Shown one piece after another: positions 1 to 64,000 of a stretch of DNA of 64,000 bases. The stretch spans positions 3,224,001 to 3,288,000 of the forward strand of contig JBLDXI010000032.1 of NCBI GenBank assembly GCA_047495785.1. The letters are read 5' to 3'. The notes beneath the pieces were generated by a model, which saw only the letters and a list, made by a program, of their open reading frames with translations, ran no database searches and was not told the origin of the DNA. A program made the translations under genes and the position numbers. Source of the stretch: Lepidodermella squamata. Its lineage: Eukaryota; Animalia; Gastrotricha. The first letter of the stretch is position 1, and each line of letters begins with the position of its first letter.

Positions 1-372
1 CTTAAATAGAATAAAAAAATGAGCCATCAAGTGTAACTTCGATCTGGTATTAAACATCATGCGATTAGAGTGATAGGCCGAAGGCAATAAAAGTGTGGCT
101 TGAACAAATGCAACTTTCGATTCAACAAAAATTCACGAGTTTTTCGTTTCTCTTCTCACCTCACATTAAGTTGTATGGCAATAACTTGAGTTAAAGCTCA
201 AAACTTGTTCATCATGACATGATGACTGTTTTAAATTTACGCACATGAGCAGCTACCACGCCACCACGTAGGCTGAACTGTTAATGGCCATCAAGGTGCC
301 GATGTGCTTCAATAGAAAGTAAGAATATGCCCATCTTTAGTTTCAGAAAGATATTTTCTCAAAACAATTGAA

Positions 373-3300
373 ATGCACTTCGTAAGGTTTCTTGGCCTCT
401 TACTTGGGTTGGCGCTCTTCGCTTGTTTAACTAATACTAAATTGATACTGGTAAGGTGTCCTGAACAGAGAGATCCAATCTGTCGCATTATGCCTTTCAT
501 AGAGCGGAGATAGCGGTACATGCTCCAATGGGAAAACGATCAGACAAGTTGACATCTGCGATAGCTACACTGATTGTCCAGATGAAAGTGACGAAATGGA
601 CTGCCCGTGCACGGATGCCCAGTTCCGCTGCAATAACACACGCTGTGTTTCGAAAAGGCAAGCAGTCTTGATAAGCGTGATGGTCTTGTTACTAATCGAC
701 TCAATCTATTCAGTTTTTTATGTGACGGCAACAAGGCATGCAGTGATGGCAGTGACGAGTGGGATTGCCCGCCCTGTGCTGCTGACGAATTTCGATGCCC
801 TAGCACCAAGTGCATCAAAGAAACCCAGCGCTGTGATGGCTTAGCCGATTGTATTGGTGGAGAGGATGAAGCTAACTGTTCATGTGAGTAAATGAGCAGT
901 TAAAAGAATGTAGCAAGAAACAAGAATGTTGTTTAGCATGCGGGCCACGTGGATTTCACTGTCAGAATGACTTTTGTTTAACGGCCGCTTGGCTATGCGA
1001 TGGCGACGACGATTGCAGAGATGGCTCTGCGAGTGATGAAGATCCAACGATGTGCAAAACCTACACTTGCCCAGAAGACCGATTCCATTGCAGCGACAAT
1101 AAATGCATTCCAAAATCCAGGCTCTGCGATGGCATTCTCAATTGCGCGGATGATGAATTTCAAAATTGTAACTGCACGGCGGACCAGTTTGAATGCAAGG
1201 TTCGGAAACAGTGCCTACCGGGAAAGAGTTACCTGTGCGATGGTCAAAAGGATTGCCTCGACGGTACCGATGAACTTGACTGCGAAACGGTAAATTCCAT
1301 TTATTAATGCAACGAGTAACAATTTGCATACTTTATCAGTGCCCACTACCGGGTTACTTTCACTGCGAAAATGTTACCAAGTGCATACCTGAGTGGTAAA
1401 ATGTTTAAAGAGAACTCGCCCGATTCCTAACGTATACTCTCTTCTTACCAAGGAAATACTGCGATAAAGTCGATGACTGTGGTGACGGCAGCGATGAGCG
1501 TTGTGATGAATGCCCTGCATCTTCCAAGTTCAAATGTACCAATTCTACTAAATGCATCTCTAAAAGGTTAGGAATATTACCTGAAATAGTATATATGCGT
1601 AATTTCTCCTTTTAGCTATCGATGTGATGGTGATCGCGTATAGCCTTGCCGATTTTTCGTTATTCAAATTACGTTGATTACTTTGATAGGATTGCGGGTA
1701 TAACGACATATCTGACGAAATTGACTGCCCACCATGCCCGGAATTTACCTGTGTCAGCAATGGAAAATGCATAAAGAATGCTGTTGTTTGTGACAGCTCG
1801 TCAGATTGCGCGGATAGCTCGGATGAAAAAAATTGCTCAGGTTTCTTTTTATTAATCATGGCATGTCCCTAGACCAATCAGATTCGATTCACAGCATGTG
1901 CTGCAAGCGGATTCCTATGCCCCGACAAACGTTGCATTCCAGCTTCGTACCAGTAGGCCTATCGCCACCTGATAGTTTTAAGCGTTTTTCATGTTTGATT
2001 GAAGATGCGACGGCGATAAAGACTGTGGTCCAGATGGTTCAGATGAGCTCAATTGCCTGAATATTCAGGTTCAGTGTGACAATTCCACGCGTTTCCGTTG
2101 CTCCGATGGATTGTGCATCACACTGTCGCGTCGTTGCGACGACTACAAACATTGTTCAGATGACGAAATCAATTGCCCTTGCAAGGGATTTACTTGTGGC
2201 GATGGAACATGCCTCCCTGTAGAAAGTCAGTGTAATGGAACCAAGGAATGCAAAGACGGATCTGACGAAACATTATGTACCGATTCATCGGTAACATTTG
2301 GCCGCGAACATAATAATATATCATACGGAATTGCTTGTTGATTTAATTCCTAGAAATGCCCTCTCGGACGACCATTCTTATGCAGCGGAACAACGACATG
2401 CATTACATCTTCGTAACTTAGCAACATTTTCTTTGTCACGTGAGTTAGATCTCTCTTTTCCCCAGGGTTCTTTGCAACAGTGCGGCTGACTGCCCAGCTG
2501 GGGATGACGAAGCTAGCTGCACAAACTGTACCCTATCTGCTGCTGACGGTAGAACGTGGAAATGTGGCAATTCTACAAAATGCGTGAGGCTAAGTGACCG
2601 CTGCGACGGCTACAACGACTGCTTGACAAATGTCGACGAGGAAAACTGTTTAGGCTGGCCTTGTGCTGATGGTAGATTCCAATGCAGTGACGGCATTTGT
2701 CTCAATACATTCAGAGTCTGCGATTCAATCAAAAACTGTGCGAACGACGAGTTGAACTGCACGTGTACAAGCTATCAAACAAAATGCCCTGCAGGTGATT
2801 GTGTTTCACTGACAGCGTTATGCGACGGAAAGGTTGATTGTAACGATGGCTGGGATGAGTCAAACTGTACAACCGTGAGATTCCATGGTTTCATTCTGAT
2901 TCATGACTATAGGTCATTATGCTTCTAGTGCCCGAATGCTGATGATTACAAGTGCATGAACTCCACGAAATGCATACCGGCAGGTTACGTTTGTGACAAC
3001 GGCCCCGACTGTCCATTCGAGGACGATCAAAGCAACTGCGCGGTTTGCCCACTAGCAAGACCCTTTAAGTGCGCAAATGCTAGCCGCTGTCTACTCGCGT
3101 CGTGAGTTCCCCTAAGCATTTTTCACTAATGGTTATAAACTCGATATTCAACAGATATGTCTGCGATGGGGACCAGGTTTGCTCATTTAAAATAGAAATC
3201 AACTAGATATAGAATATCGGTATTTTTAGGATTGTGGAATATATGACAATTCGGATGAAATATGCCCGCCGTGCTCAGCTGAAGAATTTCGATGCTCGAC

Positions 3301-3466
3301 TGGCAGGTGCATTCCGAACTCGAACAGATGCGATGGATCGAGTGATTGCCGCAACAGTGATGACGAAGCAAATTGCACGGCCTGCGTTGGCACTGGCGTT
3401 TATTGCCCGAGCACTAAAGTTTGCGTGTCGCCTGGAACACCTTGCGCGCCTATAGCTTTGCCATGA
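373..3466 (+). CDS. LDLa-only secreted protein, copy A (signal peptide + 19 LDLa repeats + 4-Cys C-terminal half-module; multi-exon)
   Basis: ATG at 373 starts [26 protein letters not shown] (hydrophobic leader), with a donor at 451. Spliced exons give 19 six-Cys repeats with FxC..C..CDG..DC.D.SDE..C motifs, ending [18 protein letters not shown] (3464-3466). No TM segment. Intron 2 is GC-AG. Confidence 0.9.
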
Positions 3467-4829
3467 ACACTATTGTAACTCAATCCAATCTGACTTAATA
3501 TAGCGGGGTGGTCGTCAGACTCCCTAGAATAGAAACAGATGGCGCACTGAATTTGAGAATTTGAGAAATACCCGAATTATACATCTTTCGTGTAATCTCC
3601 AAGAAATATCATATCTGTAAGTTTATAAACAGCGTCTAAACAGAATATAATAAATGACGTGTTGGTTGCTGACCTGCTCGTTGCTCACTTTTATGCCAAT
3701 AAATAAACCTAATTTGGAAGATGAGAGATTAGACGAGCCGACGAACGCCCTGCATTTGCTTCTTTTGCACACTGCAGTCCAAAAGCGCCTATCACAATGC
3801 CTACGGAAAGTTTGATTGACTTGCCAAAGCATAGGACATAACGCTCGTGACTATGACCAGTCTGCCAAAGGCCGGCCAGCTGTCTCTGAGCTGGTTCGTT
3901 ATTAGTTGCAGTTGGCGCTCGCCAGCGCGACTGTCGCATAGATATGTGCACCTCGTGATGGAAACGAAAAACCTTTCGCCTTCGCAACCCACAAACTCAA
4001 TTAAGCCGAGCAACAATGGAAACAAGCCCTTGCTCTCATTCTGGAAACGCAGCAATGTCATCATCGCATTCGAAGTGCACCTTCGTCCTGTCAAATCGGC
4101 ATCACTCGCAATTGACAATTCGAAGAATCCTATATTCGCCACTTCAATTCAACGATGGGCCAGTTCTGCATCAGCTCTACTCAGACCGCTGCCCCCGCCC
4201 GACCGCTGATAACTCCTAACAAGGCCTTCTAAAATCTAAAAGCAATTACCGCGGTATATATTTATTTATTCATAGGTAATCGTTAATCGAGGATTGAGCG
4301 GTGAGAATTCTGCTGAACTTAAGGAGTGCGCACATCATGTAATTTTTGTTGGTAACAAGCAATAAGTTATTTTCGCGGGTCGTATGTGTTTGCAGAAAGA
4401 AATCGCATATCGCATACCAGCTCACAAACTGATTTCTTTTTTCCTCGTATGTAATTTCTGATCAAAGAGGCCACTGAGGCCACACAAAGAGGCAAAATGG
4501 CCAACTTTGACCGGGCACGGGGCTCGAACAATTATTTGATTATTGGCCAAAAAAATTGAATTTTTAAATATTTGTCCAAATAATTTTACGATTCTCATTT
4601 CTGCGAAGACAATGATTCAAATTAGTGAAATTAGTCAGGGCCCTTCAAGGTTAAGCCGCTGGAACGTTTTACGCCGTGGCGCTGCACTGAATAACCGCAT
4701 GCGCTCTCTGTCTTGAGGGCGGGTATTGTCCATGTCGATGGTCAAGGCGCACCCTGGGCATGTGTCGATTCGATTGTAATATTTCTCGATTCGCTTCTCG
4801 ACTGGTGTCATTAGTTGGGAAGTGGTCTT

Positions 4830-4990
4830 GTGACGATGCTTCGCCCCGGATGCCATCAGCACCCATGTCTCCCCGTCGAGAAGCAACTTTGCCCGGCACT
4901 GACATCGTTCGTAGCCGGCCGATAACAATAGGTGATTCCATCACCATTTGCGAAGTCTCTTTATAATTGAACGTGTCTTTCAACCACTAC
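4830..4990 (-). mobile_element. Decayed FLYWCH-type zinc-finger fragment (Mutator-related)
   Basis: Minus-strand, frameshifted ...GYERCQCRAKLLLDGETWVLMASGAKHRH matches the C-x-A...H-x-H end of FLYWCH. Confidence 0.35.
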
Positions 4991-6124
4991 GAATCACAAA
5001 AAATCCAATAATCGACCCCTGATTGTTGAAAATAGCGTCCTTTCATCTACGCGCGCTAGTCAGAACTTTACGCGGGAGTCTCAAAGCAGCGTTAAATTCG
5101 CGATATGTTTTGCTTTCATGCCGAAACGCCCAGTTTTCCGGTCAACCGGCTGGAAACTAGTCGACCCAACCGGCGACCTGGCCCAACCGACGACTTGACC
5201 CAACCGGCAACCGGTCAGCTTACCGGCCGGTTTACCCGACGTGATTCCACCTCTGGATATGATAACCTTAGTTCATTGGTCTGGCACGAGACTTGGCCCC
5301 GCAACATCACCCGAGGTCATAAGCACTTAAAAGCCACAACTGCATCATGAAAGCATATTCTTCCCTATCAAATAATAATTTCTGAAGTTTGCTGTTGAAA
5401 AACGAGTTTGATGATAGATAAGTAATTTGATGTTGAAAAAAGTAAATCTGATGTTAAACAAAATATTTTTCTTGGGAGGCAAATAAATGACTTGAAAATC
5501 ATATTTTCGTGTTTTACAGGGGATCATGCCAGAAAATTGCCTTTTTACGGACATCTGAACAGACGAACAGGCTGAACAAGGGCCTGAGTGATGAAGAAAT
5601 TCAGCGCTAAATGCACCAGTTCGTCCTCACCTGCGATTCGATTTTTTGTGTTTTTATGCTTCACGATCATATTTCATTGATTGTTGCAAATAAAAAATTC
5701 GATCGGTTCAATAGGAACAGAAATAGGCCGGAAAAATAAACTAAAATTAGTTTTTTTGTTGTCAAATGAAAAAGGGCTGCTGTTAAGATGCCTAAGATCC
5801 AGATATCATTTGATAAATCGTTGAAATAAAAGCCCCATTTACTATAGCGTGCAAACTCGTATAATCATACGTGTTAACCCGGCAGCGAATTTCACGTGTT
5901 AACGCGGGATTTTTCGCGAAAAATCTCGGCTTGAAATTGATCAGGATTTCATTCGCTCACTACGTGTAAACTCGTATGATACATCCGAATGATACGTGTA
6001 AACACATTTTTCGCCGAAAAAAATGTAACGTGTATACACATTCGGTCAAACACGAAGTCGCCTGGTAGCTAAAGGGTTAAACAGGTTAGTTTCAGCTTTA
6101 GCCGAGTTAGCTCTTTCCGCTCGC

Positions 6125-6420
6125 ATGGTTATTGAGTTCGAAAAGCCCACCTTGATCTCCAGCAACAAAAGGAGGGATCACCTGGTCTACCGCGGCTTCA
6201 AATACCGTGACTCGAACCTTCTAAAGAATGTCCACACTTCATGGCGCTGTTGTCAAATTTGTATGACAACTGAGCCAATTGTGCCGAAATAGGGCCGCGT
6301 TAGCAAAGCGAAATTTAAAACTAAGAGTTTGTGAAGGAAGAGCGCTTTTTGACAGTGAAAACAGGCCTGTTGATGAAGAAAAATGGCCTGAGCACGGACA
6401 CGAGCCGGACAACGATAAAA
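6125..6420 (+). mobile_element. Decayed FLYWCH zinc-finger coding remnant (Mutator-like TE-derived)
   Basis: MVIEFEKPTLISSNKRRDHLVYRGFKYRD...TSWRCC, then after a frameshift VCEGRA...WPEHGHEPD. This fits the L-x-Y-x-G-F-x-Y..WRC..C..H-x-H-x-P pattern. Confidence 0.5.
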
Positions 6421-6691
6421 CTAGCGCCCGTGGTTTGCGCGACGAACCGAAGCACCGCGCCGGAAGCAGTCGGGATAAGCCTCGTGTATTACGGTCGGGT
6501 GTCGTCGAGGGCGTTGGCCTAGGTGTATTAGTCGCGATGGGGACGGAGCGAGCTACTCAACGCCTATGCGAGCGAGTTCGAGCAAAAATTCCTTTGCTCC
6601 CACAAACGATGCGTTCCAGCTTCCTATTAGTAGGCCTTAATTAAGTAGTATCGCCAACCAATTACATGTTTAACATTAAAAAAAAATTTCC

Positions 6692-6840
6692 GAAGATTCG
6701 ATGGCGATAAAGACTGCGCGGATGGTTAGGATGAGGTCAATTGCCTAAATGTTCATTGCGACAATTCCACGCATTTTCGTTGCTCCGATGGATTGTGCAT
6801 CATACTGTCGCGTCGCTGCGACGACCAAACACATTGCTCA
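6692..6840 (+). pseudogene. Orphan LDLa fragment (repeats 10-11 of the A/C type)
   Basis: Near match to 2001-2158 but with an in-frame stop (GGT TAG GAT GAG); flanked by unrelated DNA. Confidence 0.8.
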
Positions 6841-8930
6841 TCTTCAAAGTAACGTATCATTTCCTATAATTGAAGTACAGCATCTCTCCTGTACTATAAG
6901 TACAATACCGTGTGCACAGACCGATCTCCACAGTACTCAGCAGTACGGTCAGGCGTGCTGTAATGGGCTCTATAGCTTTTTACAGCTGCACAGCGAGTAC
7001 AGGGCGTCGGCCGTACTTGATTCTACAGTCTGTTTGAACAGTACTGCTGTTTTACAGAGCCATGGACTGTACTATTCAGTACTGCTGAACAAAAAAAATA
7101 GGCAAAGTGCTGGTTCTTCCGCGACAAGGACGAGTAGGTCGCTAACACTAACCCGTCTTATTGTTTAAGCTTGTCTATATATTATTTACAATTTACAATA
7201 GGCTGAACATTGAATGTTGTGATATTCCGAGGCGCATTAGGCCTTTAGATATCTGGCCTAAATTTGGCAGTGCATTTATTTTTTAAGTTTGAGTTACAGG
7301 GACTTGAGGACACGTAAAGATTGTTTTTCATTTTATTTCTGAACACTAACTGCCAAGTCAACGCGTATGATGTTGAAATGATCATTACGAAGCCGCTATG
7401 TCGATGACTATTATAAAGGGAAATTATTTCGCATGGCTAGTTTCTGAAAAATAGCTTTCCAAAACAATTAAAGTGTACCTGTTAGGTTTCAGGTTTCACG
7501 GCATCTTATTCGGGATCCCTTTGATGCGACCGGCCTAAGCTACACAAAATGGACACCGGTAAGTCTAAACATATTCATAAAAATCCTAATCTGTCCTAAT
7601 CCTATATTTTCATAGGAGTGGACATTTGCCCTGACGGAAAGGTGATTGGACCAGGGGACATCTGCGATGGTTACGCCGATTGTCGAGATGGGAGCGACGA
7701 AATGGGCTGCATCTGTAAGATTTGATGAGGTCCGCTGTAAGAACACAAGCTGTGTTTGAAAAATGTGGGACATCTTGCGCATAATCGGCCAACAACTTGA
7801 GATAAAATTGTTGTTATTTCAGCTATGTTTGTTACGGTTACAAGCCGTGCAATGAGGGTAATAGTAATAGTGACGAAAGGGATTGCCCGCCCTGCGCCGC
7901 CAATGAATTTCGATGTGCCGGCACCAAATGCATCACCGAGATTCAGCGAGATCTGCGACGGCAATTACGACTGTCCTGGGTTAAATGACGAGCTTAACTG
8001 CACATGTGAGCTATCGGATTTTTTTTTAAATTCCAGCTACGGTGTTAGCTTGCAGCTTGCAGCTCAACTGGGTTCCACTGCAAGACCAACAGGTGCATTA
8101 CTACCGTTTTCCAATGTGACGGCAAAGATGGCTCGACGGTTTCCATTGTTCCGATGGATTATGTCTCCCCCTGTCGCGACACTGCGACGGTATAGAGCAC
8201 TGTTCGGATGACGAAATCAACTACCCTTGCCAGGGCTTCACTTGTGGCGATGGAACCTGCCTTCTTCCCAGCAGCCAGTGGGATGGCAGAAAGGAGTGCA
8301 CGGACGGAGCCGGCGAAAACTGCGATGACTCCTCAGTATGTAATCATTTGCCAGGGAATAACTTAACAATCCTTCTCAATATTTTTCTCAGAAATACCCT
8401 CCGGGTCGTCCCTTTTTATGTAGTGGCACAACAAACTGCATTCCATCGTAGTCGGTTCAATTTTGCTTACTGTTAGAATTGTATTTATCTGCCTCTCAGG
8501 TTTCTATGCGATGGTGTGCATGACTGCTCGTCTGGAGACGATGAAGCAGTTTGCGCCTCAGTTTGCGCGTGTACTTTTACGGGGAATGTCGACAGAACAT
8601 GGAAATGTGGCAAATCTACGAAATGCGTTAGGCTGAGTGACCGCTGTGATGGCTACAACGACTGCAACAACATTTTTGACGAGCAAAACTATTTAGACAG
8701 GCCGTGTCCTGACGACGATGCAGCGACGGCGTTTGCATTGGTCAATACAAGGTTTGCGATTCGACCAAAAACTGTGCGAACGACGAGGTAACCTGCACGT
8801 GCAATAGCTATCAAACAAGACGCCCCTCAGGTGATTGCGCTTCATTGACACCGTTTTGCGATGGAAAGGTAGATTGCCACGACGTCTGGGACGAGTCGAA
8901 CTGCACCATTCAAGACTAATCATTCGAATA

Positions 8931-9268
8931 CATTGTGTGACCACTTAAAAGTCCAATCCAATGCGCACGCTGATTGGTCAATCGATCATTGTTATGACTC
9001 TCGGATGAAACGTTCTGTCGTGCGATCCATGAGGTTTTTTGCAACAAGTGTTTTTTGCCGCAGCAATTTACCACAATTAATATGGAGTTTACGCTCGTGG
9101 TCTTTGGAAACCGGGTAGGGGGTGTGGCAAGGTCATTTTTTTCATAAATATAAAATAATTTATTGGTGGATCGCACGACGGAAATGTTTCATTCCGGAGT
9201 CATTAGCAACGATAAATTGACCAATCAGCGTGCGCGCCAAGGTTCAACTTACCAGTGGTTCCACAATG
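8931..9268. mobile_element. MITE with long imperfect TIRs and TA TSD (Tc1/mariner-type); truncated copies at ~20946-21095 and ~24110-24259
   Basis: TA|CATTGTGTGACCACT ... AGTGGTTCCACAATG|TA; 8962-9030 is the inverted repeat of 9167-9237. Confidence 0.75.
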
Positions 9269-9941
9269 TAAGCTTCAGTTTTATTTCGTTTACCTTTTTA
9301 ACCAGTGACCAATTATTACGTGACAGAGAGAACTATAAGGTTGAGGAAGACAGCCGAGGGTTTAGCAGGGTAGAAGGTAGATAGGTAGGATAGTGGGTAG
9401 CCAGAAGCATGAGATTTGCAGCAATCAACCTTGTTATACAGGTAAACCGGAGGTAGTCTGGTAAGCACAGGTAAGGGAAGGTGAGAGAAGGTAAGATACA
9501 AAGGTAAGAGAAGGGCAAAGACGGAGATTTGAATCTCCCTCCTTTCAATATAAAATTATAATTTAGATTAGATTTATAATTACGGAGTGCCTATTTGTAC
9601 TTAAACATGTGGTATATTTTACCTATGTGTACATAATTTTCTATTAATTGTTTTTACGCTAAAGACTGATGTTTTATATGGTTTATGGCTTTAAAATACT
9701 TTTCAAGTTAATCCTGGGCTGAGGCACATACTGAACCTCATTTGACACATCAGGGTCAATCTATGTACACAAAATTGGCTATATTCGTATCGTACACAAA
9801 TATCGTCACCTAAATGTGAATGAGTGATGTCTTCCATGAGAATCCTGAATTTAGCGCCAAAAACATTTTTGAATCTTGAAACGAATTAGCTTTGCAAAAT
9901 ATGTTTTTTGGCTCTAAAATCAAGCTTCCCGTGGGGGTTTA

Positions 9942-10040
9942 CCTCACTTGCGTAACAAAGCCAAGGGTTAGGGTTAGGGTTGGGGGTGTGGCTTGGCTTG
10001 GCTTTGGCTTAGATACTCAAGTGATAGATACGCAAGTGAG
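9942..10040. repeat. Small hairpin element with internal TTAGGG-like repeats
   Basis: CTCACTTGCGTA ... TACGCAAGTGAG inverted repeat enclosing AGGGTTAGGGTTAGGGTTGGGG. Confidence 0.5.
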
Positions 10041-10735
10041 AGTAATTCTCTCATGGACGAAATCACGCACACACAGATTCTCTTATAATTATTTGCAATA
10101 TATCTGTACAATTTAATTTTGATTATTATTGAATATTTTGTACGAAGGTGTTGCCGCAGTCCGTCACAGAAACTCAGGACTGTGGAAGCGGAGACATGTC
10201 TGATGAAATATGCCCGCCGTGCTCAACTGATGAATTCGCACGGCCTGCGTTGGTACCGGGATTTATTGCCCAGACACTAGACCTTGCATGTCGCTTGGAA
10301 TACCTTGCTTGATTACCTAACAGTATTCATCAAACCTCACCACATTTATATTAACATAAGAAATTATAAGAAAATGAGCCATCAAGTGTAACGCCTTCGA
10401 TCTAGTTTTAAAAATCACGCGAATTTTAGAGCGCTAGGCCGAAGGCAATAAGTGTGAAAAGTGAGGCTTGAACGAAATAATCTTTCGATTCAACGAAAAT
10501 TCACGAGTTTTACGGTTTTCTTCTCACTCATTAAAGTTCTATGCCTATAACTTGAGTTGAAGCTCGAAACAAGTTTATCATAACGTGATAATTGTTTCAA
10601 ATTTACGCACATGAGCAGCTACAACGCCACCACGCATGCCGATTTGTTAATGGTTATCAAGGTGCCGATGTGCTTCAATATTAAGATTGTTGTTCATATT
10701 TAGTTTCAGAAAGATATTTTCTCAAAACAATTGAA

Positions 10736-13700
10736 ATGCACTTCGTACGGTTTCTTGGCCTCTTACTTGGGTTAGCGCTATTTACTTGCTTAACAAATAC
10801 TAAGTTGATACTGGTAAGTCCTGAACTTTCCAGAGACATCCCAATCCGTCGCATATGCCTTGCATAGAGCGGAGAGAGCGGTAATTGCCCCGATGGAAAA
10901 GCGATCAGACAAATTGACATCTGCAATGGTTACGCTGATTGTTCCGATGAAAGTGACGAAATGGATTGCCCATGCACGGATGAAGAGTTCCGCTGTAATA
11001 ATACACGCTGTATTTATAAGAGGCAAGACTTTATAAACATAATGGCTTTTTAACTAATCGATTTAATCTATTAAGCCGCGTGTGTGACGGCTACGAGGCT
11101 TGCAGTGATGGCAGTGACGAGTGGGATTGCCCGCCCTGTGCTGCCGACGAATTTCGATGCCCTAGCACCAAGTGCATCAAAGAAACCCAGCGCTGTGATG
11201 GCGATTACGATTGCAATGGCGGAGAGGAGGAAGCTAACTGCACATGTGAGGAAATATAATCATTAAACAAATCGATGAAGAAACCAGAAAATCGAATGTT
11301 CTTTAGCATGCAGGCCAGGTGGATTTCACTGTAAGAACGACTATTGTGCCTCGATCGCCTTCCTGTGCGATGGTGAAGACGATTGCAAAGATGGCTCTTC
11401 AAGTGATGAAGATCCAACAATGTGCAAAACCTACACATGCCCGGAAACCCGATTCCGTTGCAGTGACAATAAATGCATTCCTAAATATAAAGTCTGCGAT
11501 GGTACTCACAATTGCGCGGACGATGAATTTCAAAATTGTAACTGCACGGCGGACCAGTTTGAATGCAAGATTCAGAAGCAGTGCCTACCGGGCAAGAGCT
11601 ATCAGTGCGATGGTCAAAAGGATTGCTTAGACGGTACCGATGAACTCAACTGCGAAACGGTAGAATCCATTTTTTCATGCGAAGAGAAACAAATATTGCT
11701 TACTTCATCAGTGCCCACTGCCGGGTTTCTTTCACTGCGAAAATGTTACCAAGTGCATACCTGAGTGGTTAAGTTTTTCAGTCGAGCTCGTCCGATTTGA
11801 AACGTATACTCTATTTTATACGCAGGAAATACTGCGATAAGACCGATGACTGTGGCGACGGCAGCGACGAGCTTTGTATTGAATGCCTTACATTTTCCAA
11901 GTTCAAGTGCACCAATTCTTCAAAATGCATCTCTAAAAGGTTTAACGGACTATTACCTGAAATATTATGTATCAGCATTTTCTTCTTTTTAGCTATCGAT
12001 GTGATGGTGATCACGTAGAGCCTCGCCAATATTTTGTTTTTAAAATTACATAAGATTTGATAGGACTGCGGGGATAACGACATATCTGACGAAATTGACT
12101 GCCCACCATGCCCAGAATTCACATGCAGCAATGGAAAATGCGTGAAGAATGCTGTTGTTTGCGACGGCTCGTCCGATTGCGCGGATAGCTCGGATGAAAA
12201 AAATTGTTCAGGTTTCTTTTTAAAATGTGGAATATCTCCAGTCAAATCAGATTCGATTTAGCATGCGGTGCAAATGGATTCCTATGCCCCAACAAACGAT
12301 GCATTCCAGCTTCGTACCAGTAGGCCTATCGCCACCTGATAGTTTTAGACGTTTTTCATGTTTGATTGAAGATGCGATGGCGATAAAGACTGCGGTCCAG
12401 ATGGTTCAGATGAGCTCAATTGCCTGAACATTCAGGTTCAGTGTGACAATTCCACGCGTTTCCGTTGCTCCGATGGATTGTGCATCACACTGTCGCGTCG
12501 TTGCGACGACTACAAACATTGTTCAGATGACGAAATTAATTGCCCTTGCAAGGGATTTACTTGTGGCGATGGAACATGCCTCCCCGTGGAAAGTCAGTGT
12601 AATGGAACCAAGGAATGCAAAGACGGATCTGACGAAACATTATGTATCGATTCATCAGTAAGATTTGACCATGAACATTTATAACACGGAATTGATTTAA
12701 TTCTTATTAGAAATGCCCTTTTGGACGACCATTTTTATGCAAGGGCACAACGACATGCATTACACCTTCGTAACTTTCCACCAGTTTCTTTGTCACGTGA
12801 GTTAAATCTGTCTTTTTCCAGGGTCCTTTGCAACGGTGAACCGGACTGTCCAACTGGGGATGACGAAGCAAACTGCGTAAACTGTACTCTTTCTGCTGCT
12901 GAAGGAAGAGCGTGGAAATGTGGCAATTCGACAAAATGCGTGAGGCCAAGTGACCGCTGCGATGGCTACAACGATTGCTTGACAAATGTGGACGAAGAAA
13001 ACTGTTCAGGCTGGCCCTGTCCTGAAGACAAATTCCAATGCAGCGACGGCATTTGCCTTCATCCATTCAGAGTCTGCGATTCGACTAAAAACTGCGCGAA
13101 TGACGAGTTGAACTGCTCGTGTGCAAGCTTTCAAACAAGATGCCCTTCGGGTGAATGTGTTTCATTGACTGCGTTATGCGACGGAAAGGTTGATTGTAAC
13201 GATGGCTGGGATGAGTCAAACTGTACAACTGTGAGATTCTATGGTTTCATTCTGATTCATGACTATAGGTCATTATGCTTCTAGTGCCCGAATGCTGATG
13301 ATTACAAGTGCATGAACTCGACGAAATGCATACCAGCAGGTTACGTTTGTGACAACGGCCCCGACTGTCCATTCGAGGACGATCAAAGCAACTGCGCGGT
13401 TTGCCCACTAGCAAGACCCTTTAAGTGCGCAAATGCTAGCCGCTGTCTTTATTCTTCGTGAGTCCTTCTCAAATATCGTTTGCTTTTTTTAAGCGAGATA
13501 CTCAACAGATATGTCTGCGACGGAGACCAGGTGTGTTCATATCAAATAAAATTATCAATTACAGATAACCGGTCCCTTTTGATATTCTTTAGGATTGTGG
13601 AAAAGATGACGCGTCAGATGAAATATGCCCTCCGTGCGCATCTGATGAATTCAGATGCTCGACTGGCAGGTGCATTCCGAACTCAAAGAGATGCGATGGA

Positions 13701-13829
13701 TCGAGTGATTGCCGCAATGGGGATGACGAAGCCAACTGCACGGCCTGCGTTGGTACCGGTGTTTATTGCCCGAACTTGAACGTTTGCGTGCCGCCTGAAA
13801 AACCTTGCACGCCTATAGCTATGCCATGA
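10736..13829 (+). CDS. LDLa-only secreted protein, copy C (19 LDLa repeats; close paralog of copy A)
   Basis: Same leader as A ([26 protein letters not shown]) and same exon structure. Ends [17 protein letters not shown] (13827-13829). Upstream 10370-10735 and downstream 13830-14270 are homologous to the flanks of A. Confidence 0.9.
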
Positions 13830-14930
13830 ACACTCAATCTAATCTGACTAAATATCGGGTTGGGCGACAGACGGCTATATCTAGCAATCAGGCAGGAAAC
13901 TAACTTGAAGACAATTTGAAATTTCATGTGTAAAGACATTTTTGTCACCCCGATCCCGTGATCATTACCCTAGTGAAAAACATCTAACATTAAGAACATG
14001 ATATGCTTTGAGAAACACCCGAATTAAGCATACATTTTGCGTGTAGGTTGTTGACCTGCTTATGGCCAAGAAATAAACCTAATTTGGTAAATGAAAGTGT
14101 GGACTAGCCGTCAAAACCCCTGCATTTGTTTCTCTGCACACATGGTTGTCGAAATATGCCGGTCGCAATTCCTCATTGAAAGGTTTATTATCTTTCCAAG
14201 GCATTGAACGGAACGCTCGTGGCGGCGCAATCGAGCAGAGGCTGGCCAGCTATCTCTGAGCTGGTTATTTATAGTTATTTAGATTGCCGAAATGTCGCGT
14301 ATTAGAATTTGTATCGCGTTTTTCGAGGCAAAATTTTGCATGTTCCGCGACTTGCAGGGAAATGAGCCGGCCTTATCTTGTAGAGAATCGAACGGGCTAT
14401 CAGCCGATATGATCATTTCCCGCCGGCGATGGTCCGCTCGCGCTTCAGACGCGCGCAAAGATAATTACGATTTGATGGAATCAAGGAGCGAGGACTGAGC
14501 GGCGATAATTCTGCTAAACTCAATTTCCAAAATTATCAATGCAATACTGAAACGCGATAACGACGGGGTTACGACGGGGTGTAGCCTTCGGACAGCGATC
14601 TGATCGTATCAAGCACTGCTGGAATATGACTGCTCTCGATGCGCATTCCGAATTACAGCATGTAGCATGTAGAATCTGACCTATCTTACGATTTGGAAAT
14701 ATGGCAAGTAAACCTACTGTAAAAAAGACTCAAACATTGTTTTGACAAAAAGATGACAAGTAAGCTTGTATATGGAATTGGCATTAGACTGAATATTGGA
14801 CTGCACTATATTCCGATGCTTCAGATGAAAGGCCTATTCTTGGCGGTGCACTAGTTTTTCCCAGTATGAGTTACAGCGCTTGAGGACGCGTGAAGGTTAT
14901 TTTCAATTTTTTTTGCTGAAGACTAACTAC

Positions 14931-15000
14931 TGCCAAGCCAGCACGTATAATAATGAAATGATAATTACTATGCCCCTGTGTCGATGGCTAATATAAAAGG
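14931..15000 (+). promoter_or_regulatory. Conserved upstream motif YGCCAAG-N3-4-CRCGT plus TATA-like box
   Basis: Motif recurs upstream of copies B (7351), D (14931), E (18161) and F (27362). TATAAA occurs at ~7412 and ~14993. Confidence 0.4.
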
Positions 15001-15056
15001 AATTTATTTTATGGCTAGTTTCTGAAAAATAGCTGATATTTCGCGTAGCAATTTAA

Positions 15057-17252
15057 ATGGAAATCAATGGATTTCTCTGCCTCTTATTCGGGGTTGCTTT
15101 GCTGCACGGCACAGGCAACGCTAAATGGACACCTGTAAGTCTAAACATACCTATTTGGAAACACCCTGATCTGTCCCAACGCCATCTTTTCATAGAGCGG
15201 GGATGGTGGTGTTTGCCCTGATGGAAAAGTGATCGGACGAGATGACATTTGCAATGGCTGGGCCGATTGTCGTGATGGAAGTGATGAAATGGACTGCATT
15301 TGTAAGGATGAAGAGTTCCGCTGTAATAACACACGCTGTGTTCGAAAAAGGTAGAACATCGTTTAATGATCCTGCGAAGCAGCTATCAGTGTCATTTAAC
15401 TAATTATTATCATACCTCGCTCACGCCGCTCTCTGCGGTATCAATGAGGAGAATTCAAGTACGATGACCTTTTTTCCGAGTTAGTTAAAATGATAGGAAG
15501 CACATTTTAAAATGTTGTTTTACCATTTTTCAATCATTCGTAGTTAACTTCAAAGTCGTTGAAGCATTTGCATGCCAAATATGGACTCTAAGCGCTCTAT
15601 TAGATGTTTACAGGGCACACCCATTTTTCTACACATACCTTGTCAAAGTCGAAAGTTTGGAATTCCATTTCGGCTATGTAATGATATTCCACTTTATTGC
15701 CGATGTCATTTCGGCATTGTTTTATTTCTTCGCCAACATTCTTCTACGTTCTACAGCTAAGGGAGGGGCGATAAAATGTTCCCCTTCTAGATGACCCGCA
15801 AGGCGGCCTGCTAGGGGTAGTGGTAGCTGACTCTTTTGGTCCTCGTAGAACATTACCCAGGCTCAGCGCCCAGCTGCCTTTACGCTTTTCTTGCATCCCG
15901 TTATCCTAGATTCATCGGCTGATATTAACGGATAACATTTTTTATCATTCTTCAGCTTCGTTTGTGACGGTCGCACGCAATGCACCGATGGTAGCGATGA
16001 GTGGGATTGCCCGTCCTGCGCCGCAAATGAATTTCGATGTTCTGACACCAAGTGCATCAACGATACCCAGCGCTGCGATGGCAATACCGACTGCACTTTG
16101 GGGGATGATGAAGGTCGCTGCACATGTGAGTTATCAGAATCGCATTGAACAATTCAAATCAGGGTGTTTTGTGTTGTGTATAGCTTGCAGGCCTACTGGG
16201 TTTCTTTGCAAGGTCAACAGCATATGTATCCCCGCCGCTTTCCAGTGTGATGGCCGCGACGACTGCATAGGTTATCCCTTTTATCCATTTAATGCGGGTG
16301 GCGATGAAGACCCGACGATGTGCGAATCCTATACTTGCCCAAAAGATCGATTCCGTTGCAGTGACAACAAATGCATTCCACAGTCCATGCGCTGCGATGG
16401 TCATGCCGATTGCGCGAATGATGAGATAAACTGTCTAGACTGGCCTTGCGCTGATGATAGATTTCGCTGCAGCGACGGCGTTTGCATTAGTCAATACAGC
16501 GTTTGCGATTCAACGAAAAACTGTGCGAACGACGAGGTCAACTGCACGTGCAAAAGCTCTGAAACAAGATGCCCCTCGGGCGATTGCGTTTCACTGACGG
16601 CATTTTGCGATGGAAAAGCAGACTGCTACGACGGCTGGGACGAGTCGAACTGCACTGTGGTGAATAAGACTAATCATTTGAAGCTGATTCATTTTGATAG
16701 TGTTCATTTTCTAAACCAGTGTAGAAACCCCGACGATTACATGTGTGAAAATTCTACGAAGTGCATACCAGCAAGTTTCGTCTGTGATTCTTCTACCGAA
16801 TGTCCGTTAGGCGATGATGAATACAAATTCAAATGCGATGTTTGCCCACCTTTTAAAAATGCAAGACCTTTCTTATGCGTAAATAATAGCCGCTGCCTTC
16901 CTACTTCGTGAGTTAAAATTTCCTAGTGATCTCCATAATTCATGTATGCGTTTATGCAGCGACGTGTGTGATGGATATCCGGTATTTTCATTTAAAAATT
17001 CATAGGATAACCAGTCATTTCTGTATTCATTAGGATTGCGGATACGGCGACAACTCTGATGAAATATGCCCGCCGTGCTCATCTGAAGAATTTCGATGCT
17101 CGACTGGCAAGTGCATTCCAAACGCGAAGAGATGCGATGGGTCGAGTGATTGCCGCAACGGAGATGATGAAGCGAATTGCTCGGCCTGCGTTGGCACTGG
17201 CGTTTATTGCCCGAGCACTAAAGTTTGCGTGTCGCCTGGAACATCTTGCTAG
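15057..17252 (+). CDS. LDLa-only secreted protein, copy D (10 repeats: 1-5 joined to 15-19)
   Basis: Leader [26 protein letters not shown]; intron 2 enlarged (15351-15955). The exon reads ..[19 protein letters not shown]... TAG at 17250-17252 lies six codons before the homologous stop (ACT GTA GCC ATG CCA TAA follows in frame). Confidence 0.85.
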
Positions 17253-17598
17253 ACTGTAGCCATGCCATAAACACCGTACCCTATTCCCTATTTTAACCTG
17301 GACAATTTATATTAGTATTAGGAATTGTTTCTGCTATATCGTGTGTTATGTGGACGCGTGACACGCAAGTCGAGAGCGATTGGTCCGCTTACCAGCGAAT
17401 AGCGGCCTGCGTGCCGCACCATAAATTCGGAACCACAATAATAATAAAACGAGGACTTTTGGATCATTTCTGCCTGAACTTTTGCGCAGTCATTTTGGCT
17501 CCGATTTCTACTTATCTTACACCGCTGGAAAGCCCATGAATAGCGGTTTCTTCCCCTAAGGTTTCGCTCAAGGGATCCTGGGCGAATCCAATTGATTC

Positions 17599-18038
17599 AG
17601 CAAATTTGAGACGTCGAGCTTGTCTTTGCTTGTCTTTGTGTTTGCTGAAAAACACGTAACGTTTTGTTATAACTTTGCCAGTTTTGTGCCTCGCTGAGCT
17701 CTAAAAAGTCTGGGCTAGCTATAAAATGACACAAATACCAGTGAATCTGATGAAAAAAGTAATTTTCCGCCAGATTTTGTGGCAAAAGAGACTTGCGCAA
17801 GCATGCTACGGATAACGTGCTTGTTTGTTCACTTGCTTGCGAGCTCACTACGCGTGTTCGTAGGCTTCACTCCATCCTCGATGATAGAGTTCTCGAATGA
17901 ACTTTCGGAATACTGATGTATCAATTTCTTAGGCTTTCGGGGCGTGAAGAGATTGCCTTTGATACATAAAATAACTTAAGTTTAAATGTTTGAAAGTTAC
18001 GTGTTTTTGAGCATCCATCTCGACGTCTCAAATTTGCT
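17599..18038. mobile_element. MITE with >=20-bp TIR
   Basis: AGCAAATTTGAGACGTCGAG (17599) and its perfect reverse complement CTCGACGTCTCAAATTTGCT (18019-18038). An inner imperfect IR also exists (17641-17660 vs 17996-18013). Confidence 0.7.
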
Positions 18039-18251
18039 ATCATTTGGAATGAAAATCGACTGAGTCGTTAATTACAGTTATCGGATTATTTGAGCGATTT
18101 TTGAGGAGTTGAAACTGGGTTTACAGAAATATATTATCACATTTTTTGCAGATGAGTAGCCGCCAAGCTAACACGTATTGTAAATGTGGAATGCTAATGC
18201 GCAATCAACTCACGACTTGCTTTTAACGAAAGTTACTTCATAATAATTAAG

Positions 18252-20787
18252 ATGCACGCGTTGGAGTTTCTCGGCCTCTTATTCGGGGTTGCTCTACTGA
18301 CAGGCCTAACCAACACCAAATGGATACCTGTAAGTCTTCAACATGTTTTGGGAACTATCCTATGCGTCTTTTTATAGACTGCGGATGGCGGTATTTGCTC
18401 AGATGGGAAGGTGCTTCAACAATCTGATATTTGCGACGGTTACCGTGACTGCCAAGATAGCAGTGACGAATTCGACTGCATTTGTAAGGATTACGAGTTC
18501 CGCTGTAATAACACACGCTGCATTCAAAATAGGCAAGGCGCCTTTCCCATTCATACCGATTTGTTACTAAACACCAAATTGTATTCAGATTCGTGTGTGA
18601 CGGTTCCGAGGATTGCAGTGATGGTAGTGACGAGCGGGATTGCACGCCCTGCGCCGCCAATGAATTTAGATGTGCCAACACCAAGTGTATCAATGAAACC
18701 CAGCTTTGTGATGGCAATTACGATTGCAGTGGGCTTGAAGATGAGCTCAACTGCACTAGTGAGTTACACAGATTAAAGGGTTTATCTAGTCTTTCTAAGA
18801 TGGGGGGTCGGTAGCCGCCCATGAGGGTAAAATCAAAGGCTCAAAAATACCCCGAAAACTTTAGGGTGGGACGGATGTATAGATGAACCATTGTTTGATT
18901 ATGCAATTTAACCTATGGCTTTGTTTATAGCTTGCAGCTCAACTGGGTTCCACTGCAAGACCGATATGTGTATTCCCGTCGCTTTCCAATGTGACGGTGA
19001 CGACGATTGCAAAGATGAATCAGCAAGTGATGAGGATCCAATGGTATGCAAAGCTCACACTTGTGCGGAAGATCGATTCCGTTGCAGTGAAAATAAATGC
19101 ATTCCGAATTACCGGCTCTGCGATGGCACTGCCCAATGTGCCGATGGCAGCGACGAGATTTGCGCTGAATGCCCTGCATATGCCACGTTCAAGTGTGCCA
19201 CTGGGAGCCAATGTGTGAACAATGACAGAGTTTGCGACGGTTCGTCCCATTGCGCAGATGGCTCTGATGAAATCAATTGCTCAGGTTGGTTTGTTGCACA
19301 TGCATATTTGTGAACAAATTTCTCCTGACTCACAGCATGTGGTGAATATGGATTCCTATGCTCTGACAAACGATGCATTCGCGCTGCGTACCAGTATGCT
19401 AATCGCAACGTGATAGAATTATGAATAATCTATGATTCAAAAATATTTGTGAAGATGCGATGGAGGTAAAGACTGCGCCGATGGTTCAGACGAAGTTAAT
19501 TGTCCCTGCTTGGGTTTTACTTGTGGCGATGGAACCTGCGTCCCTGAGGACGGGAAATGTAATGGTACCAAAGAATGCAAAGACGGATCTGATGAGCTTT
19601 GTATTGACGCTTCAGTGAGTGTTTTGTCACAGGTCACAGATATATTATAGATTCTTCTTTGATCTAACTATTAGAAATGTCCTGTGAGCCGTCCGTTTTT
19701 ATGCAGTGGGACAACTAACTGCATTCAGTCTTCGTAATTTTCGAACAATTTCTTTGTCACGGGTTAAAAACTCTCTTTTTCCAGGCAGCTTTGCAATGGT
19801 CTCACCGACTGCCCAACTGGGGAGGATGAGGCTAACTGCTCTGCATGTAATCTTTCTGCTGGTGACGACAGATCGTATAAATGCGGCAATAGTACAAGAT
19901 GCGTTTCGCCGATCGTCCGCTGCGACGGCGATAACGATTGTTTCAACAATGCGGACGAACAAAACTGTTTAGGCTGGCCTTGTGCTGATGATAGATTCCG
20001 ATGCAGTGACGGAATTTGTCTTAATCAATTCAGAGTCTGCGATTTAATTAAAAACTGTGCGAACGACGAGTTGAACTGCACGTGCACGAGCTATCAAACA
20101 AGATGTCCTTCTGGTGAATGCGTTTTGTTGGCAGCAATCTGTGACGGCAAGGCCGATTGCTACGACGGCTGGGATGAGTCGAACTGCACAATTGTAAGAT
20201 TCAAAGGCTTAAATCTGATTCATAGCTAAGTCACTATGTTTCTAGTGCCCGAACACTGATGATTACAAGTGCGTAAACTCCACTAAATGCATACCGGTAG
20301 GTGCTGTCTGCGACAGAAGCGCTGACTGTCCATTCGGTGATGATCAAAGCAACTGCACTGTTTGTCCACCAGCCAGACCTTTTAAATGCGCAACCTCTGG
20401 CACCTGTCTCCCTGCTTCGTGAGTCATTATTAGCTATTTATTGCCAGCGTTTAAGTTCGATATTCAACAGGTATGTCTGCGATGGAGACCAGGTATGTTT
20501 ATTTATTCAAGGAAAACTATAAAATAAGGATAACAAATCGTTGTCTGTAGGATTGTGAAAGCGAAGACGAATCGGATGAAATATGCCCACCGTGCTTAGC
20601 TGACGAGTTCCGATGCTCGACTGGCAGGTGCATTCCGAACTCGAAGAGATGCGATGGATCGAGTGATTGCCGCAATGGAGATGACGAAGCAAATTGCACG
20701 GCCTGCGTTGGTACCGCCGTTTATTGCCCGATCACTCGATCTTGCGTGTCGCCTGGAACACCTTGTTCGCCGCAAGCTATGCCCTGA
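18252..20787 (+). CDS. LDLa-only secreted protein, copy E (15 repeats)
   Basis: Leader [26 protein letters not shown]. Repeats 1-4, then three hybrid-looking repeats (5/7, 8/9, 10/11), then 12-19. Ends [17 protein letters not shown] (20785-20787). GC donor at 18533. Confidence 0.88.
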
Positions 20788-22180
20788 GTATGACTGTCTA
20801 TTTTGACTACAATAATACAAATATTAGCATTACGAGCAGGATATGCTAGTTTCGATTCGTAATACTTACCCGGCTTGGTGACTCATGTCCTCATTAAGTT
20901 GAATAAAGGTTTAGAAAATGAAAATCCTCACCGTTCGGCACATTCGTTGTGGAACCACGATGCGCACGCTGATTAGGCGATCATTCGCTGCTATGACTTC
21001 CGGATGAAACATTCAGTCGTGCAATCCATTAGATTTTTTGTAAAAAGTGCCGCAGTAATTTACCTCGATTTATATGGAGTTTACGATCGTGTTCAATGGA
21101 ACTTCTGCCAGAACCAGAACTTATAACAGAACTTCTACCAACTATCAGCTATCAAGACACAAGCTCTCAAAGTTCTCACGATATCATGTTCACCATGTAT
21201 GCCACTATCTCTTTCCACTCATCGGAATTTAAAGTTTCAAACTTACAAGCCAAAATTAGAATAGATTACCTATATCTGTTGTTATTGAAAAACAAGTTGA
21301 GCTGTGCCTTTTGAGAACATCGAAAAACTTGGAATGGGATCAGCCATTTCTAGCCAAACCTATTTACGGTTATTTCTATTGATTCCCAACGCGGTCTACT
21401 AGTGAAGAGTTGAAAAGTTGAGCTTTTGTATTCACGATTCGAGTTCACGTGGCGGTTCTCTTGAATGTTAGCATGTTGTAGTTATATTATATAGGCCCTC
21501 CACCTATGTTTGACAAATAACAGAAATAATTCGCCCCCATGCTGAAAACGGCTTACGATGCATATCCACCCATATCACACCAGGCTCTTCACAGGGCTAA
21601 ATGCTCAAAGGCTCAGGGCTCAGGCTCAAGAATCCGGTGTTAGATAATGTCAGGCTCAGGATCAGGCTCTGGAACTAGAAATTATAGGGGCTCATTTAAC
21701 GTGACTTACGTTCCAGGTTCGGGAAGGCTTAGGGCTCGTGCACAGGGGCTCTCAGGACCTAAAGGCTCAACAAGGGAACAGAAAGAAAACATGGCAGTAA
21801 GGGCTATCGAGGATCTGTGATCTGTGAATCTGTGATTCTCTTGTTTTGCGCCTGTGAGGGGGCGACATTGCTTCGGTGGATGCCAGGCTGGGCAGTGCTG
21901 GTCGAGCATCCGCTTGCCGAAGGCATCAGGCTGCTGACTGGCGATATACTGCAAGTACTCTTCCATGCCATTATCCGCGGTGAGACAGCGTTCACCATAG
22001 CGCTCCAGTTGTTTCTCAAATACGTCGCTGATTGCTGTAGCCTTCGCTTCGACGACGACTCCGAAGGAATCGCACTCAAATGGCTGATCCACTGCCGCTC
22101 TTAACCCGTGAGCTTGAAAATTGAAAAGGCGCAGTTCGGAACTTTTTGGCAGCCAGTACCAAACAGGAGACCCATATGTG

Positions 22181-23326
22181 TATATATTGGACATAGAGGA
22201 GGAAATATGTTGAAAAACCGAACATATAATGGCCGAGCCGCAGGCGAGGACGTTTTATGTGCGGTTTTTTAACATATTTACGACTCTAAGTCCAATATTT
22301 GCATATACCCCGAGGCATAGTAGCATCTACCGATTGCCAGGGCTCCATTGAAATACCTACCCCCACGTTGCGAAGGTTAAAAAATCATGGAAAATGGGAA
22401 AATAAAACATCCAACTTAATTTTTCTTCAAAAATTGACCTTTTCGCCATTTTTAAATCAAACGCTCATTCGGTCGATTTTCGTTTTGATTTTCACTCGCT
22501 TTTTTGCCGCCGGATTTTCGCGTCAAACTGGCATGCTGCTACGATGAAGAATCGAACAATGGCTCGAGCTATTTTAACTGTCGGCTCATCAAATCAACCA
22601 GGCGAGTGAATTCGGCTCATTGCAACTAGTTCGCCGATCTGGTTATTGTCGATCTCAAGCTCAATCAAGGTTTCGATCCCGTACGAGGAAGCGTGTCGTC
22701 GAACCAGTTCGAGCCAGGAACGAAGGCTGATGGAATGGTACGAAATGCAAGACGAATACGGCGCCGTTTTGACTAATTCCAGGATCAAGAGGAATGCTAC
22801 GCGTTTCTCAACATTGAGAGCGACTGCTGCTCAGAGTTCGCAGTTGTTCCGTTGGAGTTCTGGGTTTTATCGACATCGGAGCTGACTGCTGCTCGATTTT
22901 CACTGAATTGTGGCCGAATGCTGCTCGTTTTCTCGAAATTGGGGCCGAATGCTGCTCGATTTTGTCGGAATTGAGGACGATTGCTGCTCGATTTTCTCGA
23001 AATTGGGGCCGAATGCTGCTCGATTTTGTCGGAATTGAGGACGATTGCTGCTCGATTTTCTCGGTATCAGGGGTGAATGCTGGCAGATTTTTGAGCCGCC
23101 CCAGCTTTTCCAAGAGATTGTTTGATTTTGAATAATAAAGCTATTTTGGGTTCCTCAGGTTTCTTGGGTTTCATGAGTTTCAAGGGTCTGAACAATAGAC
23201 AACTGTCCAATATGTGCTCCTCCTTAAAAAATCAAGTGTCCAATATGTGAAAATCAACTGTCCATTATGTAAAATTATGTAAACATATAATTACATATAG
23301 CCCTAACATATACTTGGCCTAGGGGT
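22181..23326. mobile_element. TIR-less ~1.15-kb insertion flanked by 7-bp direct repeat ATATGTG (duplicate at 25345-26490)
   Basis: ATATGTG at 22174-22180 and 23327-23333. Removing the insert restores the LINE frame VLT-Y-GSPVW. Sub-terminal inverted motifs: TATTGGACA/TGTCCAATA and CATATACCCC..GG/CC..GGGGTATATG. Confidence 0.7.
22880..23065. repeat. 32-bp minisatellite, ~6 units with two alternating variants (duplicate at 26044-26229)
   Basis: TGCTGCTCGATTTTCTCGAAATTGGGGCCGAA alternates with TGCTGCTCGATTTTGTCGGAATTGAGGACGAT. Confidence 0.85.
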
Positions 23327-23440
23327 ATATGTGAGCACGCTGTCGATGAGAACTCGGCTGAACGTGATGCAAAGATCGCTGAGGACAATACGCCTACAAG
23401 CTATTTCTCGGCGAGCTCGCGGTTTCGTCTTCGCAGAGAT

Positions 23441-23951
23441 ACTCCACTAAATGCATACCGGTAGGTGCTGTCTGCGACAGAAGCGCTGACTGTCCATTCG
23501 GTGATGATCAAAGCAACTGCACTGTTTGTCCACCAGCCAGACCTTTTAAATGCGCAACCTCTGGCACCTGTCTCCCTGCTTCGTGAGTCATTATTAGCTA
23601 TTTATTGCCAGCGTTTAAGTTCGATATTCAACAGGTATGTCTGCGATGGAGACCAGGTATGTTTATTTATTCAAGGAAAACTATAAAATAAGGATAACAA
23701 ATCGTTGTCTGTAGGATTGTGAAAGCGAAGACGAATCGGATGAAATATGCCCACCGTGCTTAGCTGACGAGTTCCGATGCTCGACTGGCAGGTGCATTCC
23801 GAACTCGAAGAGATGCGATGGATCGAGTGATTGCCGCAATGGAGATGACGAAGCAAATTGCACGGCCTGCGTTGGTACCGCCGTTTATTGCCCGATCACT
23901 CGATCTTGCGTGTCGCCTGGAACACCTTGTTCGCCGCAAGCTATGCCCTGA
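23441..23951 (+). pseudogene. Duplicated 3' end of LDLa copy E (repeats 17-19, no 5' end)
   Basis: Identical to 20277-20787; begins mid-exon at the duplication junction. Confidence 0.85.
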
Positions 23952-24989
23952 GTATGACTGTCTATTTTGACTACAATAATACAAATATTAGCATTACGAG
24001 CAGGATATGCTAGTTTCGATTCGTAATACTTACCCGGCTTGGTGACTCATGTCCTCATTAAGTTGAATAAAGGTTTAGAAAATGAAAATCCTCACCGTTC
24101 GGCACATTCGTTGTGGAACCACGATGCGCACGCTGATTAGGCGATCATTCGCTGCTATGACTTCCGGATGAAACATTCAGTCGTGCAATCCATTAGATTT
24201 TTTGTAAAAAGTGCCGCAGTAATTTACCTCGATTTATATGGAGTTTACGATCGTGTTCAATGGAACTTCTGCCAGAACCAGAACTTATAACAGAACTTCT
24301 ACCAACTATCAGCTATCAAGACACAAGCTCTCAAAGTTCTCACGATATCATGTTCACCATGTATGCCACTATCTCTTTCCACTCATCGGAATTTAAAGTT
24401 TCAAACTTACAAGCCAAAATTAGAATAGATTACCTATATCTGTTGTTATTGAAAAACAAGTTGAGCTGTGCCTTTTGAGAACATCGAAAAACTTGGAATG
24501 GGATCAGCCATTTCTAGCCAAACCTATTTACGGTTATTTCTATTGATTCCCAACGCGGTCTACTAGTGAAGAGTTGAAAAGTTGAGCTTTTGTATTCACG
24601 ATTCGAGTTCACGTGGCGGTTCTCTTGAATGTTAGCATGTTGTAGTTATATTATATAGGCCCTCCACCTATGTTTGACAAATAACAGAAATAATTCGCCC
24701 CCATGCTGAAAACGGCTTACGATGCATATCCACCCATATCACACCAGGCTCTTCACAGGGCTAAATGCTCAAAGGCTCAGGGCTCAGGCTCAAGAATCCG
24801 GTGTTAGATAATGTCAGGCTCAGGATCAGGCTCTGGAACTAGAAATTATAGGGGCTCATTTAACGTGACTTACGTTCCAGGTTCGGGAAGGCTTAGGGCT
24901 CGTGCACAGGGGCTCTCAGGACCTAAAGGCTCAACAAGGGAACAGAAAGAAAACATGGCAGTAAGGGCTATCGAGGATCTGTGATCTGT

Positions 24990-27040
24990 GAATCTGTGAT
25001 TCTCTTGTTTTGCGCCTGTGAGGGGGCGACATTGCTTCGGTGGATGCCAGGCTGGGCAGTGCTGGTCGAGCATCCGCTTGCCGAAGGCATCAGGCTGCTG
25101 ACTGGCGATATACTGCAAGTACTCTTCCATGCCATTATCCGCGGTGAGACAGCGTTCACCATAGCGCTCCAGTTGTTTCTCAAATACGTCGCTGATTGCT
25201 GTAGCCTTCGCTTCGACGACGACTCCGAAGGAATCGCACTCAAATGGCTGATCCACTGCCGCTCTTAACCCGTGAGCTTGAAAATTGAAAAGGCGCAGTT
25301 CGGAACTTTTTGGCAGCCAGTACCAAACAGGAGACCCATATGTGTATATATTGGACATAGAGGAGGAAATATGTTGAAAAACCGAACATATAATGGCCGA
25401 GCCGCAGGCGAGGACGTTTTATGTGCGGTTTTTTAACATATTTACGACTCTAAGTCCAATATTTGCATATACCCCGAGGCATAGTAGCATCTACCGATTG
25501 CCAGGGCTCCATTGAAATACCTACCCCCACGTTGCGAAGGTTAAAAAATCATGGAAAATGGGAAAATAAAACATCCAACTTAATTTTTCTTCAAAAATTG
25601 ACCTTTTCGCCATTTTTAAATCAAACGCTCATTCGGTCGATTTTCGTTTTGATTTTCACTCGCTTTTTTGCCGCCGGATTTTCGCGTCAAACTGGCATGC
25701 TGCTACGATGAAGAATCGAACAATGGCTCGAGCTATTTTAACTGTCGGCTCATCAAATCAACCAGGCGAGTGAATTCGGCTCATTGCAACTAGTTCGCCG
25801 ATCTGGTTATTGTCGATCTCAAGCTCAATCAAGGTTTCGATCCCGTACGAGGAAGCGTGTCGTCGAACCAGTTCGAGCCAGGAACGAAGGCTGATGGAAT
25901 GGTACGAAATGCAAGACGAATACGGCGCCGTTTTGACTAATTCCAGGATCAAGAGGAATGCTACGCGTTTCTCAACATTGAGAGCGACTGCTGCTCAGAG
26001 TTCGCAGTTGTTCCGTTGGAGTTCTGGGTTTTATCGACATCGGAGCTGACTGCTGCTCGATTTTCACTGAATTGTGGCCGAATGCTGCTCGTTTTCTCGA
26101 AATTGGGGCCGAATGCTGCTCGATTTTGTCGGAATTGAGGACGATTGCTGCTCGATTTTCTCGAAATTGGGGCCGAATGCTGCTCGATTTTGTCGGAATT
26201 GAGGACGATTGCTGCTCGATTTTCTCGGTATCAGGGGTGAATGCTGGCAGATTTTTGAGCCGCCCCAGCTTTTCCAAGAGATTGTTTGATTTTGAATAAT
26301 AAAGCTATTTTGGGTTCCTCAGGTTTCTTGGGTTTCATGAGTTTCAAGGGTCTGAACAATAGACAACTGTCCAATATGTGCTCCTCCTTAAAAAATCAAG
26401 TGTCCAATATGTGAAAATCAACTGTCCATTATGTAAAATTATGTAAACATATAATTACATATAGCCCTAACATATACTTGGCCTAGGGGTATATGTGAGC
26501 ACGCTGTCGATGAGAACTCGGCTGAACGTGATGCAAAGATCGCTGAGGACAATACGCCTACAAGCTATTTCTCGGCGAGCTCGCGGTTTCGTCTTCGCAG
26601 AGATACGGTCGAGGTGGCATTCCCACGACAGTTTCGCCGTGATCGTGATTCACAGGTATTTCACTTCGCTAACTTGAGGGATCCGTTGACCAGCAATGGA
26701 GAGGAGAACCGACGGAGACGCAGCGCCTGTGTGACCGATTAAAATACTTTCGCATTTCGCAGGGCTGCATCACTAATCAGACGGAAAAGTGGGTCGACAG
26801 CGCCTCGGAGTCTTCCAAATCCATACTGATGTTCGGGTAGCAGGCTCTGAGCTTCCAAGAAATTTTGTAGCATCATGGCTACCAGTGACTCTAGAAGCTT
26901 CGAGAAGGCTGGCAACAGTGACACCGGGCGGTATGATTCCGGAAGCCTGCTATCCTTTCCCTCCTTCAAGATCGGCACGAGGATCGTCATTTTCCATTCA
27001 GTCGGCACAATTCGAACGCGTACTTCCTCGAACGCTCGCG
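24990..27040 (-). mobile_element. Decayed non-LTR retrotransposon (LINE) reverse-transcriptase remnant with nested insertion; partial duplicate at ~21826-23440
   Basis: PTEWKMTILVPILKEGKD..PESYRPVSLLPAFSKLLE..PEHQYGF (RT N-terminal motifs). An internal deletion removes the catalytic core. Then EVKYL*ITITAKLSWECHL..LIDSVLTY|insertion|GSPVW. Confidence 0.85.
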
Positions 27041-27496
27041 GAAAATTGATTGTTCATTGTGAAATGCCACTTTTTTATTCGAAACAAAATAAAATGGAAT
27101 TGAATGAATTAATGAATTAATGAAGCATTTGAAGTCATACATCATGCTGAGGATTGTGATAATGCGATCTTTGCTCTGGATGACCGACAAGCTGTTCGGG
27201 CATACGTGTTAAAAGTTACCATCATCAAAATAGAAAGGCTGCGGTAATCGTGTAGATAACTATACTTGGATACACTGTTTCAACGTCGAAGCAGCCGACA
27301 TTTTTTGTTTTTTTGTAATAAAATTGTACTAAATTATTACATTTTTTCAAAGATGATTAGATGCCAAGCTAACACGTTTTGTCAGTATGGAATGCTATGG
27401 AATGCTAATGCTATTCAACATTCCGTCGAGCTTCAATAACAAGCAATACTCTGCTCACGCCTTACTTTTGACGAAAGTTTCTTCATAAGATTTAAC

Positions 27497-29123
27497 ATGC
27501 AGGCTTTAACGTTTCTCGGCCTCTTATTCGGAGTTGCTCTCCTGACTGGGCTTGTCAACACCCAATGGATACCGGTAAGTCTGCACAATTTGTGGGATAT
27601 ATTACTCTATCTGTCGTATTATACTTTGCAAAGAATGGAGATGGCGGAATTTGCCCGGATGGAAAAGTGCTCCGACGAGCTGAAATTTGCGATGGTTACC
27701 GCGACTGTCAAGATGGAAGTGACGAAGTGGACTGCATTTGTCAGTTCAATGATTTCCCCTGTAATAACTCAGGCTGCATTCTAAGGAGGTATAATGCGCC
27801 CTCCCCGTTCTTAAAAAAATACCATCCAAACATCTAATATTGTTCAGACTCGTTTGCGACGGTTCCAAGGATTGCAGTGATGGCAGTGACGAGTCGTATT
27901 GTCCTCCTTGCGCCACTAATCAATTTCGATGTGTTGGCGCCAAATGCATTGACAAAAGCCTGCTCTGTGATGGCGAATACGACTGCGATGAGGGAGAGGA
28001 TGAGTCGAACTGCTCATGTGAGTTTAGAATCCCATTGAATAATTAAAACTAGGCTGTTGTCTATAGCTTGCAAGTCAACTGGGTTCCACTGCAAGAACGG
28101 CGAATGTATTCGTGGCACTTTGCAATGCGATGGCGAGGATGATTGCGAAGATGGATCAGCAAGCGATGAAGATCCAGCGATTTGCAAAGTCTACACTTGC
28201 GCAGAAGATCGGTTCCGTTGTAGCCACAATAAATGCATCCCGAAATATCAGGTCTGCGATGGCTACAACGACTGTTTGAACGATGCAGACGAGCTAAACT
28301 GCTTAGGCTGGCCTTGTGATGATGATAAATTCCGATGCAGCGACGGCATTTGCATTGGCCAATCGAGAGTTTGTGATTCAATCAAAGATTGCGCGAACGA
28401 CGAGTTGAACTGCACGTGCACAAGCTATCAGACAAAGTGCCCTTCAGGTGGATGCGTTTCATTTTCGGAAATGTGTGACGGCAAAGCTGATTGCAACGAC
28501 GGCTGGGACGAGTCGAACTGCACTACTGTAGGTTTATGGCGTAATTTTAATCTCCGACTGGGTAATTATGCTTCTAGTGCCCGGACGCTGACGATTACAA
28601 GTGCAAAAACTCTACTAAATGCATACGGGCAGACGCGGTCTGTGACAGCGATGCCGACTGTCCATTTGGTGATGATCAAAGCAACTGCGCGGTTTGCCCA
28701 CCAGCCAGACCTTTCAAATGCGCAAACTCTGGCCGATGTCTCCGTGCTTCGTGAGTCATTCTTATTAGCTTTACATGTCTTTTAATCAAGCTTTATGTTA
28801 TACAGGTATGTTTGCGATGGAGATCAGGTAGATTCATTTCGAAGCCACATTTTAGAGACATAATCAGTCGATTTGGTATTCATTAGGATTGCGGAAACGG
28901 AGACAACTCAGATGAAATATGCCGGCCATGCTCATCTGGAGAATTTCGATGCTCGACTGGCCGGTGCATTCCTAACTCGAAGAGATGCGATGGATCGAAC
29001 GATTGCCGCAACGGTGATGACGAAGCGAACTGCACGGCCTGCGTTGGAACGAGCGTTTATTGTCCGAGCACTAAAGTTTGCGTGTCGCCAGGAACACCTT
29101 GCTCGCCTGTTGCTGCGCCATGA
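27497..29123 (+). CDS. LDLa-only secreted protein, copy F (10 repeats: 1-4, 5/14 hybrid, 15-19)
   Basis: Leader [26 protein letters not shown]; ..[29 protein letters not shown]..; ends [17 protein letters not shown] (29121-29123). Confidence 0.9.
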
Positions 29124-29621
29124 ACACCCATTCCAACCCTGTTTAATCCGGCGTCCTCCTGTTATTATTTTCCCATTTATCAATTCGAGCTATATTTCAC
29201 TAATAAAATGTCGTCATTTATTCTTCAGTATTCTGTCGCGCTGAAATTCGAGATACCTATCTCTTTCCACCCATCGGAATTTAAAGTTTCAAACTTACAA
29301 GCCAAAATTACAATAGATTACTTATTCCTTTTGTCATTGAAAAACAAGTTGAGCTGTGCCTTTTGAGGGCATCGAAAAACTTGGAATAGGATCAGCCACC
29401 TTCCAGCCAAACCTATTAACGGTTATTTCTATTGATTTCCCAACTAGGTCTACTAGTGAAGAGTTGAAAAGTTGAGCTTTTGTATTCCCGGTTTGAGTTC
29501 ACGTGTCGGCTCTCTCGAATGTTACGACGCCGCCCGGAAATTAATCACTAGACATGTATATCGCATTGGAAAGCAACACCTCTTTTCAGCGTGATTTCAA
29601 TACTAATTAGGCAAAAAAATC

Positions 29622-30219
29622 ATGACCTGCTCGAACTCAATTCGAGCCCTAGTTGTCGTCTGCTGTATTCTGCTCGCTTTCATCGCGATGCATCTGATGT
29701 CACTGCTACAGCACCTGCAAAGCGGATCTTGTCTAAGTAACCAATTCAGATGCTCAAACGGCAACTGCACGCAGATGGCTAGTCGCTGCGATGGCTTTGT
29801 CGATTGCTCAGATGGAAGCGACGAACAAATGTGCCCAAGTAAAGAAAAAAATTCAAAATTATCAAAAAGTAACCGCCTAAAATGTTGTCCTAATACAGAA
29901 TGTGACGCTGAAATGTTTGAATGCATGTCTGGAAGATGCATTTCAATCCAGTATAGGTGAGTTCAGCTAATTTATCTGCAATTTTTTTTTACGCATTTTC
30001 ATTTTAAGGTGTGATGGCGATTCAGACTGTTTAGATGACCTAGACAGCGACGAGCGAAATTGCACCGAGTACAAATGCCCGAAACACAGATTTTCGTGTA
30101 GCGATGGCCTGTGTATACCGTCCGACCGTGTCTGTGACGGCGTGCATCAATGTAGCGACGATGAGTCATACTGTTTAGGACGTTACAACGAAAATCGCAT
30201 TGTTAATAATCCTCAGTAG
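29622..30219 (+). CDS. Small N-terminally anchored (type II or signal-anchor) protein with 3 LDLa repeats
   Basis: [26 protein letters not shown].. hydrophobic stretch, then three LDLa repeats over 3 exons, ending [19 protein letters not shown] (30217-30219). Confidence 0.82.
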
Positions 30220-30246
30220 TTCTAATGATTTTATTGATATTCAAGA

Positions 30247-31645
30247 TCAAGCGGCAGCTGACGATTTGTAAGGATAGGCGAAGTCTCCTTTCACGCTATC
30301 GATGTTTCCTGAAGTTGAAATAAAAGAAATTCTAGCGAAAGAGACACCATTTTTCACTTACCAGGTCCGTAGTTACCTGTGAGAAAAACCAATGGCATGA
30401 ATTTGGTTCGGCTATAATTTTCTTTTCAACTTACAAACAACCGTGAACCTCCAATATCCAAGAGGACAATAAGCTTTTGCGCACCTATGCATTTTGTCTA
30501 TAATAATTATCTGTTGGCGAAAATTGACCATTACCCGATAAATTTTGTTTGGTCTGCGATGATCTGGGTGTAATGACCAACGTTGCCAGATGGACTTTTC
30601 ACGCCGTAGTACCAGTTTTTCCGTTCGAAGGTCCAGCGATCAATAACCTCGCCCAGAGTGATGTTCGTTGAGCTCCAGTAGATATTCTGGCCGACAAATG
30701 GCCAACTGTCGGCGTTAGGGCGCGAAGGCATGTAACGATTTGTTGCATTGTCTCGGCTGATTGGGCAATTAGCAGCCCACCTTAATAACAAAGTAAAATT
30801 GTTTACAACTCGAGCGACACACTTTTAAACCTTTCGGCTAGAATTTGCAAGTCTTCGTCCCATTTAAGATCAGGCATGTTGTCTGGTTTTGGGCTGACCG
30901 TGGCTAAAATGGAAAAGGCTTTAAGGTGGCTTCAAAGGAAAGTCTATCGCCTACATCTGTAGAAATTATGCCGGTCGATAACTTCCGATTTTGAGACAGG
31001 TTCCAGAGATGTAAGCAAAGGGTTATCAGCCCGACAGAATGTGTGAGGAAATCGCATTCCGTATCGACATTGAGGCTAATACGCCACACACAAAAAGAGT
31101 TCGGAAAACAAGTTCGGCGGCCTTCTACTTACGCCATAAGATGGATTTGTCATGTCACTTGACAATACAACCTTGCTCATTTGGGGAGTCGAGGGTGTTG
31201 AGGAAAGTGGAGTAGTCGTTGTTGCTGTGCTTATTGCGATTGTTGCAGTCGAGCTTATTGATGTGGTTGTAGTGGTGGCTGTGGTTGTTTCTAGCTCGCA
31301 AACTATGGGGAGCGAAATTTCCCTAAATTGTTGCAATTTTCTCGGCATCGACTTACTCGGTGGTGTTGTCCAATATCGCCGATCACTACGACATTCTATC
31401 GTCGCATTGCCATTGAGTGTGCCCTTCAAGCAAGTGTAATTTGCGGAAATGTAGCGGTCAAAATCTGTAGTGCTGCCAGGTTTTGGCGACACTACGGCCG
31501 TCAAAGTCGATGCAAATCCGTTATCAATGAGAGGAACAGCTCCACAATGAGGAAAATAGTTGATTACATTTATGTCGAAACCCCCAACTAATAGACAGCT
31601 CGAAATTAGGCTGAAAGTGGTTATCAAATATAGAGAGCAGTTCAT
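30247..31645 (-). CDS. Secreted Sushi/CCP + Thr/Ser-rich stalk + CAP (SCP/TAPS) domain protein
   Basis: Leader MNCSLYLITTFSLISSCLLVGG. Sushi: CGAVPLIDNG..NYTCLKG..GNATIEC..W..PP. T-rich linker. CAP motifs NMPDLKWD, GQNIYW, GHYTQII and NYGPGN. Stop TGA at 30249-30247. Includes a 15-nt micro-exon (30362-30376). Confidence 0.85.
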
Positions 31646-31839
31646 CCTTAATTTTATCCCAGGTATAATATTTGAATTATAAATATTTTGCCAAAACTTC
31701 AAACTTCAAACAACTGGGCATTCACAGTAAATAAATTGTGTAAAGATCAGTGCGATCAAACAATCTCAATATTTGCAAACATATTTAAACGGCAAAGGTA
31801 AAGAAAAATTGAAAAAGATCAATTTATTGACATAATTTA

Positions 31840-33535
31840 TTAGGCTATTTGTTGCATAGATATGGAGTTATCAATATCTTTATGACAACATCCGTTACAT
31901 TCTAGCTGAATCAATTTCCCGCTGTTATTTCGTTTCTTCCAACTCGAGGTTTCAGGCATGAATAATAAAAGAAATATAAAAACTATCAAAGAAACACCGG
32001 CGAAGACTAGAAAAGTAAATGGTCCGATTTCTTCTTCCATTAGGGGGAATCCAACAGTTACAGCCAACGCGAAGGTCCAGTTGGAGAACATTCCAACGGC
32101 TAAACCAGCCGGCCGTGTAGCTTGGCCGAAAATTTCAGCCGAAACAAAAAAAACACAAGGACCAGGCCCGAGTGAGTAGGGAAGTAGAAAGACTATCAAA
32201 GACACGATGCAACCGACAGCGCTCTAGAATTTTCAATAAATAAATCGATTTCAGGTAAATTTATCGCAACTGACCGGGAAGTATAAAAAGCACGTGAGCA
32301 TAACGCAACCAGTAATGACCCCAGCCAGGCCGAATAACACCAAAGCTCGTCGCCCCAATCTATCTGAAGTAAACATATTAATCCAATTGCCGGTCCAATT
32401 AGCGAACGAAATTCCTAGCGTTGCTATGGAAGCCGTTTCTTCATCCAACCCAACACTGCGAAGGACCTTGGAAGAGTAGGCCATTATGGCGCTCAGGCCT
32501 GTAGCTCGATTAGCCGCATGGAGGTAAATGACTAGAACCAAGCTCCACAAATGATGGCGGTCTTTAAGCATTGCTAATAGGCTGATTTTATGAATTTTTT
32601 CGTCTGCTTTCGATGCTTCGACTATCGCATCAAATTCGCGTTTCAGTTCGACTTCGCTTAGCCGCCGAACTTGCTTCAAGGCCTCGAAGGCTTCGAAACA
32701 TTCATGTTTATCGACTAGGAATCTTGGGCTTTCGACCACGAAAAACAACGCCAACCCATGCGTTGTATAGCACACAATATTGAAAACTAAAAACGACTAT
32801 GTTTGCAAAATCAAAAGAAAATTAAGATGGCTTACAGAATAAGTACTGCCATCTATCTGCACTGCCGAGAATGAAAGGAAGGCCGAGAAAATTCGCGAAA
32901 ATTGTGCCAGCTGCTATGGCGAATCCGACCAATGACCCGCAAAATCCTTTCAAACGTGCGGGCGCCAATTCGTTGATATAAGCTGGGGCTAGTACCATGG
33001 AAAATCCGACCTGGAATCCAATTATAGCGCGGCCGATTAATAGGCAAGCGTGATGATTTATCCACGGGGCTATAATCATCGACCAGCTGCCAATGAGACC
33101 GATGACCGAGGCCCAAATCATTGATTTGCGCCTGAAATCCACAGAAAATTCGTGTATTAAAACAATCCTCTCACAACTCACTTTCCAACCTTTCGAGCAC
33201 AAGCTGCGGGGAAATAAGTTGACCCAAGCATGCCGCCCAGCATGAAAATCGATACAACATATGACCACTTCATCGTAAGTTCAGAATCATTAAGATGGCC
33301 TTCGTTGTGATCGATAAAAGTTTGATTGACAAACTGCTTCATGACAGCGTAAGGCCCGTTTACAACACCTAAATGATGGGTAATTAGGTCATTCTGCGCA
33401 GTAGTGGGTCAAATTACTGAGGTTGTAGCCGAACATGAATGACGACCCGAGGACTATCGAAAAATTGCAAGCGATCAGGTACATCGTCCATTCTGATTGC
33501 GATTTGCCGCTCTTCGCGCCCTCCTCGCCCTTCAT
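31840..33535 (-). CDS. SLC2/GLUT-like MFS sugar-porter family transporter T1
   Basis: MKGEEG..GSSFMFGYNL, ELAP..LKG, VESPRFL, SDRLGRR, GPGP, PET motifs; multi-exon. Confidence 0.88.
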
Positions 33536-33764
33536 TTCAAGGGCTGTCTAGTTTTTTGGGTGTAAAAAAACCTTTGGCTACCACCACTATCACTTGCCTT
33601 TCGCGTAGACGTGTCTTATCTTTCGGATTACGAGAACGCTTGACCTTGTTTCCACACCTTTCTTTTTTGACCGATAATAAGACATGAAAATCCTGGCAAA
33701 TTGAACCATCATTGTAATCTGTTTTATTCGCATATCAGCAAGCGAAAATAGTTTTGGTGCTTTC

Positions 33765-35564
33765 TTACCAATCGCGATAAAAATTGTTGGTGACATAGAG
33801 AGGGACTTCAGGGGTTGGTTCTTTCTTTTCCGGTTTTTTCAGGCCAAGTTGGACAAGAGGTTTGCCGGGGTCGTAGCGATCGGCTGACGAACTAACAGCC
33901 ATGTGACTTGTTGTTTCCGGTAGGTAAAATAGGCAGAAAATAAATTCAAGCAGAGAAACCGCCGCAAATGGCAGAAACGAAAATTCGCCGATTCGAGTTT
34001 GCATTTCGGGGAAAATTACGCTGCAAATAATGTTAGCTGTCCAGTTTGCGAACATCGTAATGGTTTGCGACAGGGGACGAGCGGCCTGGGTGAACATTTC
34101 ACCTGGCATAAAGACGGGACATGGACCCGGTCCTATGGCGTAGAAAAGGTGGAAAAGAGCAAAACCGGCAATGCTGGCTTGAAAAACCTGTTTTAATTCA
34201 AAAAGTGAAATTCTCATCCTATAGATCTTAACTTACGTCGAAGTAGAGGACTGTGACTAACATCGAAAGAGCAATGCTAACGCCCATTGTTCCGATAAGG
34301 ACAAGAGGTCGACGTCCAACTCGGTCGACAATCGCGAGGTTGATGATATTAGCCGATGTATTTGCGAGTGAAACCCCGAAATTCGCCAGGCCAGCTGTGT
34401 CTAGATCAAGACCAGCGTCTCGCATGACTTGGGTCGTGTAGAACAGAACAGCAGCTAGCCCGGTGAGTCGGCTGATGATCTGAAGATTGATGACTACGAT
34501 GAGCGACCACCACAGGGTGCGGCGGTTGAAAATGTCTCGAAAAGTAACCACCTTAATTTTCGCTTCCTCTTCTGCTGCTTTCTTCAATTTTGTGATTTCC
34601 GGGGCAATCTCGAGCTCATTCGCTAATCGAAGTTTCTTCAAAGCTGACCTAGCATCTTTCTCTCGCTTTTTGTCGATCAAATACCGAGGGCTTTCGACAA
34701 CAAAAAATAGAGCCATAAGATGAAGAAGGTAAAAGCCGAGCTCTAGGACTAAATCATAATGTTATTTTCATTGGTGAAAAATTTGAAAAATTTGAAAAAA
34801 GGTCCTACGGAATAAGTAGTTCCAGATGTCTTCAGATCCTAGAATAAAACTAAGTCCGACCAGGTTCGAAGTTACAACGCCAACACTTATTCCAAAGCCG
34901 AGTAAACTACCGCAAGATCCTCTTAGTCGATCTGGCGCCAGCTCAAGAACTAGAGGTGGGGCTAGAACCATGGAAAGGCCTGCCTGAAAGCCAACAATAG
35001 GCCGGCCAACAAACAGAGGAATGTAGCTTCCAGTCCAGGGTGTCACAAATAAAATCACGCTTCCTATCATTCCAACTATCGAACTTATGATCAATCCTTT
35101 TCTCCTATATAATATAGGAAAGAAAATTTGAATGAAAAAAATTGAATTTGATTTACTTTCCGAATTTCTTTCCAAGGGCTCCTGGAAACCAGAACGTGCC
35201 GGCGAAACCGCCGAAAAGGTAGAGGTTGACTATCCAGGACCATTGAAATTTCAACTCATCGGCTGTCAATATTGTCCCCTCATTTGCGAATGACTCATTG
35301 ACAAATTTGTTAACGACTGCGTAAGGGGCATTTATCACGCCTGTTCAAAGTAATTTTATTAGGAAGGCTTATAACTGTTTGAGGCAAACCTAGGTTGTAA
35401 CCAAATAGGAATGCTGATCCTAGGACTATGCTGAAGTCACAGAAGGCCAGGTAAGGTGTCCATCGTTGCTTCTGAAGTGGAGCATCAGGGTCCTGTGTGG
35501 TGAATATGGTCGGTTTTCCATTTGCGTCCAGACCCAGTTCTTCAATAGGAACTTCTTGCATCAT
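33765..35564 (-). CDS. SLC2/GLUT-like transporter T2 (3' end may extend via one more intron to 33590)
   Basis: GSAFLFGYNL, ELAPDRLRG, VESPRYL, VDRVGRR, GPGP, LPET. The stop overlaps a good donor (GATTG|GTAAG), so the C-terminus is ambiguous. Confidence 0.88.
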
Positions 35565-35713
35565 TTTTAGCCAGCTTTGAGTTTAAAGTGAACCAACAGG
35601 TGAAATTAGCTCAGGAACGCATTATAATGCACGGTTTTATTACGACCCTAATCAGTTCTTTATCAGGAGTTTTACCTGGTTATTCAGCTCTGAGTTTATT
35701 TTTTTATAAATAA

Positions 35714-37503
35714 TCACTTTCTCAGCCTTTTTCGTAGTTGAAGCAATGGCTTGCCCGGAGCATATCGATCTATTGGAGTTTCATCAACTAGTTTACAACT
35801 AGTTTCAGGTAGGTACAAAAGCGAAAACAAAAATCCGATAAAAGAAATGAAAGCAAATGGCAAGAACGCGAAATGGCCAGTCAATAATTGAAGAAAGGGA
35901 AACAACAAACTACTGGCAATGTTAGCCAACCAATTCGTGAACATTGATATGACCATGGCAGTAGGTTTCGCTGATTGAGTGAAGAGTTCGGCCGGCATAA
36001 AACCAGCTATAGGTCCAGGCCCGGCAGAAAAGGTCAGATGGAATATTGCAAAGCCGGCTATACTGAGTTCGAAAGCCTGATAAAATAAAAGTTGAATAAT
36101 TTTTATGAATTGATTATAAATTAAATTAAAATTAATTATAATTAAAATTAAAATTAGAAACTTAAAAAAATAAACAATTAATTGGCAATTAAATTAAATT
36201 AAATTAAATTAAAAAATTAATAATTAAAATGTATTAAAATTGTATTATACCCCGGCTGATAGGACTACTAAGAGGAGAATGTTGGCTATGGTCATCCCAG
36301 CCATAGATAGAATCATCAATAGCCGCCGTCCGACGCGGTCTACAATCAGCATGTTAACCCCGTTTCCGATCAGTAGCGCTAAGGAAACGCCTAGATTCGC
36401 GAGACCAGCTTCGTCTTTCGCCAGGCCAGCCTCTTTCATAACATCAGCCGCGTAGAAAAACACGGCAGTTATGCCAGTAAATCGGCAGTAAATTTGCAGA
36501 TTTATAACGATGAAGATCGGCCAGAGGAGGGATCTGCTTTTGAATATGTCTCCGATAGATATGAACTCGACTTTCGATTCAGCCTCGGCGATTCGGCAAA
36601 TCCCTTGAAATTCTTGTGTCACGTCCGATGTGCCGCGTAATTTTCTTAAAGCATCTATAGCTTCATCGTTGAGTTTTAGATCGATGAGACTTCGTGGACT
36701 TTCGACAACGAAAATCATGCTGATTGCGTGAATCAGGTAGAAAAAGAATTCGACAACTGCGAAAAATATTGAGATAAATTACGGCAAATTTATCAGGAAT
36801 TTAACGTACGAAAGAGGTAATTCCATCGGGTTTCGGTTCCGAGAAGATACTGCAGGCCGAGTAAATTCGAGAAAATGATCCCCACTGCAAGGGTAAGGCC
36901 AATCAGACTACCACAGGCTCCTCGAAGTGAAGACGGTGCCAACTCTAGGATTAATTGAGGTGCGATGACAAAAGCCAATCCTGAGTGAAATCCGACTAAA
37001 AATCGGCCGACCAGCAGTGGGATGAAGCTGTTAGTCCATGGAGTAATAAAAAGGACAACGCTGCCGGCCAATCCGATCGCTGAACTGAAAATCAGTGCTT
37101 TTCGCCTGAAACAAAATAAAACAGAATTTTAAGAAAACTGCAAATAATGATTTATTTTTCGATCAATTTACTTGCCTACAGCGCGTCCAAGGGCAGCAGG
37201 GAACCAGGTGGAACCGACAAGCCCGCCGATAAGGAAGATTGTTACAATCCAGGACCAGCAGGTCTTCAACTCGGCGTTCGAGAAATACTCACCGTTGCCT
37301 ATATTAATCGATGTTTCATTCACGAATGCGAGAATCACAGTAGACGGAGCGTTGATCACGCTTAGATTGTAGCCCATCGTCACTGAAGATCCGAGTATGA
37401 CGGCGAAATTGCAGAAAATTAAGTATAACGTCCATTGGCTTGATTTTTTAAGGACAACTGTCTGAACTAGAGGTGTAGCAGTATCGATGGTCTCGTGATC
37501 CAT
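35714..37503 (-). CDS. SLC2/GLUT-like transporter T3
   Basis: GSSVTMGYNL, ELAPSSLRG, VESPRSL, VDRVGRR, GPGP, LPET. Confidence 0.88.
36105..36240. repeat. AT-only (AAATT)n low-complexity tract in last intron of T3
   Basis: TTAAATTAAAATTAATTATAATTAAAATTAAAATT..AAATTAAATTAAATTAAATT. Confidence 0.7.
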
Positions 37504-39885
37504 AAAAAATTTAGCAGTGTGCTGTACAAAACTTTCAGGTTATGTTGTATAAAATGCTGTAGACTTCAATGGATATCCACTCATCCATTTTATTCATCGG
37601 TCACGCCTCATTTGATGAAACTAATCGGCCGCCAGGCTAATGGACTCTAAACGAGAGCAAGTTATCATGAAAGCTCTCGTCGATAGCCGTTTGTTCTGAA
37701 TTTTGTCTGCCGAGTCAATAAAAGAGTCTGACGAGGCGTAGCCGATTCAGGGCACGAGCGGCTATCGGCGAGAGCGAGGGTGCAGATTCATTCATATAAT
37801 TGTGGATGAAGCGCGCTCCGCTAGGGCAAAGCCGCTTCTTTGGGGGGAACACGCGCTTTTTCAGTTAGATATTTTAGAGGAACGCGCTTCCACGTTCACC
37901 CAAGTCCTAGGTGAACAGCGTGTTCCACTAAATCGCGGTCTTAGGGTAACATGCGGCTAGGGTGCGATTCGAATATAATCAGCGATTTTGGTGAATTTTT
38001 TAATGCTAGTACAGATTCTAAGAGTGGCGACAGCTTAACTGCGAACTAATAATCTTGTGCAAATTTATTTTCTGAAAATAGCTACGCTTGCCCTCTCTGG
38101 TTAAAAAAGGGGTAACAAAGAGCAACTGGGTAATGCTTTCCCGCGAAAATGTCTGCAAAAATCAACATTTATTCTCGCTAACTAATGATTGAGCTATGTA
38201 TCGTTGTAAATAATGTGTAGATAGAATAGAGCTGCGTATTTCACCTTACATCTAAAGTCTGCCCGAAATGTCCTGACGCTATAATAATTTCATATATTTC
38301 ACAACAAAAAATCGATAATTTAGCATTTTTATTGATCGGGGGAGTTGAATAATAATATAGCTGTGAGAAAGACGGAGATAGCAAAATAGAGCACCAACCA
38401 TTGTTGGTCTACTAATAATAGAGAGATTGAAAAGATGATTGAAAATAAGACTTGGCCATTTTCAAGACTTTTCAATTTCATACGGCGAATTGTCAATTTT
38501 ACAAAAATATATATTTTTACAATCGAAAAGTCTGACGTAAAAATAAAATTGCTGTTTCCTCCTGAAATTTCAGAAATGCAGAGCCCCATTCTGTTTTTGT
38601 TTACTCTGCTTACTAGTACTGCTTACTACTACTATTATCCGATCAATAAAAGAGCTAGATTATTGATTTTCTGCCTTGCTATGTAGCTAACTGTAACATA
38701 TACGTTTGTATATAGCGCCATGACTTTTCGGCCGGACGGTATTTTAATAGACCGCGGAAAGCGTGCTCACTGAATATATTCGAATTTTACGGGAACGCGC
38801 GTTGCTCTAATAGCGCGAACAGCGCGCTTTGAGCACGCTTTCCTCTGAATCGCGGGTTAGCCTACTATATAATATTATATGTACAAAACAATGAATAACA
38901 AATAAGGCCGTAATCTCCCTGACTCTCAAACCTCGCTCATTTTTTAAGGAGTAGGTAATTGCAATTATTTTTGTGGCAATACCCGCAAGAACAAAAAAAT
39001 CAGTATTATTCCTAAAATTATGAGCGTGTCTAAATATAAATATAAATCTCGAAAGGATGATGAAATTGAAAAATAGCCGCGAATAAAAAATCATTGCCTC
39101 GTCGATGCCTCGGTTGAATTCAAATTTTTTATCAGCTTGGCCCCGGAAAATGGGCGCCATATTATAATAAAGAAATCGGGCTTTTGGGTGAGAGTTTTAC
39201 CGTCCTATCGCGTGATAGATTTGAAATGTACAGTTTATCAGTTTAAAATTTATTAGTTATTTATTAACATAGATGAGGATGTTATCGGCTCAAAAGATCT
39301 CTACTCATATATAATAGTATATTCGCGGTCAACAGGTGGTCTGTTATAAGTTCATCTATCTAAATGGCTGTATTTTGTCGCGAAAAGATGTGAAAAAGTG
39401 TATTCTTAAACGTTCCAACATTTGCATTATAATTCATAAGACTCAGCTTTCATCAGCTCTTTCATGTTATTTTGTCGTAATTTTCTTCCATTCATAAAAA
39501 CTAGATAGTGTAGTAAGTGTTTGTTAAAACTGCTCATCAGGTTACCTGGAATAGCCGTACTATACAATGGCGAGTCCGCACGTGCCGCTGTATTTTGTAC
39601 CGGTGGCTCTTCACTACTTCCAAGGTGAGTTATGCAATATGTAAATAACTTGGCACGCAGCTATAGTAATATTCCTTATCTTCTATATTATTGCACTCAT
39701 TATCAAACTCAATTTTTTTACGACGGCTATTTTACACTACTACGCCGTGATTACATTTGACAAAAAATACGAGAGAGCCGTTATCAATTGCAAAAATTAT
39801 TACGCTACAATATATGGCCTGGAAAATCATTAATTCAATCCATGATATAATCGACTAATAATTGCTTAAGAAAGGCCGCGGCATT

Positions 39886-41609
39886 ATGGCTAGCGATGAA
39901 AAGGCTTTGAATCAAAGTTCCGACAGGATGGGCACTTCGACCCAGCACATTGGCCTGATCGATAAACCTAAACCGCAACTCTACAATCAAAGATGGACTG
40001 GCTACCTGGTATTCTGCGATTTCATCATCGTCCTCGGAACTTCGTTTTTGTTCGGCTATAATTTCGGTGAGATATAAAAAATCTTGTCTAACCAATAATC
40101 AGGTTTTTTCAGGTGTTATCAACGCTCCGTTTGCAGTGATGAGCAGATACGTCAATGAAAGTTTTGCGGCCGATGGCGTAATTTTGTCAGCTACAGAACT
40201 AAAAACTCAATGGTCAGTTATAGTCACTCTCTACCTGATTGGCGGCATAATCGGCTCTGCCTGGTTTCCAGGGGCTTTGATGGCCAGGTTCGGCAAGAGG
40301 GATAGCCTCTTCGTAGCCTCCGCAATAGGAATGGCAGGTTCAGTCGTTATTCTTATCACACCATGGACTGGCAGCTATGTCCCGATGTACTTGGGACGAC
40401 TTGTCCTGGGCTTCTCGGCCGGTTTAGCTATGACTATAGCGCCGCCTTTGATCATTGAACTAGCCCCGGCGAGACTAAGAGGCTTCTGCGGGAGTTTAAT
40501 CGGCCTTGGAATCAGTAGCGGTTCGCTGGTATCCAACTTTCTTGGCCTGAGTTTTGTCCTTGGATATGAAACAACTTGGCAATACCTCTTCCGTAAAATT
40601 TCGAAAATTTCCATAAAATCAAAATAATTTGTTTTATTTTTAGTTTTCGAATTAGGAATCTATGTCTTCCATACTGTCTGTATGTTTTTTGTTGTGGAAA
40701 GTCCGCGAGCTCTTATCGACCAAAAGAAAGAAGACCAGGCAATGAAAGCTATGATGAAACTAAGGAATGGCTCAGCGGATCAAGTCATGCCTGAAATCGA
40801 TGTTCTCAAAACTATGGCTGAGCAAGAGGCGAAAATTGAGAGAATTTCGCTTGCTGGAATATTCCGAAGCCGAACCTTATGGTGGTCGCTGTTTGTAGTC
40901 ATTCACCTCCAGATCTGCAGTCGTTTGACTGGCCTCGCCCCGGTGCTATTCTACGCAACTCAAGTCATGAAAGACGCTGGTCTAACGCCCGAAATGGCCG
41001 GCGTGGCTAATCTAGGCGTTTCATTTGGCAATCTAGCTGGCAATATATTCAACGCGATTCTAGTCGATCGAATAGGACGTCGAATTTGCATGATTATCGG
41101 TCTATTTGGCGTAGGGGTGGCTCAAATAATTCTCGTTATTGTTCTGCAATATAAGGTGGATTTGAATTTTCCGATAATTTCTTCTATTAAACGAATTTTT
41201 TCAGATTTTTGAAGGGAGTATTGTTGGATTCGCGTTATTTCACCTGTTCTACGCTTTTGGCCCGGGTCCAGTTGGAGTCTTCCAACCGGCGGAAATGTTC
41301 ACTCAAGCAGCACGGCCAACAGCCATGACTGTTTCGATGTTATCGAATTGGGTCGCGAACATTATTTGCAGTTTCGCCTTTCCAGCCCTCCAAATCAGCG
41401 TCGGTCCGTTTTCTTTCCTACCCTTCGCGATCATTGCTATGCTTGAATGCGTATTCTGCGTGCTGTTCCAACCCGAGACAAGTAGCAAGAAAGCGACAAG
41501 CTCAGCCGCTGATCGTTACGATCCTGGTAAACCGCTGTTACAGCTGGAAATGTGCAACAAAAAGCGAAATTTGAGATCTGAAGCGTCGGACAATAATGAA
41601 GCTTTATAA
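39886..41609 (+). CDS. SLC2/GLUT-like transporter T4
   Basis: MASDEK..GTSFLFGYNF, ELAPARLRG, VESPRAL, VDRIGRR, GPGP, QPET; divergently oriented from T3. Confidence 0.88.
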
Positions 41610-41940
41610 AATAAAAATATTTTACGATAAAGCAGAACTGCAAGAATTTTCGAAAATTTCCAAGGCTTCAAAATCGGGCTCAAAGCATCAAAATGTTGAG
41701 GATAAATATTTTTTTTATGGATCATGAGCAGCTAACCATCGAAACTTCAGGAAAACGGAGGTTCCATTCTTTTACACTGACAAGCAATCGTAAATGCTTA
41801 CAATATCGCCTAATATAGTTCGAACGGTATTTCTCACTTTCTCTGATGTATAAGTCACTTGAAATTAGATTTTAATGAAAAGTTGAAAGCAAACATTCAA
41901 CAGGTAACTGCGAATGATAGCGTGCAGTTGATAGCAGCAA

Positions 41941-44900
41941 TTAAATTGCGAGTTGGGATGAGAAAGCGGCGCAGTTAACTTCGAGCCTTCGCAATTCTTC
42001 CTCGGCTAGCACACGGCCAACAATGCTGAGGCAATTCATTTGCCCGCTGAAATCGTTACCATCTGGGGAACTGTAAAATAAAGAAAAAGATCAATTGATT
42101 TGATTGAGATCCGATATTTAATAAGCACGCGTTTTTTCTATTCGTACTTGGAAGAGGTTCCAGCAGCGGATAATTGAAGTTATTTTCTCAAAATATTCTA
42201 TGTTTGAATCTGACTAAGGCTCATACTTCAAACTGGTTGGAAAAAGCGATTTCAGTGGATGCATTTTTAGGTGATTAGTGATTAAAGTAAGTGGAACCTT
42301 TCAGAAAGGTCAGGAAGCTCAAGATTTAGTTGTAATGATAAAATCAAACAAAAATCGGCTTCTTTTTACAGCAAATTTGACAACAAGGCCAGAGCCCTTT
42401 TTCCAACCAAGGGAAGTATGAGCCTTACTCAATTTCAAACGTTGATCAACAAAATTCCAGCTGTCCCCTGCTATGTCCGCTGCGGGAACCCCTTCTAAGT
42501 AAGAACACTTATTTAAGTAGGAATATCTACTCCGTTTAAAATTTGGTTCCTAATTAAAATTTAAATGATGATATTACTTAGTGTTGAGCCACATTTCGAT
42601 TTGATTGATTTTGAATTAACCTCTTGGCTGGCTCAAAATTGTTACTGAGAGGCCTAATGGGAACTTTGCGAAAAGAGCTATCCAAATTATTCGTACACTA
42701 ATCATGAATTAATTAAAGAATTGTGTAACTTCTAACCTTCCAAGCAAAAACGACGCGGTTCCGGTGTTGAAAAACTGCGGCGAGACATTGACTCTGGTGA
42801 ACCATCCATCACAGCCGAGGGTCAAATTTGCGCCGGCGGCGTTGTAACTCACTGAATAAAACCGAGGGGGCCTTAGCGAACCGCTAGCGTAAACCGGCGC
42901 AGCTTCTGATGAATTCCTGCATTCGATCGAAATACTACCACTGCCGCCTATGATTATCATCTTGTCGTAGTTATCGTTGACCAACTGAAGCCCGGTTTCC
43001 CTGTACTGCAGAATTTGCCCAGCAGCGGTTGAACGGACGAATAGTGTTATCGTGAAATCTGCCCCGCTGAAGTCTAGCTTAGGAGCAGACATTCGAATAG
43101 GATTAGAGTCGCTTGGTACCAGTGACCCAGGCAGCTCGTTGAAGACATTGAAGAACGAAGTCGGCGGTTGATTTACTGCCACATTACTCGGCGGTGGTAT
43201 GATATCGTTTAGATTATCGAACAGTGGCCAATAAGCGACGTGACCAGTAACAAGCTCTCCAACATTGTTTGGCACAAGCGGGCGATTGGCTAGTAGCTGG
43301 TAACACTTCCTCCTCAGCTGCCTCAACCTTCCACTCGTCATCGCCACGTTGTAAGTCGAGTAGCAAGAGAAATAGCGTTCATTAATAGCGTTCGATGTTT
43401 CGTACATCTGGCCGAATCTGATCGAACGAGCCTCGTTTAGCGGCACTGAGATGTTGCTGGCTACGACGTAGCGATGGTCGCAAAAAAGTGTCAGATCAAG
43501 CGTTGTTTCGTCATACGTGAAGCCAATAAAATGCCAATGGTTTAACTCTGTGGTCGAGCAGGTCAACTTGGTCGCGGCTGAAAAGAAGCAGATCAAAAAT
43601 ACAGCCTCGTGGTTTCATAGGCAATATCCTTAATACTCAATTTTGTGATTATTTCTCATTCCGTCGTTATAATAGATCTTTAATTTTTAGTGTATTACTT
43701 ACAATCAGAGTACGTAGCGACCAGTTCTTTTGTTGTTCCATAGAAAAGCAAATACAGTTTCCGCGATCCATAAGTATCAGATATATTAGCGACAAGGACA
43801 GATTCATCGGCCTGAAATGTAAGAAAGATTCAAACATTCGGTCAACAACACCTATTGTTTTAGTGGCAGAAATGCGAAGCTCAAGTTTAGCGAGAAAAAG
43901 TGAAACAGAACTACCACAAAATCCGAATTATAAGGCAATTGGGGTCAATTATTTACGATACAGGACAGGGGTAGCCCTAATTAACTGATGCAGCTGGTTA
44001 AGGCCGATTACCCTACTGAAGCTAAACAAGCTAATAGACAGACGATAAACATGAAGTTCAAGGGGCAATTTACAGAAGTTTTAGCTTGAAGATGGTAGTT
44101 TACGAGTTCAATTCAAAATAAAGGGCATGTCTCGTTTGTAAGGCAGAGTTTCAGCCTTGATTGATAATAATGTAAGGCAGTTCCTTCTAATTCGGATTGT
44201 AAGCTATTTCTTTAAAAATTATCTTACAAGAGAATACTCTGTGGATATCATTTTGAAGTAGAGAGATAGCGTGAAGCTGCCTCCGACATTTATGTTCAGC
44301 GACTCGGTGAGCTTCGCGTACAAGTTCCCTTGAACAGGCATTGACAGGGATGTACCAGGGTGGCCAAACGGTCCAATAGCCCAGGAGTGTTGGCCAACCA
44401 CTACAGCTCTAACAGCGGCTGGGCTGATATCAGCAAGGTCGGAGTTGAATGGCCAGAATCTTTCGTCAAGCGGCAATCCCGGGAAAATGTCTGAAAAAAT
44501 TAACAATCATCTCTATTGGACCTCAAATGACCTCAGTTTACAGTATAACATGTACAATTTTGATCTTAAAATTATTTTCAAAATTGTGTAATACCTATTC
44601 CTCGCATGGATTTTAGATATTTCAAAAAATGTTATACCGATACATCGTTGCCTTACTCATCTAAAAAAATCAACTACAACCCACTCATTTCGCATTCAGC
44701 TTGCGCTGAGTACAGCTTGACTTCCTGTATAAGTGATTCATGTATTTTAGGATAAAAACATTTCATTTTCTTCAAATTACCTGCCAGGGAGAAGCGCATG
44801 TATCTGCTTTGCTAATACACGTGTACTGCGTTGTATTGGAATTGAAGCAGAGTCGCCACTACAGAGGTTGAGCGTCAAAATGAATGAAAAAACTTGGCCT

Positions 44901-46916
44901 GTACAAATTACCGCCTGAGTCGTTTGAATGCACTCAGCGTAGTTATCGGCAAACGTCAAATTGCTAGTATAAGAGTTAACCTGGAGACATAAGATTATTT
45001 CGGGTTAGCTGGGTTCATTATTCAAAACCGTTGTAGAGCCAGTTGGGCATTCGGCATAGCAACTCGAGAGTCCCGTTGAGCTAATCAAGCATTCGCGAGC
45101 CCCCTGAATCAAATTATAAAATAAATTACAGCCTTATCCCGATACTTTAATTTGGAAAAAATTACCCCAGTCAAACAATCCGTCTGCGACGTAAACTCCC
45201 TGTTGTCTACAATCTACAGGCGAAAATGCATTATTTGGAACGCCTAAGAATAGCTAAAAACGCACGCTAGTTGAGCCGTTGGAGCATGAAGAAAAGCAGC
45301 CCTGGAATTCGAGATCAGCATCGAAGCAGCGGACGAATTTCGGCAGCTGGGAAATCAGACAATCAGCGTAGTTATCGGCAAAATCTTGCTTAGCTCTGAA
45401 AGTTGTAACCTGAAAGTGAACAAAGACAAACGATAAAATTTTCGAAGTGAAACGAATTTTCGAATTTGTACCAGTTGCAGTCCGGTTGCACTAAATGATC
45501 CGCGACAAACGAGCCCGTTGGCAGAGGAACACAAAGCAGCAGGCTAATTTCAATTTTCAAAAAATGGTTTGATCGATTTTTAGCCAAAAAAGCTTACACC
45601 AACTAAGCAATGAAACTTGTCAATGTAAACACCTGGGCTGAATTCCTGAAATTAAATATTTATTCCAACTTATTTCCAGATCACAAATACCAAATCAAAC
45701 CTGAGTGGCTGTGGCCGTATTGCAAGGTGTCGATTGGCAGCCAATGAAAGATCGGTCGCTGGCCAGAAAACAGCGTTGATGTTGCTTGAAATCACCGTCA
45801 ATCCTTGCGACTATTGAAAAGCAAAAGTCATACTTAATACTTAGGATACGAGGAACACCGGGCCAACTAACTGCTCTGCTGTCTCATACAGGCTTGCATG
45901 CTATCCATCTGCCGAAGGCTGTTCTGTAAAAAAAAAGAAATTTAGTTGCTAATCCAGAACAACGTTGTATAGATTCTGAAACTCACCCCCGAGTTGGGAC
46001 AAGTTCCATTCACAGGTATGCACGTCTTCACGCCGTTCTTGTCACACAAAAACGCCGGGCGGCTCTGAGAAAATAATTTCAGTGAATATCAATCAGAATA
46101 TCTTGCAGCGTAAAACCAAAAATAGGCAACGAACTCAAGCTAATGAAACTTGCTATTTTCGAATATTTTTCTTAGACCAAGAGTGCGTCGCGTTCTGGAA
46201 CAGGCCTTCTGGAGGCAATCGCTAAGAATTTCAGCGTAATTTATTTTGATATTTTTTTTAATTAATTGAAAAATTCCAAAAAATTCACAAAAGGTAGCTC
46301 TGGGCGAATTAATTATTTAAAAAAAATTCCGCTCATTTCGGTCAGATTCGGCCAAAATTAAGACCCAATATAATTTAGCGCCGAATATAAAGGCAAAACA
46401 TATAGCTATTGATCGTTGCCCTGCACTCCTCGTACTTGGACCTGAATTGCAAACCGATGAATTCGAACGTCTGCCAAAAATAAACAACTTGTCACGTCAC
46501 GATGAGCGATATAATATATTAGCTATTCTTACCAGAACTTCAGTAGGCAAACAGCCTAAGTTCCTTGGAATGCAACGCATGTTGATTCGCTCGAAATTGA
46601 AACAGCTTCGAACGGACTGTACACAATTTGCTCAAAAAGATTTGCTGTAATCACAATAACTCACCCCGGAAGTGCAGCTATCATATCCATTTAGCTGGTT
46701 CCCGAGCTACGCCCCAAATTAGTAAATTTACCTGAGAATTAATAAACCGAACAAACCAACCTGAACTTCTTCGAAGAAGGAGCAATTTGGTTTACAGCCC
46801 ATAAAATCATCGTTGAAGCGCGAGAAGCAACGTTTATAAGTTTGCTGTGATTCGCTAACAGTCACTGTTACCAACAGCAGAGCCAGCAACTGGCACAAAT
46901 TCAATAAATGATACAT
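41941..46916 (-). CDS. Secreted multi-exon protein: ~7 unrecognised Cys-rich repeats + two LamG/concanavalin-A-like domains
   Basis: Leader MYHLLNLCQLLALLLVTVTVSES, then small Cys-rich exons at 46.8-44.8 kb. LamG-like motifs occur twice (FWPFN/YWPLF, SFTLSLYFK/DFTITLFVR, WHFIGFTYD, L.L.CDG, F.GQMNCL). The last exon ends AAFSSQLAI-TAA at 41943-41941. Joining everything into one gene is inferred. Confidence 0.6.
42145..42501. mobile_element. Intronic MITE, TA-bounded, ~29-bp imperfect TIR
   Basis: TACTTGGAAGAGGTTCCAGCAGCGGATA vs reverse complement of TGTCCGCTGCGGGAACCCCTTCTAAGTA; inner IR TAAGGCTCATACTTC / GAAGTATGAGCCTTA. Confidence 0.7.
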
Positions 46917-46931
46917 TATTACCGTGGCGGC

Positions 46932-47950
46932 CATAGACATAATTTAAGATAGACTGACTACTCACGAGAAAACAGCGGAACACCATGGGTCGCAGATGTT
47001 CAGCTGAATCATGAAAAAAGGTCCGAATTTCGGTGGGAAAGTAAACAAAGAAGTTGATTTTTCTTCGATCGATTATTTGAAATCAGAGCTGGTTCTTTGA
47101 AGTTTGTTGATGGTACCTAGAAGAGAATTTTACGACGAACACGATGGTTATTTTTTCTTTATTTTTGGATTTTTTTAAATGGGGGAAAATTAATTTTAAA
47201 GTTTTTGAGCTTGCAAATAAAATCGAAAATCGACAGGATTAAAAGCGAAATTGAAGGAGTTGCCGATGGTTCTAAACGCGGCTTGGCGTTAGCTTTCTTC
47301 TGAGCCCAATCTTGACCTTCAATGATTTTTTACTGAATTTTAACAATTTTTTGAAGTTTTTCGGTGGGAAACAGCATTACTTTTGGTTTGGACATCTTGG
47401 CCACACATGTGATTCATGCGCAAGGTTCATGCTTTTTTCTGGTTTAGATTCATGCGAATGAATCACGCGTTTGCTTGTGTCTGTTTTGCTAACAAGCAAA
47501 AGTAATGGATTTTCCCACCGAAAAACTTCAAAAAATTGTTAAAATCCAGTAAAAAATCATTGAAGGTCAAACTTGGGCTCAAAATAAAGCTCACGCACAG
47601 GCGCATTTAGATTCATCGACAATCGATTCAATTTCATTTTCCTTCTTGTCGATTTCCCATTTTATTTGCAGGCTCAAAAACTATAAAATGCATTTCGACC
47701 AATTTGAAAAAATCATAATTTCACGAAAAAATAACCATCTTGCTCCTCTCATAATTCTCTTCCTGGTTCCAACAACGAAATTGAGAGAACCAGCGCTGAT
47801 AAAACGAAATCGATCGAAGAAAAATCAACTTCTTTGTTTACTTTCCCACCGAAATTCGGACCTTTTTTCATGATTCAGCTGAACATCTGCGACCCATGGT
47901 GTTCCGCTGTTTTCTCGTGAGTAGTCAGTCTATCTTAAATTATGTCTATG
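46932..47950. mobile_element. 1019-bp foldback/MITE, ~140-bp perfect TIR, 8-bp TSD GTGGCGGC (P-element/hAT-type ends)
   Basis: GTGGCGGC|CATAGACATAATTTAAGATAG...CTATCTTAAATTATGTCTATG|GTGGCGGC. The arms stay imperfectly complementary almost to the centre (~47440). Confidence 0.92.
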
Positions 47951-48758
47951 GTGGCGGCTGAAAATATTAGTTATTACTAAGATCAGAAGATCAGTTTGGT
48001 TGCTGTTAAAATGCGCGGGTATTTTTTTGCCGAAAATTGAGCGCGTGTGCTATTATCCACGTTGAGTCGCGTGACCAGGCCATGTTGAAAAATCGTGGAT
48101 TTCAAAAACTCTTTTTCTACCTCATTCTACCTCATTTTTTCTGAATAGTGAATAGAATTATGGATGCAATTTAGGGTGAAAATAAATGCAAAGAATTACA
48201 AATAATCAGCAAAATGTGGACGTCTTGACTTTTCGCATAAGGGGACTTTGGTTAGGTCGCAGATCGAGTTCGGTATCGCGATAGATTGTGCTTACCCATA
48301 TTATAGGGCATTCATTGATCGCGGGACCTATTGACTGTATAGTTATCGCAGTGGATCGGCATGTATCGATTTCTGGGTCAGGCGTCTTCAGCTGTGGAAT
48401 CTTAGATTCTAAATTACTCCCATGAATGTCCCTAAGATTCTCCTTCACTTATATCACCGAAAAAGTTAAGTTTGAAAAAGTTTTAGAGGTTCAGCATTCA
48501 GATCAGAATTCAGCTTTTCCAGTCTTTCATCGCGACAGTTTTTGCAGCACAGCAATCACGCACTCCGTCTGGGCAAACAGGTCGAATTCGGCCGGTTTGA
48601 TTGAATTTGAATAGCGTCGTCTTTTTATTTTCCAACTCGAACAAATTTACACAAAGGTCAATGAGACTATGGCTGACACGGTGGTATTTTTTGTTGGATT
48701 TTTTGTTAAAATTAAAGACGAATAAAAATGCTCAAAGTTATAGGAAGTTAGTTTGCAT

Positions 48759-50035
48759 TCAGCTGGTCATTTTCACTCCATAATAAATGAGGACAAGGAA
48801 TCCAATACTTGTCGACAACCCCATGACCAAAAAGTCCGCCAAACGTATCAACTTGATACTGAAACGCCCGTTTTTAGATGTCAAAATCTTGCGATTCAGC
48901 CATTTAATTTCAGCCGCCGTGCAAGCAAACGGCGTGTAGATTGTTATCAAAAAGCAGATCAGCATGAAGGCTAGTAGAATATTCATGATGTAAACATCTT
49001 CGGATGTTTTCGGCATCAGGCTAGAGACCAGCGTCTGCAGGACAGAAACTGACAAATTGACAGTTACGCAAAATGCAGGCCGGTCAGGGTGGTCGGGTGA
49101 CATAATTAAGGCGGCGATCTGAAGGGCGTACAACGCAATTGCTGGTACGAAGATGTTACCGGCGTAATACTGATATTTCCGCTGAATGTACAATTTCATA
49201 ACCATGTGGTCGTAGCCACCTTCTAATGATTGAGAGAAGTTTAAGCCTAACAGCTCCCAAATATCGTCGTCTAGCAGCGGTTTGCCGTATATTTCAAAAG
49301 TTCCTCGAACAAAATTCAACTCATTCGATAAATATTCAGTTTCGAACTCGAAGGTGCACCAGGCGGTGTCGAAGGGAAATTTCTGGAAATTGAATCCATA
49401 GCATTTAGTAGATATTTGATCTGTTGTCAACATATCGCCAAACGGTGGCTCTCTCAATGCGAATATCGTGACGACTCGTTCTCTGCAAATAAAATTAAAT
49501 AAAAATCGGAATAAATTCATATTATCAATTATTACTGCCGTAGAGGTCTAGGATTTCCGATTGCATTAACATGTTGAAGGTCCGGCCACCAGATGTCATT
49601 TTTCGGCATCTGAAAAGCGATTCTTTTCTGGATTTCGATGTCAAGGTCTTCATAGCCAGGCATCAAATCTGATCTGATATCTCTTCCGCAGGGAAAGTTC
49701 CACTCGACCAAAATCATCGCCATTGCAGTCACGCTTGTGAGTCATAAATTTGAGTAATTTCAGATATAGGTGATAATAATCGAGAAAAATTACCTCATTT
49801 CGACATCATTAACTTGATTAATATTCATCAAAGCCATATCTAAATTTGCAGTAATCGGGTTGCTGAAATTTTTCGAGTATAACTGCCAATCAGTAGGCAG
49901 TTTAGGGCCCTTGGCAATAGGGCAAAGCTCGAAAAAGCGGTCTCTCAATTCATTAGACGCGTTAGTACTGAAGTTCCAGCTACCTACTACAGGGCTGAAA
50001 GAGAACAGGAGGGCGACGATAGCTGAAATCGCCAT
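48759..50035 (-). CDS. Divergent Cys-loop (pentameric) ligand-gated ion channel subunit L1
   Basis: Signal peptide, INQVNDVEM, IWWPDL, CYGFNFQKFPFDTAWC, four TM helices with PDHPDRPAFCVT at M2; 3 exons. Confidence 0.85.
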
Positions 50036-50666
50036 CTTACGAAACTGTCATACATACCAGAAATCAGAATGCCAGGTATGTGAGGTAAGCGCAGGAAACA
50101 GCTACGAAGCATAATACTACGAACATATCGCGGAAGTCAGAAAACCAGACAGGGTAAACACAAAGGTCAGGGTAAATGTTGAAAAGTAATCGAAGCTGAG
50201 CAATTATCGTAAATCCGATGATCGAGCAATTTTATACATTCCAGCCATTTCCAAATCGATAAAAGCAGATGCATCAAATCGATATAGATATACTTTTATT
50301 GTATCCCGAAACTAAGAGAAAAATATTCTCCTTAAGATTAAGAATTGAAAACTGTACATGATTTTCCGGCTCAAATTATCACATTTTAAATTTTGAGAGT
50401 TTTAAATTCAAACAAATTTCAACAATCTACCGTCTTGTCGTATCCACGATGGTGAAAATTCGCCGTTAGATTATCATGCAATTTAGGGAATTATTTTAGG
50501 AAGGTTCAACTTCTCATGCTAGATCGAAAGGCCTTTAGCGGAGAAATATACCTCACGAGAGGATATTGTATTTCGCATCAAATATTTACCAACAGATAGG
50601 TAGCCAGATAATAATTTAGACATTTTTCAAGCGATAAAATTGCTGCGCAAAGTTATGTAAAAGCTG

Positions 50667-51890
50667 ATGCGACCTTTCAGTCTTTTCTCTTGCGTCTGGG
50701 GCTTAATGGTAGCGGGTGAAGTTCGTACTGATAATGCGGCGATAATTCAAAATCATTTGCTGTGTGACCCATTTTCCCGCTCAAATAAAACAGTCAACAT
50801 TGATGCAACGTTTCGGTTTTACAATTTCGACGAGATCGACGACGTCGGGCAAATGATGGCTGTTAAAGGCAACCTGGTCCTTACTTGGAACGACGATTGT
50901 TACTATAAGGTCGCTAAGCAATTGTGGCCGCATTTCGACGACACCACCTCGCAAAAATCCTTCTTTCTAGCAATTGACAGCGCTTATGCCGGTCAAATGT
51001 GGAAGCCGAAACTGGCCTTCATGAACAGCGCAAGTGATTCAATTCAAGTCGTTGATGAAAACATGGCCGGGTACCCGATCGACGTTTATTCAGACGGATT
51101 AGTATATACAAGTGCGGCTGGTTTGTGGAAGGCAAAGTGCTCGATGAATCACGAGCTGTTCCCTTTCGATTCGCAGCGATGTGCATTCATCTTCGAAATG
51201 TGGCTCCATGACAGAATGACAAATTTGAGCAGCGTTAGCGTTGCGTATCTCAGCCCGGATAAGGTAGTCACTCAAAAAACCGATCACTGGGCATTTATCA
51301 GTGCCGATTCCGAAGTTCACGCTGAATCATGCTTCATTCTATCAGAGGGTAGCGAGAAGCAGTGTTGGTCGAGGATGACTGTTACCTTGGAGATGAAGCG
51401 CATTTGGCTGCCTTACGTCTTTACGATAATCGTGCCGACAATATCATTGAGCGTTCTTCAATTATCAACTCTGGCTATGCCAGCAAAGATGCCTGACAGA
51501 CCAGTAAATATTTCCTAAATTTCATTGAAGATTTTCATAACAGTTCTGTTACAGGTGTTTTCAACTACAATTCTGCTGGCTTTCGTCATTTTGCAGACTG
51601 ATACTCGCCGAAGTATCCCCGATTCCGCGGTTGTTGTCGCGCTGCTCGTCTATTTCAACGCGAACATCGTCTCGGGCACGCTCATGTGCATCTACGTCAC
51701 AATTATGGTCGGACTTGCAGATCATCGGAAGAAGATGGGCGGGCGACATTTAAGCCCCCGTTTGAAGAAAACGTTCTTCAGCACATTGTCCTTCACTCGG
51801 CAATGCGATTTGGTGGCATTCTTCATATTTTTTGCCATATTTATCGGCGAACATCTGTATCTCGTCGCACGGGTAAATCAAACTGCCTGA
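50667..51890 (+). CDS. Divergent Cys-loop ligand-gated ion channel subunit L2
   Basis: Signal peptide, DEIDDVGQ, LTWND, MWKPKL, CSMNHELFPFDSQRC, M1-M4; single intron at 51504-51554. Confidence 0.88.
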
Positions 51891-52347
51891 AAAAATGAAC
51901 ACACGTCTTTTTCTAGAACTATAACAGAAAATTCTTAAATCTTTGTTTTTCACTCAGTTGAATCATGGCTTAATGTTGCACGAGTGTTTATTTTAAGGCT
52001 GTAATAAAATTTCGCTGAAAAATTAATCCAAAAAATCCATTAATTTTAGAAAAAAATGTTTGTATTAAATATCGGATTGTCGCGCGGCGTAAAGTATAAC
52101 AATTGCATTTTTGAGAGAAGCTTTTCTAAGAAAGGAAAAAGCCTTCCTATCCCCAAGTCATCTGGCGTGATGAGTTTGAAAACTACCGACCGCGTAAACG
52201 ACCGGAGATGAGCGCGCTAACGAGGCTGAAAAAGCCATTAAATGTTCAAAAAAATGCGCTCTGGATCGCGCTCATAATCCTCTAAAAATCCTCTGAAGTT
52301 TTTTCTGCAGCCACACCGCCATTTAAAATTTCCAGCGTTTATCGAAA

Positions 52348-54080
52348 ATGACTCCGAAAAAATTGGATAGCTCCGAAGTTTTAGAAAACAGCTCGCGATC
52401 TTCCGACGAAGGTCATGCAAATGAAGCCTTCACGGCTGATAAAGATTCCGTCCAGCTTCAAAATCAAGGCTGGACAGCGTACTTGCTGTACAGCAACGTC
52501 GTGATAGTCCTTGGGTCGGCTTTCATGTTTGGCTTCAACTTATCAGTCGTTAACGGCCCTTACGTTCATATGAACGCTTGGTTAAACGAAACTTTCGCGA
52601 GGGAAGGCCGTTGTCTGAACGAAGTTGAACTTAATACTCAATGGTCACTAGCAGTTTCACTCTACGTGATTGGCGGAATTGTTGGATCAACGTGGTTCCC
52701 AAGCCGCATGTCATCGACTATCGGAAAGTTTGTATTAAAAAAGCACATTTTTAGAAAAATCCTCCTTAATGTTTTGCACCAGGCGCTACGCTTTGATAAT
52801 TGCTGCCGCCATAGCATTTATTGGCGAAATCGTGATATTCATCGCAAGATTTACCATGAGCTATGTGCCATTTATGCTCGGAAGAATTGTTGTTGGGTTT
52901 TCAGGCGGGATGTCGCTAACAATTGCCCCGGCTTTGATCAACGAACACTCGCCGGCTAGACTGCGAGGTGCCTGTGGGACTATCTTCAGCCTAGGAATCG
53001 CCATTGGACTTGAGGCTGCGAATCTTCTCGGTTTATCATTCCTATTAGGGTCCGAGCAACTCTGGCACTATCTTTTCCGTAAAAAAATTCGCTGGATTCT
53101 TGGAATTTCCTTTACATTCTCTGCTTTACAGTGACTGTAGCTGGGTTATACCTTGTCCATGCAATCGGTATGTTTTTCGTGGTGGAAAGTCCTCGATGGC
53201 TTTTCGACAAGAATCGAGAAAATGAGGCCCAGAAGGCTATGCTAAGACTTCGTAACGCGTCCAACTACGAAACAATCCAACCTGAGTTTGAGCTAATGAA
53301 ACGCACGGCTCGAGAGGAAGCGAACATGCCTGCAATAACCATGAGAACCTTGCTGAAAGATCGACGTCTCTGGTGGCCAATGTTAGTCGTCATCATCGTT
53401 CATATCAACAACGAGTTGACAGGGCTGAGTGCTGTTTTGATTTACACAAGCTTGGTACTGAACGACGGTGGCCTTGGATCGGAAATGGCATCCGTCGCGA
53501 ATTTCGGCATAACCTTTGCAATGGTCTTAGGAAATATCATTTGCGCCCTCCTTGTCGATAGAATTGGTCGACGAATTCTTCTGCTAGTTGGCACGTTCAG
53601 TTTGATAGTAATCAACGTCTTCCTTGTGCTTGTTCTGAATTATCACGTAACGTTTAGCGGGTTGAATTATATACTTACATTGAAACTTTTCCTATCCTTA
53701 TTCAGGTCTTACCAGCAGGAATGGCAGGGTTTGCAGCTTTCCTGCTGATCTTCACTTGTGGTCCAGGTCCGATTCCTTGGTTCTTGCCGGCTGAGATGTT
53801 CAACCAATCAGCTCGGCCTCTTGCCCTCGACATAGCGACCTTTACCAACTGGGCTGGAAACATTATTGTAACCTTTGTCTTCCCAATAATGAAGCTGAAA
53901 ATCGGCTACTTTGCCTTTTTACCATTCGCTTGTATTGCTGCTATCTGTTTTGTCTTCTTTCTACTCTTTTTGCCCGAAACTGCGCCTGGGCTAGCCAACT
54001 ATAACAACGAGAAATTCGCGCCAGGAAACTCGCTGATTCAACTTGGCTGTTGCGAGAAATCACGCAGGCGTCACACCTGA
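52348..54080 (+). CDS. SLC2/GLUT-like transporter T5
   Basis: GSAFMFGFNL, EHSPARLRG, VESPRWL, VDRIGRR, GPGPIPW, LPET; 4 exons. Confidence 0.9.
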
Positions 54081-54270
54081 TTATCGACGGAGATTTCTTA
54101 GCCTCAATTCAAACATGGAAAAATGTTAATACTAATTTTGCAAATATTATTTTATTTAAATATGACATATATTCCTGCGTGGGGTTTTCAGTGATATTTA
54201 TTGATTTCATCGAAGGCCGAACTAATTACTTGATTACTTATTTTTAATTATAAGCATATTATTTTTAATA

Positions 54271-54444
54271 TACCGTATTTTCGCGCTTTGAGTGTAATGC
54301 CACTATGCCCCGTTTATAGTGACATGCCAGATTAAATTTCAATGCAAAGCATTAGATGCCACTAAAATCGAGGTAATTGAATCGGGGTCAATAACCACGT
54401 TTCATTTTATAGGAGCATGACACTCGAAGCGCGGTAATACGGTA
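54271..54444. mobile_element. Small TA-CCGTA-type MITE
   Basis: TACCGTATTTTCGCGCTTTGAGTGT ... ACACTCGAAGCGCGGTAATACGGTA inverted termini. Confidence 0.7.
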
Positions 54445-54988
54445 CAAACATATCGTGAAATAAACCCATCGTTAGTAAAATTGGAATTTTTATTGTATTC
54501 TTTCGAGTTTATTTTACCACGAATATGCTAAAATCTTCGTCTGCTTGATAAGTAAACTCTCGTGGACCAGCACCTGGCCACACACACACTACCTGATAGC
54601 TTTGACATCCACGCACACTTCAAAGTGTTATATGCAAGTGCCGCAAGAGGTGGGATTGCTTGGTCCTCGAGATTCTACTAATCAAGCAGACGAAGATCGC
54701 AGTGAGCCTCAACGTGCAGTCCGACTCAATTAAATTAAAACTATTTTGGCAGTTTCTATTTTCCTCCTGATACCTTGTTGTGCTTTCGTTCTTCACTGCG
54801 TTCATTCTTGTTGTGTTTTCTTGTTGTGTTCCTGAAGATGGTCCGCGCAAGGACCGAAACGTCGCCAATAATTAATAAAGTTGTAGTCAGAAGCAACTTA
54901 AGGCTACCTAAAGCTTTTGATTATCATTTTCCAAGCCGTTGCAACAGTCCAATACTAACACGTTTTAAGCTTTCTAAACTTCGCTGAA

Positions 54989-55255
54989 ATGACGAATGAC
55001 GATGGGCATGGCGATTGCGATGACGAAATCGAAGAGGGCCCGCGACATCACGAGCACGAACTCGGCAATCAGGGCTGGAATGCTTACCTGCTCTACAGCA
55101 ATATTACTGTTGCATTAGGATCAGCTTTCCTATTTGGTTACAACATATCAGTCGTAAATGGCTATGAATAAATGGCTAAACGAGACCTGCTGATGAGTTG
55201 AAAACACAATGGTCACTCGCAGTCGCGTTATACTTGGTTGGTTTGCTTGGTTAAC
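54989..55255 (+). pseudogene. SLC2-like pseudogene T6 (5' fragment, paralog of T8)
   Basis: DDEIEEGPRHHEHEL..QGWNAYLLYSNITVALGSAFLFGYNISVVNG is shared with T8. Deletions, a frameshift and truncation follow. The upstream DNA is also homologous to that of T8. Confidence 0.85.
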
Positions 55256-55426
55256 TTTCAAGCCCAAGTGTCATCACGCCTCGTCAAAAGTATCTATAAT
55301 GAACTGCATTTTATCCCAATCTTACTATAATAAAGTAGTATCATCTGCGAATGCTAGCAGCATAAGCCACTCTTCGTCCATTGAAGGTATACCTGTTTTT
55401 TCTAATTGTTTTACTCGTTTCCAGAC

Positions 55427-55827
55427 TACCGTACTGCCCGGAACAAAAACCATGACATTTGTTTTTTTCAAACGATGATGAACCCCTGACATTTAAAAGG
55501 GACTGACATTTATTTCGGGCCTGACATTTATTTATTCGAACCAACTAGTAACTTGCCCAGGAACCAAAATGGCATATATTTTCCTGAACTTCTACTTGTT
55601 TTGACCCGAAAACTTGGTCCCTGACCTTTCTATGTTCCAAGAGTAGTAATTATCTCCATTCAGAATGGCTATAATGACCTCATTAGTGATCTTCAGTAAA
55701 GTCTCTGCCATTGACCTGACATTTATTTCGGGCCTGACATTTATTATTTCGAATGACCTCTAACCTCTGACATTTATTTGAGGCTGTCATTTATTCGAGG
55801 CTGGCTTTTTTTTCGGGCAGTACGGTA
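55427..55827. mobile_element. TA-CCGTA-type MITE with internal CTGACATTTATT repeats
   Basis: TACCGTACTGCCCG ... CGGGCAGTACGGTA perfect 14-bp inverted termini. Confidence 0.8.
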
Positions 55828-56568
55828 CCTTAAAATCAGCTATATTTTTCAGCTGATTTTAGTGTTGTGCGCAAGCGAGTAAAAAACCGTTCCCAACATT
55901 ACTCAGCTGAGTATAATAATCGATCAAATGTACAATTTTCATATGTTTTCGGGTTAATCAGGGTGGAAAGGCTTGGTAGGCTGATTTGAACGTTTCGTCA
56001 AGAGGTACCAACAGGTTGTATCAGCCTAATATATTTTTGTCTGTTTCAGCATGGTCGCATTTGGGTACGCTTTCGACCTTATCAGAGGAATTTTGAATTT
56101 ACTAATGAATTAAATAGTGTTATTAATCTACCGACCTACAAGGACTTTTGGAGCACCCTGTATTTCTATTTGAGGAATTGGCCGATTATTACACCTTTTC
56201 CATCAATTTGCCACGGCACAGTTTGTCGTTTGCCGTTCTATTTTTAGCATGAACTTGTTCGCTTGAATGATGGCTGTTATTTTTTGCGTCCTCTTCGTCG
56301 TCGTATTCCACTTCTGTGGCAATGATGGTAATGATGGAGGCGGCGGTTTTTTCGTTGCTTTGTCGTTTCGTCGTTTTTTCGCCATTTTTTCAGTTCAGTT
56401 CAGAATAGTGCTAGGTCATAGTGGTCATCCACTTACGGCAATTACAGCCATTCTCGGATAGGAAGGCTCCCGTTATATCGCGGGGTGGGCGACAGGACGA
56501 CTTGCCTAGAATATAAAATAATGGCGTAAAACTAACCTCTTGCATCTCGGCCCAGTCAGTCACGTGTC

Positions 56569-56977
56569 CATAGAGCTAGTTTTAAGATAAGGTCCTACTC
56601 CTGACTAGGCCTGTAAACGCCATGGACGCCAGGTGTTGTGATGAATCAGCAGCGAGTGGTTGGAAAAGTAAACAAATCAGGTGATTTTTCGATTCCCGAA
56701 TTTTTATTCATGGTAATTTTCTTGATAAAATTGTGATGGTACCACGATTTTATGAATTATTCCACTTGGGTTTTTACATTATTACACAAATAGAGATAGC
56801 CCGTTGGATTCCATCCAGACAGCACGTGCGCCACGTGCACATGGTGAGGTTGGGTCCGGAGCTGGATCAGAGTTCGATTGTAGTGAAAAACCATTCATTC
56901 AATAACCATTCTGGCGCCCATGGCGTTTACAGGCTTTTAGTCAGGATCAGGACCTCTATCTTAAAACTAGCTCTATG
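56569..56977. mobile_element. CATAG-ended MITE related to the 46932 element, nested inside an older inverted repeat (~56338-57060)
   Basis: CATAGAGCTAGTTTTAAGATA...TATCTTAAAACTAGCTCTATG, TIR ~60 bp; no intact TSD seen. Outer IR: GGCGGTTTTTTCGTTGCTT / AAGCAACGAAAAACCGCC. Confidence 0.78.
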
Positions 56978-57487
56978 ACACCAACGTAAAAGCTCTCGTA
57001 AGAACGAAGTGAGGAAACGACGAAGCGACGAAGCGACGAAGCAACGAAAAACCGCCACCTCAGAACCATACATAGAACTAGCTATTCATGCCACGTGACC
57101 ACGCGAGCTTTCATCCTGAATCATTGTTAATGTCTTTTTTAATGCTGTGGTTAATCCATTGATTTTCGCATGAAAATGTATTAAATATCGGATTACCACG
57201 CGGCATAAGGTGTAACAATCGCGAAAAAAGCTGCTCCAAGAAAAGAAAACCTGGCTGACCCCCAAGTCATCTAGCCTGCTGTTGGAAACTACCCAGAAAA
57301 TAACGTGTGTTACAGCCAACGACTAATGACGGATATGAGCGCGCTTATCTACCATGCTGAAGAAACCATTAAATTAATGTTGCAAATGCGCTCTGGATCG
57401 CGCTTAATCCTCTATAATACCTCTGTAAAAATAAATTTTTTTATGTAGCCACGCCGCCATATTTAAAACTTCCAGCGTTTATCGAAA

Positions 57488-59233
57488 ATGACTCCGAAAA
57501 AGCTGAATAGCGCCGAAGTTTTAGAAACCAGCTCGCGATCTTCCGACGAAGGTCATGCAAATGAAGCCTTCACGGCTGATAAAGATTCCGTCCAGCTTCA
57601 AAATCAAGGCTGGACAGCGTATTTGCTATACAGCAACGTCGTGATAGTCCTTGGCTCGGCTTTCATGTTTGGCTTCAACTTATCAGTCGTTAACGGCCCT
57701 TACGTTCATATGAACGCTTGGTTAAACGAAACTTTCGCAAGGGAAGGCCGTTATCTGAACGAAGTTGAACTTAATACTCAATGGTCACTAGCAGTTTCAC
57801 TCTACGTGATTGGCGGAATTGTTGGATCAACGTGGTTCCCAAGCCGCATGTCATCGACTATCGGAAAGTTTGTGGTTAAAATTAGATGTTCGTAAAGATA
57901 AAATGCATCCTTAATTTTTGTAAGACGATATGCTTTGATGATTGCCGCCGGAATTGCGTTCATTGGCGAAATCGTGATATTCATCTCAAGATTTAGCATG
58001 AGTTATGTGCCATTCATGCTCGGAAGAAGTGTTGTAGGGTTTTCTGGCGGGATGTCGCTAACCATTGCTCCGGCTTTGATCAACGAACACTCGCCGGCTA
58101 GGCTACGAGGTGCCTCTGGGACTATGTTCAGCCTCGGAATCGCCATTGGACTCGAGGTTGCTAATCTGCTTGGTTTATCATTCCTATTAGGGTCCGAGAA
58201 ACTTTGGCACTATCTTTTCCGTAATTTATTAAGCAAGATTCTAGGAATTTTCTTTACATTCTCCGTTTTCTTGCAGTAACTGTAGCTGGGTTCAACCTTA
58301 TTCATACAATCGGAATGTTTTTCGTGGTGGAAAGTCCTCGATGGCTTTTCGACAAAAATCGAGAAAATGAGGCCCAGAAGGCTATGCTCAGACTTCGAAA
58401 CGCGTCCAACTACGAAACTATCCAACCTGAGTTCGAGCTAATGAAACGCACGGCTCGAGAGGAAGCGAACATGCCTGCAATAACGATGAAAACCATGCTG
58501 AAAGACCGCCGTCTGTGGTGGCCTATGTTGGTGGTCATAATCGTTCATATCAGCAACGAGTTGACAGGGCTGAGTGCTGTTTTGATATACGCAAGTTTGG
58601 TACTTAGCGACGCAGGCCTTGGACCGGAAACAGCCGCTCTTGCAAACTTCGGAATAACTTTCGTCATGATCTTAGGGAATATCATTTGCGCCATTCTTGT
58701 TGATAGAATCGGTCGACGAATACTTCTTCTGATTGGCATGTTCAGTTTGACGGTGATCAACATCTTCCTTGTGATTGTACTAAATTATCACGTACAGTTT
58801 AAAACGGGCTTAATCACAGTCTTTATTGTAATTTTTATGATTCCAGATCATGCCAGCGGGAATCGCAGGGTTTGCAGCTTTCCTGCTGATCTTCTCTTGC
58901 GGTACAGCTGCGATTCCTTGGTTTATGCCGGCCGAAATGTTCAACCAATCAGCTAGGCCTCTTGCCCTCGACATAGCGACCTTTACCAACTGGGCTGGGA
59001 ACATTATTGTAACCTTTGTCTTCCCAATAATGAAGCTGAAAATCGGCTACTTTGCCTTTTTACCATTCGCTTGTATTGCTGCTATCTGTTTTGTCTTCTT
59101 TCTACTCTTTTTGCCCGAAACTGCGCCTGGGCTAGCCAACTATAGCAACGAGAAATTCGCGCCAGGAAACTCGCTGATTCAACTAGGTTGTTGCGAGAAA
59201 AGACACAGCGACCGCGCCACTCCCGATCACTGA
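57488..59233 (+). CDS. SLC2/GLUT-like transporter T7 (recent paralog of T5)
   Basis: Same 4-exon structure and highly similar sequence to T5; the TM10 motif reads GTAAIPW. Confidence 0.9.
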
Positions 59234-59709
59234 GGGACATTCCTTGGCTTCATTTCAAGGCTTCATTTTGGCTTTCTGTGACATTTTTTTCTTTGCCTTC
59301 GAAGGCTGAATTTGTTACTTTCACTTATTTTACTAAAATAAAGCTTATTATTTTTATACAACATGATAAATATCATGATGAAATTATCAACATAAAGAAT
59401 ATGAATTTAACATTACATAATTTTTATTTTTTCCTAATAATAATGCTAAAAATTCAATTCAGCGATCTTAATAACTTCATATCAACACCTATTATATAGT
59501 ATTTAAACTGCGCTTCGGAGACAATGTGGAATTGTAGAGCGTTACGCATTATAAGCTTCAAGGTGGTGGAGTTTAATTGCGTCTCACGTGTCGACACTAA
59601 ACGTACTGACAAGGTCTTTATAATTTGAACAACAAGATTTAACACGCCAGCTAATAGCTTTTGATTGTCATTGGCAACAGTCCAATAACACGTTTGAAGC
59701 TTTGCTAAA

Positions 59710-61440
59710 ATGGCAAATGAAAGTGGGCAAACAGCTGAAGGCGATGGAGATGACGAAATCGAAGAGGGCCCGCGACATCACGAGCACGAACTCAGCAAGC
59801 AGGGCTGGAATGCTTACCTGCTCTACAGCAACATTACTGTTGCATTAGGATCAGCCTTCTTATTTGGTTACAACATTTCAGTTGTTAATGGACCCTATAT
59901 TCACATGAATAAATGGCTGAACGAGACATTCGCAAGTCAAGGCAAAATTCTTGCTGCGGATGAATTGAATACAGAATGGTCACTCGCAGTCGCGTTGTAC
60001 TTGATAGGAGGCCTGGTTGGCTCGACTTGGTTTCCAAGTGGCATATCTTCATCGATTGGAGAGTAGGAAATGTCCTAGAATTTATTCTCAAATTCCTAAT
60101 TTGATTCTTTTGAAGGAGATACACATTAATTATTACAGCTGTAATCGCGCTGATAGGTCAGATTTTACAATTCATCGCTAGGTACTCTGGAAGTTACGTA
60201 CCTTTCATGCTTGGCCGAGCTATCGCTGGATTCTCCAGTGGAATCTCCCTAACAATTGGACCCGAGTTGATCAACGAACACGCCCCAGAGGACCTAAAAG
60301 GTGCTTGTGGGTCAATTTTTAGCCTGGCAATCTGTATCGGAAATCAAGTTGCCAACTTGCTGGGGCTGCCTTACATCCTAGGAACGGAAGCCCTATGGCA
60401 CTATCTTTTCAGTAATAAAATCGTCAATATTAACTTTATTTAATAATTTTAATTTTTTCAGTAATCAATGCAGGTTTTTGCGTTATTCACGGCATCGGCA
60501 TGATTTTCGTTGTGGAAAGTCCAAGGTGGCTGTATGACAAAAAGCGCGAGGATGAAGCCAAACAAGCGATGGTTCGACTTCGAAACGCTGATAATTACGA
60601 CGTGATTCATTACGAATTCGAAGAAATGAAGGAGGAAGCGAGGTTGGACGCCGAAACCGAGGCTGTAACATTAAAAGCTGTTTTCCGCGACCGCCGCATT
60701 TGGTGGCCTATGTTGTTTGTCATAATCCTAAACATCAACAACGAAGTTACAGGGCTGAGTGCTGTTCTCATTTACGCAAGTTTGGTTATGAGTAGTGCCG
60801 GCTTAGACAACGAAACCGCAGCCATAGCCAACTTTGGCCTAACTTTCGCTATCTGCGTCGGAACCATTGTTTGCATTTTCATCATCGAAAGGGTTGGACG
60901 GCGAATCTTGCTTCTAATTGGTACTCTAGGACTCGCTTTGGTCAATATATTTCTTGTAGTTGTTCTGTCACAAAATGTGAGTGCTAATTTTTTGGTTGGA
61001 AAAATCATATACCTTAATGAGAAATTCTTTAGGTAATGCCGGCTAGCATCGCTGGTTTCACGGCTTTTTTACTGCTTTTCTCATGCGGACCTGGACCCAT
61101 GGCTTGGCTGATGCCAGCTGAGTTGTTTCATCAGAACGCTAGGCCTCTAGCCTTAGATGTAGCTACGTTCACGAATTGGGCTGGGAACCTACTTGTCAGC
61201 TTCATTTTCCCGGTTATGCAGTTGAAAATCGGTTATTTCGCCTTTCTACCTTTCGCCTGTGTTGCAGCGCTTTGTTTTGTCTATTTCTTGATTTTTGCGC
61301 CCGAAACCGCTGCTCACCTAGCCAATTATAGCCCGGATCATTTCGCGCCGGGAAAATCACTAGTACAGCTGAGGTGCTGTAACAAAAGACGGAAATATAA
61401 AAATGGCGATCATCAGTTACAACCCGTGCCACATGCCTAA
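59710..61440 (+). CDS. SLC2/GLUT-like transporter T8
   Basis: GSAFLFGYNI, EHAPEDLKG, VESPRWL, IERVGRR, GPGPMAW, APET; 4 exons. Confidence 0.9.
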
Positions 61441-61714
61441 TTTCATAAAATAATAAAACCTTTGTTTTAATCGGTTGGATGGACTTCTTCATGAAATCCT
61501 GATGGAAATCCAATAAATAGCAATTACAACAAGCCAATGAAACCCTCAAGTCTTGAAACAAAATCTTTTTATTAAAGCCATATATAAGAATTTGAGAGTT
61601 CCTCTCGACGAGGCGAGCTCTAGCACATACAAATTTTAAGGACAGAACTGAAATTGAAATATAAACCAATACTTTTTATTTGCTTCGAGCTGCCGTTTTG
61701 TCGCGTTTTGTCTT

Positions 61715-62940
61715 TTAGAACGCATTAGCAACACGCGCGGCGAGATACACGTGTTCTCCGATAAAAATTAAGACGAAAATGAGGAATGCGAACAAATCGC
61801 ATTGCTGAGTGAGAGTCAACGCCTTCAAAGAACACGTTTTTAAGAGAGGGCTCTTATGCCGCCCCATCCTTTTCAGGTGATCTGCAAATCCGACCATAGT
61901 TGTAACGTAGATGCACATGAGAGTGCCCGCGACGATGTTAATGTTGAAATAAACAAGTAAGGCAACCACAACTGTTGAATCTGGAATGCTTTGTCGAGCA
62001 TCTGTCTGCAATATGACGAAAGCCAGCAGTAGTGTGGTTGAAAAAACCTATAACAAACTATCATAAACATCTTCTTTAAAATGTGGTAAACTTTTACTGG
62101 TCTGTCAGGCATCCTGGCTGGCATAGCTAGAGTTGATAATTGAAGAACTGTTAGTGAGATCGTCGGCACAATTATCGTGAAAACATAAGGCAACCAGATG
62201 CGTCTCATCTCGAGGCCGATTGTCATTTTCGACCAGCACTGCAAGTCAGTGTTGTCCAATAAATGATAGCAGGCATCGGGCCGAACATCTGAATCAGCTC
62301 TAATGAATTCCCAGTGATCTGTTTTCTCCGTAATAACTTCATCCGGACTCAGATAATCGATTCGGACGCTGCTCAGATTGGTTAACCGATCATTGAGCCA
62401 CATTTCGAAGATGAATTCACAGCGCTGCGAGTCGAAAGGGAACAGTTCGTGATTCATAGAGCACTTTGCCTTCCACAAACCGCCCGCATTTGTAAACACG
62501 GATCCGTCTGAATAAACGTCGATAGGGTACCCGGCCATGTTTTCATCAACAACGAGAATTGACTCAGTTGCGCTGTTCATGAAGGCTAGTTTCGGTTTCC
62601 ACATCTGAACGGCATAAGCGCCGTCGATTGCCAGGTAGGTGGATTGTTGCGAGATACGTTTGTCGAAATGAGGCCACAACTTTATTGCGACTTTGTAAAA
62701 ACATTCGTCGCGCCAACTAAGAATCAGGTTCCCTCTAACAGCTATCGTTTGCCGGACGTCATCTATTTCGTCGAAACTGTAGAGGCGAAACTTGGCACCG
62801 ATATTGACTGTTTTATTCGAGCGGAAAAATGGGTCGCAAAGTAAGGGATTCCTGACCTTGAGATGCTCTTCCAAGCTATCTTCTTGGCCCTCAACGACGC
62901 CGGTTAATATAAAATAGTATAACACGTATGACGCATGCAT
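61715..62940 (-). CDS. Divergent Cys-loop ligand-gated ion channel subunit L3 (inverted paralog of L2)
   Basis: Shares CSMNHELFPFDSQRC, MWKPKLAFMNSA and MPDRP|VFSTTLL with L2, and has the same single intron position. Confidence 0.88.
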
Positions 62941-63573
62941 CAGCTAATTTGACTGAACCATTATATCCTCATATAAAATATGGTCTCCGAAGTTAGCATC
63001 AAGCAGTTCTCGTCATTTATTTATTCAATCAGCTGTCATTCGAATGATTTCTTTCTGGCCTTGGGAACGGCGGGATGACTATGCATATATAACAGCTTTT
63101 ACCTTAGCAGCAGGCTCAGCATTGATTTGCGAAAATTCTTTCTGCAAATACAGGTGAGGTATTACTCCAGTCGAAGCTCACAAAATAAAAAGATAATAAT
63201 AATAATCTGCTCATCTAGGGTTGATGTTTTTTCGAAATTGTTTCTTCGAGCCGCGAAGGTGCGAAAACCGTGAAACGCCAGCGCAGCGAGCATCACGGAC
63301 AAGGTTTTTGCGATAAATTATTCTACCTTCCACGATGGTCGTGGTTTTCTTGCACACATGTTCGCCTACTTATTTGAAACTTCGTATTAGGCTGTAATTA
63401 TTCGTGATATGCGCATGATTTGGATCCCTCGGGGCGAGACTTCGATTATTCACGAAGTAATGGGCACATGCGTGAAAAGGCCTCTAATGAAACGTCAATT
63501 TGCGAATTTTTGAGTGGCGGCGCTAGTATATAAACATTTTGCTAGACTGCATTCTCAATGAATATCTGATTTG

Positions 63574-63663
63574 CATCGTGTGATCATTTGAGCGTTCTAA
63601 TTTTTTTTCTCCGATCAAATTGCAGGTAATTTTTTTCTGAAACGCTCAAATGATCACACGATG
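63574..63663. repeat. Perfect 23-bp inverted repeat with 44-nt spacer
   Basis: CATCGTGTGATCATTTGAGCGTT (63574-63596) / AACGCTCAAATGATCACACGATG (63641-63663). Confidence 0.8.
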
Positions 63664-64000
63664 TGTTTCATCGGTGACGTATTACTCTATTACCTCTGCA
63701 TATAATAAGTAATTGGCCCATGCGTTGTCCTAGTTCTTATGCTATTATATGTTAGATTTTATAAATTTGAAGTATGGGCGAATTTCCAAAATGCTACGGT
63801 TTTGCTACGGCGCCGTAGTTGACATTGCCAGCAGTACGGCGCGAGTGCCACTTTCGGCCAACTTTGCAAATTTTTCCAATTAGGTACAATTTCCCTAAAT
63901 AGGACTATATTAAGTGTCGGCGCGTGACATCATGCAAACGCGTCCTTTTGTAACACCATAAAATCAATCAGGAAACAGGCAATTTCTCTGTTATACTCGT

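What the first reader, a model, noticed from the sequence alone, without database searches (positions are those of the whole stretch)
373..29123. Tandem array of secreted LDLa-only proteins that vary in repeat number (19/19/10/15/10)
Seen: five intact-looking paralogs plus pseudogenes share a 26-aa leader exon, repeats 1-4, repeats 15-19 and a 4-Cys tail, but differ in the middle. None has a TM helix, YWTD/EGF modules or a protease domain. Established: LDLa clusters normally sit in LDLR/LRP receptors or modular proteases and bind basic ligands through Ca2+-caged acidic residues. Inference: a lineage-specific family of soluble multivalent binders (decoy, scavenger, egg-coat or mucus component) under birth-and-death evolution, with valency as the variable trait.
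Basis: partly seen in the sequence, partly recalled or inferred. Interest (0 to 1): 0.75.

Follow-up and report, generated by a model that had tools for sequence, protein, structure and literature searches.

The report
Tandem secreted LDLa-repeat-only gene family
A small freshwater animal (probably the gastrotrich Lepidodermella squamata) has a tandem cluster of intact genes for exported proteins made only of 10 to 19 calcium-binding LDL-receptor type A modules; the family is real, under purifying selection and not described anywhere I could search, but what it does is still unknown.

Summary
On the + strand, 373-29123 carries five intact multi-exon genes. Each encodes a 26-residue signal-like leader, then 19, 19, 10, 15 or 10 LDLa modules, then a 4-Cys cap. 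There is also one decayed pseudogene and one 3' gene fragment. Pfam finds only PF00057. No hydrophobic segment follows the leader, no TM-like exon is shared downstream, and contig C32 has no YWTD match. Cysteine counts fit 4 + 6(n-1) + 4 exactly, so every contraction kept whole modules. Pairwise dN/dS is 0.20-0.28 (dS 0.31-1.1), and exons are more conserved than introns, so these are working genes. The family is larger than the window. Five genes have 19 modules, one has 16, one 15 and two 10, and a more distant subfamily has about 9-13. They lie on three contigs of a 121-Mb genome that matches the published L. squamata assembly in size, contig number and GC. Three word-index protein searches found no close relative. 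The function was not tested. The best inference is a soluble, very acidic, Ca2+-dependent multivalent binder of basic partners. I rate it a new variant of a known kind, of moderate interest.

The parts
373..3466 (+). Gene c1: 15 exons, 780 aa, leader + 19 LDLa + 4-Cys cap. The leader exon is 373-450 and the stop is TGA at 3464-3466.
   Evidence: Junction scoring; model translation without stops; 19 HMM domains; Pfam PF00057 only.
6588..6849 (+). Orphan pseudogene piece, similar to repeats 10C-11.
   Evidence: 74% DNA match to c1 1911-2158; a lone LDLa match at 6754-6849.
7255..8916 (+). Decayed copy (pseudogene). The leader region has no ATG and has lost its frame. There are frameshifts inside repeat 3, at the junction of repeat 4 with the next repeat, and between repeats 14 and 15. 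Several Cys are replaced by W, Y or R. Repeats 17-19 and the tail are missing.
10736..13829 (+). Gene c2: 15 exons, 779 aa, 19 LDLa. It is the closest paralog of c1 (86% aa identity, dS 0.31).
15057..17252 (+). Gene c3: 7 exons, 435 aa, 10 LDLa (1-4, 5N/14C hybrid, 15-19). Intron 2 is 605 nt. Its TAG stop lies 6 codons before the stop position of the other copies.
18252..20787 (+). Gene c4: 11 exons, 624 aa, 15 LDLa (1-4, 5N/7C, 8N/9C, 10/11, 12-19).
20277..26606 (+). Two 100% identical tandem units of 3164 nt. The first holds the 3' end of c4. The second therefore holds a leaderless 3' gene fragment (23441-23951: end of repeat 17, repeats 18 and 19, tail, stop).
   Evidence: Self-BLAST, 3166 nt at 100%; LDLa matches at 23434-23529 and 23754-23870.
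27497..29123 (+). Gene c5: 7 exons, 431 aa, 10 LDLa (1-4, 5N/14C hybrid, 15-19).
658..713 (+). Intron 2 of c1, a GC-AG intron (AAG|GCAAG). It splits LDLa repeat 2 just before its fourth Cys. The same GC donor occurs in c2 and c4.

Best explanation
This is a tandem, same-strand cluster of independent protein-coding genes. They belong to one lineage-restricted family of at least 9 intact-looking core members plus a more distant subfamily, in a 121-Mb animal genome that is probably Lepidodermella squamata.

Each protein has four parts:
- A short cleavable-type signal leader.
- A 4-Cys LDLa variant that lacks the C1-C3 disulfide.
- Then 9 to 18 canonical 6-Cys LDLa modules, joined by linkers of only 1-2 residues.
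- A 4-Cys cap that looks like the N-terminal hairpin half of one more LDLa.

Nothing else is present, so the product should be a soluble, strongly acidic, disulfide-rich extracellular chain of Ca2+-binding modules (D+E 17%, K+R 9%).

Shown here: the architecture, the intactness, purifying selection, in-register loss of modules through recombination between repeats, and gene gain and decay.

Inferred from established LDLa biochemistry (LDLR/LRP-RAP type lysine docking into the Ca2+-caged acidic pocket): the proteins act outside the cell as multivalent, Ca2+-dependent binders of basic (Lys/Arg-rich) surfaces on a partner. Paralogs would then differ mainly in how many binding modules they offer. 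The partner and the tissue are unknown.
For: - Gene models have no stops. Introns are 48-63 nt except two of 172 and 605 nt, and all are GT/GC-AG.
- Pfam finds only PF00057.
- After the leader, the highest Kyte-Doolittle 19-residue mean is no more than 1.0. The leader has about 5 residues followed by a 14-residue hydrophobic core.
- Homology between diverged paralogs starts about 14-43 nt before the ATG and ends at the stop.
- No hydrophobic open frame is shared downstream.
- Contig C32 has no PF00058 match.
- Mature Cys counts are exactly 4 + 6(n-1) + 4, and the median linker is 2 residues.
- Every c1 repeat keeps the terminal acidic pair. Asp follows C4 in 17 of 19 repeats and precedes C5 in 14 of 19.
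- dN/dS is 0.20-0.28 for all ten pairs, and 0.30-0.41 when Cys, Asp and Glu codons are left out. c1-c2 exons are 90.1% identical against 84.1% for introns, and introns carry five times more indel bases.
- Orthologous repeats are 55-100% identical between paralogs, against 35-55% between different repeats of one protein. The 19-module layout is therefore older than the gene duplications.
- Family census.
- The closest solved structures are the LDLa clusters of LRP2, VLDLR, LRP4 and LDLR.
Against:
- I judged signal-peptide cleavage by eye only.
- Only about 40% of repeats carry the full D-x-S-D-E type docking motif.
- Three c1 repeats (5, 11, 15) have a C5-C6 loop 1-2 residues shorter than the usual 8 (6 in repeats 11 and 15, 7 in repeat 5), and 7 of 19 have the aromatic residue two positions before C4. 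Not every module need be a lysine clamp.
- One- or two-residue linkers fit a stiff structural rod as well as a flexible multivalent binder.
- The AlphaFold model of the last exon was of low confidence (pLDDT 63).
Confidence: 0.6

Rival explanations
1. The proteins are structural parts of an extracellular material (egg shell, cuticle, adhesive or mucus) rather than ligand scavengers. The stiff bead chain would serve as a Ca2+-stabilised, disulfide-rich building block.
For: Linkers are only 1-2 residues. The proteins are 15% Cys with 6-16 N-x-S/T sites, and many paralogs share the same layout. In C. elegans, the LDL-receptor-repeat oocyte proteins EGG-1/2 are needed for eggshell integrity (PMC13042291). 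One flatworm adhesive protein carries an LDLa module (PMC6410801).
Against: There are no low-complexity, mucin-like or cross-linking repeats, and no vWD, ZP or chitin-binding domains. The Ca2+-cage acidic residues are kept in nearly every module, as expected if binding matters. This reading overlaps the best explanation rather than excluding it.
Confidence: 0.25
2. The leader is an uncleaved signal anchor, so the proteins are type II membrane proteins that display LDLa repeats on the cell surface, like C. elegans EGG-1/EGG-2.
For: The only hydrophobic segment is N-terminal. EGG-1/2 are LDL-receptor-repeat proteins on the oocyte plasma membrane (PMC13042291).
Against: Only about 5 residues precede a hydrophobic core of about 14 residues. 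That is shorter than a typical membrane span and leaves no cytoplasmic domain. Small or polar residues follow the core, as in cleavable signals. No prediction tool was available.
Confidence: 0.08
3. The copies are exon blocks of one large LRP-like receptor gene, or they splice alternatively onto a TM exon.
For: All copies lie head to tail on one strand with short spacers: 454 nt between the copy just upstream of the window and c1, and 1.0-1.2 kb between c2, c3 and c4.
Against: - Every copy has its own ATG leader exon and a conserved stop directly after the cap.
- Paralog homology ends at the stop.
- The cap and the next gene's first module do not add up to one LDLa.
- There is no YWTD match on the 4.5-Mb contig.
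- No hydrophobic exon is shared downstream.
Confidence: 0.03
4. The array is non-functional or an assembly artefact, with duplicates created by whole-genome amplification or mis-assembly.
For: If the genome is the published L. squamata assembly, it was made from MDA-amplified DNA of one animal (PMC11660948). One 3164-nt unit is present twice at 100% identity.
Against: The five genes differ by dS 0.31-1.1 with dN/dS about 0.2. Artefactual copies would be identical, and dead genes would drift towards dN/dS of 1 and pick up stops, as the real pseudogene at 7255-8916 has done. The artefact concern applies only to the identical 3.2-kb unit.
Confidence: 0.04

Closest known systems
Ligand-binding LDLa clusters of the LDL receptor family (LDLR, VLDLR, LRP1, LRP2, LRP4)
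   Same: Tandem 6-Cys, Ca2+-caging class A modules. These are the best sequence matches among solved structures (LRP2, VLDLR, LRP4, LDLR). The expected chemistry is the same: acidic pockets that clamp Lys/Arg of ligands.
   Different: There are no EGF modules, no YWTD propeller, no membrane span and no cytoplasmic tail. Linkers are 1-2 residues. The first module is a 4-Cys variant and the last is a half module. The proteins are encoded as a tandem multigene family with 10-19 modules.
C. elegans EGG-1 / EGG-2 (LDL-receptor-repeat oocyte surface proteins; PMC13042291, citing Kadandale et al. 2005)
   Same: The extracellular part consists of LDL receptor repeats only. They are a closely linked paralog pair. 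They give a precedent for an LDLa-only ectodomain acting at the egg surface or eggshell.
   Different: EGG-1/2 sit in the plasma membrane. From memory they are type II proteins with about 8 repeats. The proteins here have only a short signal-like leader and 10-19 repeats. I did not test sequence orthology.
NRAP-1 (secreted LDLa protein that gates NMDA receptors in C. elegans; PMC11531325)
   Same: It is a soluble secreted protein whose LDLa module, with intact disulfides and Ca2+ site, is the functional binding element. It has an aromatic residue in the Ser position of DxSDE. Repeat 16 of every paralog here has DGWDE.
   Different: NRAP-1 has a single LDLa plus a conserved helical C-terminal domain and is about 18 kDa. 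The proteins here have no non-LDLa domain and many modules.
Small LDLa receptors and soluble receptor fragments (CD320, Tva, soluble LDLR/VLDLR ectodomains)
   Same: LDLa modules alone are enough for ligand capture. CD320 appears among the PDB matches.
   Different: Those proteins have 1-8 modules and are membrane-anchored or shed from a receptor gene. They are not a dedicated secreted multigene family.

Membership tests
Pfam PF00057 Ldl_recept_a (domain family) | About 40-residue module with six Cys in the canonical spacing and a C-terminal acidic Ca2+-binding motif | tested here: met
   PF00057 matches above the gathering score across the array. The models hold 19/19/10/15/10 domains. Cys arithmetic is exact. 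The acidic residues are tabulated.
LDL receptor family (LDLR/VLDLR/LRP) | Cluster of LDLa ligand-binding repeats | tested here: met
LDL receptor family (LDLR/VLDLR/LRP) | EGF-precursor homology region with a YWTD (Ldl_recept_b) beta-propeller | tested here: not met
   Pfam finds only PF00057 on the exons tested, and the LDLa domains tile the models end to end. PF00058 gives 5 matches in the whole genome, none on contig C32.
LDL receptor family (LDLR/VLDLR/LRP) | Single membrane span with a cytoplasmic NPxY-type tail | tested here: not met
   No 19-residue window has a hydropathy mean above 1.0 after the leader. The stop follows the cap directly in all copies. No hydrophobic open frame is shared downstream.
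EGG-1/EGG-2-like type II LDLa surface proteins | N-terminal cytoplasmic segment plus a signal-anchor membrane span | tested here: inconclusive
   About 5 residues precede a hydrophobic core of about 14 residues. That favours a cleaved signal, but no signal-peptide predictor or experiment was available.
EGG-1/EGG-2-like type II LDLa surface proteins | Sequence orthology to the nematode proteins | not tested
   No nematode sequence was fetched. Any LDLa-based score would be dominated by generic domain similarity.
NRAP-1-like secreted LDLa proteins | Single LDLa flanked by the conserved helical C-terminal domain | tested here: not met
   The proteins hold 10-19 LDLa modules and no sequence outside LDLa modules apart from the leader and linkers of 1-6 residues.
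Modular LDLa serine proteases (corin, matriptase, HP14 type) | C-terminal trypsin-like protease domain | tested here: not met
   The complete models run from ATG to stop with LDLa modules only.

The most novel reading that the evidence does not exclude
The soluble LDLa-only proteins may be the detachable ligand-binding arms of a split LDL receptor. An earlier, unverified note on this genome (s1-430106) describes neighbouring receptor genes with propeller/EGF/TM parts but no LDLa modules. The secreted LDLa chains, in versions with 10 to 19 modules, could dock onto such receptors or onto another surface partner and deliver cargo. Ligand capture and endocytosis would then be encoded by separate, independently evolving genes. 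A related untested variant: as polyvalent lysine clamps, they could serve as the acidic release factor proposed for duo-gland temporary adhesion (model in PMC6410801).
Probability: 0.05. Interest if true: 0.8.

Novelty: new variant of a known kind. Interest (0 to 1): 0.38.

Why it matters
LDLa modules are known almost entirely as parts of membrane receptors or modular proteases. Here a dedicated multigene family of exported proteins is made of nothing else, is held under purifying selection, and has repeatedly lost whole modules in register. It would be a natural experiment on how binding valency is tuned. It also gives a starting point for extracellular biology (yolk or lipid transport, egg shell, cuticle, adhesion) in Gastrotricha, a phylum with almost no molecular data. 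The published genome paper does not mention these genes. Without expression or ligand data it remains a well-annotated family of unknown role.

Tried and rejected
1. Word-index protein searches. I ran three:
- The large exon of c3, which reaches candidates of 183-583 aa. No hits.
- Exon 12 of c1, 75-238 aa. No hits.
- The last exon of c5, 43-136 aa. Only three ENA exon fragments of an ordinary LRP-like gene, sharing one word run.

2. The large representative search (search of protein representatives) was not run. The proteins have no non-LDLa segment, and the cap is itself half an LDLa. The PDB search showed that total score tracks the target's repeat number: LRP2 scored 525 bits over 12 stretches. 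The 150 listed hits would be LRP-type giants, so the search would not tell orthologs apart and was not worth its cost.

3. Joined (spliced) protein models were built only inside local scripts, for counting, hydropathy and dN/dS. They were not sent to any remote tool. All remote queries were single exons given by reference.

5. The protein atlas returned only generic LDLa clusters.

6. The AlphaFold model of the last exon, from a 15-row alignment, was poor (pLDDT 62.7). It was not used for a fold search. It weakly suggests a beta-hairpin in the cap.

7. Literature searches for a described LDLa-only secreted family found none. They turned up EGG-1/2 and NRAP-1 as comparators.

8. Diversifying selection: no 60-codon window of c1-c2 had dN/dS above 0.52.

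9. A single origin for the two 10-module genes is weakly rejected. They are together in 1% of bootstrap trees, and the AU test gives p = 0.045. This is borderline, and gene conversion could produce the same result.
Full report
**Context**

The window is G000:C32:3224001-3288000 of a 121.2-Mb assembly in 151 contigs, with about 43% GC. Earlier notes of this scan call the genome 'probably the gastrotrich Lepidodermella squamata'. The published assembly of that species has 122 Mb, 157 contigs and 43% GC, and was made from MDA-amplified DNA (PMC11660948). That matches, so I accept the identification as probable but not proven. The paper never mentions LDL or lipoprotein. The sequence is not human.

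**Checking the observation**

- A self-comparison shows head-to-tail homologous blocks on the + strand at about 11-3520, 7255-8906, 10366-13872, 14831-17275, 18209-20787, 23441-23951 and 27454-29136.
- An LDLa HMM built from the window gives 89 matches, all on the + strand.
- Pfam PF00057 scored in six frames over the whole genome confirms them.
- Many modules are split by short introns. I therefore scored every GT/GC...AG pair around each gap by the LDLa score of the joined peptide.
- This gives five complete models without stops:

| Gene | Coordinates | Exons | Length | LDLa modules |
|---|---|---|---|---|
| c1 | 373-3466 | 15 | 780 aa | 19 |
| c2 | 10736-13829 | 15 | 779 aa | 19 |
| c3 | 15057-17252 | 7 | 435 aa | 10 |
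| c4 | 18252-20787 | 11 | 624 aa | 15 |
| c5 | 27497-29123 | 7 | 431 aa | 10 |

- Introns are 48-63 nt, except one of 605 nt (c3) and one of 172 nt (c4).
- All introns are GT-AG except intron 2, which is GC-AG in c1, c2 and c4.

**Anatomy**

- Exon 1 encodes 26 residues: about 5 residues, then a 14-residue hydrophobic core, then polar residues. GTAAG follows directly.
- Module 1 has four Cys. It lacks the pair that would form the C1-C3 disulfide.
- Canonical 6-Cys modules follow. The cap after the last module has four invariant Cys, spaced like the N-terminal hairpin half of an LDLa (C-x6-C-x5-C-x6-C).
- Mature Cys counts are exactly 4 + 6(n-1) + 4 in all five proteins. Linkers between modules have a median of 2 residues, range 1-6.
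- The proteins are 15% Cys, 17% Asp+Glu and 9% Lys+Arg, with 6-16 N-x-S/T sites.
- After the leader, no 19-residue window exceeds a hydropathy mean of 1.0.
- Pfam finds only PF00057 on the exons tested.
- In c1 all 19 modules keep the terminal acidic pair. Asp follows C4 in 17 of them and precedes C5 in 14. Eight show the full D-x-S-D-E type motif. Three (5, 11, 15) have a C5-C6 loop 1-2 residues shorter than the usual 8.

**Independent genes, not one receptor**

- Each copy has its own ATG leader and a stop directly after the cap.
- DNA homology between diverged paralogs begins 14-43 nt before the ATG and ends at the stop.
- The intergenic stretches hold no hydrophobic open frame shared between copies.
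- The genome has only five YWTD (PF00058) matches, none on this 4.5-Mb contig.

**Selection and history**

- All ten pairwise comparisons give dN/dS of 0.20-0.28. dS ranges from 0.31 (c1-c2) to about 1.1.
- With Cys, Asp and Glu codons left out, dN/dS is still 0.30-0.41. No 60-codon window of c1-c2 exceeds 0.52.
- c1-c2 exons are 90.1% identical with 15 indel bases. Introns are 84.1% identical with 75 indel bases in a third of the length.
- The genes are therefore maintained as coding sequence. I saw no sign of diversifying selection.
- Each module of c2-c5 matches one particular module of c1 at 48-100% identity, against 35-55% for other modules. The 19-module layout is therefore older than the gene duplications, and the shorter genes are contractions.
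- c3 and c5 join the N-half of module 5 to the C-half of module 14. c4 has three hybrid modules: 5N/7C, 8N/9C and 10/11.
- Every junction is in register, although the deleted DNA included introns. This points to recombination between repeats.

**Family beyond the window**

- The last exon finds 12 loci at 73% identity or more (11 on C32, one on C1) and five at 51-56% (C32 and C7).
- I fetched 13 neighbouring or related stretches. In them, leader, first exon, modules 15-17 and last exon recur in order.
- One 19-module gene ends 82 nt before the window starts, which is 454 nt before the c1 ATG.
- Further 19-module genes lie at about C32:3.333 Mb and, on the minus strand, at 3.170 Mb.
- A gene of about 16 modules is on C1. 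There are fragments at 3.128 and 2.845 Mb.
- A more distant subfamily has about 9-13 modules. Counts outside the window are estimates from HMM matches.
- A tree of four concatenated blocks puts c1 with c2 (support 99/99) and c4 with the C1 gene (81/91). It does not join c3 and c5: they group together in 1% of bootstrap trees, and the AU test gives p = 0.045. The contraction to 10 modules may have happened twice, but the evidence is borderline and gene conversion could mimic it.

**Decayed material**

- The copy at about 7255-8916 has no usable leader, several frameshifts and Cys replacements, and lacks modules 17-19.
- An orphan piece lies at 6588-6849.
- A 3164-nt unit (20277-23440) is repeated at 100% identity (23441-26604). 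This creates a leaderless 3' fragment. Given the MDA origin of the probable assembly, I cannot exclude an artefact for this piece alone.

**Relatives elsewhere**

- Three word-index searches found no close relative. The third returned only exon fragments of an ordinary LRP-like gene.
- Against solved structures, the best matches are LRP2, VLDLR, LRP4 and LDLR. LRP2 wins through its number of repeats.
- For that reason I did not run the large representative search. With no non-LDLa segment in the query, its list would be filled by LRP-type proteins.
- Joined spliced models were used only in local scripts. Remote tools received single exons by reference.

**Interpretation**

- The architecture, intactness, constraint and birth-and-death pattern are shown.
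- That the proteins are secreted is a strong inference from the leader.
- That they bind basic partners through Ca2+-caged acidic pockets follows from established LDLa biochemistry and from the conserved acidic positions. It is untested, and not every module carries the full docking motif.
- The very short linkers would also suit a stiff structural role.
- Comparators from the literature are the LDL-receptor-repeat oocyte proteins EGG-1/2 (PMC13042291) and the secreted single-LDLa protein NRAP-1 (PMC11531325). The family fails the defining features of both, and those of the LDL receptor family proper.
- I rate it a new variant of a known kind, of moderate interest.

Noticed in passing
window 29622-30320 (+): A separate small gene directly after c5. 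It has a hydrophobic N-terminus, three LDLa modules (PF00057), then a hydrophobic stretch near 30210-30250 that could be a membrane span. It looks like a small CD320/LDLRAD-like receptor.
   Followed up: partly
window 20277-26606: A perfect tandem duplication of a 3164-nt unit, including a 32-nt minisatellite (22865-23082 and 26029-26246). It is either very recent or an amplification/assembly artefact.
   Followed up: partly
window 658-713, 11023-11075, 18533-18588: Intron 2 uses a GC donor (AG|GCAAG) in c1, c2 and c4, but GT in c3 and c5.
   Followed up: yes
window 2761-2877 and the orthologous module in c2-c5: Module 16 has DGWDE in every paralog, with Trp in the Ser position of DxSDE. PMC11531325 reports an aromatic residue at this position as rare and typical of secreted NRAP-1.
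   Followed up: no
window 31000-63000: A cluster of MFS sugar-transporter paralog pieces (PF00083), including an 86% identical duplication (52034-54112 / 57153-59258). There are three Cys-loop channel-like single-exon ORFs (48759-49520 -, 50667-51518 +, 61873-62940 -) and a Laminin_G_3-like ORF (42709-43596 -).
   Followed up: partly
L001 6823-9919 and window 343-372: The upstream family member ends only 454 nt before the c1 ATG. A TTTCAG acceptor-like site lies 30 nt upstream of the c1 and c2 start codons.
   Followed up: no
window 31076-31702 (-): A 208-aa ORF with a sushi-like Cys/Trp pattern followed by a Thr-rich mucin-like stretch. It has no Pfam match.
   Followed up: no

Follow-up and report, generated by a model that had tools for sequence, protein, structure and literature searches.

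The closest characterized relatives of the genes described here are hexose carriers of the SLC2/GLUT family. In GLUT1 and GLUT3, the side chain of the glutamine at the Q283 position (GLUT1 numbering) hydrogen-bonds glucose, and together with Q161, Q282, N288, N317 and E380 it makes up the six residues that hold the sugar through hydrogen bonds (PMC7462842). GLUT9 (SLC2A9), an SLC2-fold carrier that has departed from hexoses to transport the anion urate, a charged organic solute, has Tyr327, Gln328 and Asn333 at the Q282, Q283 and N288 positions, and neither Arg nor Glu occurs there (PMC12943218). Of the GLUT-like genes of C. elegans, FGT-1 is identified in PMC3898116 as the one that encodes the major glucose transporter. 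Gln283 is among the most constant residues of sugar porters. In the window analyzed, a 64,000-nucleotide stretch of the genome of the gastrotrich Lepidodermella squamata (contig JBLDXI010000032.1, positions 3,224,001 to 3,288,000), seven SLC2-like genes located between positions 31840 and 61440 carry Arg or Glu at this site. The gene models, spliced over GT..AG introns of 46-66 bp and a single 174-bp intron in T3, are as follows:

31840..33535, minus strand: T1, Arg-type SLC2-like gene, spliced model of five exons (33535-33418, 33368-33182, 33131-32836, 32786-32275, 32223-31840), 498 aa
32506-32508, minus strand: Arg codon CGA of T1
33765..35564, minus strand: T2, Arg-type, spliced model of five exons (35564-35390, 35340-35157, 35104-34809, 34748-34237, 34187-33765), 529 aa
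34468-34470, minus strand: Arg codon CGA of T2
35714..37503, minus strand: T3, Arg-type, spliced model of four exons (37503-37172, 37105-36810, 36756-36251, 36076-35714), 498 aa
36482-36484, minus strand: Arg codon CGA of T3
39886..41609, plus strand: T4, Arg-type, spliced model of four exons (39886-40066, 40113-40592, 40644-41155, 41205-41609), 525 aa
40922-40924, plus strand: Arg codon CGT of T4
52348..54080, plus strand: T5, Glu-type, spliced model of four exons (52348-52727, 52783-53078, 53132-53646, 53706-54080), 521 aa
53413-53415, plus strand: Glu codon GAG of T5
54989..55227, plus strand: T6, relic of a T8-like gene, interrupted by a stop and frameshifts and limited to roughly the first 95 residues
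57488..59233, plus strand: T7, Glu-type, spliced model of four exons (57488-57867, 57925-58220, 58277-58791, 58847-59233), 525 aa
58558-58560, plus strand: Glu codon GAG of T7
59710..61440, plus strand: T8, Glu-type, spliced model of four exons (59710-60062, 60116-60411, 60462-60976, 61033-61440), 523 aa
60743-60745, plus strand: Glu codon GAA of T8

T1-T5, T7 and T8 are thus modelled as seven complete open reading frames of 498-529 aa with a single terminal stop apiece. T6 was detected by tblastn with T8 as query as three short pieces in differing frames, its open reading frame stopping at 55171, and the same search found no continuation downstream of these N-terminal pieces. The neighbours of T1-T8 in the window are an LDL-receptor-repeat gene, a LamG-like open reading frame and three Cys-loop channel genes.

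The exons were aligned by phmmer (HMMER) to GLUT1 (5eqg), GLUT3 (5c65) and GLUT4 (7wsm) and, in the case of the T5 TM7 exon, to GLUT7 (9j2n). TM4-5, TM7, TM10 and TM11 aligned without gaps, and because the pocket helices are ungapped the residue equivalence with GLUT1 is direct; the T2-GLUT1 alignment has a two-residue loop gap upstream of TM8, beyond which TM8 is in register. The TM7 strings given by an earlier sequence-only reading of this DNA were recovered exactly, and its central claim, that Q283 is replaced by Arg in T1-T4 and by Glu in T5, T7 and T8, was borne out by the ungapped alignments to GLUT1, GLUT3 and GLUT4, the Arg of T2 falling on GLUT1 Q283. Arg and Glu codons are each one nucleotide away from a Gln codon. 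The other substitutions that it had listed were also found: N288 is lost in all seven genes (to S, A, T and A in T1-T4 and to S in T5, T7 and T8), Q161 is replaced by G in T1-T4 (for T4, also in the alignment to GLUT3) and by S in T5, T7 and T8, and W388 is replaced by F, V, G and V in T1-T4 but retained in the three Glu genes. The Q282 position is occupied by N, S, C and S in T1-T4 and by N in T5, T7 and T8, the E380 position by S, A or T across all seven genes, and the N317 position by N in T1, T2 and T4 and by L, M, M and I in T3, T5, T7 and T8; N415 is present in all but T1. Five positions (161, 282, 283, 288 and 380) are therefore replaced in 7/7 genes, and of the six residues that bond glucose each gene is left with one at most, so that no glucose-binding network of the GLUT1 kind is conserved. 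None of the pocket positions listed here provides an acidic partner for the Arg of T1-T4, where E380 is lost; T5 and T7 have one further acidic residue, in TM5 at the site of GLUT1 residue 169. From the ungapped homology, we infer that the Arg or Glu side chain would face the cavity.

The scaffold around the pocket is conserved. The motifs VESPR, DRxGRR, PET and GxxGKR and the residues N29, N34, Y293, N411 and W412 are kept, in agreement with the earlier view that the structural motifs are intact and that this is not decay. In the seven-protein alignment, the sugar-porter signatures (G-x-x-G-[RK]-[RK] after TM2, (P/V)ESPR after TM6, D-R-x-G-R-R after TM8, GPGP in TM10 and PET after TM12) were found with one exception, TM10 of T7, where GTAA stands in place of GPGP; because T7 lacks this motif, some copies may be less than fully functional. 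Every exon tested against PF00083, six in all from T2, T4 and T5, scored above the cut-off of 22.3 (33-100 bits), with E = 1.8e-28 for the TM7 exon of T2; together they span positions 2-443 of the 452 in the profile. The top PDB matches were GLUT1, GLUT3 and GLUT4 (E = 1e-12 to 1e-20 per exon) and, for the TM7 exon of T5, GLUT7, and no SLC22 structure was found among the PDB sequence matches of these exons. The N29 position in TM1 is Asn in 7/7 proteins, as in GLUT-type facilitators, and none has the acidic residue of the proton-coupled sugar porters (XylE, GlcP and STP type) at the position of XylE D27, the TM1 residue that carries the proton. Loop 1 contains an N-glycosylation sequon (NES, NET or NQT), and PET is followed by a C-terminal motif, [RK][FY]xPG[KNQR]x[LIVM][LIVM]Q[LIV], that is specific to the subfamily and was not found in the canonical GLUT-like paralogs of the same genome. 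On these sequence grounds, T1-T5, T7 and T8 are assigned to the SLC2/GLUT-type sugar-porter family, as a lineage-specific offshoot.

All 11 modelled introns of T1-T3 (4, 4 and 3, respectively) are skipped in cDNA-type contigs of run X1, which bear a SMART adapter end and also confirm the 174-bp intron of T3, whereas these introns are not removed in the DNA run. T1-T3 are transcribed and spliced. The T5/T7 pair shows a dN/dS of 0.18, and 29 of the 35 coding differences between haplotypes of T2 and T3 are synonymous, the other 6 being non-synonymous; in older gene pairs, with 40-63% protein identity, silent sites are saturated. The genes are under purifying selection and look functional.

This genome holds at least 17 members of the subfamily, and those other than the seven keep Gln at 283. 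N288 is already lost in every member, and Q161 is also lost in members outside a basal QQ group. A maximum-likelihood tree placed T1 apart and did not separate T2-T4 from a Gln-type clade, although monophyly of the Arg genes was not rejected (AU p = 0.39); Glu at 283 has at least two origins, the gene L003 standing outside the Glu clade (AU p = 0.0008). The proposed division into an Arg clade and a Glu clade is thus too simple: the residue states are real, but the seven genes lie within a larger subfamily, the Arg clade was not recovered, and Glu arose more than once. Another gene elsewhere in the genome, L019, looks broken.

A search of sugar porters for Arg or Glu at the Q283 position, as the sequence-only reading had proposed, covered 273 sugar-porter domains from other organisms, a sample biased by over-representation of near relatives of the queries; 244 had Gln, 12 had Glu, and Arg occurred in one misaligned fragment and in no properly aligned domain. 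The occurrence of Arg or Glu at this position exceeds chance. Relatives of the subfamily were found only on metagenome contigs (ENA, Logan), and no orthologs in named organisms. Four metagenomic relatives of the Glu clade, 79-90% identical to each other, retain the Asn-Glu pair; the contig proteins P0004, P0007, P0014 and P0157-P0159 have this pair together with a conserved Trp388 and, where GLUT1 has N317, a Met; over the TM7 exon, P0004 shares 48% and P0007 56% identity with T5. P0004 is a C-terminal half. Arg-type relatives were not found outside this genome in the databases or in the scans of JGI metagenome contigs, where the Arg-clade alignment A2 gave no match and the mixed alignment A3 gave only bacterial-type sugar porters of at most 31% identity and two very short fragments. 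Of 481 candidate homologues of the T2 TM7 exon, none reached E <= 1e-10, a count that takes in only proteins whose length is 0.55-1.75 times that of the query and is uninformative on full-length relatives. A protein atlas search gave nothing beyond generic Sugar_tr clusters. The database neighbours, at about 32% identity, are labelled 'glucose transporter member 1-like', and therefore the predicted mislabelling of these genes as glucose transporters by automatic annotation is likely.

Because the sugar-binding residues are replaced and a charge is placed at the pocket center, glucose is probably not the substrate. The explanation that we prefer, to which we would give an about even chance of being right, is a working SLC2 offshoot that performs carrier-type transport of small non-glucose solutes, with a fixed charge pairing with the substrate. 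The 12-helix alternating-access scaffold is retained, with a TM1 Asn of the uniporter type, and the hydrogen-bond network that holds glucose has been dismantled, N288 having been lost throughout the subfamily and Q282, Q161 and E380 in most of it. Through a single base change, the central Gln of TM7 would have become Arg in T1-T4 and Glu in T5, T7 and T8, and both states would then have been held by selection. The proteins may thus facilitate the transport of small solutes whose ionic or strongly polar group pairs with the fixed charge midway along the path, with Arg opposite a carboxylate or some other acidic group and Glu opposite an amine or a proton. The idea that substrate choice follows from charge complementarity is tentative, and we hold it as possible rather than probable.

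The charge is no proof that the substrate is ionic, because Arg and Glu are able to form hydrogen bonds with neutral sugars; in LacY, another MFS carrier, the charged side chains R144, E126 and E269 bind galactosides, which are neutral. The genes might accordingly still carry neutral sugars or polyols (trehalose, another hexose or inositol), Arg or Glu replacing Gln as the partner of a hydroxyl group. In favor of this, the scaffold, the gating Tyr293, N29, N34, N411, W412 and, except in T1, N415 are retained, and the nearest characterized relatives carry hexoses. However, all six glucose-bonding residues, or all but one, have been lost together, Arg is unseen at this site among the 273 sugar porters from elsewhere, which for the most part are presumed to carry sugars, and states of opposite sign on the same background are hard to fit to one kind of sugar; we consider this reading rather unlikely, with a real chance nonetheless. 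The charged residue might instead serve coupling or gating, Glu as the protonation site of a proton-linked carrier and possibly Arg in setting voltage dependence. Strict conservation of Glu in its clade and in the outside relatives and the second acidic residue of T5 and T7 would suit this role, but proton-coupled sugar porters use a TM1 Asp where these genes have Asn, and in all solved relatives the residue at 283 serves as a ligand of the substrate; we consider a coupling or gating role quite improbable.

Very improbable, in our judgment, is that the genes are non-transporting or decaying paralogs, acting as sensors or chaperone-like proteins or being lost after tandem duplication. T6 is already a relic, T7 has lost GPGP and L019 looks broken, but seven complete reading frames, the confirmed splicing of T1-T3, the low dN/dS, the excess of silent haplotype changes and the retention of the conformational-cycle motifs all speak against it.

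A clue to the substrates comes from the Gln-type paralogs nearest T2-T4, which lie inside repeated tyrosine hydroxylase (TH)/transporter/DOPA decarboxylase (DDC) clusters, an arrangement that hints at aromatic-amine-type substrates. No amine-pathway gene was found next to T1-T8 in the window, and a literature search for a TH/DDC/sugar-transporter cluster in invertebrates gave nothing relevant. A more specific and speculative proposal, which we consider improbable, is an SLC2 radiation off sugars that carries catechol or aromatic-amine intermediates or products (tyrosine or L-DOPA, dopamine, N-acyl-dopamine), with the residue at 283 as charge selector: Gln-type members are part of the TH/DDC/GNAT-like gene clusters, T1-T4 would take carboxylate-bearing and T5, T7 and T8 amine-bearing solutes, and an OCT/OAT-like switch would have arisen independently in the GLUT fold.

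Here, a site that is among the most constant of the family is occupied by Arg, Glu or Gln in paralogs that are under selection and have closely related backgrounds. Nature has in effect supplied the set of mutants with which to examine how the GLUT fold picks its substrate and whether one buried charge can move a carrier from sugars to ionic metabolites. The linkage of the sister paralogs to dopamine-pathway genes provides a concrete list of candidate substrates, and the locus is a warning for annotation, homology labelling all these genes as glucose transporters though the glucose-binding network is gone.

When compared with known systems, the seven proteins share with GLUT1, GLUT3 and GLUT4 (5eqg, 5c65/4zw9, 7wsm) the ESPR, GRR, PET and GPGP motifs, the TM1 Asn, the loop 1 sequon and ungapped pocket helices, and differ from them in the formal charge at 283, the replacement of Q161, Q282, N288, E380 and, in 4/7, N317, an identity of only about 30% and their own C-terminal motif after PET. 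The SLC2 fold of GLUT9 (8y65/8y66) also matches the exons (E = 1e-8 to 1e-17), but with N/S/C, R/E and S/A/T at 282, 283 and 288 the present genes do not have the residues of the urate carrier and are not GLUT9 orthologs. GLUT9 carries an anion without Arg at the Q283 position, which counts against the charge-pairing reading. The orphan GLUT-like paralogs of C. elegans and other invertebrates are likewise lineage-specific SLC2-like expansions automatically annotated as glucose transporters, although the Arg state has no counterpart there. In the SLC22 OCT/OAT carriers, a single TM11 pocket residue, Asp in OCTs and Arg in OATs, sets the preference for cations or anions. We use these paralogous MFS carriers as an analogy of function only and claim no membership, since they form a different subfamily whose charge switch lies in TM11, in contrast to TM7 in the present genes.

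The region of the window that carries the sugar-porter genes is eukaryotic in type, its introns being short, bounded by GT..AG and T-rich at the acceptors, and seven complete genes were assembled within the window, together with one N-terminal relic that has no exons downstream of it.

SLC2/GLUT-like genes of the window (window coordinates)
T1: 33535-31840, minus strand, complete gene, 498 aa
T2: 35564-33765, minus strand, complete gene, 529 aa
T3: 37503-35714, minus strand, complete gene, 498 aa
T4: 39886-41609, plus strand, complete gene, 525 aa
T5: 52348-54080, plus strand, complete gene, 521 aa
T6: 54989-55227, remnant of the N-terminal end of a T8-like gene (84% identity over 61 residues), interrupted by a stop and frameshifts
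T7: 57488-59233, plus strand, complete gene, 525 aa
T8: 59710-61440, plus strand, complete gene, 523 aa

All exons tested scored well over the cut-off of Pfam Sugar_tr (PF00083), and single-exon phmmer searches against solved structures gave class I/II GLUTs as top matches (GLUT1, GLUT3 and GLUT4, and GLUT7 for the TM7 exon of T5). Judged by fold and motifs, the seven genes are GLUT-like members of the sugar-porter family. At the protein level T5 and T7 are 90% identical and T8 is 62-63% identical to either, whereas identity is 41-57% within T1-T4 and 39-46% between the Arg group (T1-T4) and the Glu group (T5, T7 and T8).

The same phmmer alignments provided the residue equivalences for the substrate pocket. 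They were gap-free in TM4-5, TM7, TM10 and TM11, and TM8 was in register after a 2-residue loop gap (T2-GLUT1 alignment); because LQIISRLTGLA of T2 aligns to GLUT1 278-288, the Arg of T2 corresponds to Q283. In GLUT1, glucose is hydrogen-bonded in the deep cleft by Gln282, Gln283, Asn288, Asn317 and Glu380, plus Gln161 (PMC7462842).

Residues at GLUT1 pocket positions, in the order T1, T2, T3, T4, T5, T7, T8
Q161: G, G, G, G, S, S, S
Q282: N, S, C, S, N, N, N
Q283: R, R, R, R, E, E, E
N288: S, A, T, A, S, S, S
N317: N, N, L, N, M, M, I
E380: S, A, S, A, T, S, S
W388: F, V, G, V, W, W, W
N415: A, N, N, N, N, N, N

N29, N34, G286, Y293, N411, W412 and the loop motifs are unchanged in all seven. 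The codons at position 283 are CGA, CGA, CGA and CGT in T1-T4 and GAG, GAG and GAA in T5, T7 and T8, and Arg and Glu are each one base away from CAA or CAG. The sequence-only reading had described a rewired pocket in these seven paralogs, and the ungapped GLUT alignments and the residue table bore out the substitutions in every detail tested.

Orphan GLUT-like expansions are common among invertebrates, and the window genes belong to a divergent subfamily that numbers at least 17 genes in the 121-Mb assembly, which also contains canonical GLUT-like genes with AQQLSGIN (L020-L024 and L026). TM7 reads xxLTGxx in all subfamily members, so N288 is lost throughout. At position 283, Gln is found in L004, L008, L009, L010, L012, L014, L015, L016 and L017, Glu in T5, T7, T8 and L003, Arg in T1-T4, and Asn in L019, a gene that is probably broken. 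Gly at Q161 is common to the Arg genes and the AQ group, Ser occupies this site in the Glu clade, and the basal QQ members L015 and L017 carry Glu there in TM5, as does the outside relative P0008 (contig L028). This combination of QQ in TM7 with Glu at Q161 is, as read from the residues, a further charged pocket variant. A motif located 12-20 residues past PET, [RK][FY]xPG[KNQR]x[LIVM][LIVM]Q[LIV], was present in every subfamily gene with a readable C-terminal tail (15 of the 17); it is listed for the C termini of T1-T8 and for L003, L004, L008, L010, L012, L017, L019, L027 and L028, occurs in the metagenome relatives P0004 and P0008, and was not found in the canonical GLUT-like paralogs of this genome. 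This cytosolic element may serve in sorting or in the binding of a partner.

In a maximum-likelihood tree of 225 columns, from which the trait columns were excluded, the subfamily formed one group (support 92/95). The earlier division into an Arg clade and a Glu clade held for the latter, which was well supported together with P0004 (96/94), while an Arg clade was neither shown nor excluded, the constraint of T1-T4 to one group costing 3 log-likelihood units (AU p = 0.39). T1 stood alone on a long branch, and the tree gave no resolution of T2, T3 and T4 versus a well-supported Gln/Glu clade consisting of L003, L004, L008, L009, L010, L012 and L014. Grouping L003 with the Glu clade was rejected (p = 0.0008), and Glu therefore arose at least twice.

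A profile built from the TM7 exons of all seven genes and run against 1.84 billion representative proteins found 13,498 relatives, just 18 of them with E < 1e-30; the closest named proteins were vertebrate "glucose transporter member 1-like" entries of ~32% identity. Among 273 aligned domains of fetched proteins, a sample skewed to query-near relatives whose counts are therefore not family-wide frequencies, position 283 was Gln in 244 and Glu in 12. The search of sugar porters for Arg or Glu proposed in the sequence-only reading recovered Glu but, for Arg, only one gapped and misaligned fragment, and the Arg state appears unprecedented within this sample. Six of the 12 Glu cases are genuine Glu-clade relatives on ENA and Logan metagenome contigs (P0004, P0007, P0014 and P0157-P0159); P0004 and P0157-P0159 share 79-90% mutual identity, and the TM7 exon of T5 is 48% identical to P0004 and 56% to P0007. 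The Asn-Glu pair and Met at 317 are retained in all six, and Trp388 in P0004 and P0157-P0159, the relatives whose sequences include TM10. No Arg-type relative was found beyond this genome in the protein search with the T2 TM7 exon, limited by protein length, or in JGI metagenome contigs. The contig of P0159 also carries, ~8 kb downstream and with a lipase gene between, a copper type II monooxygenase gene of the dopamine/tyramine beta-hydroxylase or PHM family (L057, 9048-10440), a proximity that may be coincidence.

Several subfamily members outside the window lie in repeated clusters with tyrosine hydroxylase-like (TH) and DOPA decarboxylase-like (DDC) genes.

Clusters on genome contigs C24 and C1
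C24 copy 1, 1,682,491-1,692,130 (L059, L061): DDC 1,682,491-1,684,617; L008 ~1,685,900; TH 1,689,425-1,690,498
C24 copy 2, 1,859,603-1,867,720 (L060, L062): TH 1,859,603-1,860,686; L010 ~1,862,500; DDC 1,864,383-1,865,759
C1, 2,305,663-2,347,018: L009, DDC and TH within 2,314,373-2,319,494
C1, near 2.34 Mb: one TH adjoining L019 and one adjoining L003

Pfam scans of the DNA detected Pyridoxal_deC, Sugar_tr and Biopterin_H in both C24 copies, whose transporter-TH blocks are inverted relative to each other and each of which adjoins a conserved ORF of ~209 aa with weak GNAT matches under the cut-offs. The cluster transporters coincide exactly with the Gln/Glu clade with which T2-T4 group, and the copies derive from one duplicated cluster, so they amount to about one independent association. 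This link is no more than a hint at aromatic amino-acid or catecholamine-type solutes, not sugars, as the substrates of the subfamily. No TH/DDC-type neighbours occur beside T1-T8 in the window flanks, which contain an LDL-receptor-repeat gene, a LamG-like ORF and three Cys-loop channel genes.

Neighbouring features (window coordinates)
2584-29244, plus strand: long exon series coding LDL-receptor class A repeats, probably a single very large gene
48759-50035, minus strand; 50667-51890, plus strand; 61715-62940, minus strand: Cys-loop ligand-gated channel genes (Neur_chan_LBD and Neur_chan_memb) flanking the Glu-type transporters

The close paralogy of the channel copies at 50667 and 61873 points to duplication of a channel-plus-transporter unit.

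That the copies are non-transporting or decaying is very improbable. Contigs of the public run X1, which behaves as cDNA, lacked each of the 11 introns modelled in T1, T2 and T3, with joints at the exact predicted GT..AG borders, and one of these contigs ended in a SMART template-switch adapter; no intron-skipping joints in T1-T3 were present in the DNA run X2. T5 and T7 differ with dN 0.046 and dS 0.251 (ratio 0.18), silent sites being saturated in older gene pairs, and 29 of the 35 coding haplotype differences listed for T2 and T3 are synonymous, with five of the six replacements in the first 55 residues of T3. Over 33552-37463, X2 contains another haplotype, covered to roughly half the depth, whose differences are dense and mostly silent, and the source animal was thus highly heterozygous or the sample pooled. 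On the side of decay, TM10 of T7 (last exon, 58847-59233) has GTAA in place of the near-universal GPGP in an exon otherwise near-identical to that of T5; this may impair T7, and could reflect an error of assembly or a genuine change, perhaps a disabling one.

The residue observation is solid, and the function of the seven genes is predicted from it. They are most likely carrier-type facilitators in which the site of a GLUT scaffold would have been rebuilt for a substrate other than glucose, and we consider it probable that they are functional and not glucose carriers. The central TM7 charge would help to recognise an ionic or strongly polar group, although that charge complementarity governs recognition is only a tentative proposal. 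GLUT9, an SLC2 anion carrier, retains Gln and Asn at the positions equivalent to 283 and 288 (PMC12943218), so an ionic substrate needs no charge at the site, and a charge there is likewise no proof of an ionic substrate. Carriers of neutral sugars or polyols, in which Arg or Glu just hydrogen-bonds hydroxyl groups, are a somewhat unlikely alternative, and a coupling or gating role of the charge is distinctly less likely. We found no characterised subfamily carrying these pocket substitutions. By their residues the seven genes fall outside both the glucose-carrying GLUT class and the GLUT9 type, and their likeness to the OCT/OAT transporters of SLC22 is one of analogy only, resting on the notion of a charge switch.
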